46,643 nt of DNA. Source: an uncultured Gammaproteobacteria bacterium (lineage in GTDB: Bacteria > Patescibacteriota > Microgenomatia > Levybacterales > UBA12049). Positions 1 through 46,643 of this stretch are shown in pieces (positions within the stretch are counted from its first letter, which is position 1; each line of letters begins with the position of its first letter). The stretch lies in assembly GCA_964624955.1 (NCBI GenBank), contig CAZUZF010000002.1, forward strand, positions 1 to 46,643, written 5' to 3'. The position numbers were made by a program, and so were the translations under genes. The notes beneath the pieces are model-generated. The model saw nothing but the letters and a program-made list of their open reading frames with translations. It was not told the DNA's origin and searched no databases.

Positions 1-934
1 TAAACGGAATAAAAATTAAAAACCATATTCCATACCATGGATATATCTCTTCTCTAATAGGAGAAAGAAGAAAAACTAAAAACATGGAGATTGAGGAAAA
101 TAAAAATATTTTGTCCCAGTTTATTTGTTCTTTTTTTATTTGCTTAATAAAAAGGTAGATAAAAACTGGTATTAGAAAAATGGTTGCAAATTTTATTAAT
201 ATAGATAAAACTAAAAACATTAATCCCAATAATATTTTTTTATTCTTAACTAAATACAAAGAAAGTAAAGCAAAAAACATCATTACAATATCATTATGCG
301 CTGAGACCAATGATTCAAATATAACTAGTGGGTTAAGGGCAAAAATAAGAATTCCTTCTATGTTTTTAGAAAATCTATACATTAAATATAGGGTTAAAAG
401 ATAAAAACACAAAACAAAGAACTTAAGGTTAAATAGTATTATTAAAAACTGTCCAAATCCCAGGACAAAAGGAATTGAAGTTAACAATATCCAAAATGGA
501 CCATATAATGCAGTCTTGTTTGCAGCATGGGTAAAAAGTAAAAGCGGATCATTTGCAAACTGAATGGGCATAATTATATATGGATTTTCCAAATAAGAAA
601 AACTTACTTTTGCAGTAGCTATATAATTGAAAATGTCATAAGAAACGTTTGCGGGATATGACAAAAACAAACCAATAATAGTTATTAGAGTTAAAACAAC
701 TAGATCTTTTTTATTAAGCTTATTTTTGTTAAAAAGCCTAATAAACAAAAAGTAAAAACTAAAAAAAGAGATAATAAATAAGACATATATAAAAGTGGTG
801 ATACCTCTATAATTAAATGCAAAACCGCTGTAAACATTTTTTAAATAAATAAGGTTTGGGTCAACAAAAAGGAAGGAAAAAATAGTAAATAACAAAAGAT
901 TTGTTAAATAACCTAACTTTAATAAGTTCTTCAT
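1..934 (-). CDS. Polytopic membrane protein, partial (C-terminus runs off the left edge). Paralog of 38389..39564; DUF2029/GT87-like GT-C candidate
   Basis: Absent from the ORF track because its stop is off-window. Manual minus-strand translation from ATG at 934 gives MKNLLKLGYLTNLLLFTIFSF...SYDIFNYIATAKV...LVSAHNDIVMMFFALLSLYL...IKFATIFLIPVFIYLF...YPWYGIWFLIFIPF with no stop down to position 1. It aligns motif for motif with the 391-aa protein (SYDLFNYIFDAKI, LVSAHNDFPLVFFALLAIYLYL, IKFSTGVLLPIFVLIYYF, QPWYLIFPLSL). The ATG overlaps the upstream TGA (ATGA). Confidence 0.85.
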   Translation of the reverse strand, partial: MKNLLKLGYLTNLLLFTIFSFLFVDPNLIYLKNVYSGFAFNYRGITTFIYVLFIISFFSFYFLFIRLFNKNKLNKKDLVVLTLITIIGLFLSYPANVSYDIFNYIATAKVSFSYLENPYIIMPIQFANDPLLLFTHAANKTALYGPFWILLTSIPFVLGFGQFLIILFNLKFFVLCFYLLTLYLMYRFSKNIEGILIFALNPLVIFESLVSAHNDIVMMFFALLSLYLVKNKKILLGLMFLVLSILIKFATIFLIPVFIYLFIKQIKKEQINWDKIFLFSSISMFLVFLLSPIREEIYPWYGIWFLIFIPF

Positions 935-1458
935 AAATACTTCTGCCTAAGTTTAATTGAATCTTCGATTATTTCTTTAAGATTAAGTCTTGTTGCTTTA
1001 TCTTTTTCTGGCGTCCACACAAAAGAGTTGGGTAGACGTTTTTGCAAATCCGACAAAACCTCTACGTGTTTTAGAGAAGCTTGGGAAAGAATATTAATAT
1101 TTTGGGATATTTCCTTTCCTTGGTTTTGAGCATTTAACAAATACTGTTTTGTGTTTAAAAAAAACTTATTTGATTTCTCAAGGGCTTGATATCCCAAAAG
1201 GTATTGATTATATTCGAATAAGGTTTTTGCCTCAACTAAATACTTATCTGATTGCTTTAGATTATAAAAAAACTGCCCGAAGTTTCCAAAATACCAGTAC
1301 TTCATCACTTTTTCTTTAACTAAATTTAACTTATAAAATATACTTCCCGGCATAGCTGAAGGGTATGGAAGAACATACTCTGATCTTGCGTATGATAGAG
1401 GAGTTAAAACACAAAAAAGAGAAATAATAATAACTATAAATATAATTTTGACAAACAT
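931..1458 (-). CDS. Secreted hypothetical protein (DUF5667-like helical domain, by recollection)
   Basis: 175-aa ORF. N-terminal signal peptide MFVKIIFIVIIISLFCVLTPLSYA is followed by a YVLPYPS motif and a helical K/N/Q-rich body. ATG at 1458; TGA at 931 overlaps the next start. Confidence 0.75.
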   Translation of the reverse strand: MFVKIIFIVIIISLFCVLTPLSYARSEYVLPYPSAMPGSIFYKLNLVKEKVMKYWYFGNFGQFFYNLKQSDKYLVEAKTLFEYNQYLLGYQALEKSNKFFLNTKQYLLNAQNQGKEISQNINILSQASLKHVEVLSDLQKRLPNSFVWTPEKDKATRLNLKEIIEDSIKLRQKYL

Positions 1459-1459
1459 T

Positions 1460-2434
1460 TTATTCTCTCTGGTGCCATTGCCATGCTGTTTTTATAATAG
1501 TTTCTAAATCAGAATATTTTGGTAAAAATCCTATTTCATTTTTAATCTTTGTGGGATCAGCGACCAGTTCATCTGCGTCTCCTGCTCTTCTTTCTCTTTC
1601 TATAATATTTAGTTTTTTGCCGCTTATCTTCTCAATCTCTTCTAAAATTTCCCTGTTTGAAAATCCTTTTCCTGTTCCAACGTTATAGTAAAAACTACCG
1701 TTACTTTCTGTTATTTTTTTAAGCGCAAGTAAATGGGCCTCAACTAGATCAAGTACATGTATATAGTCTCTTATGCAGGTTCCATCAGGCGTATCATAAT
1801 CTGTACCAAAAAGACTGAAATGCCTTCCCTCAATACCTGCCCTAATTGCAAGGGGAATTATATGAGTTTCAGGATTATGAGTTTCACCCAAAAGCCCGTC
1901 TAAGGCTGCCCCACAGGCGTTAAAATACCTTAAGACACTAAAATTAATCTGCGGATGGTCTTTTATTAAATTATCCAGAAGTCTTTCTACTTCGAGTTTG
2001 TTTTTACCATATTCGCTTGTAGGGTTTTTGGGATGATCCTCGGGTATTGGGACTTTTACAGGGTTTCCGTAAACCGCAGCAGATGAAGAAAAAATCAATT
2101 TATTAACACTTCCAACGTCAATTGCTATATCAAACAAATTTTTGGAACCTATAACATTGTTTTGATAATAAATTTTGGGATTTTTGGTTGATTCTTCAAC
2201 AGAAATGTAACCTGCAAAATGCATTACAGCATCAAATTTGTTTTGGGTAAAAAGTTTTTGCAGCGAGCCTCTATCTTTTATATCACCCAAAATCAATTTT
2301 GCCCTTTGATCAACAGCTTCTTTTCTTCCCCTTTCAAGACTATCAAAAACAACTACCTCATCTCCCCTATCCAAAAGAGCCTTTGTCATAAAGCTTCCTA
2401 TATATCCTGCTCCACCTGTTACCAATATCTTCAT
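1460..2434 (-). CDS. galE: UDP-glucose 4-epimerase (SDR family)
   Basis: 324 aa. Rossmann motif MKILVTGGAGYIGS, SSSAAVYG, catalytic YxxxK (EYGKNK), and C-terminal RAGD...LVADPTK typical of GalE. Confidence 0.93.
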   Translation of the reverse strand: MKILVTGGAGYIGSFMTKALLDRGDEVVVFDSLERGRKEAVDQRAKLILGDIKDRGSLQKLFTQNKFDAVMHFAGYISVEESTKNPKIYYQNNVIGSKNLFDIAIDVGSVNKLIFSSSAAVYGNPVKVPIPEDHPKNPTSEYGKNKLEVERLLDNLIKDHPQINFSVLRYFNACGAALDGLLGETHNPETHIIPLAIRAGIEGRHFSLFGTDYDTPDGTCIRDYIHVLDLVEAHLLALKKITESNGSFYYNVGTGKGFSNREILEEIEKISGKKLNIIERERRAGDADELVADPTKIKNEIGFLPKYSDLETIIKTAWQWHQRE

Positions 2435-4710
2435 ATTTTTATTTTATCCTTTATATAATCTATTAAAGAAAAGCTGGATTTTAGCTGGTTTTTGCGAAGA
2501 TAGCCTATCAAATCATCATAGACTGAAGACTGGTTTACATTAATCCAAATCTTTTTTTCAAAATCTTGCCTTTTGACTTTAGAAAGATCAACTATGTAAA
2601 ACCCTTCGTTTATTACAGGAAGTCCCTTGGGACAGCCTTTGCCATAACAGGAAATACCAATTTTTTTGCCATTTAAATCTGTTTTTCCTTCAAAGCTCAT
2701 TCGAAGAGACAAAGGCATACTTGATGTATACATCTTATACTTAAAATCGTAGATGGAAAATTTTGTATTTGGGAATTTATCGCTTAAGTCTCTTGAAATC
2801 AATTTAGTTTCATTTCCAATAGATTTAAAAGTAAAAACAATGGGAAAGTAAGCTACATTAAAAACCACTACTAGTATAAAAACTAATATACCCAAGTACT
2901 TTACCCATTTATTTTTAAAATCTAAAAGTTCATTTATTAAATGAGTCGCAAAAATAAGAATAAATGGCAAGAAGTATAAAAGATAACCCTCTGATCTTTC
3001 TCCTTTATAAAATCTATTTACAAACAATAAAATCATAAATATTATGCCCAAAGCTATAAAAACCTTGGAAATGTTTCTTTTTAAAACCGAATAAATAAAC
3101 ATTAAAAAGCTTGAAATAAATAACAAAAATCCAACTACAGGAAAATTTCCCACAACAAATCCCCAGTAACTTGGGACATAATTAAAAACAAATAATCTCC
3201 AGGAATTGGGAACATAGATCCTATACTGACCAATTAAGAGATAATCAAGTATATTTCTTGTATTGGAAAAGTCTTGAAAATAATCCCAGTATAAAAGAGG
3301 CAGGGATGTCAGTAAAAGTCCCAAAAATACAAGAATAAAAGAAATTAATCGCTTTTTAAAAGAAAGAGGCGTTATGATAAAAGCTACAGGTAAAAATATT
3401 AAAAGATTTACAGCTTGATAATGGAAAGATATCCCAAGTCCAATAAAAATACCCATTAAAAATGCAAAAAGTAATTTTTTTCTCTGCCATAGTATTACAA
3501 AGAAGATTAGAGCAAGTGTTGCAAACATTGGTATGAAAGTGTGCGGACCTAGGGAAAGTGTTCTTGCTAAAAGCTGAGGAGAAACACAGGCAAGAATACC
3601 TAGTATAATTGAAAACTTTTCTCCTTTAAGTATCTTTCCCAAATACATCAAAAATCCAACCGTTGCAATACTTACTACTTCTAAAAATATCCAAGGGGCA
3701 TTTATCATAAAAGGCAAAACTAAATAAGCTGCCATTATAAACCAATAATAAATACCTCCAAAAACAAATGGGCCAGCACTGCTAAAAGGACCCATTAAGG
3801 GTAGCTCGTGGCGTTTTAAAGCTTCTAATGCGATCATTGCATCTCTTCCATCATCTCCGCCAAGCCCCCAACGGTCAGGAAAATTATAAAAACGGATAAG
3901 AGATGCAATTAAAAGTATAACTATAAACAAAAATTTATACGCTCCCAAATACTTTATATATGAAATCGGAAACCTTAGCGCTGAAAACAAAGAAAAGGTA
4001 AAACCTTGCCAAGAATCCATAAAGCCCTTATGTCTAAAAAATGTAGTTATAAGCCAATGCGTTGGTAATACAAAAAGATTCATAACGGCAAAAAACAATT
4101 TTTGAAAAATATTTTTCCCTTTAAGCTGGTCATTTATCTGGGTTGCAAAAATATTGTTATAAAAATCCCATTTCTTAACATAATGTTTAAAACTTGCGTA
4201 GGGATAATGAAGAAGTGCAGATTTTAAGTAACCTACTTTTCCGCTAACTTCTGCCTGTTCATGAACGTGGACCATGGGTAGCCTTCCCTTTCCCCTTCTA
4301 TATAACCTTAGAGTGTAATCGGGATATTGTCCGCCCTTCATCAGAAACCTTCCCAAAAACCAATTTTTCCTTGGCATCCAGTATCCGTTAAATTCTCCAT
4401 TATCGTTTTCCAAAATATTCTTAATTTCCTCTCTCATTTCCCTGCTTACATGTTCATCCGCATCCATTTGTAGAATCCAATCGCATTTGGCCATTTCTAT
4501 AGCCATTTGCTTATTTATATGGAAATTGGGTTTATTGGTGGTAATTTTTACTCTTGCTTTGTATTTTTTAGCAATTTCTACTGTTTTATCTTTAGAAGTA
4601 CCATCAACAATTATTATTTCATCTGCAATATCTTTAAAGCTTTCAAGACAGGCTGGAAGGTTTCTTTCCTCATTAAATGTGGCCAAAACAACGGATAAAG
4701 TTTTTCTCAT
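2431..4710 (-). CDS. Fusion protein: N-terminal GT2 glycosyltransferase domain plus C-terminal polytopic GT-C-like membrane domain
   Basis: 759 aa. Residues 1 to about 230 carry GT2 motifs (LSVVLATFNEERNL, IIIVDGTSKDKT, QMDADEHV) and are paralogous to the stand-alone GT2s at 25770 and 27427. The remainder is more than 10 TM helices with the loop motif GGDDGRDAM...GPFSSAGPFVFGGIYYW, shared with the 444-aa and 503-aa membrane proteins. Confidence 0.9.
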   Translation of the reverse strand: MRKTLSVVLATFNEERNLPACLESFKDIADEIIIVDGTSKDKTVEIAKKYKARVKITTNKPNFHINKQMAIEMAKCDWILQMDADEHVSREMREEIKNILENDNGEFNGYWMPRKNWFLGRFLMKGGQYPDYTLRLYRRGKGRLPMVHVHEQAEVSGKVGYLKSALLHYPYASFKHYVKKWDFYNNIFATQINDQLKGKNIFQKLFFAVMNLFVLPTHWLITTFFRHKGFMDSWQGFTFSLFSALRFPISYIKYLGAYKFLFIVILLIASLIRFYNFPDRWGLGGDDGRDAMIALEALKRHELPLMGPFSSAGPFVFGGIYYWFIMAAYLVLPFMINAPWIFLEVVSIATVGFLMYLGKILKGEKFSIILGILACVSPQLLARTLSLGPHTFIPMFATLALIFFVILWQRKKLLFAFLMGIFIGLGISFHYQAVNLLIFLPVAFIITPLSFKKRLISFILVFLGLLLTSLPLLYWDYFQDFSNTRNILDYLLIGQYRIYVPNSWRLFVFNYVPSYWGFVVGNFPVVGFLLFISSFLMFIYSVLKRNISKVFIALGIIFMILLFVNRFYKGERSEGYLLYFLPFILIFATHLINELLDFKNKWVKYLGILVFILVVVFNVAYFPIVFTFKSIGNETKLISRDLSDKFPNTKFSIYDFKYKMYTSSMPLSLRMSFEGKTDLNGKKIGISCYGKGCPKGLPVINEGFYIVDLSKVKRQDFEKKIWINVNQSSVYDDLIGYLRKNQLKSSFSLIDYIKDKIKI

Positions 4711-4717
4711 AACATTA

Positions 4718-6376
4718 TTATAACTGATGGGCTTTTCTTTTCGCTAAGCCTATTAATAAAAGTCCTAAAATACCAACTACGCTTGTAAACGAAATCAAAT
4801 CAGACATTGTTCTCAGTTTTGTATTCTCATAAATTGCTTCAATTGTATGAGGTCTTCCTGTTACTATAAAGGTCATAAGGCCTCTGTAGTTTGGATCTTG
4901 AAACTGCATAATCTGTTTTTTACCATCTACATATATTATCCAGTTGGGAAAATATAAAATATTTACTAAAATCCTGGCACTTTGGTCTGATTTGAATTCA
5001 TATTTTCTATACGTTGTTTTATGAATAATTTCCTTAACGCTTCCTTTTCCTTCAATAACCTCAATTGGCGATTTAGGAAAATGCTCCATAAACCTTACAG
5101 ACCAGATAGGAGAACTTTCACCGGTGTCTGTGGTGCTTTTATACAAACCGTTCTCAAACTTATCCAGCGTATAAAAATATCCCTGGGGAATTGTATAACG
5201 AATGTTAAGTACCACTACCAGTATTATCAAAACTAAAATTACAAATGTCTTGTGTTTTTGTTTTATTTGTTCAGAGATCAAAGCTCCCAAGACAGATGTT
5301 GTAAATACGATTAAACCTAAAAATCTCCAGGGAAACTGGAAATTTTGCAGTAGAATTACCCTTGACCAGATAAAGTCAGAAACCGAAGACATTATAAAAA
5401 TAGAAAGAAGCGTAAACACTAAAAGACCTAGGACTAAATATAAGCTTTTATCTTTTTTTAAATATAATTTAAAAGCAATGAAGGGTGAGGCTATTAATGC
5501 AATAAGATGTACTATTCCAATTTGTATGCTAAATACTCCGCTTCCTCCAAAACTCCATGGTCCGTAAATTAAATTACCTAAATTTATAAAATTGGTTTTA
5601 TATACGCCTTGGGTCACTATATTTCTTAAAGTGTATTTTCCCTCAATCAAAGCTGGAAGCCAGAAAAACATTGAAAACGTAAAACCCAAACCAAACTGAA
5701 CTAAAAATTTAATAAGAAAACTTTTATCAAACTTTAATTTCCACCATAAAAACAATCCATATAAAAAAATTAAGGGAATTGTAATTAAGGAAATTGCATT
5801 ATGCGAAAGTATTAAAAAAGCAATTGAGAAAGACCCCAAAGACAAACTCAGATAGTCTTTTTTAACGCTTAACTTGTGTATAAAGTACAACGAGAGTGGA
5901 ATAAACGCAAAAGCGAGGTTTTCTCCTATATCCCCTCTTACAAATAAATCAATAAATCTATAGGGCGCATAAGCATATAAAACAGCTCCTAAAAGCGAAG
6001 AGCTTCTGGCCATAAACTGCTTTAGCCAAAGATACATAAAACAAAAAGACAAAATTTCACCCAATATATAAACTATTTTTGCTGAGTCCATAAATGAAAA
6101 GCCAAAAAGAACGAATAATGACGCTATATATGAAGGCAGGGGATATAAAAATTGCAAAATTGGATGGCCGTATCCCCAATTTAAAATTGATGCCCATCTT
6201 GGAATAAGTATCCCTTCGGAAAGATTTTGATAAAAAGCCATTATCCTTGCCACATGATCAACTCCATCATGGGTTTGAGGAAGTCCGGGGGCAAACAAAG
6301 ACCAAACAGGAATAAAAGCCAAAATTATAAAAAATAATATAAAAATAAGATTAGATTTCTTTATTTGTTTTAACAT
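4718..6376 (-). CDS. PTPS-related / COG5617-like polytopic membrane protein (GT-C candidate)
   Basis: 552 aa, multi-TM. First-loop motif HDGVDHVARIMAFYQNLSEGILIPRWASILNWGYGHPILQFLYPLP. C-terminal module YFPNWIIYVDGKK. Paralog of 16520, 30493 and 32178. Confidence 0.88.
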   Translation of the reverse strand: MLKQIKKSNLIFILFFIILAFIPVWSLFAPGLPQTHDGVDHVARIMAFYQNLSEGILIPRWASILNWGYGHPILQFLYPLPSYIASLFVLFGFSFMDSAKIVYILGEILSFCFMYLWLKQFMARSSSLLGAVLYAYAPYRFIDLFVRGDIGENLAFAFIPLSLYFIHKLSVKKDYLSLSLGSFSIAFLILSHNAISLITIPLIFLYGLFLWWKLKFDKSFLIKFLVQFGLGFTFSMFFWLPALIEGKYTLRNIVTQGVYKTNFINLGNLIYGPWSFGGSGVFSIQIGIVHLIALIASPFIAFKLYLKKDKSLYLVLGLLVFTLLSIFIMSSVSDFIWSRVILLQNFQFPWRFLGLIVFTTSVLGALISEQIKQKHKTFVILVLIILVVVLNIRYTIPQGYFYTLDKFENGLYKSTTDTGESSPIWSVRFMEHFPKSPIEVIEGKGSVKEIIHKTTYRKYEFKSDQSARILVNILYFPNWIIYVDGKKQIMQFQDPNYRGLMTFIVTGRPHTIEAIYENTKLRTMSDLISFTSVVGILGLLLIGLAKRKAHQL

Positions 6377-6431
6377 TTCAACTTAATTTTGCTTAAGTCC
6401 AATTCTTCCAAAGCAAGTATTGTTTTAAAAA

Positions 6432-7736
6432 TCACTTTTTATTAGCTTTTCCATATACGTCAACTCCTTTTTGCTTCATAAGATAATAATAAATATATGA
6501 CTCTGAAACTCCTACCTGAAACTCTATACGCCTTCCTTCATCCACTGCTTTTTGAGCATTTTGAGTTTTTATAACTAAATTTCCCTCATCTTTATAGGGA
6601 AGATATGCTGATATACCAAAAAAACAATAGACTAATAAAAACACCAAAACAACTATTTTGGATAAAATGTGTCTTTTGTTCCACAATAGATTGATAAAAA
6701 AGGAAATTATTAAAACAGCAATAAACTTGTTTGTTATAAAATAATAATCACTTATCTCACCACTATAAACTGTGAATACAAGCCAAGGAACCATAAACCA
6801 TAAGACAACTAAGTAAGAAAATATTCTTTTTTCTCTTGTAAATGATTTAAATAAATAGGCAAATATAAAAAGAGGGAGTAAAAAAATCTTAAAAGGTTTT
6901 AATATGTCCAACACCAAAAATTGATCAAATTGAATAAAGGCATCGCCTATAATCTGGAGCATTCTTGTTAAATGAAAACCATGGAAATAGGTGGAAAAAT
7001 ATGACGCTGTATTTGAGCCATAGCTCGCATTGGTTAAAGAGAAAAGTAAATTTGGAATAATCCAAATAATAAATACGCCAAATGACAAAAGAATATATTT
7101 TAAGGTTTTTCTAGTCTTTGGCAAAAAGGGGAGAGCTAAAAATACAATTATTGGAAAAAAAATGGCAGTAAAATGCAGATTAAAAGCGATTCCAATTGTA
7201 AAAAAAAGTAAAATTAATTTTTTGACTTCTCCCAAGGACACTTTATATAAAAGATAGAAAATAATCAGCGAGACTGCTGGAAGAAGTTGAACAGGCCATT
7301 GGATTCCTTCAAAAATCAGTGTTTTGTAATTAAACGCATATATCAAAACTGCAATGACAGCTACCTGATAATTAAAAAGTTTTTTGGCAATTAAAAACAA
7401 TACCCAGAAATTAAATAAGGCAGTTAAAAGAGCAATCACTTGGCTAGCTTGCGGATGAAGGTTAAAAACCCAGTAAAAAAATGAAACAAGATAATAATAT
7501 GCTGGACCTATGTAGACCCCGCTATTTGCTTTCGCAACCATTCCAACCAGAGGAAATTGGTTATTAACTAAAATATTTTTTGCTGCCCACGCATTGTCTA
7601 CCTGGTCATAACCAAAAGGATATTTTATATCCATCTGATAAATTCTTAAAAAGAAATATGCTAGAAAGATAGCAATTATAAAAACTAGTTTTTTATGCTT
7701 TTTCAAAAGCTTAAAACCATTTTTAATGTGCTTCAT
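6432..7736 (-). CDS. Polytopic membrane protein, GT-C-like ('D-x-GRD' family paralog)
   Basis: The ORF-track start at 7766 is TTG and overlaps the upstream gene by 26 nt. The first ATG (MKHIKNGFKLL) is at 7736, 4 nt after the upstream stop. Loop motif YPFGYDQVDNAWAAKNIL...GVYIGPAYYYL is shared with 7741..9252 and the C-terminal half of 2431..4710. Confidence 0.85.
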   Translation of the reverse strand: MKHIKNGFKLLKKHKKLVFIIAIFLAYFFLRIYQMDIKYPFGYDQVDNAWAAKNILVNNQFPLVGMVAKANSGVYIGPAYYYLVSFFYWVFNLHPQASQVIALLTALFNFWVLFLIAKKLFNYQVAVIAVLIYAFNYKTLIFEGIQWPVQLLPAVSLIIFYLLYKVSLGEVKKLILLFFTIGIAFNLHFTAIFFPIIVFLALPFLPKTRKTLKYILLSFGVFIIWIIPNLLFSLTNASYGSNTASYFSTYFHGFHLTRMLQIIGDAFIQFDQFLVLDILKPFKIFLLPLFIFAYLFKSFTREKRIFSYLVVLWFMVPWLVFTVYSGEISDYYFITNKFIAVLIISFFINLLWNKRHILSKIVVLVFLLVYCFFGISAYLPYKDEGNLVIKTQNAQKAVDEGRRIEFQVGVSESYIYYYLMKQKGVDVYGKANKK

Positions 7737-7740
7737 AAAA

Positions 7741-9252
7741 TTAATGAATTCTTGTTTGAACAACAATGCCTCCTTTAAGAGTTTCTAATTTTATTATTTT
7801 TCCATCGTTTTCCCTATCCCTTAACCACCACTTAGGCCTGTCTTCATATCCCGGATCTGGTTCTATAATAAAAAATGCCGTTCTTGCCTCTTCATTTGTA
7901 GAATAATGATAAATCTTGGGTCCATACCACATAAAAAGGTATCTGTATGTATAGTCAAAAACAGGAGGCGTATAGACAACGTATTTAAAATCTTTGCCAT
8001 TTGCCTGCCTATATACATAATCAACAACAGCAAGCTGATTCCTATAAACTGACGCGTTTCCCTCAAACAAGGGGGTGTTAAAACCTTTTATTTGTGACAC
8101 AGGGTCTAAATTAACTATTAATAAAAGGATAATGATAAATGCGGGGATAGTAACGTTTAATCTTTTGTACACCAAGTACAAGCTTAGAGAAAAAAGAAAA
8201 ATATAAACTACAGGCAATCCAACCAGATAATGGGGCCATAAGGCGCGGCTAAAAATAACTGTTCCCGCAAAAAAAACTAACAATATCGTAACTTGTGTAA
8301 CTATAAACTTCTTAATAATGTCCGAAGACTTTCTATAGAAAAAAAGTATCGCTGTCACGATAAAAATAATTAGCGATAAGCCCAAAATTTGATTATTGAA
8401 TGAAAGTGAATTAGTGAAAAGATCAAAAAAACTAAAAACCCTGTTTTCTAATATTTGTAAAAAGGTCAATGGGTCTTCTGTTGAATTTTTGCTAAGTAAA
8501 AATGCTATAAAAGATTTTGTCATTAAAAAACCGTGCTTGAGTTCAAAAAAGATCCTCGGCGTTGCAATTATTAATGCGCCTAATGCGAAAAATATTATTT
8601 GTTTAATTTTTATTTTTTTATTAAGAACAATTATTAGTGAAGCTATTACTGAAAGAGAAAATAACAATCCCCACAATATCTCAAGATCAATATTTATTGC
8701 CAAAAATAAACCGATCAGGAAAAAATATTTATTGCTTGCTTTTTTCTCAAATGTATAAATTTTATATAAGCAAAAAAAGGATAAAAGAACGAATAAGGGT
8801 GCAATATTAGGATTCCAAATTTGAGCTGATAAAGAGATTAAGGCAGGAGACACGCTGGTTAGAATTGCAAAAGAAATTGCTAAAAAATTACCTCCTATTT
8901 TTTTGCCGATTAAGTAAGCTATGAGAATTGAAGCTATGCCAAAAAGTGCCATTGTAAAAGCAATCCCTGCAGGGTCACCTTGAAAAATAACAAAAAAGGG
9001 TGTAAGCATGTAGTACCACCAAGGGCCGTAAAATACACCTTGAATACCTGTTGTAGCGCCAATAAACATAAGATCGTGGTTTACGACAATATTATAAAGG
9101 GCAAGCATGTCTCTTCCCACGTCATAGGTATAGGCAAAAGAATTGGTTAAAACACCCTGTAATCTTAAAAAACTGCCAATCAGTACAAAAACACCCAGAA
9201 TTAAAAATTCTTTGTTTAAAAAATTAGATAATTTTATATCTTTTAATTTCAT
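7741..9252 (-). CDS. Polytopic membrane protein, GT-C-like ('D-x-GRD' family paralog)
   Basis: 503 aa, more than 10 TM helices. Motif YTYDVGRDMLALYNIV...GVFYGPWWYYM. Soluble C-terminal domain. ATGA overlap with the upstream gene. Confidence 0.87.
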   Translation of the reverse strand: MKLKDIKLSNFLNKEFLILGVFVLIGSFLRLQGVLTNSFAYTYDVGRDMLALYNIVVNHDLMFIGATTGIQGVFYGPWWYYMLTPFFVIFQGDPAGIAFTMALFGIASILIAYLIGKKIGGNFLAISFAILTSVSPALISLSAQIWNPNIAPLFVLLSFFCLYKIYTFEKKASNKYFFLIGLFLAINIDLEILWGLLFSLSVIASLIIVLNKKIKIKQIIFFALGALIIATPRIFFELKHGFLMTKSFIAFLLSKNSTEDPLTFLQILENRVFSFFDLFTNSLSFNNQILGLSLIIFIVTAILFFYRKSSDIIKKFIVTQVTILLVFFAGTVIFSRALWPHYLVGLPVVYIFLFSLSLYLVYKRLNVTIPAFIIILLLIVNLDPVSQIKGFNTPLFEGNASVYRNQLAVVDYVYRQANGKDFKYVVYTPPVFDYTYRYLFMWYGPKIYHYSTNEEARTAFFIIEPDPGYEDRPKWWLRDRENDGKIIKLETLKGGIVVQTRIH

Positions 9253-10898
9253 GTTCCCACAATCCTAATTGCAATGCTTCCGTCTAAATTATATATTGTT
9301 TTGATAACAGAAGCACCGCCTGGGATATCTTTGGAAGTCCCAACAAAAAGCGTATTTTTGAGTAAACTGTCTTTTTGCCAGTCAATAGATCTAAAAGTAT
9401 ATCTACCGAATGAATGATGGGACTCAAAACTTCCTGAACTTGTACTTCCTGTCTTTTGATACTCGCTTGGGGGGAATTTAAGATAGAAGAGGAAAAACAT
9501 GTATGACTTATCCATCGGCTGATTATCTGAAATAACAATTTGATCGTATTTATCCTGCAACCTTAATACCTCATCTACAGCCTGTTTATACCCGTATTGC
9601 CAATCGGCTGAATGATAATAATTTTGCTGAACAAAATACTGATTTAAAAAGTATGCAAAATTAAAGATGAATACAAAGGAAAAAATTAAAAATCCAATAT
9701 ATTTTGCTTTTTTAAATCTTTGTAAATAAACAAATGAGTATACTATTCCTATAGCAGTAAGGATTTGCCATGTAGGAAGAAAATTTAGCGTCCTTACCGC
9801 ATGAGGAACTCCTGTTGTAATAGAAGCAGGAACAGGTGCCAATAAAAGCCAGCCGAAAATTAAAAGCTTGGTTTCTCTATTAAAATCGGAAAACATAAGT
9901 AAATAAATTCCAAAAAGAATAAATGGAATTTCAAACAGATATAAAAGCCCCATATTGGGAGCGTGATGCCTTGCTATATCCCCTCTTAAAAAAAGCCAGT
10001 TTGGGTCAAAATGAGAAATGTAACCTGCGATAATGGTCTTTGCGTAAACCACTCTTCTGTTATCAAATATTAAACCGAGGTTGTCATTGTTCATTTTATC
10101 TCTTTCAAGCTTTTGGATATTAGACTTCAAAAGCTCTGTTTTATATGAAAAAATGCTTGTTCCGGTAACTCTTAAAAGCGCCGCTTGGTTATTTAAGATG
10201 TAAAAAAACATCGGCAGAATAACAATAACTCCAACTACTAATGCGGCCAAAATATATTTTTTTGAAAGTGACCATATCTGTTTTCTATATATAAGCAAAA
10301 GTCCTAATACCAAAAGAGGCACAAACACTTTCTCACTTTGATAGGTGTAGATTCCAAGTCCTGCAAAAATTGCGGATAACACAAGCATCCATGGCTTTTT
10401 AATTCCCTTAACAAAAAACAGCACTGTCAGAATATTTAATGTACTAGCTACGTTGGATTCAAAGCCAACTCTTGAAAACTGAAGGGACCAGGCAGATATG
10501 GCCAAAAGAAAGCTTGCGACAAGAGAAATATAATCTCTGTACTTTTGTTTCTCAAAAAGTTCCCTGGTTAGGAAAAAAACGGCAATAACCGAGATAATGC
10601 CAAAAACACTTGAAGGGAATCTAACAGCAAAAACACCAAGATCAAACAAAAAGATTGCGGGAATAATAAGATAGGCATAAAGGGCGGGCTTGTAATCATC
10701 AAAGGATCTAAGTACAACTGGAAGAAATTTACCAAATTCATCCCTTCCAGTTTGAATTATCGAATAAGCGTCATATCCTAAGGCAACCTCATCCCAATCA
10801 GGAGAAGGCGGAACATTACCAAGCTGGTAGATTCTTAAAAAGGCAGCAAGAATTACAATACTGCTAATTAATATTAAAAGTAATTTTTTATTAACCAT
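9249..10898 (-). CDS. GT39/PMT_2-like (ArnT-like) membrane glycosyltransferase
   Basis: 549 aa. First-loop DE motif PSPDWDEVALGYDAYSIIQTGRDEFGKFLP...DDYKPALYAYL...FAVRFPS. Multi-TM followed by a soluble C-terminal domain. Paralog of the next three GT39-like genes. Confidence 0.9.
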   Translation of the reverse strand: MVNKKLLLILISSIVILAAFLRIYQLGNVPPSPDWDEVALGYDAYSIIQTGRDEFGKFLPVVLRSFDDYKPALYAYLIIPAIFLFDLGVFAVRFPSSVFGIISVIAVFFLTRELFEKQKYRDYISLVASFLLAISAWSLQFSRVGFESNVASTLNILTVLFFVKGIKKPWMLVLSAIFAGLGIYTYQSEKVFVPLLVLGLLLIYRKQIWSLSKKYILAALVVGVIVILPMFFYILNNQAALLRVTGTSIFSYKTELLKSNIQKLERDKMNNDNLGLIFDNRRVVYAKTIIAGYISHFDPNWLFLRGDIARHHAPNMGLLYLFEIPFILFGIYLLMFSDFNRETKLLIFGWLLLAPVPASITTGVPHAVRTLNFLPTWQILTAIGIVYSFVYLQRFKKAKYIGFLIFSFVFIFNFAYFLNQYFVQQNYYHSADWQYGYKQAVDEVLRLQDKYDQIVISDNQPMDKSYMFFLFYLKFPPSEYQKTGSTSSGSFESHHSFGRYTFRSIDWQKDSLLKNTLFVGTSKDIPGGASVIKTIYNLDGSIAIRIVGT

Positions 10899-12528
10899 AA
10901 GTGTAAGCTACCAATACGGGTGTACCGTCTAATAAATAAAATGTTTTGATTATATTTATATTTTGGGGCAAATTATATGGAGTATTGATGTATAAAACTT
11001 TATTCTTTTCACTTAGCTCATAATTAAAATCTTTTGGAAAAACATATTTACCTACTCTTTCTATATTGACAAAACCGAATGCATCCCTGTCAATGCTGGA
11101 ATTTTCTCTAAAATATTTTGGGTTTTTACCTGTGTAGAAAAGATAATACACATATGGTCTGCCTAAAGTTTGGGTAATTTGAATATAGTCATAGTCATTC
11201 TCTTGTGTTTTTACAAAATCTATTGACTCCTTATATCCGTATTGCCATTCTCCAGAATAGTCAAATGGATAATGTTTTAAATAATTGTGGGCAAAGTAAA
11301 CAACGTTTAAAAACAAAAGGGAAAATAAAATACCCGCTACCACTTTTTTTCTTTTTTTTACAAAATCCAAAACCTGGACAAACCCGTAAGCCACAATTAT
11401 CTGAAAGGTTGGGAGGGTAGTCTCAATTCTTAGAGCATGTGGAGTCTCCCTTGCCGTTGCTGCTGGAATTATGCCTATTAAAAGCCAAAGCGGAATAAGC
11501 CAGAAACTCCCTTCCTTTCTTTTTAGAAGCAACAATATTCCCGCCACAAAAAAGACTATGTCGAATATATACATTTGGCCTACTTCTTGAGTGGAAAACT
11601 TAGGATTTCCGTCTCCTTTTATAAATAAAAATATTGGAGAAAGATTATCAAAATAATGTTTTACATACTCAAGCGAATACAAAACCCTTCTATTATGAAT
11701 TATCTTTGACCAAAGCGCATTTGAGTCATTTGCAATTTCTTGGTTGGCGGTTTTTACAACTGCGGGATCTGAAAATATATTTACCTCCTTAAACCTCAAG
11801 GAAGCCTGGGGAGAAAGTAAAAAACCGATAATTGGTAAAAAAATCAAAAAACCTACTACAAAGGCGACAATCGTTTCTTTCTTGATTGTTAAAAGCTTTT
11901 TTCTAAAAACAATCACTAGGATCAGCACCAAAAGCGGGACAACAATTCTTGATGTATTAAATGTATACATCGATATGGCAAAGGATATTGCTGAAATTAC
12001 CAAATACCATTTCTTATCCCTAGTTGCAGCCAGAAATCCCCAAATACCTAATGCTATAAAAAATGACGCTACGTTTGCCTCAAAAGCAGCCCTAGACAAG
12101 AGGATGTGCCACGGAGATATGGCAAGGAATAATGAAGATAAGAGTGCGTAGTTTTCCTTATGTTTACTCTGGGAAAAAATTCTTTTTACCAAAAAATAAG
12201 TAAGTATTACTGTAAGTACTCCAAAAAAGGCAGACGGAAACCTTACTGCAAACTCATTTAAACCAAAAATTTTAATAGGAATAACATCAAGATATGCGTA
12301 GACAGGGGGTTTGAAATCTCCGAATGATTCAAGATAATCTATGGGCAAAAATCTTCCAAACTCATCTTTTCCGTCAAGTCCTAATGAGTAGGCATTATAT
12401 CCCCAGGCTACCTCATCCCAAGTAAGGCTTGGTGGATTTGTATTTAACTGATAAAATCTTAAAAAAACCGAAATGAAAACTATAAATACGAGTAGAATTA
12501 AATTTTTGTATTTTTTAATATATTGCAT
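10891..12528 (-). CDS. GT39/PMT_2-like membrane glycosyltransferase
   Basis: 545 aa. Motif LTWDEVAWGYNAYSLGLDGKDEFGRFLP...GDFKPPVYAYL...FAVRFPSAFFG. 8-nt overlap with the downstream gene. Confidence 0.9.
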   Translation of the reverse strand: MQYIKKYKNLILLVFIVFISVFLRFYQLNTNPPSLTWDEVAWGYNAYSLGLDGKDEFGRFLPIDYLESFGDFKPPVYAYLDVIPIKIFGLNEFAVRFPSAFFGVLTVILTYFLVKRIFSQSKHKENYALLSSLFLAISPWHILLSRAAFEANVASFFIALGIWGFLAATRDKKWYLVISAISFAISMYTFNTSRIVVPLLVLILVIVFRKKLLTIKKETIVAFVVGFLIFLPIIGFLLSPQASLRFKEVNIFSDPAVVKTANQEIANDSNALWSKIIHNRRVLYSLEYVKHYFDNLSPIFLFIKGDGNPKFSTQEVGQMYIFDIVFFVAGILLLLKRKEGSFWLIPLWLLIGIIPAATARETPHALRIETTLPTFQIIVAYGFVQVLDFVKKRKKVVAGILFSLLFLNVVYFAHNYLKHYPFDYSGEWQYGYKESIDFVKTQENDYDYIQITQTLGRPYVYYLFYTGKNPKYFRENSSIDRDAFGFVNIERVGKYVFPKDFNYELSEKNKVLYINTPYNLPQNINIIKTFYLLDGTPVLVAYTYG

Positions 12529-12532
12529 TTTT

Positions 12533-14230
12533 TTATGATTTTAACAATTTCTGTCTCTTTTCATATTCTAGCAAATCAAAGTTTCTAATTGCTTTAAATA
12601 TCACGTTTCCCAGTTTATCTTTAATTACAAAAACGGGCTTAACGTCTTTAGGAAAATCAACAGGATTTGAAATAATTAAAATCCTTTCATCCGACAGTCC
12701 CTTTAGCTCTTTTGCTATTGGTGGATTATCAACAAAATATATATTATTTATTCTATCTATTGATATCCATCCATCACTACCAGTTTTGTAATCTACGTTT
12801 TCTTTTTGCTGAAAGGAAGAAGGATCATATTTATTGTAGAAAAGATAATAGATATACTGTTTGGCATCATTTAAATGCTTTGATATATAAATTCTGTCAT
12901 AATCGTTTTTTAAAAAGTAAGTTTTTTCCATTAAATCTTTATATCCGTATTGGGAAAAAATGGAATAATTGTTTTTAAAGTAGGTGGTATAGATTACAAA
13001 AAAAGAAACAGAACTAAAAGAAATGACTAACACAAATATGGTAGTAAGTAAATACCTTAATTTCTTTCTTTCTTTTAAAATATCGAAAACATAATAAATT
13101 CCCAAACCGCCGAAAAGGGCTAGGAATGGTTGCATTATAGATGTCCTTGTATAGTTTCCGTCACTCGTAAACGAATCCGGTAAAGGAGAAAGTAAGAATA
13201 AAATAATTAAGGCTACATTTAATTTTCGTGGCCTACCATTTTTCAAAAAAAATGTAACTCCTATTATTAAAGGTAAGAAGTTAAAAAGATAATCTAATCC
13301 CCTTTTTGGCAATATTGAAAATTGTGTGGCAGTACCGTTTATATATAAAAAGTTGGGAGAAAAATGAGATAAATAATTTTTAACAAATGTGCTTGTAAAA
13401 AGAATCCCTTTATTATCTGTTATTTTGCAAATAATAGGATTAAATAAATTTAAGCATTGACCTCTCTCGTCATTGAGGTTATTTATTAAGCCTATGCTGT
13501 TAATGTTGGTTGTCAAACCTACCTGGGAAAATCTTACTAAAGCCGAATTTTTTTGAAAAATTATCGGGGATATAATAATTAAGAACAATATTAAAGGTTT
13601 TAACAAATACCTATATCCCTTTTCCTTTTTATAATTTAAATATAGAACTACTATTAAAACTAAAGGGGCGTAAAGAATATAGGCGGAATAAGTATACATA
13701 GTAAGGGAAAGAAAAAAAACGCAGTAAAATAAGCTTTTAGGAGATTTTTGTAATAGCCCAAAAAAGAGTGCAATTAGCAAAAATAAAATAGCAAGATTAG
13801 ATTCATGTCCTATCCTATTTAGCCCAACTGCCCAAGGCATTACTGCCAGTAACAATGCTGAGAAAAAAGCAGCCTTTTGGTTAATTAATTTCTTGACTAA
13901 GAAATATAAAACGGCAGTGGATAAAACTCCGGCTAAAGCTGATATAAACCTGATGGAAAACTCATTTAAACCAAATAGAAAGATAGGAATTAATGATGAA
14001 TACCTATGTATGGGAGGCTGAAAATCTCCAAAACCAATAAAATTATTTACAGGTAAAAAATTATTCCATTGATCTCTTCCCGTAAGAAGCAGAGAGTAGG
14101 CATCATACCCGGCATTAGCTTCATCGTTTAGTAATCCCGCGGGAATATTGCCAAGCTGATAAAACCTTAAAAAAAGGGCTATCAAAATAACTAACACTAA
14201 AGCAAAATTAATTTTTTTAAAAATATTCAT
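12533..14230 (-). CDS. GT39/PMT_2-like membrane glycosyltransferase
   Basis: 565 aa. Motif LLNDEANAGYDAYSLLLTGRDQWNNFLP...GDFQPPIHRY...FSIRFISALAG. Confidence 0.88.
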   Translation of the reverse strand: MNIFKKINFALVLVILIALFLRFYQLGNIPAGLLNDEANAGYDAYSLLLTGRDQWNNFLPVNNFIGFGDFQPPIHRYSSLIPIFLFGLNEFSIRFISALAGVLSTAVLYFLVKKLINQKAAFFSALLLAVMPWAVGLNRIGHESNLAILFLLIALFFGLLQKSPKSLFYCVFFLSLTMYTYSAYILYAPLVLIVVLYLNYKKEKGYRYLLKPLILFLIIISPIIFQKNSALVRFSQVGLTTNINSIGLINNLNDERGQCLNLFNPIICKITDNKGILFTSTFVKNYLSHFSPNFLYINGTATQFSILPKRGLDYLFNFLPLIIGVTFFLKNGRPRKLNVALIILFLLSPLPDSFTSDGNYTRTSIMQPFLALFGGLGIYYVFDILKERKKLRYLLTTIFVLVISFSSVSFFVIYTTYFKNNYSIFSQYGYKDLMEKTYFLKNDYDRIYISKHLNDAKQYIYYLFYNKYDPSSFQQKENVDYKTGSDGWISIDRINNIYFVDNPPIAKELKGLSDERILIISNPVDFPKDVKPVFVIKDKLGNVIFKAIRNFDLLEYEKRQKLLKS

Positions 14231-14817
14231 TTTTGAACTTTAAACCACATATTGAAGCTTAATTCAAAAAATCCCCCTTTTATATTGTCTTTTTCAAATC
14301 CTGCTTTTTCTATTAATTTTTCTATTGCTAATTTAGAATAGTGATGTTTATGATCATGTATCTCCTCAGCACTTATTAAAGAAAATAATGAGACTGCGTG
14401 CAATACTTTATCCGACCATGGAGATGGAGTAGTCATAATAAGAAAACCACCGTCTTTTAAGACTCTTAATATCTCCTTTAAAACAAAGTCGATTTTAGAA
14501 TCTTCAATATGTTCAAAAACAGCAAGCATTGTAACAACATCAAAGAAATTTTCTTTAAAGGGAAGTGGGTTTTTGATTACATTGTGTTTTTTAAGAATTA
14601 TCCCGTTAACATTTGAAGTTATAAGGAAAGGATCGATTCCATACCTTTCTTTAAAGCCTGATGTAGTTAAAAAATAAGGATAAGATCCGCATCCAATATC
14701 TAATATTTTTCCTTTTTCTAAGCTTTTCGGAATAAGGCTGTTTGCCTTTTGTGCTCTTTTTCTTGCTAGAAAATTCTCAAGTAAACCAGATCCTCTGGTA
14801 AAATGTTGGTTGTTCAT
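14227..14817 (-). CDS. Class I SAM-dependent methyltransferase
   Basis: 196 aa. Motif I ILDIGCGSYPY, then FDVVTMLAVFEHIED and GGFLIMTTP. ATGA overlap with the downstream GT39-like gene. Confidence 0.88.
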   Translation of the reverse strand: MNNQHFTRGSGLLENFLARKRAQKANSLIPKSLEKGKILDIGCGSYPYFLTTSGFKERYGIDPFLITSNVNGIILKKHNVIKNPLPFKENFFDVVTMLAVFEHIEDSKIDFVLKEILRVLKDGGFLIMTTPSPWSDKVLHAVSLFSLISAEEIHDHKHHYSKLAIEKLIEKAGFEKDNIKGGFFELSFNMWFKVQK

Positions 14818-14819
14818 GT

Positions 14820-16523
14820 TTATTTTAAAGACAGTAATGTAAATGCAACTGTATTATCAGGTCTTTTTATTTGAGCTACTACCTTTACTCCCTCTTTTGG
14901 AATCGGACAGCCTTGATCATTTATATAAAGAGTGTTTTTAACTCCTCTTAAGGTCGTGGTCTTTACTTTACTAATTGGATCTATCGATACAAGCTGGGCA
15001 AGAGGGCACTTTTCTTCTGTAATTTCATATTTATCAAAAGAGATACTTCCATAGTTTGTTTTATTCGTGTCTTTAATAATAGCTTGAAGTTTTAACGGAT
15101 CATATTTGCTATAGAAGGCAAGAAAAATTGTAGGAGCAGAATTTGAATCAGTTATTACTATCTTTTCATAAATCTTATACTGACTATTAATTGTATAAAC
15201 TAAGTCCCTATAGCCTTCTTGCCTATACCAAGGCTGATGAACCACTTGATGGATATGGTATTGATGAATATAAAAGAAAAAATTATAAATAATAATAAAG
15301 CTAAATATTGCTCCAATAATTAAAGACGCGAACCTAAATTTTTTGTTTAATATAACCGCGTTATTTAAAATATTTATAAAACCAAAAGCAATTAAAATAG
15401 AAAGGGCGGGGAAAACTAAAAGGGTTCTTTGTAAATTTGGTATATCATCAAAAGTTAGCCCGCTTCCAATTGGAACTATTAATATCCAACCTAAGATCAA
15501 AAGAAGTTTCTCCTTTTCTTTTATCAAAAAATAAACCCCAGAAAGAATAAACAATAAATCGATAATATAAAGCAGTCCCATTGACGGCACTTTGTATCTT
15601 ATGGGGAGTCCTAAATCATTAAAAAGAAAATTAAAAGAAAAATGATCAAAATAATTTTTAACAAAAGTAGATGAGTAGTTAGATATTTTGTTATGGAATG
15701 CTCTGGCAGTAAATATAGAAACATTTTTTACGCCATCTTCTCTTAACTGTTCTTCAAGCACTAATTGAGTTAGGGGATTTTGAAATATTGATAAACTTCT
15801 AATCCTAAATGAGAGTTGGGGAGAGAGTAAAACATATATAACAGGGGTCACTATCAGTACTAAATAAATAATAGATGGAATAACTAATTTTTTTATATTT
15901 ATCTTTTTTATATATAAACCGTATAAAAACAAAAGCGGTATAAAAATTGGAAGAAAACTTCTTGCAGCCTGATAAATAACTAAGTTAATTGCAAAAACAA
16001 TGAATGCAAGAATTAATAAATATAATTTATTCTTATTTAGCCAATATATATAAAGACACATACCTAATGTTATAAAAAAGACCACCAAAACACTTTCGGT
16101 TGATAGTCTGGATAAATTAATATGCCAAGGAGAAATAGCCAGAAAAAAGCTACTCAAAAGACCAATTACTTCTTTATTTTTTTTATCTTTAAAAATTAAA
16201 ATAACTAATAAATAAACCAAAGGAACGGTTAAACTTCCAAATAAGGCTGCTGGAAATCTGGTGCTTAATTCACTTAAACCAAAAATTGCTATAGAGGGTA
16301 TTGCGCTATATGAATATCCCGCGGGGCTGTATAGAAATGAATGTAAGTTAAAGGGTAATAAATTTCCCGTTATTTCTCTTCCTGTTTTTAAGATTGAAAA
16401 GGCGTTATATCCAAAATATGCCTCATCAACATGAAAGCCTGTAGGATTTTTACCTAAATCGACAAACCGTAAAAACGTACCTAATAAAAAAATAGCAAAT
16501 AAAATTATATATATTTTTTTCAT
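14820..16523 (-). CDS. GT39/PMT_2-like membrane glycosyltransferase
   Basis: 567 aa. Motif GFHVDEAYFGYNAFSILKTGREITGNLLP...LSTRFPAALFG. Multi-TM plus a C-terminal soluble domain. Confidence 0.88.
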   Translation of the reverse strand: MKKIYIILFAIFLLGTFLRFVDLGKNPTGFHVDEAYFGYNAFSILKTGREITGNLLPFNLHSFLYSPAGYSYSAIPSIAIFGLSELSTRFPAALFGSLTVPLVYLLVILIFKDKKNKEVIGLLSSFFLAISPWHINLSRLSTESVLVVFFITLGMCLYIYWLNKNKLYLLILAFIVFAINLVIYQAARSFLPIFIPLLFLYGLYIKKINIKKLVIPSIIYLVLIVTPVIYVLLSPQLSFRIRSLSIFQNPLTQLVLEEQLREDGVKNVSIFTARAFHNKISNYSSTFVKNYFDHFSFNFLFNDLGLPIRYKVPSMGLLYIIDLLFILSGVYFLIKEKEKLLLILGWILIVPIGSGLTFDDIPNLQRTLLVFPALSILIAFGFINILNNAVILNKKFRFASLIIGAIFSFIIIYNFFFYIHQYHIHQVVHQPWYRQEGYRDLVYTINSQYKIYEKIVITDSNSAPTIFLAFYSKYDPLKLQAIIKDTNKTNYGSISFDKYEITEEKCPLAQLVSIDPISKVKTTTLRGVKNTLYINDQGCPIPKEGVKVVAQIKRPDNTVAFTLLSLK

Positions 16524-18160
16524 GTCTTAAGTTTTATTATTTCAAATTTTTTATTCATAAAATACGCTATTATAAGTATTAATCCCAAGATACTTATGGT
16601 ATCAGACAATAATCTCAAAGGTGTTTCGCTGAAAAAAACCTTAACATTGTAAACACCTTGTTTTACGTAGAAGGTTATTAACCCCCTATGACTTACATCT
16701 TGGAATTCAATTGGCACTCTATCTCCGTTAACATCCACCCTCCAGCCTGGAAAATATACAGTGTTATCGAGTATTTGAATAGGTGTATCAGCTTGTAATA
16801 TAAAGCTATGCATATTAGATTTTCTAGATATATTCTTTATAGCTCCTTCACCCGAAATTATCTCTATATTTTTAAGGGGGATTGAAGAAAAATCCCCCGC
16901 TGTCCAAACAGTACTTGTCCTCATATGATAATCAGTAGTGCCTTTATATTCTAAATAAAAATTATCATTTTTATAACTATACCCGTTAACTTTTACGTAC
17001 TGAAGAGACGATATGATAAATATAAAAAGTATTACAGATAAATAAATCTTTCTGTCTATTTTTCCCAGTATATAAAAAGCGATCATAGATAGTGAAAAAC
17101 CTGCTACTGCGATAAATCTCCAGGGATAACCCATTAGCTTTATCAGAGGTAGATTTTCCCATAAAGCTTTGGAATATGGTGTTACCATAAAAACAGATAT
17201 GCAAAATATAAACAGCCAAAAAATTAACATTTTCTTATATTTAATAAAATGCTTCCAAAATATGATTGTTATGACTGGGATCAAAACATAAAGGATTCCA
17301 AGTTGAGGTGATTGTCCTTTTGTAGTATTAATTTCAGGGGCAAATCCCCACTTTGAATAAATTAAATTTGGGATATCAATAAAGTTACTTAAATATACCT
17401 TTTCAACAATTAATTTAGACAGAACATATTTACCTTCTAAAATCGACGGTAACCAAAAAAAGCTCGAAAGCATCAACCCCAAACCGATAATAAGAGTGGG
17501 GTAGAAAAGTTTTTTTATATCTTTGGAAAATATAATAGCATATGCTAAAAAAACAGGGGTAAACATTAACGCAATACCGTTATGGGAAAGAATAAATAAA
17601 CCATAAAATATTCCACCAAATATTATATCTTTAATTGCATTTTGCTTAATACTTTTATCTATATAAAAGAAAATAATAGGAATAAATACAAAACTTATTA
17701 GTTCCGCTATGTCTCCCCTAACAAAGGTGTCTAAAAACCTGTAAGGAGTAAGAAGATAAATAACTGAGGCGATAAAAGCAACTTCTTCCTTTGCGTATTT
17801 TCTTAACCAAATGAATAAAAATATTGGAGATAATATAAAACTTAGATAAATCATGATTTTAAATATTGATTCAAAACTTAAATTAAATAAATGCAAAAAG
17901 CTTGCAATGTAACCCGGCAGGGGATAGAAAAATATAAACAGGGGAGAGCCATAGCCGTAATTTAGATTCCCAGCCCAACGTGGAATAATTTGTCCGTCTC
18001 TAAATGCTTGAAAATATCCAGCAAATCGAGCCACATGCGCTTCTGAGTCATGACTGTTATAAAGACCATTTTGTAATAAGGGGAATAAAAAAAATGTAGC
18101 GATTAAAATAATTAATAATATATATTTCTGATTTACTATAAATACAAAAATCTTGCGCAT
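16520..18160 (-). CDS. PTPS-related / COG5617-like polytopic membrane protein (GT-C candidate)
   Basis: The ORF-track start at 18169 is TTG (a TTGA overlap). The first ATG (MRKIFVFIV) is at 18160; either start is possible. Motifs HDSEAHVARFAGYFQAFRDGQIIPRWAGNLNYGYGSPLFIFFYPLP and C-terminal YFPGWRVDVNGDR. Confidence 0.87.
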   Translation of the reverse strand: MRKIFVFIVNQKYILLIILIATFFLFPLLQNGLYNSHDSEAHVARFAGYFQAFRDGQIIPRWAGNLNYGYGSPLFIFFYPLPGYIASFLHLFNLSFESIFKIMIYLSFILSPIFLFIWLRKYAKEEVAFIASVIYLLTPYRFLDTFVRGDIAELISFVFIPIIFFYIDKSIKQNAIKDIIFGGIFYGLFILSHNGIALMFTPVFLAYAIIFSKDIKKLFYPTLIIGLGLMLSSFFWLPSILEGKYVLSKLIVEKVYLSNFIDIPNLIYSKWGFAPEINTTKGQSPQLGILYVLIPVITIIFWKHFIKYKKMLIFWLFIFCISVFMVTPYSKALWENLPLIKLMGYPWRFIAVAGFSLSMIAFYILGKIDRKIYLSVILFIFIISSLQYVKVNGYSYKNDNFYLEYKGTTDYHMRTSTVWTAGDFSSIPLKNIEIISGEGAIKNISRKSNMHSFILQADTPIQILDNTVYFPGWRVDVNGDRVPIEFQDVSHRGLITFYVKQGVYNVKVFFSETPLRLLSDTISILGLILIIAYFMNKKFEIIKLKT

Positions 18161-18165
18161 TATCT

Positions 18166-18876
18166 TCAATCTGTAAACCTGTATTTAAATAAGTACCAAA
18201 AAGCTTTTGTACCGTCTTTAAAAGCACTTATTTTCTTCCCTTCTTCATAGCCTCTTGGAGTAACTTGAATAGGAAGTTCTAAAATCCTGTATCCCTTTTT
18301 TAAAAGTTTTGAGGTAATTTCAGGCTCAAACTCAAATCCTTTTGCGTTAAGCTTTACTCCGTCCAAAGCTTTTCTTGGGAAAAGTTTATAACATGTTTCC
18401 ATGTCCGTTATCCATTGTCCGTACAAAACACTTGTAACCAGACTTAAAAATCTATTGCCAAAATAATGCATTAAAAATCTTAAATTTCTTTCCTCATTTT
18501 TAAAATTAGGAAGTCTTTTTATTCTGGTTCCATAAACGACTTTAGATTTTCCATTCAGTATTGGCTTAATTAAATATTTAATAAATTTTGGGTGGTATTC
18601 CAAATCCGCGTCTTGGATAATAATATATTCCCCCGTTGAATTTTTAATTCCTGTTATGACTGCTGCTCCTTTGCCCTGATTTTTATTGTGGAAGATTATT
18701 TTAATATCTTTAGATTGAAGTTTCTTAAGTTTTTGTACTGTACCGTCCGTTGATCCATCATCAACAACAACTATTTCCTTCTCAACGCCTGGGATTGGTT
18801 CTTTTTTTACTCTCTCAAGTATCTCGGTTACGGTAGAGCTTTCATTAAATACAGGGACAATAATAGATAATTTCAT
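18166..18876 (-). CDS. GT2 glycosyltransferase, DPM1/GtrB/CsbB-like (candidate polyprenol-phosphate sugar synthase), no C-terminal TM
   Basis: 236 aa. Motifs LSIIVPVFNES, VVVDDGSTDGT, IIQDADLEY and FEFEPE, typical of Dpm1-like GT2. Confidence 0.88.
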   Translation of the reverse strand: MKLSIIVPVFNESSTVTEILERVKKEPIPGVEKEIVVVDDGSTDGTVQKLKKLQSKDIKIIFHNKNQGKGAAVITGIKNSTGEYIIIQDADLEYHPKFIKYLIKPILNGKSKVVYGTRIKRLPNFKNEERNLRFLMHYFGNRFLSLVTSVLYGQWITDMETCYKLFPRKALDGVKLNAKGFEFEPEITSKLLKKGYRILELPIQVTPRGYEEGKKISAFKDGTKAFWYLFKYRFTD

Positions 18877-19796
18877 TTTGAATAGTTTTCTGTAGCCTTT
18901 TTATCAGAAAGTATAAACATTCTTTTGTTATTATAGCGTGATTTTAATATTTTGGGAAACATTAAAAGTGCTTTTATAAATCCAAGATAAAAAGCAAAAT
19001 CTAAGGAAACTGCAGTTTTTACAAAGTGGTAGGGAAGCCACAAGAAATGTTTAATTAAAAGGTCAGTGTCTGTTAAGTTAGTCCACACAAAGATAAACTG
19101 ATTTCTATAAGCAATAGTTTTGATATTAAATGGAGAAAATCTTTTTTTGATCACTCCCTTTTCATGTTCATGAAACATAACGCTTTTTTTCTCAAATAAA
19201 ACCTTATACCCTGCCTTTTGCGCCCTGTAGGATAGGTCAATATCCTCCCAGTAAAATGGATTATATAATTTATTAAGTCCTCCCAAAAGCTCCCAAGTTT
19301 TTTTTCTGAATGCTCCGCTTCCAGCGGAAACCCAAAGAGTATCAGAAAGATCAACTTCTCCTCTACTATGCACCAAAAATCCTCTTTTCCAAGACCCAAT
19401 GCCCCTGCCACGAAGAACAATACTTTCTTCCTCAATGCTTTTATCCATACAGCCTACTGCAAAAAACTTCTCGTTACTAAAATGTGAGATAAGGGGATCT
19501 AAAAAACCTTTCTCCGGGTAAACATCTGTATTTAAAAGAATTAAAATCTCTCCACTTGCTTTCTCTACTCCCCTATCAACAGTTTCGGAAAAACCCACAT
19601 TTTTTGGATTTATAAAAAGCTTTATTTGTGGAAACTTTTTTATTACATTTATTGAATCGTCATCTGACCCATCATCCACTATGATTACCTCTGTTTTTCC
19701 CTTTTTATAACTATCGAGTTCTTTGAATAGTTTGGGTAGATTTTTTGATAAAAGCTGTCCTCCGTTAAAATTGGGAATAACTACGCTTAAATTCAT
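18873..19796 (-). CDS. GT2 glycosyltransferase (WbbL/rhamnosyltransferase-like subgroup)
   Basis: 307 aa. Motifs LSVVIPNFNGG, IIVDDGSDDDS, LLNTDV and YWEDIDLSYRAQKAGYKV. Confidence 0.88.
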   Translation of the reverse strand: MNLSVVIPNFNGGQLLSKNLPKLFKELDSYKKGKTEVIIVDDGSDDDSINVIKKFPQIKLFINPKNVGFSETVDRGVEKASGEILILLNTDVYPEKGFLDPLISHFSNEKFFAVGCMDKSIEEESIVLRGRGIGSWKRGFLVHSRGEVDLSDTLWVSAGSGAFRKKTWELLGGLNKLYNPFYWEDIDLSYRAQKAGYKVLFEKKSVMFHEHEKGVIKKRFSPFNIKTIAYRNQFIFVWTNLTDTDLLIKHFLWLPYHFVKTAVSLDFAFYLGFIKALLMFPKILKSRYNNKRMFILSDKKATENYSK

Positions 19797-19798
19797 AT

Positions 19799-22060
19799 CT
19801 AAAATAGATTATCATAAAATATAATCTTATGCTCTCCCCCTGGCACTACAATTCCCCTGAAATTGTAATCCGTTAAATAAATTTTCGTTAGCTTCCCATC
19901 TATTGTCGCTTTCCAAGTAGGATAAAAGCTGTCAGATAAGATCAAAAATCCATCCTCATCGTTTTGGGTTGATATCTCTACCCTTCTTTCTTCATACTTT
20001 GTAATCATTGCCTTGCCTACTTTCCAGTTTTTTGAAACTAATCTAGAATCTTCCCCTTCAACAACTGCTGTTAGTTTAAATGAGAATTTACCATCAAACA
20101 TTAGATTAATAGCTTCCTTTTTATTATTAGCAGTTATTGTTTTTTCTACAAAAAATACTCTTTCAAAAAAAGTAGGATTTTTATAAACCTTTGTAGCTTT
20201 CTCCTCAAAAACTTTATCAAACCCAGGTATATTTAATTCTTCAAAACTAACTATATATTTAACTCCCATTAGGCTAAAGATGGGAGACAAATATCCTTGG
20301 GGCGTTATTATCCTGTTAAAACCAAAAGGAGGGTTTATATCCGGTTTATTTCTTCCAATAGCTGCCATAAGTTCTCCGTATCTTTGAAGATATAAAGGAT
20401 CATAGCCATCAATGCTTTGGAGTTTGTACATTATTGAAAAATTTGGAGGGAAAATTCTTGAATCTGTCTCCATCAACCTGTTATTACCTAAGTTTTTGGT
20501 AAGAAAAGAGATTGTTTTTGTTTTTGGATACAAATATTTCGCATTTGTAAAAGGAAGAAATTTCCAACCAAATCTAAAAAGATCAAATATTAAAAGCCCA
20601 ATAATTAGATATGGAAAAACTTTAACGATTTTAGGACTTAATTTAATTTTGTCTTTTAAGTAAAAACTAATTAGGAAGACTAAGGAAATAGTAAATAAAA
20701 CTGTTGGAAATATTAAATTTCTTTTGGATACTGCCAAGTCTTGGGAAGATATAAGATTAAATGCACCACCTAGAATAAAACCCCATGTTGATAAGATAGC
20801 AATTAAAACCAAAATCAAAACAGTTAATATCTTTTTTATATTTTTTTGTTTAAAATACAAATCCAATCCAAATGCAGCAAGAATACTAAGCGCAAAATCA
20901 ATAACAAACATAAGCCTTGTGGGCTGCGACGTTGATAAAAATGGTATTGAAAGCTTATAGGGAAGGGTTGAAATAAAATTAGGTAAAGCAAATACTAAAG
21001 AGACTACCAAAAGAAAAGTAAAAAAATAGGTATTTTTTTCTCTTCTGAAAAATATTGCAAAAATTGCCAAAATTAAGCCTATTATCCCCACATATCCAAT
21101 AAACTCCCCGTAATTGAAAATGCCAAAATAATTAAGAGTTGCTGGGTTTCCAAAAAAATCAGGAAATAAAAATTGGATAACATTTTGAATTGGAATAAAC
21201 CATCCTGGATCTGACCACTGTGCCAAGTCTGCGTTTCTTGCCGAAAGCCTAATAAACTGTAAGGTAGAAACCCATTGTAAACTAGTTATTAGCAAAAATA
21301 AAATAATCCAAACTCCAAACGACAATAAAGTTTTAATTCGCCTATCCTTCTCAAACCACCTATAAATAAAATACAATGTACTTACTATCCATACATAAAA
21401 AAATATCTGCAAATGTCCAGCGAAAAAAGAAAAAGTCAAAGCCAAAGTCAAAAAGATAAACCATTTAAGTTTTATGGTTTTTTCTATAAATATTTTATCT
21501 ATTAAATAAAGTATAAAAGGAAGCCATAATGCCGTATTTATGATATTTCCCCAATACATCCAGGCAATTGAAAAACCGCAGAATGCAAAAATTATTGCCC
21601 CAAATAGACTTGACGCTTTGGTTAATTTTAAATTGTTTAAATAGATAAATATAAAAATTGCAGCAAGTAAGGGTTGAATAAAAATAAAAAAAGTCCAGGA
21701 AAGATGAAAAGGTAAAACAAAAAATAGCAAATTAAACGGGTAAAAAACCCCTGATTGAAAATTAGCTAAATGGGGAGTGCCTGAAAAATTATATGGATTC
21801 CAAAGGGGCAACTGAAGCTTTTTTTCAAGATCAATTGTTAAGCTTTTCCATGGAATTTGCTGTCTAATTGGGTCTGTAATTAAAAAGTTTTTAAAAGGTA
21901 TTCCTCTTGGATAATTTTTTGCATAGTAGTCTTTGTAAGGATGATATAGACCTACAATCGTATCAGAAGGAATAGGAAGATTGCCTCTTATAATTGTGTC
22001 TTTAAAAAATAAAGAAACTATTATAAAGATGAGAGATAAAAACAATAATTTTACTTTCAT
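19799..22060 (-). CDS. YfhO-family polytopic membrane protein (GT-C)
   Basis: 753 aa. Motifs IPWKSLTIDLEKKLQLPLWNPYNFSGTPHLANFQSGVFYPFNLLFF and C-terminal LSDSFYPTWKATIDGK...GGEHKIIF. Paralog of 23423 and 33736. Confidence 0.9.
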   Translation of the reverse strand: MKVKLLFLSLIFIIVSLFFKDTIIRGNLPIPSDTIVGLYHPYKDYYAKNYPRGIPFKNFLITDPIRQQIPWKSLTIDLEKKLQLPLWNPYNFSGTPHLANFQSGVFYPFNLLFFVLPFHLSWTFFIFIQPLLAAIFIFIYLNNLKLTKASSLFGAIIFAFCGFSIAWMYWGNIINTALWLPFILYLIDKIFIEKTIKLKWFIFLTLALTFSFFAGHLQIFFYVWIVSTLYFIYRWFEKDRRIKTLLSFGVWIILFLLITSLQWVSTLQFIRLSARNADLAQWSDPGWFIPIQNVIQFLFPDFFGNPATLNYFGIFNYGEFIGYVGIIGLILAIFAIFFRREKNTYFFTFLLVVSLVFALPNFISTLPYKLSIPFLSTSQPTRLMFVIDFALSILAAFGLDLYFKQKNIKKILTVLILVLIAILSTWGFILGGAFNLISSQDLAVSKRNLIFPTVLFTISLVFLISFYLKDKIKLSPKIVKVFPYLIIGLLIFDLFRFGWKFLPFTNAKYLYPKTKTISFLTKNLGNNRLMETDSRIFPPNFSIMYKLQSIDGYDPLYLQRYGELMAAIGRNKPDINPPFGFNRIITPQGYLSPIFSLMGVKYIVSFEELNIPGFDKVFEEKATKVYKNPTFFERVFFVEKTITANNKKEAINLMFDGKFSFKLTAVVEGEDSRLVSKNWKVGKAMITKYEERRVEISTQNDEDGFLILSDSFYPTWKATIDGKLTKIYLTDYNFRGIVVPGGEHKIIFYDNLF

Positions 22061-23136
22061 TGACTAAATATATTGATAATTTTTTGACAAAACGAATCTG
22101 TAGAAAACTTTTGGGCTTGTTTTAGTGCATTTTGGGAAAGCCTATTATAAAGTTTTTCATCGTTTGTAACCAAAAAAGTTTTTTCAATAAATTCTATGGC
22201 ATTTGTCCATAAGAATCCTCCTTCGTAATTCTGCACTATCTCTTTTTGTCCCCCTGCATCAATTACAATGGGTACTAGTCCATTTAACATTGCTTCAACT
22301 GTTGTTATTCCAAAATGTTCCGCCCTCTCTGGATGAGTTATCAAATCTTCATCAACACCTGCTGCATGCCAGTAAATTTTTGCTTTTTTGTATTCTTCTA
22401 ACAACTCTTTGTAGGAAATATTTTCCAAAACTGTAATTGGGTATTTACCGATACTTTTTTTGAGATCATCTACAAATTGTCTATCACCATCAAGAAAACT
22501 AACTACCAAATAAAACTTCCAATTTTTTAAACCCTCATCACACATTTTTTTGAAAACGTCAATCATAAATTCCTGTTTTTTAACACTTGTTCCGTTTGGA
22601 AATCTTCCATATCTTCCAACATTTAAAATAATATTTTGCTTATCTTTAAAGTTTACTTTTGGCATTTTGGATTTAAAATATGTTGGGGGGTACAAAACTA
22701 CGCTTTCAGTGTTTAGTTTTTTATCTATATACTCTTTGGTAAAATTGGAGTTGCAGATTATTTTTTTAATTCTTCTTATTTTTTGTTTTTGTAAAAAAGA
22801 GGTGGTATTTATCCATTCAATGGGAAATTGGAAATGAACAAAAAGATCACAGGCTACAAAAGGAAGGCTCCCATCACTTAGGAAAAATATGGCATCATAT
22901 TTTTTAGTTTCAGAAAATCTTTTGAGGGTTGAAACCTCTTGGTTGAAAATATTTGGGACAAGACTTACTTTGGACAAATCAATACCAAATTTTTTATGGG
23001 CAAGTCTTAGAACATTATTCTCATCCCAAAAGACAAAAACTTCATACTTGGATGATAGGCAGGAGGAAGCTGTAAGCATGTATTTTTCTCCACCACCTAA
23101 AGTATCAAGGTATGGATCATATATACCTATTCTCAT
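22057..23136 (-). CDS. GT4 (GT-B fold) glycosyltransferase
   Basis: The ORF-track start at 23208 is TTG and would lie 9 nt from the divergent gene. The family-typical N-terminus MRIGIYDPYLDTLGGGEKY begins at the ATG at 23136. E-x7-E motif EHFGITTVEAMLNGLVPIV. Confidence 0.87.
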   Translation of the reverse strand: MRIGIYDPYLDTLGGGEKYMLTASSCLSSKYEVFVFWDENNVLRLAHKKFGIDLSKVSLVPNIFNQEVSTLKRFSETKKYDAIFFLSDGSLPFVACDLFVHFQFPIEWINTTSFLQKQKIRRIKKIICNSNFTKEYIDKKLNTESVVLYPPTYFKSKMPKVNFKDKQNIILNVGRYGRFPNGTSVKKQEFMIDVFKKMCDEGLKNWKFYLVVSFLDGDRQFVDDLKKSIGKYPITVLENISYKELLEEYKKAKIYWHAAGVDEDLITHPERAEHFGITTVEAMLNGLVPIVIDAGGQKEIVQNYEGGFLWTNAIEFIEKTFLVTNDEKLYNRLSQNALKQAQKFSTDSFCQKIINIFSQ

Positions 23137-23166
23137 TAACTTTATTCTACCAAGTTTAACTGTAGA

Positions 23167-23195
23167 TTGCATATTTGAAAAGTACAATATATAAT
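23167..23195 (+). promoter_or_regulatory. Candidate sigma70-type promoter for the plus-strand small gene
   Basis: TTGCAT (23167-23172), 17-nt spacer, TATAAT (23190-23195), 22 nt upstream of the ATG at 23218. Confidence 0.4.
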
Positions 23196-23217
23196 TATTT
23201 ATACGCAAACAAAAAGT

Positions 23218-23445
23218 ATGCCAAATTCATTAGATTATCCGTCAATTCTTTTTTTTGGAGTTTATCTTTGGTCAATTTTTTGGAAAGGTTTGGCTTTATG
23301 GAGAGCCGCAAACCTAAAACAAAGAAACTGGTTTGTTGGCCTCCTTATTTTAAATACCATTGGAATTGTTGAAATTGCTTATCTTTTTTTCTTTGCCAAA
23401 AAGAAAATGACTTTAGCAGAACTTAAATTTTGGGAAACAAAATAA
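23218..23445 (+). CDS. Small two-TM membrane protein, DUF5652-like
   Basis: 75 aa. WKGLALWRAANLKQRNWFVGLLILNTIGIVEIAYLFFFAKKK matches my recollection of the DUF5652 signature. It is the only plus-strand CDS in the window, and its 3' end overlaps the 3' end of the YfhO gene by 23 nt. Confidence 0.72.
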   Translation: MPNSLDYPSILFFGVYLWSIFWKGLALWRAANLKQRNWFVGLLILNTIGIVEIAYLFFFAKKKMTLAELKFWETK

Positions 23446-25762
23446 ACCTTCTTTTTAATAAAGATCCTGCCAATATTAATATTAGCCCCAAAAGACCCAA
23501 TACCAAGCCTAACTTAAAAGATAGAGGATCGTAAACAAATTTGACAATATGTTGCCCTTTTGGAACAAGTACAGATCTAAATGTAAAATCAGACCTGTAG
23601 ATTTCGGAAAGCTTTCCATCCACATATGCTTTCCATCCGGGATAAAAGGAATCTGATAAAAACAATAGAGAATTACCATTAGATTTTGTACTTATTACAA
23701 CTTCGCTTGGTAAATATTTATAAATATCCGCAGATCCAGTTTGCATATTAAGTTTAACCAATGGATCTTTCTCTAAAACTACTGTTTTAGTTAAATCTAA
23801 ATCCTCTAAAAACATCGTGTTTATTATCTCCTGCGGGTCATTTTGCACTTTATAGCCACTTGCCAAATATACTCTTTTGAAAACCTTTAAGTTTTCATAT
23901 ATTTGATATACACCGTCGTCATAAATGAGCTTAAATTCATCTGGATAATTATAGAAAGGAAATACCCAGGAGTTACGTCCATCTGCGATTTTGTGAACAA
24001 AATATTTTACTCCCAATAAATTTAAGAATTGTCTTGAATATAAGCCTTGTCTTGGGAACGAAACAACGGATCTAAAAGAATTTTCTACATCTGCGTTTTT
24101 TGCAGATTGTATAAACTGGCCGTATCTTTGATTATAAACTGCATCATAACCTTCAATAGAAGAAAGTTTATAATATATCGTTGCCTCTCCTCCTAAATTT
24201 CCAAAAACTCTTTGGTAACCGCTAATTTCCCTAAACTTATCTACCACAGAAACAAACGGAAAGACTAGATTTTTAGGGGAAAATTCTTGCCATTTTATTG
24301 CAAATCTTAAAAGATCAAAAGAAACTAGTAAAATAAGAACTAAAGGAACAAAAACTAAAAGTTTATTGGATTTTTTAACTTTAGTTAAGGTCAAAAACAA
24401 AATTACAAAACCAATCAAACTTATCAAAAGAATACTTGGTAAAATTAGATTTTGTCTTGCAATGATAATTTTGTCTATTGACATAAAAAGCTTAAGCACC
24501 ACCACAACCCACATCAGCAAAAATATAAAAGCGCAAAAGCCTGTCCAATAAATTATTTTTTTTAAATTTTTAGATAAATCATCCATTAAATACTCAAAGC
24601 CAAATGCACCTAAAACAGCAATTGAAAAACTAAATAAAACAATTATCCTACTTGCTGCACTGGTTGAAAGAACGGGAATTTTAAGCATTACTATTAAATC
24701 TACAATTGGGGATTGAAAAGAAAGTAAGATTGCAAGTATTGCCGTAAACACAAAAAACCAAACTTTTTTAAACTTTCCGCTAAAAAATATATATAAAGCT
24801 AAAATGATAGTTAAAGTCCCACTAAAACCATTCCACTCCGCATAATGTCCAAACCAATCGTTTCTTGTAACAGGATTTCCGAAAATATCAGGAGCAAAAA
24901 ATGTTGCCATATATCCCCATGGGATTACTTCAATTGTTTGGAAAATACCACTTCGCAAAGATTGCGTGTATGCCTCAATTGATGGAAGAATTTGTGGCAT
25001 AGATAAAAGTACTCCAAAGAGAAAATAAAAAAAAGTATAGGCAAAAAGTTTTTTGTCTTTGACTAAGAATAATTTATAAAATAAATACATTACAACAAAA
25101 AGGGAAAAATATAAACTAATCTGAAAATGTCCGCTGAAAAATGAAAGAGGAACTGTAATAGAAAGCAAAAATAAATATTTAAATTGTTTTTTAACATAAA
25201 ACTTTTCTATTGCAAATAGGCTAAGGGGCAAAAAGACAATTGCGTATCCTAAAGTCTCATACCCCATCCATGTCGTTATAAATCCACAAAACATAAAAGA
25301 GATAGAGCCCAAAGTTGAAGACACTTGTTTTAAGTTTAAACTCCTTAGATATAAATACATAAATACTCCCGCCATTAAAGGTTGCAGTAAAACAGCAATA
25401 CTCCATGCATCTATAAAAGGGAGTATTAAGAATATTAGATTAAGGGGAGTTAGCACCGCTGATTGATAGTTGGCAAGATGGGCTGTTCCTGAAAAACTAT
25501 AAGGATTCCATAAGGGCAGTATTCCTTGTTTTAGAGAATCTATTGTAAGAGTCTTCCAAGGGAAAATTTGCGATATAACATCTGGCATTGCGTTATTCTT
25601 AACTGGACTGCCAAAACCTGGGTATGCATTCCATGGAGCAAAAAAGTTTACCTGATAAGTTGCCGAAAAAGGTATTTTATTTTGAAAAAAATAGGGAGTA
25701 GAAAAAACAAACCAAACACAAACTATAAATATAATTGGCCAAAATATTTTTAATAATTTCAT
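23423..25762 (-). CDS. YfhO-family polytopic membrane protein (GT-C)
   Basis: 779 aa. Motifs FPWKTLTIDSLKQGILPLWNPYSFSGTAHLANYQSAVLTPLNLIF and C-terminal LSDSFYPGWKAYVDGK...KGQHIVKFVYDP. Confidence 0.9.
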   Translation of the reverse strand: MKLLKIFWPIIFIVCVWFVFSTPYFFQNKIPFSATYQVNFFAPWNAYPGFGSPVKNNAMPDVISQIFPWKTLTIDSLKQGILPLWNPYSFSGTAHLANYQSAVLTPLNLIFLILPFIDAWSIAVLLQPLMAGVFMYLYLRSLNLKQVSSTLGSISFMFCGFITTWMGYETLGYAIVFLPLSLFAIEKFYVKKQFKYLFLLSITVPLSFFSGHFQISLYFSLFVVMYLFYKLFLVKDKKLFAYTFFYFLFGVLLSMPQILPSIEAYTQSLRSGIFQTIEVIPWGYMATFFAPDIFGNPVTRNDWFGHYAEWNGFSGTLTIILALYIFFSGKFKKVWFFVFTAILAILLSFQSPIVDLIVMLKIPVLSTSAASRIIVLFSFSIAVLGAFGFEYLMDDLSKNLKKIIYWTGFCAFIFLLMWVVVVLKLFMSIDKIIIARQNLILPSILLISLIGFVILFLTLTKVKKSNKLLVFVPLVLILLVSFDLLRFAIKWQEFSPKNLVFPFVSVVDKFREISGYQRVFGNLGGEATIYYKLSSIEGYDAVYNQRYGQFIQSAKNADVENSFRSVVSFPRQGLYSRQFLNLLGVKYFVHKIADGRNSWVFPFYNYPDEFKLIYDDGVYQIYENLKVFKRVYLASGYKVQNDPQEIINTMFLEDLDLTKTVVLEKDPLVKLNMQTGSADIYKYLPSEVVISTKSNGNSLLFLSDSFYPGWKAYVDGKLSEIYRSDFTFRSVLVPKGQHIVKFVYDPLSFKLGLVLGLLGLILILAGSLLKRRFILFPKI

Positions 25763-25769
25763 TGTAAAA

Positions 25770-26516
25770 TTAACTTTTAATTTTATTTTGTATTTCCCAA
25801 AGCTTTGCGTAAGTGATAAAGATACTAAAGGATTGGTAAATGCTTTCGATAAGACCTATTTGTTTTGCCTTAAAGCCCCTTTGAAAAATATATGATCTGA
25901 TAAATTCTGTAAGCATTACTCTTGGAATTCTCCACCACGAAACTAAAGGATGGTTTGCCCTAAAGCGTATTATTGCCTCAGTTTGGGACCAACTAATAGT
26001 TTTATTAACCATTGACTCCAAATCTCTATGGGTAAAATGCAACAGAAAACCTTCTAAAACATCAGTCTCCCCGCTAATTTTAGGGCTTTCGTGTATTTGA
26101 CCATCCCAGCCACTTAAATTTTTTTTTCTAAAAAGCCTTAATATTTTTTCAATGTAAGGCCACTGGTTAATACCAAGATAAAAGTTTTTTCTTTTTACAA
26201 AATATGAAAAAACTTCTCGATTTTGAATCACTTTTTGTATTTGGCTTTTTAAGCCTTCATCAACTCTTTCATCTGCATCTACATACAAAATCCATTCATT
26301 TTGAGCCCTTTTCAGACCCAAATTTCGAAGTTGGGAAAAATCCAAAGAATTACTTTTGTAAACTTTTGCCCCAAAACTTTCAGCTATCTGCGCTGTTTTG
26401 TCTGTTGAGTTATTGTCGACAACAATAATTTCATCGCAAAAAGACAAACTTTCAAGGCACTCCCCTATCATATCCTGTTCATTTTTTGCAATGATAACTG
26501 CCGAAATTTTACTCAT
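25770..26516 (-). CDS. GT2 glycosyltransferase (LOS beta-1,4-glucosyltransferase-like subgroup)
   Basis: 248 aa. Motifs ISAVIIAKNEQDMIGECLESL, IIVVDNNSTDKT and LYVDADERV. Paralog of 27427 and of the N-terminal domain of 2431..4710. Confidence 0.88.
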   Translation of the reverse strand: MSKISAVIIAKNEQDMIGECLESLSFCDEIIVVDNNSTDKTAQIAESFGAKVYKSNSLDFSQLRNLGLKRAQNEWILYVDADERVDEGLKSQIQKVIQNREVFSYFVKRKNFYLGINQWPYIEKILRLFRKKNLSGWDGQIHESPKISGETDVLEGFLLHFTHRDLESMVNKTISWSQTEAIIRFRANHPLVSWWRIPRVMLTEFIRSYIFQRGFKAKQIGLIESIYQSFSIFITYAKLWEIQNKIKS

Positions 26517-27421
26517 GTGTTTATATAACTTCCACTGCCAAGTTTATTTAGATAGAAGTCTCTTACTCCAGTTTTTTGCCACTTTCTTCCACTTAATAAT
26601 ATTTTCAGGCTTTGGCGTAAAAGTGCAATTTTTACCCTAAAACTTGCGTATCTAGAACCGAAAACCAACCTGTTCCTGGTAATATAATAGTCTTGAAGTT
26701 CAGAACCAGAACCTGTTGAGGCAGCATTTTTGTGCCAGAGTATTGCTTTTGACTCATAAATAATTTTAAACCCGTGTTTCTGCATGCGCATAGACAAATC
26801 CGCATCTTCGTAATATAGAAAAAATTTATCATCAAACATGCCAACCTTTTCGAAAACTTCTCTACTTACCATCATGCAGCAACCTGTTGTCACCTCGGTT
26901 TCTTCCCTTTTATCAAATTGTCCCCTATCCACCTCGTCAACTCCCCTGTGCTTTCCGATGACGTTTTTCCAATCAATAACTCCTCCTGCGTACCAAAACA
27001 CTTTTCCCAAATCTTCTGTTTCGTATCTGTCTTTATGAAACTCGTATCCTTTGGCAAAGTATATTTTAGGGCTTACCGCACCAACGCTATCTTTAAATGA
27101 ATTTAAAAGCTCAATTATTAAATTCTCGTCTGCAATTGTGTCATTATTTAAAACAACAATATAATCAGCGCTTTGTTCCAAGGCATATTTAATGCCAAAA
27201 TTTTGACCTCCTGAAAAACCAAGGTTTTTCCCAGAATACAGAATTTTTAAATCAAAATTTTTATATTCTTTGTTTGTTTCATATTTTTCTCTGGAACCGT
27301 TATCAATAACCACAACATAAAGGTCATAACCTTTCTTGTTTAGCTTTTCCAGACTTTCAAGACACTGACTTGTAGAAAGATTGTCGTTAAATGTGATAAG
27401 ACTTATAAAAACCTTTGGCAT
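26513..27421 (-). CDS. GT2 glycosyltransferase (WbbL/rhamnosyltransferase-like subgroup)
   Basis: 302 aa. Motifs ISLITFND, VVIDNGS, VVLNNDT and YYEDADLSMRMQKHGFKI. Paralog of 18873. Confidence 0.88.
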   Translation of the reverse strand: MPKVFISLITFNDNLSTSQCLESLEKLNKKGYDLYVVVIDNGSREKYETNKEYKNFDLKILYSGKNLGFSGGQNFGIKYALEQSADYIVVLNNDTIADENLIIELLNSFKDSVGAVSPKIYFAKGYEFHKDRYETEDLGKVFWYAGGVIDWKNVIGKHRGVDEVDRGQFDKREETEVTTGCCMMVSREVFEKVGMFDDKFFLYYEDADLSMRMQKHGFKIIYESKAILWHKNAASTGSGSELQDYYITRNRLVFGSRYASFRVKIALLRQSLKILLSGRKWQKTGVRDFYLNKLGSGSYINT

Positions 27422-27426
27422 ATAGA

Positions 27427-28347
27427 TTAAGTTCTAATCTTATTTTTTAGCTTAAAAACCATTCTTTTAAGAGGACTTTTTATGTTCTCAAACTTTTCTT
27501 TTGTAATCCAATAGACAATTTCTTTACCTGCTTTTTTAAATTCCAATTCTGTTTGTTCTAGGAAATCCTCTTTTTTGTATTCAACAAAGTCTTTTTTCTC
27601 CCAAATAAAACAAAATATTAAAAAATGATAGAAAGCCATAAGTAAGGAAAGTACTAATCCATGAAAGCCGTCTTTATAGCCTTTTCTGGCAAAGAATCTA
27701 CTTAAAAATTCACTAACCGGAAATCTGATTGCATCAAAATAGGAAAACTCATATCCTTTTTCAATTAAATTCTCTGCTTCGTTTTTTGAGTAAACTAATG
27801 TTTTTGTCAGAAAACTTGAGACTTTCCCATAATGGTTATGAATTATATGTCCCGTCAGTTTAGCACTTGGGCCTTCTAAAGTGATATCTTCGTGCATATG
27901 CTTTTTTGTGTATTTTCCCTTGTCCTTTCTAAAAAGCCGCAACTGGTAATCTGGATACCAACCGCTATGTTCAATCCATTTACCAAAGATTAGATTTTTT
28001 CTAGGGATCCAAAATCCATTTATTTCGGAAACCATCGAAGGCTTTTGCGAGAGTATTTTTTTAATTTCCAAAGAAAGCTCTTCACTTACCCTCTCATCTG
28101 CATCAATAGACAAAACCCACTCACAAGACACTTTTTCAAACCCAAAATTTTTCATTAGATCAATTTCGTTGGGGTTATTTTTTTGCTTAAAGACTTTTTT
28201 GGTAAATTGAGAAGCTATTTGGGAGGTTTGATCTTCTGATTCGTTATCGATAACCACAATTTCATCCGCAAACTTTAGAGACTTAAGACAAGTCCCAAGA
28301 TTTTTCTCTTCGTTATGTGCCATCACTACCGCTGAAACTTTACTCAT
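27427..28347 (-). CDS. GT2 glycosyltransferase (LOS beta-1,4-glucosyltransferase-like subgroup)
   Basis: 306 aa. Motifs VSAVVMAHNEEKNLGTCLKSL, IVVIDNESEDQT and LSIDADERV. Confidence 0.88.
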   Translation of the reverse strand: MSKVSAVVMAHNEEKNLGTCLKSLKFADEIVVIDNESEDQTSQIASQFTKKVFKQKNNPNEIDLMKNFGFEKVSCEWVLSIDADERVSEELSLEIKKILSQKPSMVSEINGFWIPRKNLIFGKWIEHSGWYPDYQLRLFRKDKGKYTKKHMHEDITLEGPSAKLTGHIIHNHYGKVSSFLTKTLVYSKNEAENLIEKGYEFSYFDAIRFPVSEFLSRFFARKGYKDGFHGLVLSLLMAFYHFLIFCFIWEKKDFVEYKKEDFLEQTELEFKKAGKEIVYWITKEKFENIKSPLKRMVFKLKNKIRT

Positions 28348-28348
28348 A

Positions 28349-29803
28349 TTATTTTCTAATACTTTGCCTAATTAGTAGTATATCAGCTTTTAGCCTTTCT
28401 TTGGCTAAAACAAAGGCGGTTACAAAGTACACCAAAGCACCTATTATTATGGTTACAAATAGACCAAGTAGGTCTGAGGCTAATATTGAGGACCAAAAAT
28501 ATACCACTATTCCCATTATAATTGTTGATATAAAAGGGTAAAAAATAGCATTAAAGACGCTAAAAGGAAGGTGTCTTTTGACTAGGTATATAACCAAGAC
28601 AACAGAGGTAGAAATAATCGCAGAAGCAATTGCCACACCGTTAAAGCCAATTTTAATAATTAATATTGGAGTTATAACCCATGTCGCCATTGTCCAAAAA
28701 ACCATAAGATAAAGTGTAGTTTTTATTTTCCCAATAGCATTTAAGGCATTAGTCAGTGGTGTTGATATGGAAGAAAGCACTGCATTTATGGAAAAAAAGG
28801 CAAGCGATAAAATCGCTGGCTCCCATTTTGCATATTTTGGTATTAAGTCAATAAAATAAGGTGATAGAATTACAAGACCAGTTAGAGTTGGAAAAATTAG
28901 AAAAGAACTGGCAAAAATAGATTTTTCTATGGCTTTTGTTAACACTTCTTTTTCATCTTGCAGCCTTGAAAAAGAAGGGAATGTAATCCTTATAATGTTA
29001 TCCATAATAAGCCTTAGAGGCATTAGAGCCCATTTCTGGGCAAAGCCAATGTAGCCAACCTGGGCAAGGGGCAAAACCTTACCTAAGTATGCTATAAATA
29101 AATCATCTTTAATCAGAGCCAAAAGACTGTTTAACTGGAATGGAAAACCAAATGATAAAAGCTTTTTGGCACTCTCTAACTCAAAGCCAATTCCTATTTT
29201 CCATGGGCTTATTAGATAAATTGCGATAAGACCTGATATTCCCCTTAACGCTACCGCATAGGTAAAGCTTGTAACCCCAAAACCCTTTATTGCCAAAAAA
29301 ACCGCAACTATATTAAATACTAAATTTTCTACAATTTGGGGAATAACAAGTTTACTAAAATCAAGATTTCTTTCTAAAATTATTGAGGGAATAGTTTTTA
29401 GAGAGGAAAGAAAGAAAGATATGGCAAGGACTTGAAACAAAAGCACCCCATCGGCTTCTAAATTATAAAATTTACCGACAAAATTTGAACCTATTAAAGC
29501 AATAACTACGGTTGTTAAGACAAGAATTTGCTGAATAGTAAAGGTTGTTTTTAAATCCTGGTTGGTGACCTTTTCTTTTTTTTGTATTAAAGCGGCAGCA
29601 AGTCCAATATCGGAAAAATAGGACAAAAAAGCAATTGCAGCTGAGACTACAAAAAATATTCCAAATACAGAAGGGGCAAGATAAATAGTTAGGAGTAAAT
29701 TAGAAATAAGACTAACTACTTGTATAAAAAAAGTCCTCGAAGCTAGCGCAAAAATACCATGAATAGATTTTCTCTTAACCTTGGCAATGTCAAGTTCTTC
29801 CAT
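28349..29803 (-). CDS. Wzx-like oligosaccharide/lipid-linked sugar flippase (MOP superfamily)
   Basis: 484 aa, about 12-14 TM. N-terminal KRKSIHGIFALASRTFFIQVVSLISNLLLTIYLAPSVFGIF and overall organisation are typical of polysaccharide biosynthesis (Wzx) proteins. Confidence 0.85.
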   Translation of the reverse strand: MEELDIAKVKRKSIHGIFALASRTFFIQVVSLISNLLLTIYLAPSVFGIFFVVSAAIAFLSYFSDIGLAAALIQKKEKVTNQDLKTTFTIQQILVLTTVVIALIGSNFVGKFYNLEADGVLLFQVLAISFFLSSLKTIPSIILERNLDFSKLVIPQIVENLVFNIVAVFLAIKGFGVTSFTYAVALRGISGLIAIYLISPWKIGIGFELESAKKLLSFGFPFQLNSLLALIKDDLFIAYLGKVLPLAQVGYIGFAQKWALMPLRLIMDNIIRITFPSFSRLQDEKEVLTKAIEKSIFASSFLIFPTLTGLVILSPYFIDLIPKYAKWEPAILSLAFFSINAVLSSISTPLTNALNAIGKIKTTLYLMVFWTMATWVITPILIIKIGFNGVAIASAIISTSVVLVIYLVKRHLPFSVFNAIFYPFISTIIMGIVVYFWSSILASDLLGLFVTIIIGALVYFVTAFVLAKERLKADILLIRQSIRK

Positions 29804-30506
29804 ATTTAAGATTTAGGTCTTTCCATAGAGTCAAGCTTTCCCTTACAGCTCTTAAAATTACCCTCAGATTTCCTCCGCTTTGGTCCCCGTAAAGCCTTGG
29901 ATAATGATGGACTTCAACTTCTGTTATTTTAAGTTTATTTTTTTTTGCTTTGGCCAATATTTCAGTTGTTATCATTGCGCCTTCTGCTTCTAAAGGCAGT
30001 ATCTTTAAAATTGTATCCCTTTTAAAAAGCTTAAATCCGCAGTCAATGTCTTTGAATCTAAAACCAAAGAAGACAAAGTCCCAAATTTTTAACATGTTCA
30101 TTAGAATATGCCTTAGGGGATGGTCTAATCTTTTTTTTCTAAAACCAATGACCATATCTGCTTTATCTATTTTGTCCAAAAACCGCGTTATTTCAGAAAA
30201 ATCAAACTGCCCGTCTCCATCGTTAAAGACTATGTATTTATACCTTGCTTTCTCAAATCCTGTTTTAAGCGCCGCACCGTATCCTCTGTTAGTTTTATGT
30301 GTTGCAACGACCAATCTTTTGTCTTTAGCTGCAATTTTTTTCATTTTTTCCAAAGTCTTGTCGGACGAGCCATCGTCAACCATAATAATTTCCCATTTTT
30401 TTGCCACACGATTTGCAACAGGAATAGCTCTACTTACTACAGCTTCTACGTTGTCCTGTTCATTCCAGAAAGGAAAGAAGATGGATAACTCCTCAAATTT
30501 TGCCAT
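29790..30506 (-). CDS. GT2 glycosyltransferase, DPM1/GtrB-like (candidate polyprenol-phosphate sugar synthase), no C-terminal TM
   Basis: 238 aa. Motifs LSIFFPFWNEQDNV, IIMVDDGSSDKT, VFNDGDGQF and ITTEIL. 14-nt overlap with the flippase gene. Confidence 0.87.
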   Translation of the reverse strand: MAKFEELSIFFPFWNEQDNVEAVVSRAIPVANRVAKKWEIIMVDDGSSDKTLEKMKKIAAKDKRLVVATHKTNRGYGAALKTGFEKARYKYIVFNDGDGQFDFSEITRFLDKIDKADMVIGFRKKRLDHPLRHILMNMLKIWDFVFFGFRFKDIDCGFKLFKRDTILKILPLEAEGAMITTEILAKAKKNKLKITEVEVHHYPRLYGDQSGGNLRVILRAVRESLTLWKDLNLKYGRT

Positions 30507-32181
30507 AACGTTTTCTAGAATAGATTATACCAATAATGAGGCTAAGTAATCCAGCAAGAGTTATTAAATTAGAGATTTGCTCTAAGTTCGTTGAAGCGTA
30601 ATAAAAATGTACTTTACTCTTCCCTTTCTTCAGTGTTATTAAAGATCCTCTTTTGTGTTCTTTTAAAGCAATATTTTTGCCGTTAATCTCTGCCTTCCAG
30701 CCTGGAAAATATGCAAGCGGAACTACAACTTCCTGCTCTCTGCCTGCCTCTAGTTCAATATCTAAAACATTGGTCTTTTTATTTTGAGATAAAACTTGCA
30801 GGCTAGGATTTTGTATGGATAAAATATTTGCTATTTCAGTTTTCTGTCTTGGTTTTTGAAAACTCTTTGGCATGTACTCGCTTGAGATCTTTGAGATATC
30901 CCAATTGACCTTTTCTGTTGCAGTATAATCTTTAAGCGTTTTATCCGTAACTGTTTGAGGAACAAAAAACTTTAAATTAAAAACTAAAGCTAAAAGTATA
31001 ATTATTAAACTTACTATCCATAAGTCGTATCCTTTTAAAAACTTTCCAATTGCCCAAATTACACCTCCTGAAATAAAAGATAAAGTAAAAGTTAAAATTG
31101 TCAAAAATCTCCATGGATATTGGAAAAACTCCATTGGCTTTAAGATTTCCCAAAATGTTTTGGAAATATCAAGCATTAAAAATACGGAAAAAAGTGAAAA
31201 AACAAAAAACAACAAGATGAAATGAATATTTTCTTTTTCTTTACCACTTAGCTTAAATTTTCTAAAGAAAGTAAAGGATAAAATGGCAAACGCAACTAGA
31301 GATAAAATAATATGAGTTTTGCCAACCATAAATGATAATCCGTCAATACATCCTTTTGCTGAACCTCCATATCCCCATTGACTTGTCCAAAGCTGTGAAA
31401 GACATACAAAATGGTCTCTAAAATCCGCTCCCCCGCCAATCTGGGACAAAACATTTGTATAATTCATCTCAAAGATTGCTGGAATAAAATAAAACGCGGA
31501 AAGCATCAGGGCCAATATAAAAGAAATTGCAAGAGGAAATATTTTTCTTCTGTCTTTAAATGCCAGAATAAGGGCAAATAGAACAAAAAAGGGGGCAACC
31601 ATTAAAGCGGTAAGGTTGTGTGAAACTATAATTAAGGAAAAGGAAATTGAAGAAATTAAAACATATCTTAATAAATTCTCTTTATAGATTTTATATAAAG
31701 CCCAAATCGCAAAGGGTATGAAGCCATACGCGTAAAATTCCGCAACATCCCCTCTTACATAAATATTAAGTGCATGGTACGGAGCGTAAAGATATAAAAG
31801 GGCGGACAGAATGCCTCCCTTTATGCCGAAAAATTCCTTGGCTAAAACAAACATTGAAATGCCACTTAAGACAATTCCAACTATCATCATTAGTTTAGTG
31901 GCGGTAAGGGAATCAGAAACTATTAAGTTAAATATTGCTCCTACATAATAAGCAAACGGTGCATAAAAATTAAAAATAGGGTAGCCAAAACCAAAACCCA
32001 AATTAGAACTCCATCTAACGGGAAACATTCCATCCTTTAGAGCATTTGTCATTTCAAATACCCTTGTTACTTGCGTATCGTCGTGCATTGGGAAAAAACC
32101 AGTTATTAAAATAGGCTTAAATGCAAAAAAGGAAAGGACAATTAACAAAATGTAAGGCGCAAATCTTCTCAAAATAGTCAT
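30493..32181 (-). CDS. PTPS-related / COG5617-like polytopic membrane protein (GT-C candidate)
   Basis: 562 aa. Motifs PMHDDTQVTRVFEMTNALKDGMFPVRWSSNLGFGFGYPIFNFYAPF and C-terminal YFPGWKAEINGKN. Confidence 0.87.
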   Translation of the reverse strand: MTILRRFAPYILLIVLSFFAFKPILITGFFPMHDDTQVTRVFEMTNALKDGMFPVRWSSNLGFGFGYPIFNFYAPFAYYVGAIFNLIVSDSLTATKLMMIVGIVLSGISMFVLAKEFFGIKGGILSALLYLYAPYHALNIYVRGDVAEFYAYGFIPFAIWALYKIYKENLLRYVLISSISFSLIIVSHNLTALMVAPFFVLFALILAFKDRRKIFPLAISFILALMLSAFYFIPAIFEMNYTNVLSQIGGGADFRDHFVCLSQLWTSQWGYGGSAKGCIDGLSFMVGKTHIILSLVAFAILSFTFFRKFKLSGKEKENIHFILLFFVFSLFSVFLMLDISKTFWEILKPMEFFQYPWRFLTILTFTLSFISGGVIWAIGKFLKGYDLWIVSLIIILLALVFNLKFFVPQTVTDKTLKDYTATEKVNWDISKISSEYMPKSFQKPRQKTEIANILSIQNPSLQVLSQNKKTNVLDIELEAGREQEVVVPLAYFPGWKAEINGKNIALKEHKRGSLITLKKGKSKVHFYYASTNLEQISNLITLAGLLSLIIGIIYSRKRYGKI

Positions 32182-33764
32182 ATTTTTATTTTTGTTTTTA
32201 ATATACTTTTATATTTAAAAGGTAGACAGAAAACTATTAAAATAAGAAAAGACATTATTGAAATCAAATTACTTAAATTTCTTATATTTGTTTCTTCAAA
32301 TTCTATTCTTACGTTATTCTCTCCTTTATTTAATGTCAGTCTAATTGTACCTTTTTCATTATTATAGTTTATATTCTGCCTTTGCCCGTTAACATAGGCC
32401 ACCCAGCCTGGAAAGTAGACTGTATTAACTTCTATTTCACTTTGTTTTGCTAAAGCTACACTAAACATTGTTTTTTTTGCCGATAAAAAAAGATTGTTGG
32501 GTTTTTCATTACCAGACAGGTTTTCTACTTTTGATGTATACATAGAAGTTGGTATCTTTTTTACCCACTTTGGCATATATTCATTTTTTATAGTTGTGGT
32601 ATCTTGGTTTGTCGAATAAAAAGTGTCAGGGTGGTTTTGAAAAACCGAAACAGTCAAAAAAGGCATGGAAGATGCAAAAACAATCACTAAAAATACTAAA
32701 GTCATAAATATTTTGTGTTTTTTGGGCAAAACATAAATTATTACGGCTGCCAAAAAAGATACGGAAAGGGTGGTTATTGAAAGAAACCTAAAAGGAAATT
32801 GAATAAATGATACCGGAAGCAATTTCCAAAGAATCTCACTTTGTGATATGGCAGCAAAAATTGATATTAAAGACAAAGCAAGAAACACAATGGTTAACCT
32901 ATGATCTTTTATTTTTATATGTTTTGTAATGATTAGAATAAAGGTAAAAATAATTACCAAAAAAGAAGGAATTCCAATTAAGCTAGGATCTGAGAAATAC
33001 TGACTAAAATCAGAAACCTGTGTTTTACTAAAAACCGTATATTGCAAATCATAAATCGCAGGAATCGCAAAAAACGAAGACATTCCAATACCCAGTATTA
33101 ATATTATTAAGTATCTTAAAAGTAACTTCTTTTTATTACTGGTTAAAAACAGATTTAATGCCATATAAACTAAGATTACTGTTAAAAATAAAACGGCGAG
33201 AGTATTGTGGGAAAGAATCAACAAAAATATTCCGATGGTTGACCAAAACACACTCTTTCTCTCAATCTGCCACAATATAAATGGCACTATAGCCATTGAT
33301 AATACTTCCCCAACTGAACCTCTTTTATAAACATCAAAAAGATGATAAGGAAAAAGCGTATAAAACAAAGATCCCACAAAACAAGCTAGATCATCAAAAA
33401 ACTTCTTAAGCCAAAGAAACGTAAATACTGATGAAGAAACTAAACTTAGAATAAGTATTAGTTTAATGCTTTCTACAAAGGAAAATCCTAAAACCTTAAA
33501 AGGCACTGCTAAATACATAAACAGAGGATATAAAAAGTCAGAAACCGGATACCCGTACCCGTTATTAAGCCTTGCTAAAAACCTTACGGGAAATTGACCT
33601 GCCTTTAAGCTTTCATAAAAGCTGGAAAACCTAATAACCATCCAGTTTCCGTCATCTGTTAGGGGAAAACCTGGTTGTAAAAGGTTAAATACGGCAGGAA
33701 TTGAAACTAAAACTGCCAAAAGCAAAAACAATATCTTAGAGTGTTTTCTGATTATTTCTAACAT
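32178..33764 (-). CDS. PTPS-related / COG5617-like polytopic membrane protein (divergent paralog)
   Basis: 528 aa. Motifs PLTDDGNWMVIRFSSFYESLKAGQFPVRFLARLNNGYGYPVSDFLYPL and C-terminal YFPGWVAYVNGQR. 29-nt overlap with the upstream YfhO gene. Confidence 0.86.
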   Translation of the reverse strand: MLEIIRKHSKILFLLLAVLVSIPAVFNLLQPGFPLTDDGNWMVIRFSSFYESLKAGQFPVRFLARLNNGYGYPVSDFLYPLFMYLAVPFKVLGFSFVESIKLILILSLVSSSVFTFLWLKKFFDDLACFVGSLFYTLFPYHLFDVYKRGSVGEVLSMAIVPFILWQIERKSVFWSTIGIFLLILSHNTLAVLFLTVILVYMALNLFLTSNKKKLLLRYLIILILGIGMSSFFAIPAIYDLQYTVFSKTQVSDFSQYFSDPSLIGIPSFLVIIFTFILIITKHIKIKDHRLTIVFLALSLISIFAAISQSEILWKLLPVSFIQFPFRFLSITTLSVSFLAAVIIYVLPKKHKIFMTLVFLVIVFASSMPFLTVSVFQNHPDTFYSTNQDTTTIKNEYMPKWVKKIPTSMYTSKVENLSGNEKPNNLFLSAKKTMFSVALAKQSEIEVNTVYFPGWVAYVNGQRQNINYNNEKGTIRLTLNKGENNVRIEFEETNIRNLSNLISIMSFLILIVFCLPFKYKSILKTKIKI

Positions 33765-36120
33765 AGAATAAAATAAAGAATAAAAGTATTAACCCCAAAG
33801 CTCCAATTCCAAGCCCAAAGGTAAAGGTTTTGGGATTGTAATAGAACTCCACTTTATGTTTGCCTTTTGGCACTTCAACTGCCCTAAAAGAATAATTTGC
33901 AAGTAAAATTTCAGTTTTTACCCCATCTACTTTTGCCTCCCATTCTGGATAGAAATTATCTGATAAAAATAGAAAACTGTTTCCTGTTGTACTTACATCA
34001 AAAATTATCCTATTGGGCTTGTATGATAAAAGCTCTGCCGAGCCAGTAGCAAAAGAATCTATAGAAAGCTTTGGCTTTTTTTCTAAAATTAATGTTTTTC
34101 TTAAATTGATATCAGGATTATAAATACTTGCTAAAGCCATTGCTTTGTTTTTGGCAATAATGTAATCTCCTGTTACAAAATATCTTGGCAACGCGTTTAT
34201 ATTCTCATAAACTTGCCATGGATATACTTTATAAGCAAGTCTGTATTGTTCTTTGGGAAAAGTATTTTCATCTGTTTGGTACCAAGCGTCTATTAACTCC
34301 TGCTTGTGCAATATATATTTAACTCCAAGTAAGTCTAATACTTTCTTTCTGTAGAAATTTTGTTTTAGATCATCCGCTCCGTAACCCCCTGCCACATTTG
34401 CGTCTGGTCTTGGAAGAATTTTTGGCAGTTTGCCATCCTTTGACGATGCAAGTAGCTCTGTATAGGAAAGAATGTGCAACGGATCGTTTCCCTCAGGAGA
34501 ATATGTACCGTCAACGCTTTGGAAATTGGCTGGAATATATGCGCTCCCATATCCCCAAAATCTGTTTATTCCCCCCGTTTTACTTAAATAGGATATTACA
34601 GGTGTGTTTGGATATGTAAAACTTATTGGTGCAAAAGGAGTAATTTTATTAAAAAAATAAAAAAGGTCAAAAACAATAAGAAATGTAAGTAACAGTATTG
34701 ATAATTTAAGATTAAATCTTTTAAGAAAGACTGCAATCACTGTAACAAACATTAAACCCGATGGGATTACCAGATTCCTAAGGGTTATTTTTAAATTAAC
34801 AGACAAATCCGGATTTGCCTTCATTAATACTAAAACAATTATCCAGATTAGGGAAAACGAAATGATTGCAAAATAAATAATTTTTTTTGAAAAACTCTTT
34901 GTTTGAATAAAATGATTTATACCGATTGCAGCTAAAACAATTAATGAGAAGATAAAAATACTAAGTTCTCTTGTTGCAACTGTTGTTGAAATAACAGGAA
35001 TAGGGATTAAATAAAAGTACTTAACTAAAGGAAAATTTGTAGCAATCACTAAAGAAACAATTCCTACCAATATAAAAAACTTTCTCTCTTTTACATTAAT
35101 CTTTGTAAAAATAGCGTAAAGAGCAAAAAACAAGATTGCAACCGACGGATACATTACTCTTTCTATATAAGTTCCGTCTAGAAAGTAGTTTCTTGTTGCA
35201 GGATGTCCAAAGAAATCAGGAATAGCTATGGTGATAAGATTAAAAATTGGAGAAAGATTTTTTTCTAATTGCAAAAGTGAATAGGCGCCTCTTGTACTTT
35301 GGGAAAAAAGTTTAAGCGTTGGAAGCAATTGAAAAGATGTAATTAAAAAAGGTAGAAATAAGGAAACTAAAAACAAGAAATTTTTTTTATGTTTTTGAAG
35401 GCTTCCCTTTTTACCAAAGACAAGAAAACTATAGTACAAAAAGCAAAGCAAGTAAATATAAAATACTCCCTGGATGTATCCTGCAAGTATAGAAAAGACA
35501 AAGGACAAACAAATCCCCAAGAAATTTACAATACTTGCCTTCTCAAAATATCTTTTGGTAAAAAATAAAATTAAAGGAAGCCATAAAAGAGTGCTGCCTA
35601 TATTTCCGTACTCAATCCAAACAGTCATATAAGAAGAAAAGCTAAAGGAAATACCCCCAAGGAAAGATGCGACATCCGAGAGATTAATTGATTTTCTAAG
35701 AAACAAATACATGAAAAATCCTGCCAGAAGGGGCTGGAGCATAATAATAATTGTCCAGGCCAAATTAAAAGGCAAAATAAAATACAAAAGGTTAAAAGGA
35801 TAAAAAAATGCGGTTTGGAAATTGGCCATCTGCGGGTTGCCTGAAAAATTATGAGGGTTCCAAAATGGAATACTGAACTGTCTTAACGTATTTATGGAGA
35901 AATACCGCCACGGATATATTTCGGTAATAACATCAGGGCCTTGGGCTTTATTCGGATATCCCCCTGGAGCAAACCCTAAGAAAGATTCTGACCTATAAGG
36001 ATTTTGATTTACTAAAAGATCTCCGGGGAATGGAATATAGCCTTTAAAAACAGGCCAGAAAAATAAAAGTACGATAGCACCGATTAATAAAAAAGGCCAA
36101 AATCTTTGTAACCATTTCAT
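33736..36120 (-). CDS. YfhO-family polytopic membrane protein (GT-C)
   Basis: 794 aa. Motifs YPWRYFSINTLRQFSIPFWNPHNFSGNPQMANFQTAFFYPFNLLYF and C-terminal LSDNFYPEWEAKVDGV...KGKHKVEFYYNP. Confidence 0.9.
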   Translation of the reverse strand: MKWLQRFWPFLLIGAIVLLFFWPVFKGYIPFPGDLLVNQNPYRSESFLGFAPGGYPNKAQGPDVITEIYPWRYFSINTLRQFSIPFWNPHNFSGNPQMANFQTAFFYPFNLLYFILPFNLAWTIIIMLQPLLAGFFMYLFLRKSINLSDVASFLGGISFSFSSYMTVWIEYGNIGSTLLWLPLILFFTKRYFEKASIVNFLGICLSFVFSILAGYIQGVFYIYLLCFLYYSFLVFGKKGSLQKHKKNFLFLVSLFLPFLITSFQLLPTLKLFSQSTRGAYSLLQLEKNLSPIFNLITIAIPDFFGHPATRNYFLDGTYIERVMYPSVAILFFALYAIFTKINVKERKFFILVGIVSLVIATNFPLVKYFYLIPIPVISTTVATRELSIFIFSLIVLAAIGINHFIQTKSFSKKIIYFAIISFSLIWIIVLVLMKANPDLSVNLKITLRNLVIPSGLMFVTVIAVFLKRFNLKLSILLLTFLIVFDLFYFFNKITPFAPISFTYPNTPVISYLSKTGGINRFWGYGSAYIPANFQSVDGTYSPEGNDPLHILSYTELLASSKDGKLPKILPRPDANVAGGYGADDLKQNFYRKKVLDLLGVKYILHKQELIDAWYQTDENTFPKEQYRLAYKVYPWQVYENINALPRYFVTGDYIIAKNKAMALASIYNPDINLRKTLILEKKPKLSIDSFATGSAELLSYKPNRIIFDVSTTGNSFLFLSDNFYPEWEAKVDGVKTEILLANYSFRAVEVPKGKHKVEFYYNPKTFTFGLGIGALGLILLFFILFYVRNNQKTL

Positions 36121-37643
36121 GTTTTTGGAACAACTTGATAAACTCGATAATAAGAACCGTTATTTCCTTGCTCTACCTGAAATATTAATTCTAAAGGAAA
36201 GTCAGCTGGTATAACCTGGTGTTCTTTTTGATAAAAGATAAAATAGGTCGGCATTTTCTTTGCATATTTCAAAACCTCTTTTGGAAATTTATCAACCGGC
36301 CAGTAGCCTTTTATAATGACGTTTTTATTATCTACCAAATACATTTCCATTGCCTCTGGCATTAATCCAAATGTACCTTGGGTTGCAACGAAGATTTTTT
36401 TGTCATAAGACTCTTTTTTAAAAAATGCAACACTCTCCTTTACTCCCCAGCCGGCAGCCCAGTTGTTTACATATTGGCTGTTATCTGCTTTTGCAATTTG
36501 TGAATTTATAGGATCATAAGCAAACTGAAAAGATACAAATCCGCTATAACCAACAAAGACAATCGTTAATACAACTGTGTAGATAACGTTGGGAATTTTC
36601 AGTTTAATTTGTTGACTTGTAAAGGTAATTAGATACTCAAGTCCCCAAGCAGCTTGTGGCAAAAGCATTAAGCTCATAAAGAAAATAAATCTTGGGAAGA
36701 TTACTCTTCCAAAAAGGGCAAGGGCTACAAATGGAAGAAGAAAATAAAGAGAAAGAAGTGCTTTTTCTTTGGTAAATTTTGTAATAAATATATATGAAAT
36801 AACAATTAAAGCAAGGTATGGCAATTTCAAATACTGTGTAAGCCAGCTGAATAAACCGTTAAGATTCCCTATAAAAAAAGTAAAGGGATGCTCAAGCCAC
36901 TCGTTAAGAGGGTAAACAAAGATTGCATTCTTGGCACTGATCATCTGAAAAAGAGGAGAAAGTCTTAAAATATTGTATAGACCGTAGGCAATAGCCGCTG
37001 AAAATCCCGCAAATACAATAAATCTTAAAAGTTTTTTTACTATTTCTTTATCCTTAAAATTAAAAAGGATAAGTAAAAACGGCAAAAGATAAATACTGAA
37101 AAAATTTGCAGTTTTTGTAAGTACACCTGCCGCTATAACAAAACCAAGGGTATAAGCTATATCAAGTCTGGTTTTTCTTACTAAAACAACTGAAAAATAT
37201 GTTGCCCAGACAAAAAAAGTTCCAACCATACTATCATATAAAGCCATTCTGTCTAAAACTTGGGCAAAGGGATAGAACACATAAAGAATTGAAGATAAGA
37301 ATGCAGTCCTTCTACTTTTAAAAAGCTCGTAGGTCAAAAACCAAAGACCAATCATAGTAAAAAAACCACTCACTACAGAAACAAGTCTTGCTGCAATAAG
37401 GGGGTCATTGATAAATTTCATAAAAACTATTACTGCCCAGACAAACATAGGCTGTTTTCCATCGGTTAAAGAGATAAATCTCCATGAGGAATCGTTTAGG
37501 GCAATCTGTGCCCACCTGGTATAAATTGCCTCATCTGTAAACATTGGGAGCCTATCTAGAAAAATTAACCTTAAAAGAAAATAAGAAGCAACGATAAAGA
37601 CAGATAGTATAATTTCATTCCTAAACCTGGATAAAAGCTTCAT
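36117..37643 (-). CDS. ArnT-like GT-C membrane glycosyltransferase (GT39/GT83-like)
   Basis: 508 aa. First-loop DE motif LPMFTDEAIYTRWAQ, more than 10 TM helices and a soluble C-terminal domain. First gene after the predicted promoter at 37650-37678. Confidence 0.85.
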   Translation of the reverse strand: MKLLSRFRNEIILSVFIVASYFLLRLIFLDRLPMFTDEAIYTRWAQIALNDSSWRFISLTDGKQPMFVWAVIVFMKFINDPLIAARLVSVVSGFFTMIGLWFLTYELFKSRRTAFLSSILYVFYPFAQVLDRMALYDSMVGTFFVWATYFSVVLVRKTRLDIAYTLGFVIAAGVLTKTANFFSIYLLPFLLILFNFKDKEIVKKLLRFIVFAGFSAAIAYGLYNILRLSPLFQMISAKNAIFVYPLNEWLEHPFTFFIGNLNGLFSWLTQYLKLPYLALIVISYIFITKFTKEKALLSLYFLLPFVALALFGRVIFPRFIFFMSLMLLPQAAWGLEYLITFTSQQIKLKIPNVIYTVVLTIVFVGYSGFVSFQFAYDPINSQIAKADNSQYVNNWAAGWGVKESVAFFKKESYDKKIFVATQGTFGLMPEAMEMYLVDNKNVIIKGYWPVDKFPKEVLKYAKKMPTYFIFYQKEHQVIPADFPLELIFQVEQGNNGSYYRVYQVVPKT

Positions 37644-37649
37644 ATAAAG

Positions 37650-37678
37650 ATTATATTCTATGTATGTATTTCAATCAA
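37650..37678 (-). promoter_or_regulatory. Candidate sigma70-type promoter with leaderless geometry
   Basis: Minus strand reads TTGATT (37678-37673), 17-nt spacer, TATAAT (37655-37650), then CTTTAT (6 nt), then the ATG at 37643. The 12-mer TATAATCTTTAT is identical to the one at 40331-40320. Confidence 0.55.
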
Positions 37679-37692
37679 TGTTTATACTAAGG

Positions 37693-38349
37693 TTATACTA
37701 TTGCCTTCTCGGGAGAGATCTGAGGAATTTTAGATCCAGGAAGATAAAGCCTACCTTCAATAATTAGTTGGAATATGTTTGCAGGCGTAACGCCTGGAAG
37801 AGTCTCAATACCTACCTCTTCTCTTGCTAAATCTGGGAACGCTACTATTAATTCACCCTCAACTACCTTTTCTGCTATATCAGCATCACGCTCGTCCACG
37901 AAGGTATGTAGCATTACAACGTCTCGCAATACTGCCTTTGTTCCTTCATTTTCTACCTCCTCAAAAGTATCTAGTGCCAAAGCTACATCTGGAACGACAT
38001 CCCAAGGCTCCTCTGAAGGGTCAAAATAAGCAAGATCAGTTCCCCTTCTTGCTTCTCTCATGGACTTTTGTAATGCTATGATACGCTTTGTGTAGTCTGG
38101 ATTTATGTCGGCAATTCTTCTCCATGCTAAATCTACTGGTTGCCAGGAACCCTGTGATCCATTATATTGCCTAGTCCTATCAATCAAATGTCTTTCTGCA
38201 ATTCTTTCGGCGATACAAGCTAAGCTTGTTCCTTGTACTGAAAGTTCTTTAGGTGTAACAAGAGGTCTCACTGCACCAGAAGTCCCATTAAGATCTAAGC
38301 TAGGCTGTTGAGGAATTGTTCTACCTTCTTCACCTGGAAATCCTGCCAT
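37693..38349 (-). CDS. Hypothetical soluble acidic protein with no recognisable domain
   Basis: 218-aa ORF, ATG start, no TM segment. The N-terminal roughly 40 aa are G/P/S/T-rich and the rest looks helical. It is the longest frame in a locally more G+C-rich patch, has the same strand as its neighbours, and has its own promoter-like element. No family recognised. Confidence 0.65.
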   Translation of the reverse strand: MAGFPGEEGRTIPQQPSLDLNGTSGAVRPLVTPKELSVQGTSLACIAERIAERHLIDRTRQYNGSQGSWQPVDLAWRRIADINPDYTKRIIALQKSMREARRGTDLAYFDPSEEPWDVVPDVALALDTFEEVENEGTKAVLRDVVMLHTFVDERDADIAEKVVEGELIVAFPDLAREEVGIETLPGVTPANIFQLIIEGRLYLPGSKIPQISPEKAIV

Positions 38350-38355
38350 AGACGG

Positions 38356-38384
38356 AATATACCAGAAGAAATAAGCAATATCAA
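38356..38384 (-). promoter_or_regulatory. Candidate sigma70-type promoter with leaderless geometry
   Basis: Minus strand reads TTGATA (38384-38379), 17-nt spacer, TATATT (38361-38356), 6 nt (CCGTCT), then the ATG at 38349. It lies entirely within the 39-nt intergenic gap. Confidence 0.5.
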
Positions 38385-38388
38385 TAGG

Positions 38389-39564
38389 TTATTTTGAAAA
38401 TAGTTTTAGCTTTGCAAAATATAGAATTGTGAAAGTTATTGTGGCAAATAACCCAAGATATTCAATATTTACAATTATTTGCGGGTATCCTTTTGCATAG
38501 TCTGTCATATAAACATATACAACATAAATTAGAACCATAAATATTGAGGCAAGCAAACACGGTATAAATATAAAATATTTTCTTGATACAAACGCACATA
38601 AGGAAAGAGGAAAAATTAAATACCAGGGCTGAAAAGTAGTCCTAAGTGTTGCAAAAACCACTGCAACCAAAGAAAATACAACACCAATTAAAAATATATT
38701 TTCCCAAATTACCTTTTTTTGTGTCTTTTCAAAATAATAAATTAGGACAAAAATTGGAAGAAGAACACCTGTTGAAAATTTAATCCCTATGGAAAAGATT
38801 AAAGAAAGCAAAGACAAAGCTTTCCTTTTAGTTAAATAAAGATAAATTGCCAAAAGCGCAAAAAATACTAATGGAAAGTCGTTATGCGCAGAAACCAACC
38901 CTTCAATTAAGATAAGAGGGTTAAATGCAAAAAACACTGTGTTAAAGATCGCATTCTTTGGGAAAAGAATATTTGATATTTTATAGATTAAATAAACACT
39001 TCCAAGAAAGGATAGTCCAATCATTATCTTAAATAAAAAAAACGTTGGTAAAAACATATTAAATCCAATAAAAGACAAGGGTACTGTTAAAGCTAGCCAG
39101 CTTGGGCCGTAAGGATAAACTCTGTGAGTCCAACGCATAAAGTTAAGCATTGGATCATTTGTAAAATCCAAAGGCTTATGAAGATACGGATTTTGTCCAT
39201 AGTGAGTTAATATTTTTGCGTCAAAAATATAATTAAAAAGATCATAAGAAAATGCATTATATGAAAATACCAAAATTATAAATGTTAGAAAAATAAGTAT
39301 TTTGGTTGTATTTAATTTCAGCTTTTCTTTTTTTGCAAGATATAAAAACGATAAATAAAACAAAAACAGTAAAAAGGAGATTACAGAAAATATCAATGTA
39401 GAAAGCGGTCTATCAAAAAACCCAATATATTGAAGTTGTTTTTGTAAGGCTTGATAAATAGAGCTTTGGGATAAAGTTAGACTTAAATCTACCTGAGTAA
39501 AAGAATAAAAAAATAAAGCAATTACTACTATTATATATAGGGAGAAAAGATTTATTCTTTTCAT
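38389..39564 (-). CDS. Polytopic membrane protein, DUF2029/GT87-like GT-C candidate
   Basis: 391 aa, about 10 TM. Motifs SYDLFNYIFDAKILTHYGQNPY, VYPYGPSWLAL and LVSAHNDFPLVFFALL. Paralog of the partial gene at 1..934. ATGA-coupled to the upstream GT2. Confidence 0.85.
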   Translation of the reverse strand: MKRINLFSLYIIVVIALFFYSFTQVDLSLTLSQSSIYQALQKQLQYIGFFDRPLSTLIFSVISFLLFLFYLSFLYLAKKEKLKLNTTKILIFLTFIILVFSYNAFSYDLFNYIFDAKILTHYGQNPYLHKPLDFTNDPMLNFMRWTHRVYPYGPSWLALTVPLSFIGFNMFLPTFFLFKIMIGLSFLGSVYLIYKISNILFPKNAIFNTVFFAFNPLILIEGLVSAHNDFPLVFFALLAIYLYLTKRKALSLLSLIFSIGIKFSTGVLLPIFVLIYYFEKTQKKVIWENIFLIGVVFSLVAVVFATLRTTFQPWYLIFPLSLCAFVSRKYFIFIPCLLASIFMVLIYVVYVYMTDYAKGYPQIIVNIEYLGLFATITFTILYFAKLKLFSK

Positions 39565-40319
39565 AAATCATTGTATTTTCCTGTTAAAGAATTAAATCTT
39601 ATACGCACAAGGTCCTCAACCGCCTCTATAGAGTCTTTGATGGGACTTACCCTTCTTGATTCAACATACAGCCATTCAACAGGAACTTCTTTTATCTTAT
39701 ATCCCATTTTTTCAGCAAGATATAAAAGTTCAACGTCAAATCCAGCTTTTACGGATGAACCAGATATTTTTACAAATCCATTATGTAAAGACTGGATTTT
39801 TGAAAAAAGCCTATCTGATGCGTCTTTTCTAAAAAGCTTAAAACCGCACTGTGTATCGGAAACATCTCTTACTCCTACCAGAATTGACCTCATTATCATC
39901 ATTCCTTTTGCCATTAAAAGCCTTGTCCAGGGAGCACCCTTTCTTTGAGAGTTTCTACTCCCTATTACAACGTCATATTTTTTGGTAAAAGGTAAAAGGT
40001 GATTTACCTCTTCAATTGGAGTTGCCTGATCCATGTCTGTAAACAAAACAAACTCTCCTTTTGAAGCAAGCATTCCCGAGGTTACTGCTCCGGCTTTACC
40101 CAGATGTTGGTTTTTTATTATCCTAAACTGGGGACTTTCTTTTATAAACCTTTCAACGTATTCAATGCTTCCATCATCAGATCCGTCATCTACAATGATA
40201 ACCTCATAATTATACTTTTGTTTTTCTAGGAAATGTTCAACCCTGTCTAGTACTCCTTTTCGAAGATTTGTCATTTCATTATATGAGGGGATTACAACGG
40301 AAAGATAGATTTTACTCAC
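39561..40319 (-). CDS. GT2 glycosyltransferase, DPM1/dolichyl-phosphate glucosyltransferase-like (candidate polyprenol-phosphate sugar synthase)
   Basis: 252 aa with a GTG start (no upstream in-frame ATG). Motifs LSVVIPSYNEMTNL, IIVDDGSDDGS, LFTDMDQAT and GFDVELLYLAEKMGYKI. Confidence 0.87.
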   Translation of the reverse strand: MSKIYLSVVIPSYNEMTNLRKGVLDRVEHFLEKQKYNYEVIIVDDGSDDGSIEYVERFIKESPQFRIIKNQHLGKAGAVTSGMLASKGEFVLFTDMDQATPIEEVNHLLPFTKKYDVVIGSRNSQRKGAPWTRLLMAKGMMIMRSILVGVRDVSDTQCGFKLFRKDASDRLFSKIQSLHNGFVKISGSSVKAGFDVELLYLAEKMGYKIKEVPVEWLYVESRRVSPIKDSIEAVEDLVRIRFNSLTGKYNDL

Positions 40320-40325
40320 ATAAAG

Positions 40326-40354
40326 ATTATAGCGAAAAATTAGGTACGAAACAA
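40326..40354 (-). promoter_or_regulatory. Candidate sigma70-type promoter with leaderless geometry
   Basis: Minus strand reads TTGTTT (40354-40349), 17-nt spacer, TATAAT (40331-40326), CTTTAT (6 nt), then the GTG at 40319. Same 12-mer as at 37655-37644. Confidence 0.5.
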
Positions 40355-40365
40355 ATAAACTCTAT

Positions 40366-40743
40366 TTATGCTGCTAACCTGTCTCTATAGACTATAAAGC
40401 CAATCATGTTTCCCCTGTCCGTTGGATCCACACCCCTAAAAACAATTAGTCTTCTATCATGAGGAATGTGATAGCTAATTGCTCTGAGTAGATGGTCACT
40501 TACATTGGGCCGTTTTATTACTTCCTTAGTTGGAACATGCCTAAATACACATGTGCCATCTTCCATTGCCTCAAGCTCCTCAACCATCATTGCTGATCTT
40601 GTTATTGGATGTACTCCTTCCGTAAGTATTTCCCTTCTTATAACGGCTGATTGATAATCCCCAGCCATTATTTGCTGTGCAACTTTAATAGCATCTTCAG
40701 TTGGAACAGGCATGGGTCTTAGGAAATATCTCTCTATTGGCAT
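40366..40743 (-). CDS. Hypothetical small soluble protein with no recognisable domain
   Basis: 125-aa ORF, ATG start, no TM segment, mixed alpha/beta character (…TCVFRHVPTKEVIKRP…RRLIVFRGVDPTDRGNMIGFIVYRD). A promoter-like element lies upstream. No family recognised. Confidence 0.65.
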   Translation of the reverse strand: MPIERYFLRPMPVPTEDAIKVAQQIMAGDYQSAVIRREILTEGVHPITRSAMMVEELEAMEDGTCVFRHVPTKEVIKRPNVSDHLLRAISYHIPHDRRLIVFRGVDPTDRGNMIGFIVYRDRLAA

Positions 40744-40756
40744 AATTAAGAACTAG

Positions 40757-40785
40757 ATTATATAGATTCATTTTAAATTTCGCAA
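40757..40785 (-). promoter_or_regulatory. Candidate sigma70-type promoter for the 125-aa ORF
   Basis: Minus strand reads TTGCGA (40785-40780), 17-nt spacer, TATAAT (40762-40757), 13 nt, then the ATG at 40743. No Shine-Dalgarno sequence. Confidence 0.5.
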
Positions 40786-40797
40786 CCTAAGCTTAAG

Positions 40798-40826
40798 TTG
40801 TTAGAAAACAGATTTTGGGGTAAAAT
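40798..40826 (+). promoter_or_regulatory. Candidate sigma70-type promoter for tRNA-Glu
   Basis: TTGTTA (40798-40803), 17-nt spacer, TAAAAT (40821-40826), 9 nt before tRNA position 1. Arranged back to back with the minus-strand promoter at 40757-40785. Confidence 0.5.
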
Positions 40827-40835
40827 AAGCTTTAA

Positions 40836-40909
40836 GCCCCCGTCGTCTAGCGGCTTAGGATATCTGATTCTCATTCAGAAGATCACCGGTTCAAATCCGG
40901 TCGGGGGTA
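40836..40909 (+). tRNA. tRNA-Glu (anticodon CUC)
   Basis: Hand-folded cloverleaf. Acceptor stem GCCCCCG/CGGGGGT (G1-U72 wobble). D arm GTCT-AGCGGCTTA-GGAT. Anticodon stem TCTGA/TCAGA with loop TTCTCAT (CTC at 40870-40872). Variable loop AGATC. T arm ACCGG-TTCAAAT-CCGGT. Discriminator A. No encoded CCA. Confidence 0.9.
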
Positions 40910-40941
40910 CAAACCTCAAAAGCTTAACAATATATAATCTA

Positions 40942-43173
40942 TTAAATCTCAATTAACTGTTTTTCAGCTCTGTTTAGAAGAACCGCATTGGTTGCAACAA
41001 TAATTGAAGAAATACTCATAAGAAGTGCTGAGATTTCAGGACGAAGCGATAATCCAAAATTAGGATATAAAACCCCTGCAGCAATTGGAATTGCCAAAAG
41101 ATTATAAATTGATGCCCAGAAAAGATTTTGTTTCATTTTTAAAACTGTTGCCTTTGACAGCCTTATAGCTCTTAATACATCAGCTGGATCAGATTTCATC
41201 AAAACTACTTTTGCAGTTTCAATGGCAACATCAGTTCCTGCTCCAATTGCAATTCCAATGTCAGCTTGAGCCAAGGCTGGCGCATCGTTGACACCGTCTC
41301 CAACCATTGCCACAAACTTACCCTCGCTTTGCAGTTTTTTGACATATTTTGCTTTATCTTGGGGAAGTACTTCGGAAAATATACGCTCAATTCCTATCTC
41401 TTTACCAATTGTATCACCGGTTTTTTTGTTATCTCCAGTTATCATAGCCACTTCAAGACCTAAGTTTCTCATTTTTTCAACGGCTTTTTTGGCAGTTGGC
41501 TTTATTGGATCCAAAGCAGCCGCAACTCCTGCAATTTTTCCATTAACTGCCAAAATCATGATTGTCTTTCCATCTAGAAGAAGTTTGTCTATGTCTTTTT
41601 TAAGAGGAGAAATATCAATCTTGTTATCACTCATAAGTTTTATGGTCCCAATCAACACATGTTTTCCGTCAACCCTTGCTTCAACACCATGGCCTTCTAT
41701 ATTTTTAAAACTTTCAACTCTTTGGGAAACTTTAATTTTCCTTTTTTCTACTTCTTCTAAAACTGCCTTACTTAAAGGATGCCCTGATTTTTCCTCTGCT
41801 GCTGCATCAAAAGCAAGGATTTCTTCCTCCCTAAACCCCTTTATTGCTACCACATCTGTTATCTTGGGCTTTCCCTCTGTTAATGTTCCTGTTTTATCCA
41901 AAACTACGGCATTAATTTTAGAAGTTTGCTCCAGCGTTGGCGCATCTTTTATGAGTATATTGTGCTTTGCGCCAAGGCCTGTTCCAACTGCAACAGCTGT
42001 TGGTGTTGCAAGACCGAGCGCATCAGGACAGGCAATAACCACAGTTGAAATGGCAAAAGTTAAAGCAAACATTAAGGTTTGACCCAAAATTAGAAACCAG
42101 ACGCTAAAAGTTAAAAGTCCTCCGCCAACAGCTACGATTACAAGATATTTTGCAAATCTATCAGCTATTTTTTGGCCCGGTGCTTTAGAATTTTGGGCAG
42201 TTTCAACAAGCTTTACTATCTGGGCAAGGGCTGTATCCTCTCCAATCTTAGTTGCCTTAAACTTAACAGAGCCCGATGTATTGATTGATCCGCCAATTAC
42301 CATGTCTTCCTTTTTCTTCTCAACAGGAATTGACTCTCCGGTTACCAAAGATTCATCTATTGCAGTATCTCCCTCAATAATCTGCCCATCAACCGGTACT
42401 TTGTCCCCTGGTTTTAATAAAATAATGTCTCCTAATTTAACCTCTGAGGTTGGGATAAGTTTTTCTTTTCCGTTTACAATTACTCTTGCCTGTGGCGGAA
42501 CAAGATTAAAAAGAGCCTGCAGCGCATCGGTTGTTCCCCTTCTTGATTTCATTTCCATCCAGTGGCCAAATAAAACAAAGGTTATTAAAAGGGCTGCTGC
42601 TTCATAATACGAATCGCTGCTTCCTAAAAATGTAAGGATAACGCTAAAGACATAGGCGGCGGTTATGCCAACCGCAATTAAAACAGCCATATTTAAAGTC
42701 TTTGCAAGCAGTGCTTTATAAGTAGAGTATAAAAATATCCAGCCAGAATAGAAAAAAACCGGTGTGGTTAATAAAAATAATAACCAAGGGGTTGGAATAA
42801 AGGCAGGCAAACTTAGCTTTAGAACTTCTCTGCCTAAAGGCGAATAGGCAATAATTGGAAGGGAAAGAATTAAAGCAAAGAAGAATTTATTGCGAATGTC
42901 AATTTCCATAAGCCTTGCCATCTCTCTTCCGGCAAGTCCTCCATGTTCCATGCCCATAGTCATACTCATGCTCATTTTAAATTTTTCCCAAAAAGACAAT
43001 TTAGATGTTTCCATTTTATGATTACCATGTTTAATTTCCTTTTCTTTTATATCTTGTAAGGGTTTATGTTTGACTTCAACTAAATCCATTCCACACTTTG
43101 GACATCTTCCGAAGCTTTCGGAAATAACATCTTTGTGCATTGGACATGTATAAACAATTTTATTTTTATTCAT
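40942..43173 (-). CDS. Heavy-metal (probably Cu) translocating P1B-type ATPase with an atypical CPD transmembrane motif
   Basis: 743 aa. Motifs TGES (LVTGESIPVEK), DKTGTLT, SGHPLSKA, GDGVNDAPAL, YN-x4-P (IYNLLAIP) and M-x2-SS (MSISS). N-terminal zinc-ribbon-like CPMH...CPKCGM and a Met-rich stretch KMSMSMTMGMEH. The TM4 motif is ACPDALGLATP (codons tgt cct gat at 42030-42022). Confidence 0.92.
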   Translation of the reverse strand: MNKNKIVYTCPMHKDVISESFGRCPKCGMDLVEVKHKPLQDIKEKEIKHGNHKMETSKLSFWEKFKMSMSMTMGMEHGGLAGREMARLMEIDIRNKFFFALILSLPIIAYSPLGREVLKLSLPAFIPTPWLLFLLTTPVFFYSGWIFLYSTYKALLAKTLNMAVLIAVGITAAYVFSVILTFLGSSDSYYEAAALLITFVLFGHWMEMKSRRGTTDALQALFNLVPPQARVIVNGKEKLIPTSEVKLGDIILLKPGDKVPVDGQIIEGDTAIDESLVTGESIPVEKKKEDMVIGGSINTSGSVKFKATKIGEDTALAQIVKLVETAQNSKAPGQKIADRFAKYLVIVAVGGGLLTFSVWFLILGQTLMFALTFAISTVVIACPDALGLATPTAVAVGTGLGAKHNILIKDAPTLEQTSKINAVVLDKTGTLTEGKPKITDVVAIKGFREEEILAFDAAAEEKSGHPLSKAVLEEVEKRKIKVSQRVESFKNIEGHGVEARVDGKHVLIGTIKLMSDNKIDISPLKKDIDKLLLDGKTIMILAVNGKIAGVAAALDPIKPTAKKAVEKMRNLGLEVAMITGDNKKTGDTIGKEIGIERIFSEVLPQDKAKYVKKLQSEGKFVAMVGDGVNDAPALAQADIGIAIGAGTDVAIETAKVVLMKSDPADVLRAIRLSKATVLKMKQNLFWASIYNLLAIPIAAGVLYPNFGLSLRPEISALLMSISSIIVATNAVLLNRAEKQLIEI

Positions 43174-43339
43174 ATAAAACTATGTTTTCGTTAAAATCTT
43201 CTAACTCTGGGTTTTGCAACAATTATGGTTCATGCTTTTTTAATAGCATTTGTTAGCTCTTCAATAGCTTTTATCTAAGTCTTTAATTTTCTTTATTTAT
43301 ACTAAAAAGGTATAAAATTAAGATAAAGATCTTCAACTC

Positions 43340-43606
43340 TCAATTTTTTGCCAATTTATTATAAAGATAAGCCCCTGCAAAAAATATTACCCAAATATAA
43401 ACTACAAATGTAACTATTCCAAAAAGAAATGTTACCAAATCCATTGGGCTTGTCGCTTTTATGGCTTCTAGATTTATTGTATGGAACCAACTATTGGCAA
43501 TCCAAAGCAACAAATCAGGCGCAACAAAAGCAAGTAATCCGCACAGAGCAAAAGCAACTCCTCCAACTACTGCTGCCGTATTTGCAAGCGCTACTTCCTT
43601 TAACAT
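43340..43606 (-). CDS. Small membrane protein, DUF5676-like
   Basis: The ORF-track start at 43615 is GTG and lies inside the Shine-Dalgarno sequence. The ATG at 43606 (MLKEVALANT...) sits 8 nt after AGGAGG. Two to three TM helices; motif APDLLLWIANSWFHTINLEAI. Confidence 0.8.
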   Translation of the reverse strand: MLKEVALANTAAVVGGVAFALCGLLAFVAPDLLLWIANSWFHTINLEAIKATSPMDLVTFLFGIVTFVVYIWVIFFAGAYLYNKLAKN

Positions 43607-43614
43607 ATTTCTCA

Positions 43615-43620
43615 CCTCCT
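43615..43620 (-). promoter_or_regulatory. Shine-Dalgarno sequence (AGGAGG)
   Basis: Minus strand reads AGGAGGTGAGAAATATG. This is the clearest ribosome-binding site in the window. Confidence 0.7.
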
Positions 43621-43646
43621 CTGTTTTTTATTTATATTTAATTAAA

Positions 43647-43832
43647 TTAAATATATTCATCCGGATTTTTATCAAAACTTTCTTTACAGCTTAAAGAACA
43701 AAATCCATATAGGTTTTGCCTATATGTGCTTTTAAACTTAGTTTTATCAATATCTATTGACATACCACAGACCGGGTCTTTTACTCTATTTGATCCTTTT
43801 CCCCCAAAATTGAAAAAATCTTTTATTCCCAT
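43647..43832 (-). CDS. YHS-domain (TRASH-like) metal-binding protein
   Basis: 61 aa. VKDPVCGMSIDIDKTKF...YGFCSLSCKESFDKNPDEY matches the YHS signature (DPVCGM ... FCS..C...F). Confidence 0.85.
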   Translation of the reverse strand: MGIKDFFNFGGKGSNRVKDPVCGMSIDIDKTKFKSTYRQNLYGFCSLSCKESFDKNPDEYI

Positions 43833-43837
43833 ATTAG

Positions 43838-44308
43838 TTATTTAACCTCCCAACTAAAACTTCTCTCATCTACCCCAATATCTTTTAATATTAACGTAAC
43901 AGAGTTAGGTTTTTTCGAAAATGCGGGAAAATTCAATATACCTTGTCGGTGATGGCCACCCAGTGGTGAACCTTTCCAGGATAGTGGGCTAAGTTGTCTT
44001 CCGTCACTTTCCAAAAGCAGGGATGTTCTTGCTAAATCCTGGTCTAGGCTTCCTTGATGGGTGGTAAGAGTGATTTTAAAACTCCATAGTTTTTCATCTT
44101 CTGAAACTTTAGGAGAAACATTAACCTCAATATTTTCTTCTGAACTTGTTTGCGGTAAGTAGCTATTTTCCCCACTTGTTTGAATATTGGCAATATTACT
44201 TCCTGCTTGAGTTTTACTTACTTCACTTTGGTTTTTTGTTTTGTTTAGCAAAACAAAAACTACTCCTATAAACAAAATTAGAAATACTAATAATAACCTT
44301 ATCTTCAT
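43838..44308 (-). CDS. Membrane-anchored/secreted hypothetical protein with a beta-rich domain and a GGHH pair
   Basis: 156 aa. N-terminal hydrophobic anchor MKIRLLLVFLILFIGVVFVLL, a low-complexity S/Q/N linker, then WSFKITLTTHQGSLD...SWKGSPLGGHHRQGILNFPAF. ATGA-coupled to the upstream gene. Confidence 0.75.
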   Translation of the reverse strand: MKIRLLLVFLILFIGVVFVLLNKTKNQSEVSKTQAGSNIANIQTSGENSYLPQTSSEENIEVNVSPKVSEDEKLWSFKITLTTHQGSLDQDLARTSLLLESDGRQLSPLSWKGSPLGGHHRQGILNFPAFSKKPNSVTLILKDIGVDERSFSWEVK

Positions 44309-44739
44309 GTTTTGGCTTTAAATTTTAAAACTCTATTTGTCATATATAAAATGCCAAAAAGATTAAATGCTATTCCTACCCAAAAAAACTGGACTTGATA
44401 AGAAGAAATTAAGGTGATAATACCAACTGTACCAAGAAGGGGTAAAAGATTAACCAAATAATGAGCACAGCAGGAAATCATAGCCGCTGTTGAGGTTGTC
44501 CCTGAGACGGCTAAAACTTTAAGGGAAACATTGTTTTTAATGGCATTTTTAAGATAGGAATAAAGGGAAACCTGGATGCCAAACCCAAGGGCAAGGGAGA
44601 GAATATAGTACCAAAACTTTGAAAATTGATCTAATGCAAAATCCCAACCGCTGACTAATGAGACAATGGTGATATAAAGAAGTAGAAGAATAGTACTTGC
44701 AATAATCCCGTTTCGTAGGGAAAGGCCAAGGTTATCCAT
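44305..44739 (-). CDS. Four-TM membrane protein with an intramembrane CCAH motif
   Basis: The ORF-track start at 44787 is TTG and overlaps the upstream gene by 44 nt. The ATG (MDNLGLS) at 44739 lies 4 nt after the upstream stop. The predicted third TM helix carries TAAMISCCAHYLVNLLP. Confidence 0.78.
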   Translation of the reverse strand: MDNLGLSLRNGIIASTILLLLYITIVSLVSGWDFALDQFSKFWYYILSLALGFGIQVSLYSYLKNAIKNNVSLKVLAVSGTTSTAAMISCCAHYLVNLLPLLGTVGIITLISSYQVQFFWVGIAFNLFGILYMTNRVLKFKAKT

Positions 44740-44743
44740 AACT

Positions 44744-45733
44744 TTATGCTCCGCAGCTTCCTCCGTTTTGTAATAATGGCCATTCAACAGTTCCTATTTT
44801 ATCTGATACGCTCTGGGCTCCCATGGCGGAGGAAAAGTTTTGAGACAAAAGTTCTTGAGGAGAAACTTTTTCAAAGTCTTTTCCCTCCTGCTTTAGATAG
44901 TAGGCTGTGTTTAAATAAGTTTGGGGAAACCAGTATGTATTAAATGCAAGGGCTGCTTTATATATTTCATCTTTGGAAAATCCTTGTGAAGCCATTAGTT
45001 CTATTAACCCAAGCATTGCCATTCCATGATTGCAATCGGGAAAAGCAGTTGAGTTTCCACAGCAGGGTCTATAAATACTGCCTGCTATTTCCTCAACCAT
45101 TTTCTGTTGTTCTTCGGAAAGATTAATGTATGAATATTTTGAGTAAACACTCATTGGGTTTTCTGGTCCTAAAGTCCAACCACCAGTTGAAGCAAAATTG
45201 GAAGCGTCTCCATCTTGCATCATCTGACCCTCTTCTAAAATCTTGTTTTTATTGGCAAGGCCCAAACCCCATAAAACATCAACCCAAAACTGGGCATTTG
45301 ACGCATTTACTTCTATATTTTTTTCTCCTGTTTCAAAATATTTATTCAATTCCTTTGGAAGCGTATCTTTTCCTGTTATTGCCTGGGCAAGTTTTACCTT
45401 ATCAATTACCCCATCCTCAACCATTTTCTTACCCAAATCTCCCCAATTGATCTTGAAAACATACTTTTCTTTCAAAACTTTACTTTGAAGTTTTGAAAGA
45501 TCTTCTTTTGCCTGAGACTGAGCTAAAGTAGCTGTTTCTAAACTTTTTGCTTCTAATCTTTGGGCATTTAATTTTTCAAATAAAATCCCTGACAAAAAAG
45601 AAGCAAGAAGGGCAAGAAAAATAAGCAAAAATCCAAGCCCTTTTTGTCTAACCAATTTATTTATTTCCTTGACAGTTCTTTTAAATTTTCTTTTATTTAA
45701 ATTGCTTAAATATTTTAATGTTATATTTTTCAT
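44744..45733 (-). CDS. Membrane-anchored extracytoplasmic Cys-rich protein (RPCCGNSTAFPDCNHG motif)
   Basis: 329 aa. Basic N-terminus plus a single TM (GLGFLLIFLALLASFLSGILF), a coiled linker, then a soluble domain with PCCGNSTAFPDCNHGMAML and a C-terminal GGSCGA. It is preceded by a 78-nt AT-rich intergenic region. Confidence 0.8.
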   Translation of the reverse strand: MKNITLKYLSNLNKRKFKRTVKEINKLVRQKGLGFLLIFLALLASFLSGILFEKLNAQRLEAKSLETATLAQSQAKEDLSKLQSKVLKEKYVFKINWGDLGKKMVEDGVIDKVKLAQAITGKDTLPKELNKYFETGEKNIEVNASNAQFWVDVLWGLGLANKNKILEEGQMMQDGDASNFASTGGWTLGPENPMSVYSKYSYINLSEEQQKMVEEIAGSIYRPCCGNSTAFPDCNHGMAMLGLIELMASQGFSKDEIYKAALAFNTYWFPQTYLNTAYYLKQEGKDFEKVSPQELLSQNFSSAMGAQSVSDKIGTVEWPLLQNGGSCGA

Positions 45734-45811
45734 TTGATTATTCTATTTATTTATATATTTTATTTATGTAACATACATTACTTTTAATAATACATTTTTT
45801 ATTACCTAAAT

Positions 45812-46465
45812 TTATTTAATTTTTTCCAGCTCTTTTTTTAGTTCGTCATTTCTAACACCCATCATGGGATCGTCATAGGTAAATCTTATAATACCATCTC
45901 TATCAACAATTAGATATGTGTGTCCTGGATACTGGCCTTTGTGCATAGATGAAGGAAGGGTTAAGGCTCCATACTGAGCTGAAACGCTTCTGTCACTGTC
46001 AAAAAGTACGACTGCTTTTTTAAGCTGGGGCATTTGTTCTAAAGCCTGTCCCCAATCATTTTTATTGTCAACTGCGATATTTAGTGTTACAACGTCACTA
46101 TTGTTAAATGCGCTATCTTCTCCAAATGCAGCCATTTGATTCCAGCAAGCAGGATAACACATAAGCCCTTCTGTAAAAAACAAAACTACTTTTTTGCCTT
46201 TTAATTTTTCAAGCTCAATTATTTTTCCATCAAAACTTTCAAGTTTAAAATTAGGAGCTTTTTTATTAAGAAGGCTATTGAATACGGTTTCATTAACTGC
46301 AACGCCTTGATGATGATTCTTGCTGTCGTCTGATAAGGGTTGTTGTCCATTAGATGTTTGGTTTAAGCTTGAAGTATTTGAAATCGAGATAAAGAGAGAA
46401 ACCACAATGATAATTAACCCGAAAACTATAGTTATCATTAATATGTTTTGTTTATTAATATTCAT
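45812..46465 (-). CDS. Membrane-anchored thioredoxin-fold redoxin (AhpC/TSA-like)
   Basis: 217 aa. N-terminal TM anchor, then APNFKLESFDGKIIELEKLKGKKVVLFFTEGLMCYPACWNQ (C-x3-C in the position of the redox-active site) and a typical redoxin fold pattern. Confidence 0.82.
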   Translation of the reverse strand: MNINKQNILMITIVFGLIIIVVSLFISISNTSSLNQTSNGQQPLSDDSKNHHQGVAVNETVFNSLLNKKAPNFKLESFDGKIIELEKLKGKKVVLFFTEGLMCYPACWNQMAAFGEDSAFNNSDVVTLNIAVDNKNDWGQALEQMPQLKKAVVLFDSDRSVSAQYGALTLPSSMHKGQYPGHTYLIVDRDGIIRFTYDDPMMGVRNDELKKELEKIK

Positions 46466-46468
46466 AGC

Positions 46469-46643
46469 TTAACTTTGGCTTATGTTTTTTATATCTCTAA
46501 ATTGTCTTACTGCAACTGCCACTATTAAAAGAAAAGTGCTTAAAAAGATAATTGCCCAAACAGGCTCCGGCAAAACTGACGTATATTCACTTATTAAGTC
46601 TACAATTTTTGTAAGATAAATATTTATGCTTATTTGATAAGTT
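46469..46643 (-). CDS. C-terminal fragment of an unidentified membrane protein (start lies off the right edge)
   Basis: Manual minus-strand translation is open from the window edge: ...YQISINIYLTKIVDLISEYTSVLPEPVWAIIFLSTFLLIVAVAVRQFRDIKNISQS, ending at the TAA at 46471-46469, 3 nt before the next ATG. It contains one clear TM helix. Confidence 0.45.
   Translation of the reverse strand, partial: TYQISINIYLTKIVDLISEYTSVLPEPVWAIIFLSTFLLIVAVAVRQFRDIKNISQS

What the first reader, a model, noticed from the sequence alone, without database searches (positions are those of the whole stretch)
1..40319. A 40-kb single-strand super-array of 17 GT-C-type membrane proteins together with their lipid-sugar supply genes
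Seen: from 1 to 40319 every gene but one is on the minus strand. Outside the plus-strand gene interruption, gaps between genes are 0-55 nt, with many start/stop overlaps.

Seventeen of about 30 proteins are 390-800-aa polytopic membrane proteins in five paralog groups:
- GT39/PMT_2-like: 9249, 10891, 12533, 14820, plus ArnT-like 36117
- PTPS-related: 4718, 16520, 30493, 32178
- YfhO: 19799, 23423, 33736
- D-x-GRD family: 2431 (C-terminal half), 6432, 7741
- DUF2029/GT87-like: 1..934, 38389

Interleaved with them are 7 GT2s, one fused GT2 domain, a GT4, a Wzx flippase, a methyltransferase and GalE.

Established: GT-C enzymes (PMT, ArnT, YfhO, GtrC) use polyprenol-phosphate sugars. Those donors are made by GtrB/CsbB/Dpm1-like GT2s and flipped across the membrane, and the GT-C enzymes then glycosylate proteins, teichoic acids or lipids outside the cell.

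Inference: this looks like a combinatorial extracytoplasmic glycosylation factory, far larger than the characterised 3-gene modules. No priming phosphoglycosyltransferase, Wzy/ligase or obvious acceptor protein is visible. The glycan and its target are therefore unknown. If the genome is small, as the lineage guess implies, committing about 40 kb to this is striking.
Basis: partly seen in the sequence, partly recalled or inferred. Interest (0 to 1): 0.75.

Follow-up and report, generated by a model that had tools for sequence, protein, structure and literature searches.

The report
Giant membrane glycosyltransferase array in Levybacteria
A tiny-genome groundwater bacterium (Levybacteria, candidate phyla radiation) devotes over 40 kb, roughly 5% of a genome of this size, to a conserved row of 17 membrane enzymes that probably attach lipid-carried sugars to an unknown target outside the cell.

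Summary
From 1 to 40319 there are 30 minus-strand genes and one plus-strand gene (a 75-aa DUF5652). Seventeen genes encode polytopic membrane proteins in five old paralog groups (27-38% identity).

All 17 belong to the GT-C superfamily. Pfam, profile-profile links (80-99.7%; a Wzx control scored below 1%) and a conserved Asp after the first helix all point that way. Models of one YfhO and one PTPS_related protein match only GT-C enzymes, not transporters.

Three of the seven GT2s resemble polyprenyl-phosphate-sugar synthases. GalE, a MOP flippase, a GT4 and a methyltransferase complete the set. No priming transferase, GtrA or clear Wzy was found.

The array is not an assembly artefact. Independent assemblies, including one 863-kb contig, keep the same gene order with one-to-one orthologs. 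Forty-six loci from related genomes carry a median of 8 GT-C genes per 21 kb. The window's array is cut off by the contig end.

My preferred reading is an extracytoplasmic assembly line for a lineage-conserved envelope glycan, similar in logic to mycobacterial LM/LAM synthesis. Protein O-glycosylation is the main rival. The target is unknown.

Verdict: a new variant of a known kind.

The parts
2..934 (-). g2: MptA/GT87-like GT-C. Its C-terminus is cut off by the contig end.
   Evidence: Pfam GT87 at E 3e-4, below threshold. 38% identical to g38389. 8 hydropathy peaks. 22 orthologs in related loci, at a fixed position after g931.
931..1458 (-). g931: small secreted or membrane-anchored helical protein (DUF5667-like). 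Conserved array member of unknown role.
   Evidence: Pfam DUF5667 at E 8.5e-6, just under the cut-off. One N-terminal TM or signal segment. Found between GalE and the MptA-like gene in 24 related ORFs.
1460..2434 (-). GalE, UDP-glucose 4-epimerase.
   Evidence: TIGR01179 at 394.5 bits against a cut-off of 262.3. Pfam Epimerase at E 5e-54.
2431..4710 (-). g2431: fusion of an N-terminal GmaR/SunS-like GT2 domain with a C-terminal GT-C domain carrying a GDDGRD motif.
   Evidence: Glycos_transf_2 at E 7e-20 plus a weak PMT_2 hit. The C-terminal family links to PMT2 at 98.8% and to g7741 at 100% by hhalign. Most relatives carry it as two adjacent genes.
4718..6376 (-). g4718: PTPS_related GT-C.
   Evidence: PF10131 at E 1.8e-8. 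10 TM peaks. Orthologs at 51-59% identity.
6432..7766 (-). g6432: divergent PMT_2-like GT-C (YDQVDN motif).
   Evidence: PMT_2 at 33.1 bits, above the cut-off. EpsG at 24.5 bits, below its cut-off. hhalign to PMT2 99.4%. D54 conserved in 100% of the family.
7741..9252 (-). g7741: divergent PMT_2-like GT-C (YDVGRD motif) with an extra C-terminal extracytoplasmic domain.
   Evidence: PMT_2 at 26.7 bits against a cut-off of 26.1. hhalign to PMT2 99.5% over about 400 columns. No NCBIfam hit. Family found in 78 Microgenomates loci.
9249..10898 (-). g9249: PMT_2 (GT39/GT83-like) GT-C.
   Evidence: PMT_2 at E 7e-11. WDE motif after TM1.
10891..12528 (-). g10891: PMT_2/PMT GT-C.
   Evidence: PMT_2 at E 2e-16 and PMT at E 8e-15. 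Family profile hits ArnT 5EZM at E 1.8e-5. Orthologs about 70% identical.
12533..14230 (-). g12533: PMT_2 GT-C.
   Evidence: PMT_2 at E 1e-14.
14227..14817 (-). SAM-dependent methyltransferase.
   Evidence: Methyltransf_23 at E 1.5e-16. Conserved at the same position in relatives.
14820..16523 (-). g14820: PMT/PMT_2 GT-C. Absent from some relatives.
   Evidence: PMT at E 4e-8 and PMT_2 at E 3e-6. Absent in L005 and L006, present in L018 and L023.
16520..18169 (-). g16520: PTPS_related GT-C.
   Evidence: PF10131 at E 2e-20. AF2 model with pLDDT 75.5 and pTM 0.83. Foldseek top hits PglB, STT3, AftA and AftD.
18166..18876 (-). g18166: soluble GT2, polyprenyl-phosphate-sugar synthase-like.
   Evidence: Best PDB hit is P. 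furiosus Dol-P-Man synthase 5MLZ at E 8e-22 over residues 1-213, followed by ArnC and GtrB. Near-full-length NCBIfam hits to AglJ and PpgS; PgfS matches residues 1-174.
18873..19796 (-). g18873: GT2, EpsD/MftF-like, with one C-terminal TM segment.
19799..22060 (-). g19799: YfhO-family GT-C.
   Evidence: PF09586 at E 5e-22. 33-34% identical to the other two YfhO proteins.
22057..23208 (-). g22057: GT4 (GT-B) glycosyltransferase. The true start is probably the ATG 24 codons downstream of the listed TTG.
   Evidence: Glycos_transf_1 at E 8e-19. Orthologs are 357-360 aa.
23218..23445 (+). DUF5652: small membrane protein and the only plus-strand gene. It marks the break between two transcription units.
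   Evidence: PF18893 at E 3e-22. Same place and orientation in L005 and L006.
23423..25762 (-). g23423: YfhO-family GT-C.
   Evidence: PF09586 at E 3e-17.
25770..26516 (-). g25770: GT2, GmaR/SunS-like subgroup.
26513..27421 (-). g26513: GT2, rhamnosyltransferase/GlfT1-like.
27427..28347 (-). g27427: GT2, GmaR/SunS-like subgroup.
   Evidence: Best PDB hit is GmaR at E 7e-18, then SunS.
28349..29803 (-). Wzx-type MOP-family flippase.
   Evidence: Polysacc_synt_3 at E 2e-48. NCBIfam MOP flippase, O-glycosylation flippase and TuaB. 11 TM peaks.
29790..30506 (-). g29790: soluble GT2, polyprenyl-phosphate-sugar synthase-like.
   Evidence: ArnC at E 3e-23 over nearly the full length, plus AglJ, PgfS and PpgS.
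30493..32181 (-). g30493: PTPS_related GT-C with a YfhO-type C-terminal region.
   Evidence: PF10131, PMT_2 and the YfhO C-terminus.
32178..33764 (-). g32178: PTPS_related GT-C.
   Evidence: PF10131 at E 5e-10.
33736..36120 (-). g33736: YfhO-family GT-C.
   Evidence: PF09586 at E 5e-23. AF2 model with pLDDT 89.3 and pTM 0.90. Foldseek top 26 hits are all GT-C. The C-terminus resembles PgfM1/PgfM2.
36117..37643 (-). g36117: ArnT/PMT_2-like GT-C.
   Evidence: PMT_2 at E 2e-11. hhalign to PMT2 99.5%. TDE motif.
37693..38349 (-). g37693: soluble 218-aa protein of unknown function. A rare insert, probably not a core array part.
   Evidence: No Pfam or NCBIfam hit. Absent at this spot in L001-L004. 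Only 10 representatives among 1.84 billion proteins.
38389..39564 (-). g38389: MptA/MptB-like GT-C.
   Evidence: TIGR03459 (MptA) at E 2e-10, below threshold. Orthologs carry PF26314 MptA_B_family in the precomputed Pfam annotation. 9 TM peaks.
39561..40319 (-). g39561: soluble GT2, polyprenyl-phosphate-sugar synthase-like. First gene of the array.
   Evidence: Best PDB hits are Dol-P-Man synthase 5MLZ at E 2e-16, GtrB 5EKP and ArnC. Overlaps the MptA-like gene by 4 nt.

Best explanation

**Proposed steps**
1. In the cytoplasm, GalE supplies UDP-hexose epimers.
2. Three soluble DPM1/ArnC/GtrB-like GT2s (g39561, g29790, g18166) load single sugars onto polyprenyl phosphate.
3. The other GT2s and the GT4 build or prime a lipid-linked glycan. 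The methyltransferase modifies it.
4. The Wzx-type MOP flippase moves lipid-linked material across the membrane.
5. Outside, 17 GT-C enzymes from five families each add a defined residue or linkage.

**Preferred target**
Each paralog has its own ortholog in the same order across Levybacteria. I therefore think the product is one lineage-conserved, complex envelope glycan, either a lipoglycan or a wall polysaccharide, assembled mostly outside the cell. The logic resembles mycobacterial LM/LAM and arabinogalactan synthesis.

**Shown versus inferred**
- Shown: family and fold assignments, conservation and synteny.
- Inferred: donor chemistry, the flipping step, the order of action and the acceptor.
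For: **GT-C identity**
- Pfam hits.
- Profile-profile links among all membrane families at 80-99.7%, with a Wzx control below 1%.
- The PMT2 profile hits ArnT.
- High-confidence YfhO and usable PTPS models match only GT-C structures.
- An acidic residue just after TM1 is present in all 17 proteins and conserved in at least 94% of most families.

**Donor supply**
- Two of the three short GT2s have Dol-P-Man synthase, ArnC and GtrB as best solved relatives. The third, g29790, matches ArnC, AglJ and PpgS in NCBIfam.
- GalE is an equivalog-level match, and a MOP flippase is present.

**Conserved product**
- One-to-one orthologs at 50-75% identity against 27-38% for paralogs, in the same order, in 0.8-Mb relatives.
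- 46 loci carry a median of 8 GT-C genes per 21 kb, with 97% of array genes co-oriented.

**Glycan rather than protein acceptor**
- Two MptA/B-like genes.
- No priming phosphoglycosyltransferase in the window or among the recurrent genes of relatives' arrays.
- The beta-rich C-terminal domains of the YfhO and PTPS models partly match glycoside-hydrolase accessory domains. Carbohydrate-binding modules bind glycan acceptors in EmbC, AftD and GT136 (PMC11127046).
Against: - No enzyme activity, glycan or acceptor has been observed. All functions are inferred from homology.
- YfhO and PMT-family enzymes also O-glycosylate proteins.
- The GmaR/SunS-like GT2 subgroup has protein- and peptide-glycosylating relatives.
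- No GtrA-type flippase was found. It is unknown whether the single MOP flippase handles polyprenyl-monophosphate sugars.
- The three putative synthases lack the C-terminal membrane helices of GtrB and the archaeal DPMS.
- NCBIfam matches are all far below equivalog cut-offs except for GalE.
- The rest of the genome was not seen. A priming enzyme, a ligase or an LCP transferase may be encoded elsewhere.
Confidence: 0.55

Rival explanations
1. The array is a protein O-glycosylation machine. The GT-C enzymes (PMT_2/PMT-like, and YfhO-like as in PgfM1 and PgtC2) move sugars from polyprenyl-phosphate donors onto Ser/Thr-rich regions of surface proteins such as S-layer proteins, pilins or membrane-anchored proteins. 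Different paralogs would serve different acceptors or extend the O-glycan.
For: - PMT and PMT_2 hits.
- The YfhO C-terminus matches PgfM1/PgfM2, the GT2s match PgfS, and GalE parallels PgfE.
- YfhO-family PgtC2 and PgfM1 O-glycosylate Ser/Thr-rich disordered regions in streptococci (bioRxiv 10.1101/2024.05.05.592596).
- The Wzx-type flippase also matches an 'O-glycosylation flippase' model.
- GT2 subgroup B resembles GmaR and SunS.
Against: - Seventeen enzymes in five families is far more than any known bacterial O-glycosylation system uses.
- No acceptor gene and no Ser/Thr-rich protein lies inside the array.
- No MIR-type domain was seen. The C-terminal domains look like carbohydrate-binding beta-sandwiches.
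- MptA/B-like members point to glycan extension.
Confidence: 0.2
2. The array is a co-located collection of several independent small modules, each a GT2 synthase plus a few GT-C enzymes. The modules would decorate different targets (wall polymer, lipid and proteins) rather than form one assembly line.
For: - Three separate synthase-like GT2s each sit directly next to GT-C genes: g39561 with g38389, g29790 with g30493, and g18166 with g16520.
- DUF5652 splits the array into two units.
- Copy number varies in the PMT_2 and g7741-like blocks.
- Other Microgenomates carry smaller sub-arrays of about 5 GT-C genes.
Against: - The whole order is kept as a single block across Levybacteria, with 4-nt overlaps typical of co-translated operons.
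- Only one flippase, one epimerase and one methyltransferase serve the whole set in the window.
Confidence: 0.2
3. The array is an artefact: a chimeric contig or mis-assembled collapse or expansion of paralogs, or membrane proteins that are transporters rather than glycosyltransferases.
For: None found. The only weak points are the below-threshold Pfam scores for g2, g2431C and g38389.
Against: - Paralogs are only 21-38% identical.
- GC and GC3 are uniform, and GC skew is monotonic.
- The same order occurs in JGI, ENA, Logan and NCBI assemblies.
- Fold searches return GT-C enzymes and not transporters.
- The Wzx negative control scored below 1% in hhalign.
Confidence: 0.02

Closest known systems
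Three-component extracytoplasmic glycosylation systems: GtrA/GtrB/GtrC, CsbB/GtcA/YfhO, and the GT136 systems with a MATE flippase (PMC11127046; PMC5836110 listed)
   Same: - A GT2 that makes a polyprenyl-phosphate-sugar.
- A flippase.
- A GT-C that transfers the sugar outside the membrane.
- YfhO-family members are present.
- As in GT136 systems, the flippase here belongs to a large multi-spanning transporter family (there MATE, here a Wzx-type MOP protein) rather than being GtrA-like.
   Different: - 17 GT-C genes and 3 synthase-like GT2s instead of one of each.
- No GtrA/GtcA.
- The synthase-like GT2s lack membrane anchors.
- The set is conserved across a lineage as a core feature. It is not a serotype-converting accessory module.
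Streptococcus mutans Pgf cluster (PgfS, PgfM1, PgfE, PgfM2) and the streptococcal GtrB/PgtC2 pair (PMC5856776; bioRxiv 10.1101/2024.05.05.592596)
   Same: The same four component types are clustered: a GT2, YfhO-type GT-C enzymes and a GalE-like epimerase. The window proteins give NCBIfam hits to PgfS and PgfM1/M2.
   Different: - Those hits lie far below the equivalog cut-offs (26 bits against 1400-1500, and 63-75 bits against 500).
- Pgf has 2 GT-C enzymes, while this array has 17 in five families.
- The Pgf locus includes its adhesin acceptors. No acceptor is visible here.
LM/LAM and arabinogalactan machinery of mycobacteria and corynebacteria (PimE, MptA/B/C, EmbA/B/C, AftA-D, Ppm1)
   Same: - Many different GT-C enzymes act in sequence outside the membrane on one growing glycan, using polyprenyl-phosphate-sugars.
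- MptA/B-family members, cytoplasmic GT4 and GT2 steps, carbohydrate-binding-type C-terminal domains and partial clustering are shared.
- Fold searches return AftD, AftA and Emb.
   Different: - Different phylum, with distant sequences (9-16% identity in the structural alignments).
- No DPPR/DPA pathway genes.
- Here the genes form one contiguous array in a genome of about 0.8-1 Mb. In mycobacteria the GT-C genes are spread over a 4.4-Mb genome (this last point is from general knowledge).
ArnC/ArnT lipid A modification
   Same: The PMT_2 group profile hits ArnT 5EZM at E 1.8e-5. g29790 aligns with ArnC over nearly its full length at E 3e-23.
   Different: No Ara4N synthesis genes are present. 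Scores are far below the ArnT and ArnC equivalog cut-offs (30.6 against 567 bits, and 82 against 529 bits). A lipid A acceptor is unlikely in this lineage (from general knowledge).

Membership tests
GT-C glycosyltransferase superfamily (Pfam clan CL0111) | Polytopic membrane protein with about 7-13 transmembrane helices | tested here: met
   7-12 Kyte-Doolittle peaks in all 17 proteins. The models show helical bundles.
GT-C glycosyltransferase superfamily (Pfam clan CL0111) | Significant match to a family of the clan | tested here: met
   - 14 of 17 proteins pass a Pfam gathering score for PMT_2, PMT, PTPS_related or YfhO.
- g2431C, g2 and g38389 fall below threshold. They are linked by hhalign (98.8% for g2431C; 80-87% for the MptA-like group) and by the PF26314 annotation of orthologs.
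- PMC7801869 lists PTPS_related, PMT, PMT_2 and GT87 in CL0111.
GT-C glycosyltransferase superfamily (Pfam clan CL0111) | GT-C three-dimensional fold | tested here: met
   Tested for two representatives, YfhO g33736 and PTPS g16520. The top 26 Foldseek hits of each are all GT-C enzymes. The other three groups were not modelled and rest on profile links only.
GT-C glycosyltransferase superfamily (Pfam clan CL0111) | Conserved acidic catalytic residue in the first extracytoplasmic loop | tested here: met
   An Asp, DE or DxxRD motif lies 10-40 residues after TM1 in all 17 proteins and is at least 94% conserved in most families. That the loop faces outward is inferred, not measured.
GT-C glycosyltransferase superfamily (Pfam clan CL0111) | Uses polyprenyl-phosphate-linked or polyprenyl-diphosphate-linked sugar donors | not testable with these tools
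   Needs biochemistry.
Gtr-type three-component system | GtrA/GtcA-type small flippase | tested here: not met
   No GtrA-like Pfam hit among any tiling ORF of the window. Only a Wzx-type MOP flippase is present.
Gtr-type three-component system | GtrB-type GT2 with C-terminal membrane helices | tested here: inconclusive
   The catalytic domains of g18166 and g39561 match GtrB, DPMS and ArnC, and g29790 matches ArnC in NCBIfam. None of the three has a predicted TM helix.
Polyprenyl-phosphate glycosyltransferases (DPM1/GtrB/ArnC type GT2) | Closest characterised relatives are polyprenyl-phosphate-sugar synthases, aligned over the catalytic domain | tested here: met
   - g18166 hits 5MLZ at E 8e-22 over residues 1-213.
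- g39561 hits 5MLZ at E 2e-16.
- g29790 hits ArnC at E 3e-23 over residues 3-217.

The other four GT2s do not show this pattern.
S. mutans Pgf system | Equivalog-level matches to PgfS, PgfM1 and PgfM2 | tested here: not met
   Scores are 63-75 bits against a cut-off of 500 for PgfS, and 23-26 bits against 1400-1500 for PgfM1/M2.
Wzx/Wzy-dependent polysaccharide pathway | Initiating phosphoglycosyltransferase (WecA/WbaP type) in the locus | tested here: not met
   None in the window. None among the recurrent unclassified genes of 78 related loci. One could still be encoded elsewhere in the genome.
Wzx/Wzy-dependent polysaccharide pathway | Wzy polymerase | tested here: inconclusive
   The only hint is g6432 against EpsG, at 24.5 bits and below the 30.1 cut-off. 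The same protein is 99.4% linked to PMT_2 by hhalign.
Wzx/Wzy-dependent polysaccharide pathway | Wzx (MOP) flippase | tested here: met
   Polysacc_synt_3 at E 2e-48. NCBIfam MOP flippase at E 1e-37.
MptA/MptB mannosyltransferases (GT87-related) | Match to the MptA or MptA_B family models | tested here: inconclusive
   - g38389 scores 39.9 bits on TIGR03459, against a cut-off of 439.
- It has no hit in the local Pfam copy.
- Its 62-71% identical orthologs are annotated PF26314 in the precomputed data.

The most novel reading that the evidence does not exclude
Levybacteria, and in reduced form other Microgenomates, build a lineage-defining and structurally complex envelope lipoglycan or wall glycan almost entirely outside the cell, with no locus-encoded priming phosphoglycosyltransferase. 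They would do this with about 20 GT-C enzymes from five or more families encoded in one contiguous array of about 50 kb.

Several of these families lack a good model. The g7741/g6432 'D-x-GRD' group scores only marginally on PMT_2, and several membrane families in relatives have no Pfam hit at all.

This would be an independent, CPR-specific counterpart of the mycobacterial LM/LAM and arabinogalactan system. It would probably be central to how these episymbionts present their surface to hosts.
Probability: 0.3. Interest if true: 0.8.

Novelty: new variant of a known kind. Interest (0 to 1): 0.62.

Why it matters
CPR bacteria have tiny genomes and depend on other cells, and their envelope chemistry is essentially unknown. 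This lineage keeps about 5% of its coding capacity as one syntenic block of outward-facing glycosyltransferases. That argues the resulting surface glycan is essential to its biology, for example in attachment, host recognition, or protection from phage and predators.

The array gives a concrete gene set for follow-up:
- three candidate lipid-sugar synthases;
- one flippase;
- 17 transferases with identifiable catalytic Asp residues.

These can be used for heterologous biochemistry and for interpreting cryo-ET, lectin or glycomics data from enrichments. The array also exposes divergent GT-C families that current family libraries barely recognise. I found no description of it in six full-text searches of the held library.

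Tried and rejected
1. **Exact look-up of g33736**. Found nothing, although the identical protein P0001 was later returned by the homolog search.
2. **Concatenated query**. I joined g6432, g7741 and g16520 into one query for the search for homologous proteins to save a search.
   - As a result, the g7741/g6432 and MptA-like groups could not be given deep alignments for structure prediction.
3. **Profile searches against PDB sequences.** The PTPS, g7741/g6432, MptA-like and YfhO groups gave no hit at E <= 1. Only the PMT_2 group reached ArnT.
4. **Promoter and terminator scans**. Counts were at or below the shuffle expectation, so they say nothing about operon boundaries.
5. **GT4 g22057 against solved structures**. 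Only generic GT4 matches came back, with no PimA-like or lipid-GT signal.
6. **Literature searches**. Searches combining Patescibacteria, CPR, Levybacteria or Microgenomates with YfhO, GT-C or glycosyltransferase found no paper describing such arrays.
7. **g6432 as a Wzy/EpsG-type polymerase.** Considered and set aside. The hit is below threshold, and the profile link to PMT_2 is much stronger.
8. **g37693 as horizontally acquired.** Its GC is 0.42 but its GC3 is 0.27, the same as its neighbours. The composition difference therefore reflects amino-acid content, not foreign codon usage.

Full report
**Observation**

All 36 ORFs that tile the 46,643-bp window lie on the minus strand. GC is a uniform 0.29-0.38 and cumulative GC skew falls steadily. 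Within 1-40319 the only plus-strand gene is a 75-aa ORF at 23218-23445. It is a clear DUF5652 member (PF18893, E 3e-22).

Gaps between neighbouring genes range from -29 to +55 nt, with 17 overlaps. The one exception is the 214-nt interval that holds DUF5652.

- five PMT_2/PMT proteins;
- four PTPS_related proteins;
- three YfhO proteins;
- three marginal PMT_2 proteins (g6432, g7741 and the C-terminal half of g2431);
- two MptA/GT87-like proteins (g2 and g38389);
- seven GT2s plus one fused GT2 domain, a GT4, a Wzx-type flippase, a methyltransferase and GalE.

GalE passes its equivalog cut-off, at 394 bits against 262. The 17 membrane proteins have 7-12 hydropathy peaks each and account for about 28 of the 40.3 kb.

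**Paralogs and the artefact question**

All-against-all BLASTP reproduces the five groups at only 21-38% identity. A collapsed or duplicated assembly is therefore excluded.

The window is a complete NCBI contig: P0001 is 100% identical and its longest contig is 46,643 bp. Homologs of g33736 and g10891 at 50-87% identity are named Levybacteria or Patescibacteria.

Four fetched regions show the same gene order end to end. Two come from one 863-kb JGI contig. The other two represent a second organism, sampled from an 818-kb JGI contig and a 46.9-kb Logan contig. The shared order includes DUF5652 on the opposite strand between a YfhO gene and the GT4.

Every window paralog has its own ortholog there at 45-75% identity, while paralogs stay near 30%. 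The paralogs therefore predate these species and are kept individually.

**Distribution**

A scan of one genome per species with the g7741-family alignment found 78 loci. Almost all are Levybacteria. More distant ones come from Gottesman-, Curtiss-, Shapiro- and Woesebacteria. Some TPA records are mislabelled in their titles as Gammaproteobacteria.

I classified ORFs in these loci against the window proteins.
- The 46 loci of at least 20 kb carry a median of 8 full-length GT-C genes per roughly 21 kb (range 1-12).
- 97% of array genes are co-oriented.
- PMT_2 copy number ranges from 0 to 5, and g7741-like copy number from 1 to 5.
- Non-Levybacteria Microgenomates have smaller sub-arrays of about 5 GT-C genes.

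Relatives continue past the window's left end with PTPS, GT4, a membrane protein, a second Wzx and a GT2. The window's array is therefore truncated, and the full array approaches 50 kb. Against an 863-kb contig, 40 kb is about 4.7%.

**Are they GT-C enzymes?**

I built deep family alignments from the loci and compared them with hhalign.

| Comparison | hhalign probability |
|---|---|
| g7741 family vs PMT_2 | 99.5% |
| g6432 family vs PMT_2 | 99.4% |
| g2431C vs PMT_2 | 98.8% |
| g36117 family vs PMT_2 | 99.5% |
| PTPS vs PMT_2 | 98.5% |
| PTPS vs YfhO | 99.7% |
| MptA-like group vs other GT-C families (best links) | 80-87% |
| Wzx control vs any family | below 1% |

The PMT_2 profile hits ArnT 5EZM at E 1.8e-5. 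The other profiles have no sequence-level PDB hit.

An AlphaFold model of YfhO g33736, built from 50 sequences, reached pLDDT 89.3 and pTM 0.90. Its top 26 Foldseek PDB hits are all GT-C enzymes: AftD, STT3, ArnT, AglB, PglB, EmbC and DPY19. Transporters appear only near E 0.7 with probability about 0.05.

A model of PTPS_related g16520, built from only six sequences, still reached pLDDT 75.5 and pTM 0.83. It also matches only GT-C enzymes at the top: PglB, STT3, AftA, AftD, Emb, Pmt4 and ALG3.

All 17 proteins keep an acidic residue shortly after the first helix. The motifs are WDE, NDE, VDE or TDE in the PMT_2-like proteins and H-D or D-D in PTPS. The g7741/g6432/g2431C group has YDVGRD, YDQVDN and GDDGRD. 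The YfhO proteins have xPD or xTD, and the MptA-like proteins have VD. PMC7801869 lists PTPS_related, PMT, PMT_2 and GT87 in Pfam clan CL0111.

**Supply genes**

The seven GT2s fall into three kinds.
- **Synthase-like:** g18166, g29790 and g39561 (236-252 aa, no TM). g18166 and g39561 have P. furiosus Dol-P-Man synthase 5MLZ as best solved relative (E 8e-22 and 2e-16), followed by ArnC and GtrB. All three match AglJ, ArnC, PpgS and PgfS in NCBIfam. They are the most conserved genes of the array, at 68-75% identity in L001-L006.
- **Polymer or oligosaccharide type:** g18873 and g26513 resemble EpsD, rhamnosyltransferase and GlfT1 enzymes.
- **GmaR/SunS-like:** g25770, g27427 and the g2431 N-terminal domain form a subgroup. 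Its best solved relatives are Listeria GmaR (E 7e-18) and SunS.

The g2431 GT2-plus-GT-C fusion is two adjacent genes in most relatives. That ties this GT2 functionally to its GT-C neighbour.

The flippase is a MOP-family protein. No GtrA-type flippase and no priming phosphoglycosyltransferase is present in the window. The only Wzy hint is a below-threshold EpsG hit for g6432. None of these appears among the recurrent unclassified genes of relatives' arrays either. Those are instead GT4s, second MOP flippases, a UDP-sugar dehydrogenase and several membrane proteins with no Pfam hit.

**Mechanism**

The shown facts fit extracytoplasmic glycosylation that depends on polyprenyl-phosphate-sugars. 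Known examples are three-component systems (PMC11127046, which also documents a non-GtrA flippase and carbohydrate-binding modules in GT-C enzymes) and YfhO-type systems. YfhO enzymes act on teichoic acids or on Ser/Thr-rich protein regions (bioRxiv 10.1101/2024.05.05.592596).

I favour one conserved glycan assembly line, LM/LAM-like in logic, for four reasons:
- strict one-to-one orthology and synteny;
- two MptA/B-like members;
- no primer in the locus;
- beta-sandwich C-terminal domains that partly match glycoside-hydrolase accessory domains.

Protein O-glycosylation and a mixture of independent modules remain live rivals. The acceptor is unknown.

**Comparison and novelty**

The component types are all known. 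Four things are new:
- the scale, with 17 GT-C genes and more in relatives, against one or two in characterised modules;
- the contiguity of the genes;
- the conservation of the block across a CPR lineage with genomes of about 0.8-1 Mb;
- the presence of GT-C families that current libraries barely detect.

Six full-text searches found no description of it. Absence from that library is not proof that it is unpublished. I class it as a new variant of a known kind, with interest 0.62.

**What failed**

- A concatenated-query shortcut wasted the last homolog search. Three of the five GT-C groups therefore rest on profile links rather than models.
- Promoter and terminator scans were uninformative.

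Noticed in passing
window 23218-23445 (+); L005 1765-2004; L006 2382-2618: A DUF5652 small membrane protein sits on the opposite strand. Its 3' end overlaps the 3' end of a YfhO gene, and it is divergent from the GT4. The position and orientation are the same in two relatives. Its function is unknown, and it marks the only break in the array.
   Followed up: partly
window 37693-38349 (-): A soluble 218-aa protein with no family hit is inserted between the MptA-like and ArnT-like genes. It is absent at this spot in L001-L004. Only 10 representatives exist among 1.84 billion proteins. Its GC is 0.42 but its GC3 matches its neighbours.
   Followed up: partly
L005 2070-4163 (863-kb relative): A 697-aa protein fuses a PMT_2-type GT-C domain to a C-terminal PBP dimerisation domain (E 2.5e-10). 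It lies inside the relative's array and may link the system to the peptidoglycan synthesis machinery.
   Followed up: no
window 2431-4710 (-), and loci such as L022, L026 and L069: The GT2-plus-GT-C fusion g2431 occurs fused in only about 6 related ORFs. Most relatives have an adjacent 255-265-aa GT2 and a 480-535-aa membrane protein instead.
   Followed up: partly
window 25770-26516, 27427-28347 and 2431-3200 (-): This GT2 subgroup has Listeria GmaR (a flagellin O-GlcNAc transferase) and SunS (a peptide S-glycosyltransferase) as its best solved relatives. That raises the possibility of a cytoplasmic protein- or peptide-glycosylating step.
   Followed up: no
window 22057-23208 (-): The mechanical TTG start of the GT4 is probably too far upstream. 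Orthologs are 357-360 aa, and an ATG 24 codons downstream (MRIGIYDPY) fits them.
   Followed up: partly
window 40836-46465: Downstream of the array lie several unrelated genes.
- A tRNA-Glu(CTC) on the plus strand.
- A likely copper-handling cluster: a P-type ATPase with a heavy-metal-binding domain (40942-43173), a 61-aa YHS-like ORF (43647-43832), a 91-aa membrane ORF (43340-43615) and a membrane-anchored AhpC/TlpA-like redoxin (45812-46465).
- Three ORFs with no Pfam hit (43838-45733).
   Followed up: no
L033 6214-8148; L035 15551-17359; L057 8227-9969; L063 19484-20869; L062 15399-16562; L082 5176-6336: Several recurrent polytopic membrane proteins in relatives' arrays (386-644 aa, in up to 19 loci) have no Pfam hit at all. 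They may be further unrecognised GT-C families.
   Followed up: no
window 40366-40743 (-): A 125-aa soluble ORF with no family hit lies just upstream of the array's first gene. Its GC is 0.41 but its codon third positions are typical of the contig.
   Followed up: no
L001 19694-20983: The 863-kb relative has a 429-aa phosphodiesterase/sulfatase-superfamily gene inside the GT2 block. The window lacks it. It might add or remove phosphate-linked substituents.
   Followed up: no

What the first reader, a model, noticed from the sequence alone, without database searches (positions are those of the whole stretch)
37693..38349. Orphan 218-aa soluble protein with its own leaderless-type promoter, wedged inside the membrane-protein array
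Seen: there is no TM segment. The N-terminal roughly 40 aa are G/P/S/T-rich and the body is acidic and helical (…FEEVENEGTKAVLRDVVMLHTFVDERDADIAEKVVEGEL…). No motif I can assign to any family.

The DNA is visibly more G+C-rich than its flanks. One sampled 60-nt line inside the gene counts 26 G+C, against 17 in a sampled line of the neighbouring membrane gene. Three antisense ORFs open up here as a consequence. Arg codons are still mostly AGA/AGG, so the shift is driven by amino-acid composition and need not be foreign. Promoter-like elements sit immediately upstream (38356-38384) and immediately downstream (37650-37678), making the gene a separate transcription unit.

Inference: candidate regulator, chaperone or cytoplasmic partner of the glycosylation machinery, or an unrelated highly expressed gene.
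Basis: partly seen in the sequence, partly recalled or inferred. Interest (0 to 1): 0.6.

Follow-up and report, generated by a model that had tools for sequence, protein, structure and literature searches.

The report
Nomadic orphan gene with clamp-binding-like tail
The 218-residue frame is a real gene of a very rare, fast-evolving protein family of Levybacteria (tiny uncultured bacteria); it was dropped as a single-gene insert between two sugar-transferase genes that touch each other in sister species, and its floppy front end carries a short peptide that looks like the tag other proteins use to dock on the DNA sliding clamp.

Summary
ORF 37693-38349 (-) is soluble and acidic, richer in G+C than its flanks, and has its own leaderless-type promoter.

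It is a real gene. Its codon usage is typical of the host. An exhaustive search of 1.84 billion proteins found about 10 full-length relatives at 26-39% identity. dN/dS between two relatives is 0.31.

It is not part of the glycosylation array. In three same-genus genomes the two flanking GT-C genes are separated by only 31 nt, so the window carries a ~711-nt insertion. No relative lies next to a GT-C or GT2 gene, and every context differs. A fifth congener holds a divergent copy fused behind lexA and flanked by a 21-nt target duplication.

No family or fold was found in Pfam, NCBIfam, PHROGs, PADLOC, PDB or BFVD. The alignment-based AlphaFold model is all-alpha (pLDDT 75) with a disordered 39-residue tail.

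The best-conserved feature sits in that tail: E-x(4-8)-Q-[LP]-[DES]-[LF]-x-[LFI], here QPSLDL. It matches the beta-clamp-binding hexapeptide QLxLxL (Pol IV QLVLGL, Hda QLSLPL).

My best reading is an accessory protein tethered to the clamp. This is inferred and untested, at about 35%.

The parts
37693..38349 (-). 218-aa protein-coding gene (stop included), member of a rare Levybacteria-restricted family
   Evidence: The ORF is listed. Its codon-usage score in frame is 0.315, against a genome mean of 0.323, and the other frames on the coding strand score negative. Full-length homologs turned up and are aligned.
38356..38384 (-). Own promoter: -35 TTGATA, 17-nt spacer, TG-extended -10 TATATT, then 6 nt (CCGTCT) to the ATG, with no Shine-Dalgarno sequence (leaderless geometry)
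   Evidence: The site appears. Five homologs show a -35 and a -10 hexamer with the -10 six nt before the ATG.
38233..38349 (-). Disordered, G/P/S/T-rich N-terminal tail (residues 1-39)
   Evidence: The AlphaFold2 model built on the alignment has pLDDT 40-43 over residues 1-39.
38290..38307 (-). Codons for Q15-P-S-L-D-L20: the family-invariant hexapeptide that resembles the beta-clamp-binding motif Q-phi-x-L-x-L. The invariant E7/E8 lies upstream of it.
   Evidence: The alignments are. The motif definition comes from PMC4564189, PMC3836487 and bioRxiv 10.64898/2026.05.27.728225.
37714..38232 (-). Acidic all-alpha domain (residues 40-212, 8 helices), with conserved D57, W76, N83-P-x-Y, F129, V132, L141, D143, L195 and G199
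   Evidence: The model is (pLDDT mostly 86-94 in this part, pTM 0.72). Foldseek found no match.
37681..38391 (-). ~711-nt insertion relative to same-genus genomes. It supplies a new stop (TAA 38391-38389) for the upstream GT-C gene, plus the promoter and the ORF.
   Evidence: Congeners G001, G003 and G004 have a 31-nt spacer here; the window has 745 nt. The boundaries are ambiguous by a few nt (AAA microhomology). The terminal repeat is not significant.
37675..37680 (-). CATTGA: remnant of the ancestral last codon (His) and stop codon of the upstream gene, now stranded downstream of the insert and overlapping the -35 of the next promoter
   Evidence: The junction alignment with G001, G003 and G004 is.
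37650..37678 (-). Ancestral promoter of the PMT_2 gene (TTGATT-N17-TATAAT-CTTTAT-ATG), conserved in congeners
38389..39564 (-). Upstream neighbour: 391-aa polytopic membrane protein (MptA_B-family GT-C according to precomputed Pfam). Its C-terminus was altered by the insertion (...FSK* against ...KH* in congeners).
36117..37643 (-). Downstream neighbour: 508-aa PMT_2 / GT-C glycosyltransferase
   Evidence: (PF13231, E 2.4e-11).

Best explanation
The ORF is a genuine, host-adapted gene of a small, fast-evolving protein family that has no entry in any library searched. So far the family is seen only in Levybacteria-type CPR bacteria and in low-G+C metagenome contigs that mostly show the same promoter style.

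It is a nomadic accessory gene. The unit that moves is a compact promoter plus one ORF. In this lineage that unit landed in the last codons of a GT-C gene, so its position inside the glycosylation array is an accident of insertion.

The protein has a flexible N-terminal tail of about 39 residues and an acidic all-alpha domain of about 170 residues with no known fold relative.

[quoted passage not shown] This would tether the helical domain to clamps loaded on DNA. There it would either compete with polymerases or bring a partner to the replication or repair fork.

The lexA-fused copy in a sister species suggests a link to the DNA-damage response for that copy at least.
For: It is a real gene.
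- In-frame codon-usage score is 0.315, against a genome mean of 0.32; the other two frames of the coding strand score negative.
- GC3 equals the genome median.
- 9 full-length homologs at 26-39% identity were found among 1.84 billion representatives. More came from profile searches.
- dN/dS is 0.31 between P0012 and P0014.
- The start codon is supported by an invariant M1...E...Q15 and by the -10-N6-ATG geometry that is modal in this genome.

It is an insertion and it moves.
- The spacer is 31 nt in three congeners and 745 nt here, and the ancestral CATTGA is stranded downstream.
- Congener G002 carries a divergent member behind lexA, flanked by a 21-nt duplication of the lexA 3' end. The other four congeners have lexA directly followed by dedA.
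- The close orthologs in L021, L022 and L050 (about 86% nt identity to L050) have different upstream neighbours.
- The family is found in only 7 of 245 genomes of the order.

The motif.
- It is present in all 13 core members while the surrounding tail is otherwise poorly conserved.
- It lies in a segment with pLDDT of about 40.
- Positions 1, 4 and 6 always fit Q, L/F and L/F/I. Position 3 is D, E or S in 11 of 13. Published data say positions 1 and 4-6 matter most and that a negative charge at position 3 helps binding.
- An N-terminal location has precedent in Hda and HdaA.
- G000 has DnaN, and its DnaE carries a canonical internal QGSLF.
- This is the only soluble G000 protein with such a hexapeptide in its first 30 residues; the proteome rate is 2.7e-4 per residue.
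Against: No binding test was possible.

In G000 and five other core members position 2 is Pro, not the preferred aliphatic residue. Mutating position 2 weakens binding.

G000's own DinB lacks a recognisable C-terminal motif, so the rules in this organism are unknown.

Most of the more distant relatives (L039, L040, L041, one G734 copy) lack the motif.

The match to the consensus was noticed after the fact, so no honest P-value can be attached. The invariant Glu upstream of the Gln has no counterpart in known clamp-binding motifs.

The G000 copy has no detectable LexA-type operator; its promoter shares nothing with the lexA promoter. The neighbours related to DNA metabolism in other loci (NUDIX, UDG, GIY-YIG, DinB_2, YdjM) are anecdotal.

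The mechanism of movement is unknown. There is no recombinase, no significant terminal inverted repeats and no significant target duplication in G000.
Confidence: 0.4

Rival explanations
1. It is a stand-alone accessory protein whose conserved N-terminal peptide binds some partner other than the sliding clamp, such as a protease adaptor, a chaperone or another lineage-specific protein. The helical domain would have an unrelated cytoplasmic role, and the likeness to QLxLxL would be coincidental.
For: The motif is short and hydrophobic-rich. Pro at position 2 in half of the members and the invariant upstream Glu do not belong to the clamp consensus. Most distant relatives lack the motif. No conserved DNA-metabolism partner was found.
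Against: The fit at positions 1, 3, 4 and 6 holds across 13 members that share only 23-39% identity with the window's protein. The motif sits at a disordered terminus as in Hda. One copy lies in a lexA operon.
Confidence: 0.33
2. It is a DNA-damage (SOS) effector, for example a lineage-specific brake on cell division or replication of the kind that often sits beside lexA (sulA, yneA, chiZ and divS are all unrelated to each other). The G000 copy would have escaped LexA control.
For: In congener G002 and at least 4 metagenome contigs the member overlaps the lexA stop (TAATG) and has no promoter of its own, so it must be co-transcribed with lexA. Other members lie near DinB_2, YdjM, NUDIX, UDG or uvrB genes. 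This reading is compatible with the clamp-tether idea.
Against: The lexA linkage is seen in one species only, and there it results from an insertion with a 21-nt duplication. G000 and most other members have ordinary constitutive-looking promoters with no shared operator. The family is absent from more than 95% of the related genomes searched, although all five genomes of this genus have lexA.
Confidence: 0.12
3. It is a cytoplasmic partner, regulator or chaperone of the surrounding GT-C/GT2 glycosylation machinery.
For: Physical position only: it sits between two GT-C genes on the same strand.
Against: It is absent from the same site in three congeners that keep the whole array. None of about 20 related loci has a GT-C or GT2 neighbour. 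The insertion clipped the end of the upstream gene.
Confidence: 0.04
4. It is a selfish or conflict gene: an orphan immunity or antitoxin protein, an anti-defence protein or a DNA mimic carried by a tiny mobile cassette.
For: Its distribution is sporadic and it evolves fast. For example, the neighbouring TspO proteins are 62% identical where the family members are 30% identical. It occurs as single-gene insertions at different sites, is acidic (pI 4.3-5.0), and has small GIY-YIG genes beside two distant members.
Against: No PADLOC or PHROG hit. No homolog in phages, plasmids or IMG/VR. No conserved toxin or partner gene. The net charge is ordinary for a cytoplasmic protein and far from that of Ocr or ArdA-type mimics.
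Confidence: 0.1
5. It is a spurious ORF opened by locally higher G+C content.
For: None beyond the absence of a family assignment.
Against: Full-length homologs have a conserved start, motifs and length. Codon usage in frame is host-like. dN/dS is 0.31. The ORF fills 657 of the 745 nt between the neighbouring genes and sits exactly behind a promoter.
Confidence: 0.01

Closest known systems
Hda / HdaA (regulatory inactivation of DnaA): the N-terminal clamp-binding hexapeptide QLSLPL in E. coli and QFKLPL in Caulobacter
   Same: Both have a hexapeptide of the form Q-phi-x-L-x-L within the first ~20 residues, ahead of a folded domain. In Hda/HdaA this peptide is required for docking on DnaN and for recruitment to the replisome (PMC3836487).
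   Different: There is no AAA+ domain, no sequence or fold similarity, a sporadic rather than a core distribution, and Pro at position 2 in the G000 copy. Binding is untested.
Pol IV (DinB) C-terminal QLVLGL and the general QL[SD]LF / QLxLxL clamp-binding motifs
   Same: The family variants QLDLGL, QPDLGL and QLELGI are near-identical in pattern to QLVLGL. The acidic or Ser residue at position 3 matches QL[SD]LF.
   Different: The motif is N-terminal, not C-terminal, and is attached to a non-enzymatic-looking all-alpha domain.
Clamp-targeting toxins SocB (Caulobacter) and RipA (S. pneumoniae)
   Same: These are small accessory proteins that act by occupying the hydrophobic cleft of DnaN and disturb replication (PMC9690074, PMC12795458). 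This is a plausible functional analogue.
   Different: No adjacent antitoxin or adaptor gene is present. Homology to SocB and RipA was not tested because their sequences were not at hand. Toxicity is unknown.
Genes co-transcribed with or next to lexA (sulA in Pseudomonas, yneA, chiZ, divS, imuA cassettes)
   Same: The copy in congener G002 overlaps the lexA stop codon and has no promoter of its own.
   Different: This is true for one species only and arose by insertion. The G000 copy is elsewhere under its own promoter. There is no similarity to any of these proteins in Pfam or NCBIfam scans. That these genes lie next to lexA is from my own knowledge, not from a tool.
Integron gene cassettes and other single-ORF mobile cassettes
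   Same: The unit is one ORF of about 0.7 kb, found between conserved genes at different sites in related genomes.
   Different: It carries its own promoter and has no attC-like palindrome or terminal inverted repeats. No integrase was found among the ORFs of the fetched loci, and no fixed core site is shared between events.

Membership tests
Beta-clamp-binding proteins (defined by a clamp-binding motif) | Penta- or hexapeptide Q-phi-x-L-F / Q-phi-x-L-x-L, with positions 1, 4 and 5/6 critical | tested here: met
   13 of 13 core members carry Q-[LPNQ]-[DSER]-[LF]-[GDNP]-[LFI] at the same alignment columns (one of them, P0010, has an extra residue: QPRFDGL). G000 has QPSLDL.
Beta-clamp-binding proteins (defined by a clamp-binding motif) | Aliphatic residue preferred at position 2 | tested here: inconclusive
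   Position 2 is Leu in 6 of the 13 core members, Pro in 6 (including G000) and Asn in 1. The fragment P0008, which is not in A4, has Gln there. Replacing position 2 with Ala weakens binding in E. coli and B. subtilis.
Beta-clamp-binding proteins (defined by a clamp-binding motif) | Motif exposed in a flexible terminus or linker | tested here: met
   Residues 1-39 have pLDDT 40-43 in a model whose core mostly reaches 86-94.
Beta-clamp-binding proteins (defined by a clamp-binding motif) | Physical, motif-dependent binding to the DnaN cleft | not testable with these tools
DnaN is present in G000.
Glycosylation-module component (partner of GT-C/GT2 genes) | Conserved co-location with GT-C/GT2 genes in relatives | tested here: not met
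   The syntenic site is empty in G001, G003 and G004. No GT neighbour occurs in any related locus.
Any curated protein family (Pfam-A, NCBIfam, PHROGs, PADLOC) or solved or predicted fold (PDB, BFVD) | Significant profile or structural match | tested here: not met
   There were no hits for the G000 protein at E<=1. Across the members, only scattered single-member hits with E>0.06 appeared. The PDB sequence and profile searches gave best E values of 0.84 and 0.053. Foldseek gave best E 0.79 (PDB) and 0.36 (BFVD), with TM<0.3.
Type II toxin-antitoxin or immunity pair | Conserved adjacent partner gene | tested here: not met
   All-against-all BLAST of the neighbours found only a TspO gene shared by two loci and a weak NUDIX match. 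The G000 insert holds one ORF only.
Transposon, IS or integron cassette | Transposase or integrase, terminal inverted repeats or attC, fixed-length target duplication | tested here: not met
   G000 has no significant terminal repeats. The repeats flanking other members differ in sequence and length, and several are generic intergenic repeats. Only G002 shows a clear 21-nt target duplication.
LexA (SOS) regulon member | LexA operator at the promoter, or co-transcription with lexA | tested here: inconclusive
   The feature is met by the G002 copy, which overlaps lexA. It was not seen for G000. The candidate operator GTATA-N3-TATAC of the lexA promoter occurs only once in the genome. The true LexA box of this lineage is unknown to me because the Patescibacteria SOS paper is not held.

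The most novel reading that the evidence does not exclude
A Levybacteria-specific protein with a new fold moves between genomes as a self-contained promoter-plus-ORF cassette. It docks on the replicative sliding clamp through an Hda-like N-terminal hexapeptide and acts as an optional brake or adaptor for replication or repair. In one species it has been captured into the lexA operon as an SOS effector. This would be a new class of clamp-targeting accessory protein in bacteria with minimal genomes.
Probability: 0.2. Interest if true: 0.65.

Novelty: new variant of a known kind. Interest (0 to 1): 0.42.

Why it matters
Most genes of CPR bacteria are unannotated, and this one could easily have been filed as part of the glycosylation locus in which it lies. 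Comparison with sister genomes shows the position is an insertion accident.

The work yields three things:
- A defined small protein family with a confident all-alpha model and no fold relative in the PDB or BFVD.
- A concrete, cheap, falsifiable hypothesis: one peptide and one clamp protein in a binding assay.
- An example of how single genes, each with its own compact leaderless promoter, are shuffled between sites in these tiny genomes without any recognisable mobile-element machinery.

If the clamp link holds, it would add a lineage-specific player to replication control in organisms that lack most known regulators. If it fails, the gene remains one more orphan accessory gene.

Tried and rejected
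Family and fold searches that gave nothing usable:
- Pfam, NCBIfam, PHROGs and PADLOC scans of the protein and of all family members.
- PDB sequence and profile searches; the only hits were Cas12m2, threonine synthase and Nup192 at E>0.05, taken as chance.
- Single-sequence AlphaFold2, pLDDT 33, useless.
- Foldseek of the good model against PDB and BFVD, nothing below E 0.3.

Homolog searches:
- The word-indexed protein search found only the protein itself.
- Pattern-based locus searches failed or found nothing.
- tblastn against phages and plasmids gave no match.
- Rfam on the region gave nothing.

dN/dS within the species was not possible: three other metagenome contigs are 99.85-99.95% identical, with a single K138R change.

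I first read the 17-23-nt direct repeats flanking 5 of 13 family genes, against 0 of 190 control genes, as target-site duplications. I then weakened this claim. In the L015 organism the repeat (GGGAATAATTTAGCC) follows seven consecutive genes. In the L022/L050 lineage it is a dispersed intergenic repeat. Only the G002 duplication of the lexA 3' end stands. The G000 junction repeat is not significant.

Other ideas dropped:
- A retro-copy of a leaderless mRNA, prompted by the G002 insert appearing to start at the ATG. I set it aside because the repeat makes the boundary ambiguous and other copies carry their promoter.
- A TspO partnership. TspO is upstream in two loci, but G000's TspO is on another contig.
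- A type IV pilin-like N-terminus (G-F...E). There is no hydrophobic helix and other members do not share it.
- A LexA operator at the G000 promoter. None is recognisable.
Full report
**1. The observation**

The minus-strand ORF 37693-38349 exists and encodes 218 residues from an ATG.
- It has no hydrophobic segment: the maximum 19-residue hydropathy is 1.19.
- The first 42 residues are 45% G/P/S/T. The body is acidic, with 32 D+E against 20 K+R; pI is 4.66.
- G+C per 60-nt line averages 25.3 in the ORF, against 20.2 and 16.8 in the two neighbouring membrane-protein genes (profile).
- Three antisense ORFs of 68-85 aa open here.
- 13 of 16 Arg codons are AGA/AGG.
Each ends 6 nt before an ATG, and neither is followed by a Shine-Dalgarno sequence.

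Hexamer pairs as such are no more frequent here than in shuffles (17 against 18.7). Genome-wide, however, the pattern TTGANN-N16-18-TANANT followed by an ATG that opens 60 or more codons peaks sharply at 6-10 nt spacing. Those spacings give 67 hits, with the mode at 6. Leaderless-type starts are therefore the norm in this genome, which earlier notes of the scan also say (e1-3398386, e1-2184123). Having 'its own promoter' is not a special feature of this gene.

**2. It is a real, host-adapted gene**
- The in-frame codon-usage log-odds is 0.315, against a genome mean of 0.323 (62nd percentile). The other two frames of the coding strand score negative.
- GC1 and GC2 are 0.58 and 0.42, against genome means of 0.44 and 0.34. 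GC3 is 0.265, against a genome mean of 0.266 (50th percentile).
- The word-indexed search of 5.8 billion proteins found only the protein itself.
- The exhaustive HMMER scan of 1.84 billion representatives found nine relatives at 26-39% identity (E from 2e-24 to 4e-5). Eight span the whole length (180-220 aa) and one is a 98-aa fragment.
- Profile searches added further members.
- Two relatives with 71% amino-acid identity give dN/dS = 0.31 over 196 codons.
- The alignment keeps M1, a Glu at position 7/8 and Q15 in every member. Together with the promoter geometry, this fixes the start codon.

**3. It is an insertion, not part of the glycosylation array**

The genome is an 837-kb, 90%-complete CPR assembly. 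One relative is named Candidatus Levybacteria.

In three of the four other genomes of the same genus, the orthologs of the two flanking genes are 75-81% identical to those in the window. These are the 391/393-aa MptA_B-like GT-C and the 508-aa PMT_2. In those genomes they are separated by exactly 31 nt, TTGAAACACTCTCTTAGAATATAATCTTTAT in G003 and near-identical in the other two. That spacer is the promoter of the second gene, and its -35 overlaps the stop codon of the first.

In the window the spacer is 745 nt. The ancestral '...AA(G/A) CAT TGA TTGAAA...TATAATCTTTAT ATG' survives intact downstream of the 218-aa gene. The upstream gene now ends two residues early (the Pro and the final His are gone) on a new TAA. 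The simplest reading is a ~711-nt insertion (38391-37681) into the last codons of the upstream gene. The junction repeat (ATAACCTATTGAT / ATAAAC-ATTGAT) is no better than shuffles. There are no significant terminal inverted repeats.

Three further metagenome contigs carry the same arrangement at 99.85-99.95% identity, with one K138R change.

**4. The family is rare and moves around**

Six-frame profile searches gave these counts:

| Group searched | Genomes with a member |
|---|---|
| Order | 7 of 245 |
| Class sample | 4 of 401 |
| Phylum sample (one hit weak) | 2 of 401 |

No two loci share neighbours, apart from a TspO gene near two members. No locus has a GT-C or GT2 neighbour.

The fifth congener, G002, has a very divergent 210-aa member (23% identity). 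It was found only by the profile, at E 6e-9 and then 3e-49 once it was included. Its ATG overlaps the stop of lexA (TAATG), and it lies between lexA and a convergent dedA-type gene. In G000, G001, G003 and G004 lexA is followed directly by dedA. The G002 gene is bracketed by a 21-nt duplication (20/21) of the lexA 3' end. The arrangement recurs in at least four other assemblies.

Two species of one genus therefore acquired different members at different sites.

In another lineage, the orthologs in L021 and L022 are each 86% identical in DNA to the one in L050, and 81% to each other. They share the promoter-plus-ORF unit but have different upstream neighbours. The breakpoints lie at short repeats.

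I first took the 17-23-nt flanking repeats in 5 of 13 loci, against 0 of 190 control genes, as target duplications. Several turned out to be generic intergenic repeats of those genomes, so only the G002 case stands. How the unit moves is unexplained. I saw no recombinase, transposase or attC. No homolog exists in phages, plasmids or IMG/VR.

The family evolves fast. Two loci whose TspO neighbours are 62% identical have members that are only 30% identical.

**5. What the protein looks like**

No hit came from Pfam, NCBIfam, PHROGs, PADLOC or PDB sequences, either for the protein or for the profile.

With the 12-sequence alignment, AlphaFold2 gives mean pLDDT 75 and pTM 0.72. Residues 1-39 are disordered (pLDDT about 40). 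Residues 40-212 form eight helices, with pLDDT mostly 86-94. Foldseek finds nothing in the PDB (best E 0.79) or BFVD (best E 0.36), and all TM-scores are below 0.3. No AlphaFold DB library was available.

Conserved core positions are D57, W76, N83-P-x-Y, F129, V132, L141, D143, L195 and G199. This is not an obvious catalytic constellation.

**6. The lead on mechanism**

The most conserved element of the family lies in the disordered tail: E-x(4-8)-Q-[LPN]-[DSER]-[LF]-[GDNP]-[LFI].
- The variants seen are QPSLDL (window), QLDLGL, QLDLGF, QLDFGF, QPDLGL, QPDFGF, QNELGL, QLELNI, QLELGI, QPSLPI and QPRFDGL.
- This is the pattern of the bacterial beta-clamp-binding hexapeptide Q-phi-x-L-x-L. Examples are Pol IV 346-QLVLGL-351 (PMC4564189), E. 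coli Hda N-terminal QLSLPL and Caulobacter HdaA 4-QFKLPL-9. The HdaA peptide is required for DnaN binding and recruitment to the replisome (PMC3836487).
- Published scanning shows that positions 1, 4 and 5/6 matter most, that an aliphatic residue at position 2 helps, and that a negative charge at position 3 improves affinity (bioRxiv 10.64898/2026.05.27.728225). The family fits at positions 1, 3, 4 and 6. It fits at position 2 in only half of the members; the window's copy has Pro there.
- G000 has dnaN, and its DnaE carries a canonical internal QGSLF at residue 919.
- In the G000 proteome the strict hexapeptide occurs at 2.7e-4 per residue. Among 703 ORFs only five have it in the first 30 residues, and the other four are in hydrophobic membrane anchors.

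I therefore propose that the tail tethers the helical domain to DNA-loaded clamps. The functional analogues would be Hda (an adaptor) or the clamp-blocking toxins SocB and RipA. The lexA-fused copy in G002 would put that member under SOS control.

This is an inference from a motif recognised after the fact. The caveats are:
- No binding or complex model was obtained.
- Hexapeptides bind the B. subtilis clamp poorly.
- G000's DinB lacks a recognisable motif.
- Most distant relatives lack the motif.
- The invariant upstream Glu is not part of any known clamp motif.

I put the clamp-tether reading at about 35%. Another partner for the tail peptide gets about a third. The remainder goes to an SOS effector role, which overlaps the clamp reading, and to a selfish or conflict role.

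**7. Verdict**

Its fallback, an unrelated gene, is right.

The gene is a new member of an undescribed, rare, Levybacteria-type family with no detectable fold relative. It was acquired as a single-gene cassette. The clamp-binding-like tail gives a cheap decisive experiment.

Interest is moderate. Orphan accessory genes are common in CPR genomes. This one has a clear evolutionary history, a confident model and a testable mechanism.

Noticed in passing
window 40366-40743 (-): The other 'orphan' of this array (125 aa) is conserved at the same position in congeners, as 127-aa and 125-aa ORFs upstream of the GT2 gene in G004 and G001. Unlike the 218-aa gene, it belongs to the ancestral locus.
   Followed up: partly
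L015 (Logan SRR30681715 contig), positions 3, 516, 1203, 1546, 2231, ~2750, ~3125: A ~15-nt motif GGGAATAATTTAGCC follows seven consecutive, functionally unrelated small genes. It often contains their stop codon and lies just upstream of the next -35. Variants occur in L016 and L019. It looks like lineage-specific intergenic punctuation, with stops in two frames. Its function is unknown.
   Followed up: partly
L032 (G000 contig C28) and L028-L031, about 20-35 nt upstream of the lexA start codon: Unlike most genes here, lexA of this genus has a leader with a GGAG Shine-Dalgarno sequence. It also has a conserved palindrome GTATA-N3-TATAC overlapping and following the -10, which occurs only once in the G000 genome. 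This is a candidate LexA operator.
   Followed up: partly
G000 contig C4 18434-19687 (DinB) and contig C1 36565-39798 (DnaE): DnaE keeps a canonical internal clamp-binding motif (QGSLF at 919). The Y-family polymerase ends in ...REKLAFNTNF, without a recognisable QLxLF or QLxLxL.
   Followed up: no
L040 2149-2412 (-) and L042 1103-1345 (+): Small (80-87 aa) GIY-YIG nuclease-like genes lie directly beside two distant members of the family in two different genera.
   Followed up: no
L045 1489-1992 and 1993-2565 (-), genome G734: Two distant paralogs of the family sit in tandem, abutting each other, about 550 nt from a family-4 uracil-DNA glycosylase gene. One starts MPVEIGGQIGVLF, which is a clamp-motif-like QxxxLF.
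   Followed up: no
L050 1828-1853, 3189-3210, 3601-3636; L022 2537-2553 and 3411-3427: A short dispersed intergenic repeat containing GGCCGGTCTAGGACC has three copies in a 3.6-kb contig. In a related contig, two copies bracket the family gene. This could be a substrate for cassette shuffling.
   Followed up: partly
L020 9398-12791: A 3.4-kb stretch without called genes lies downstream of the family member on a 194-kb ENA contig. I did not examine it.
   Followed up: no
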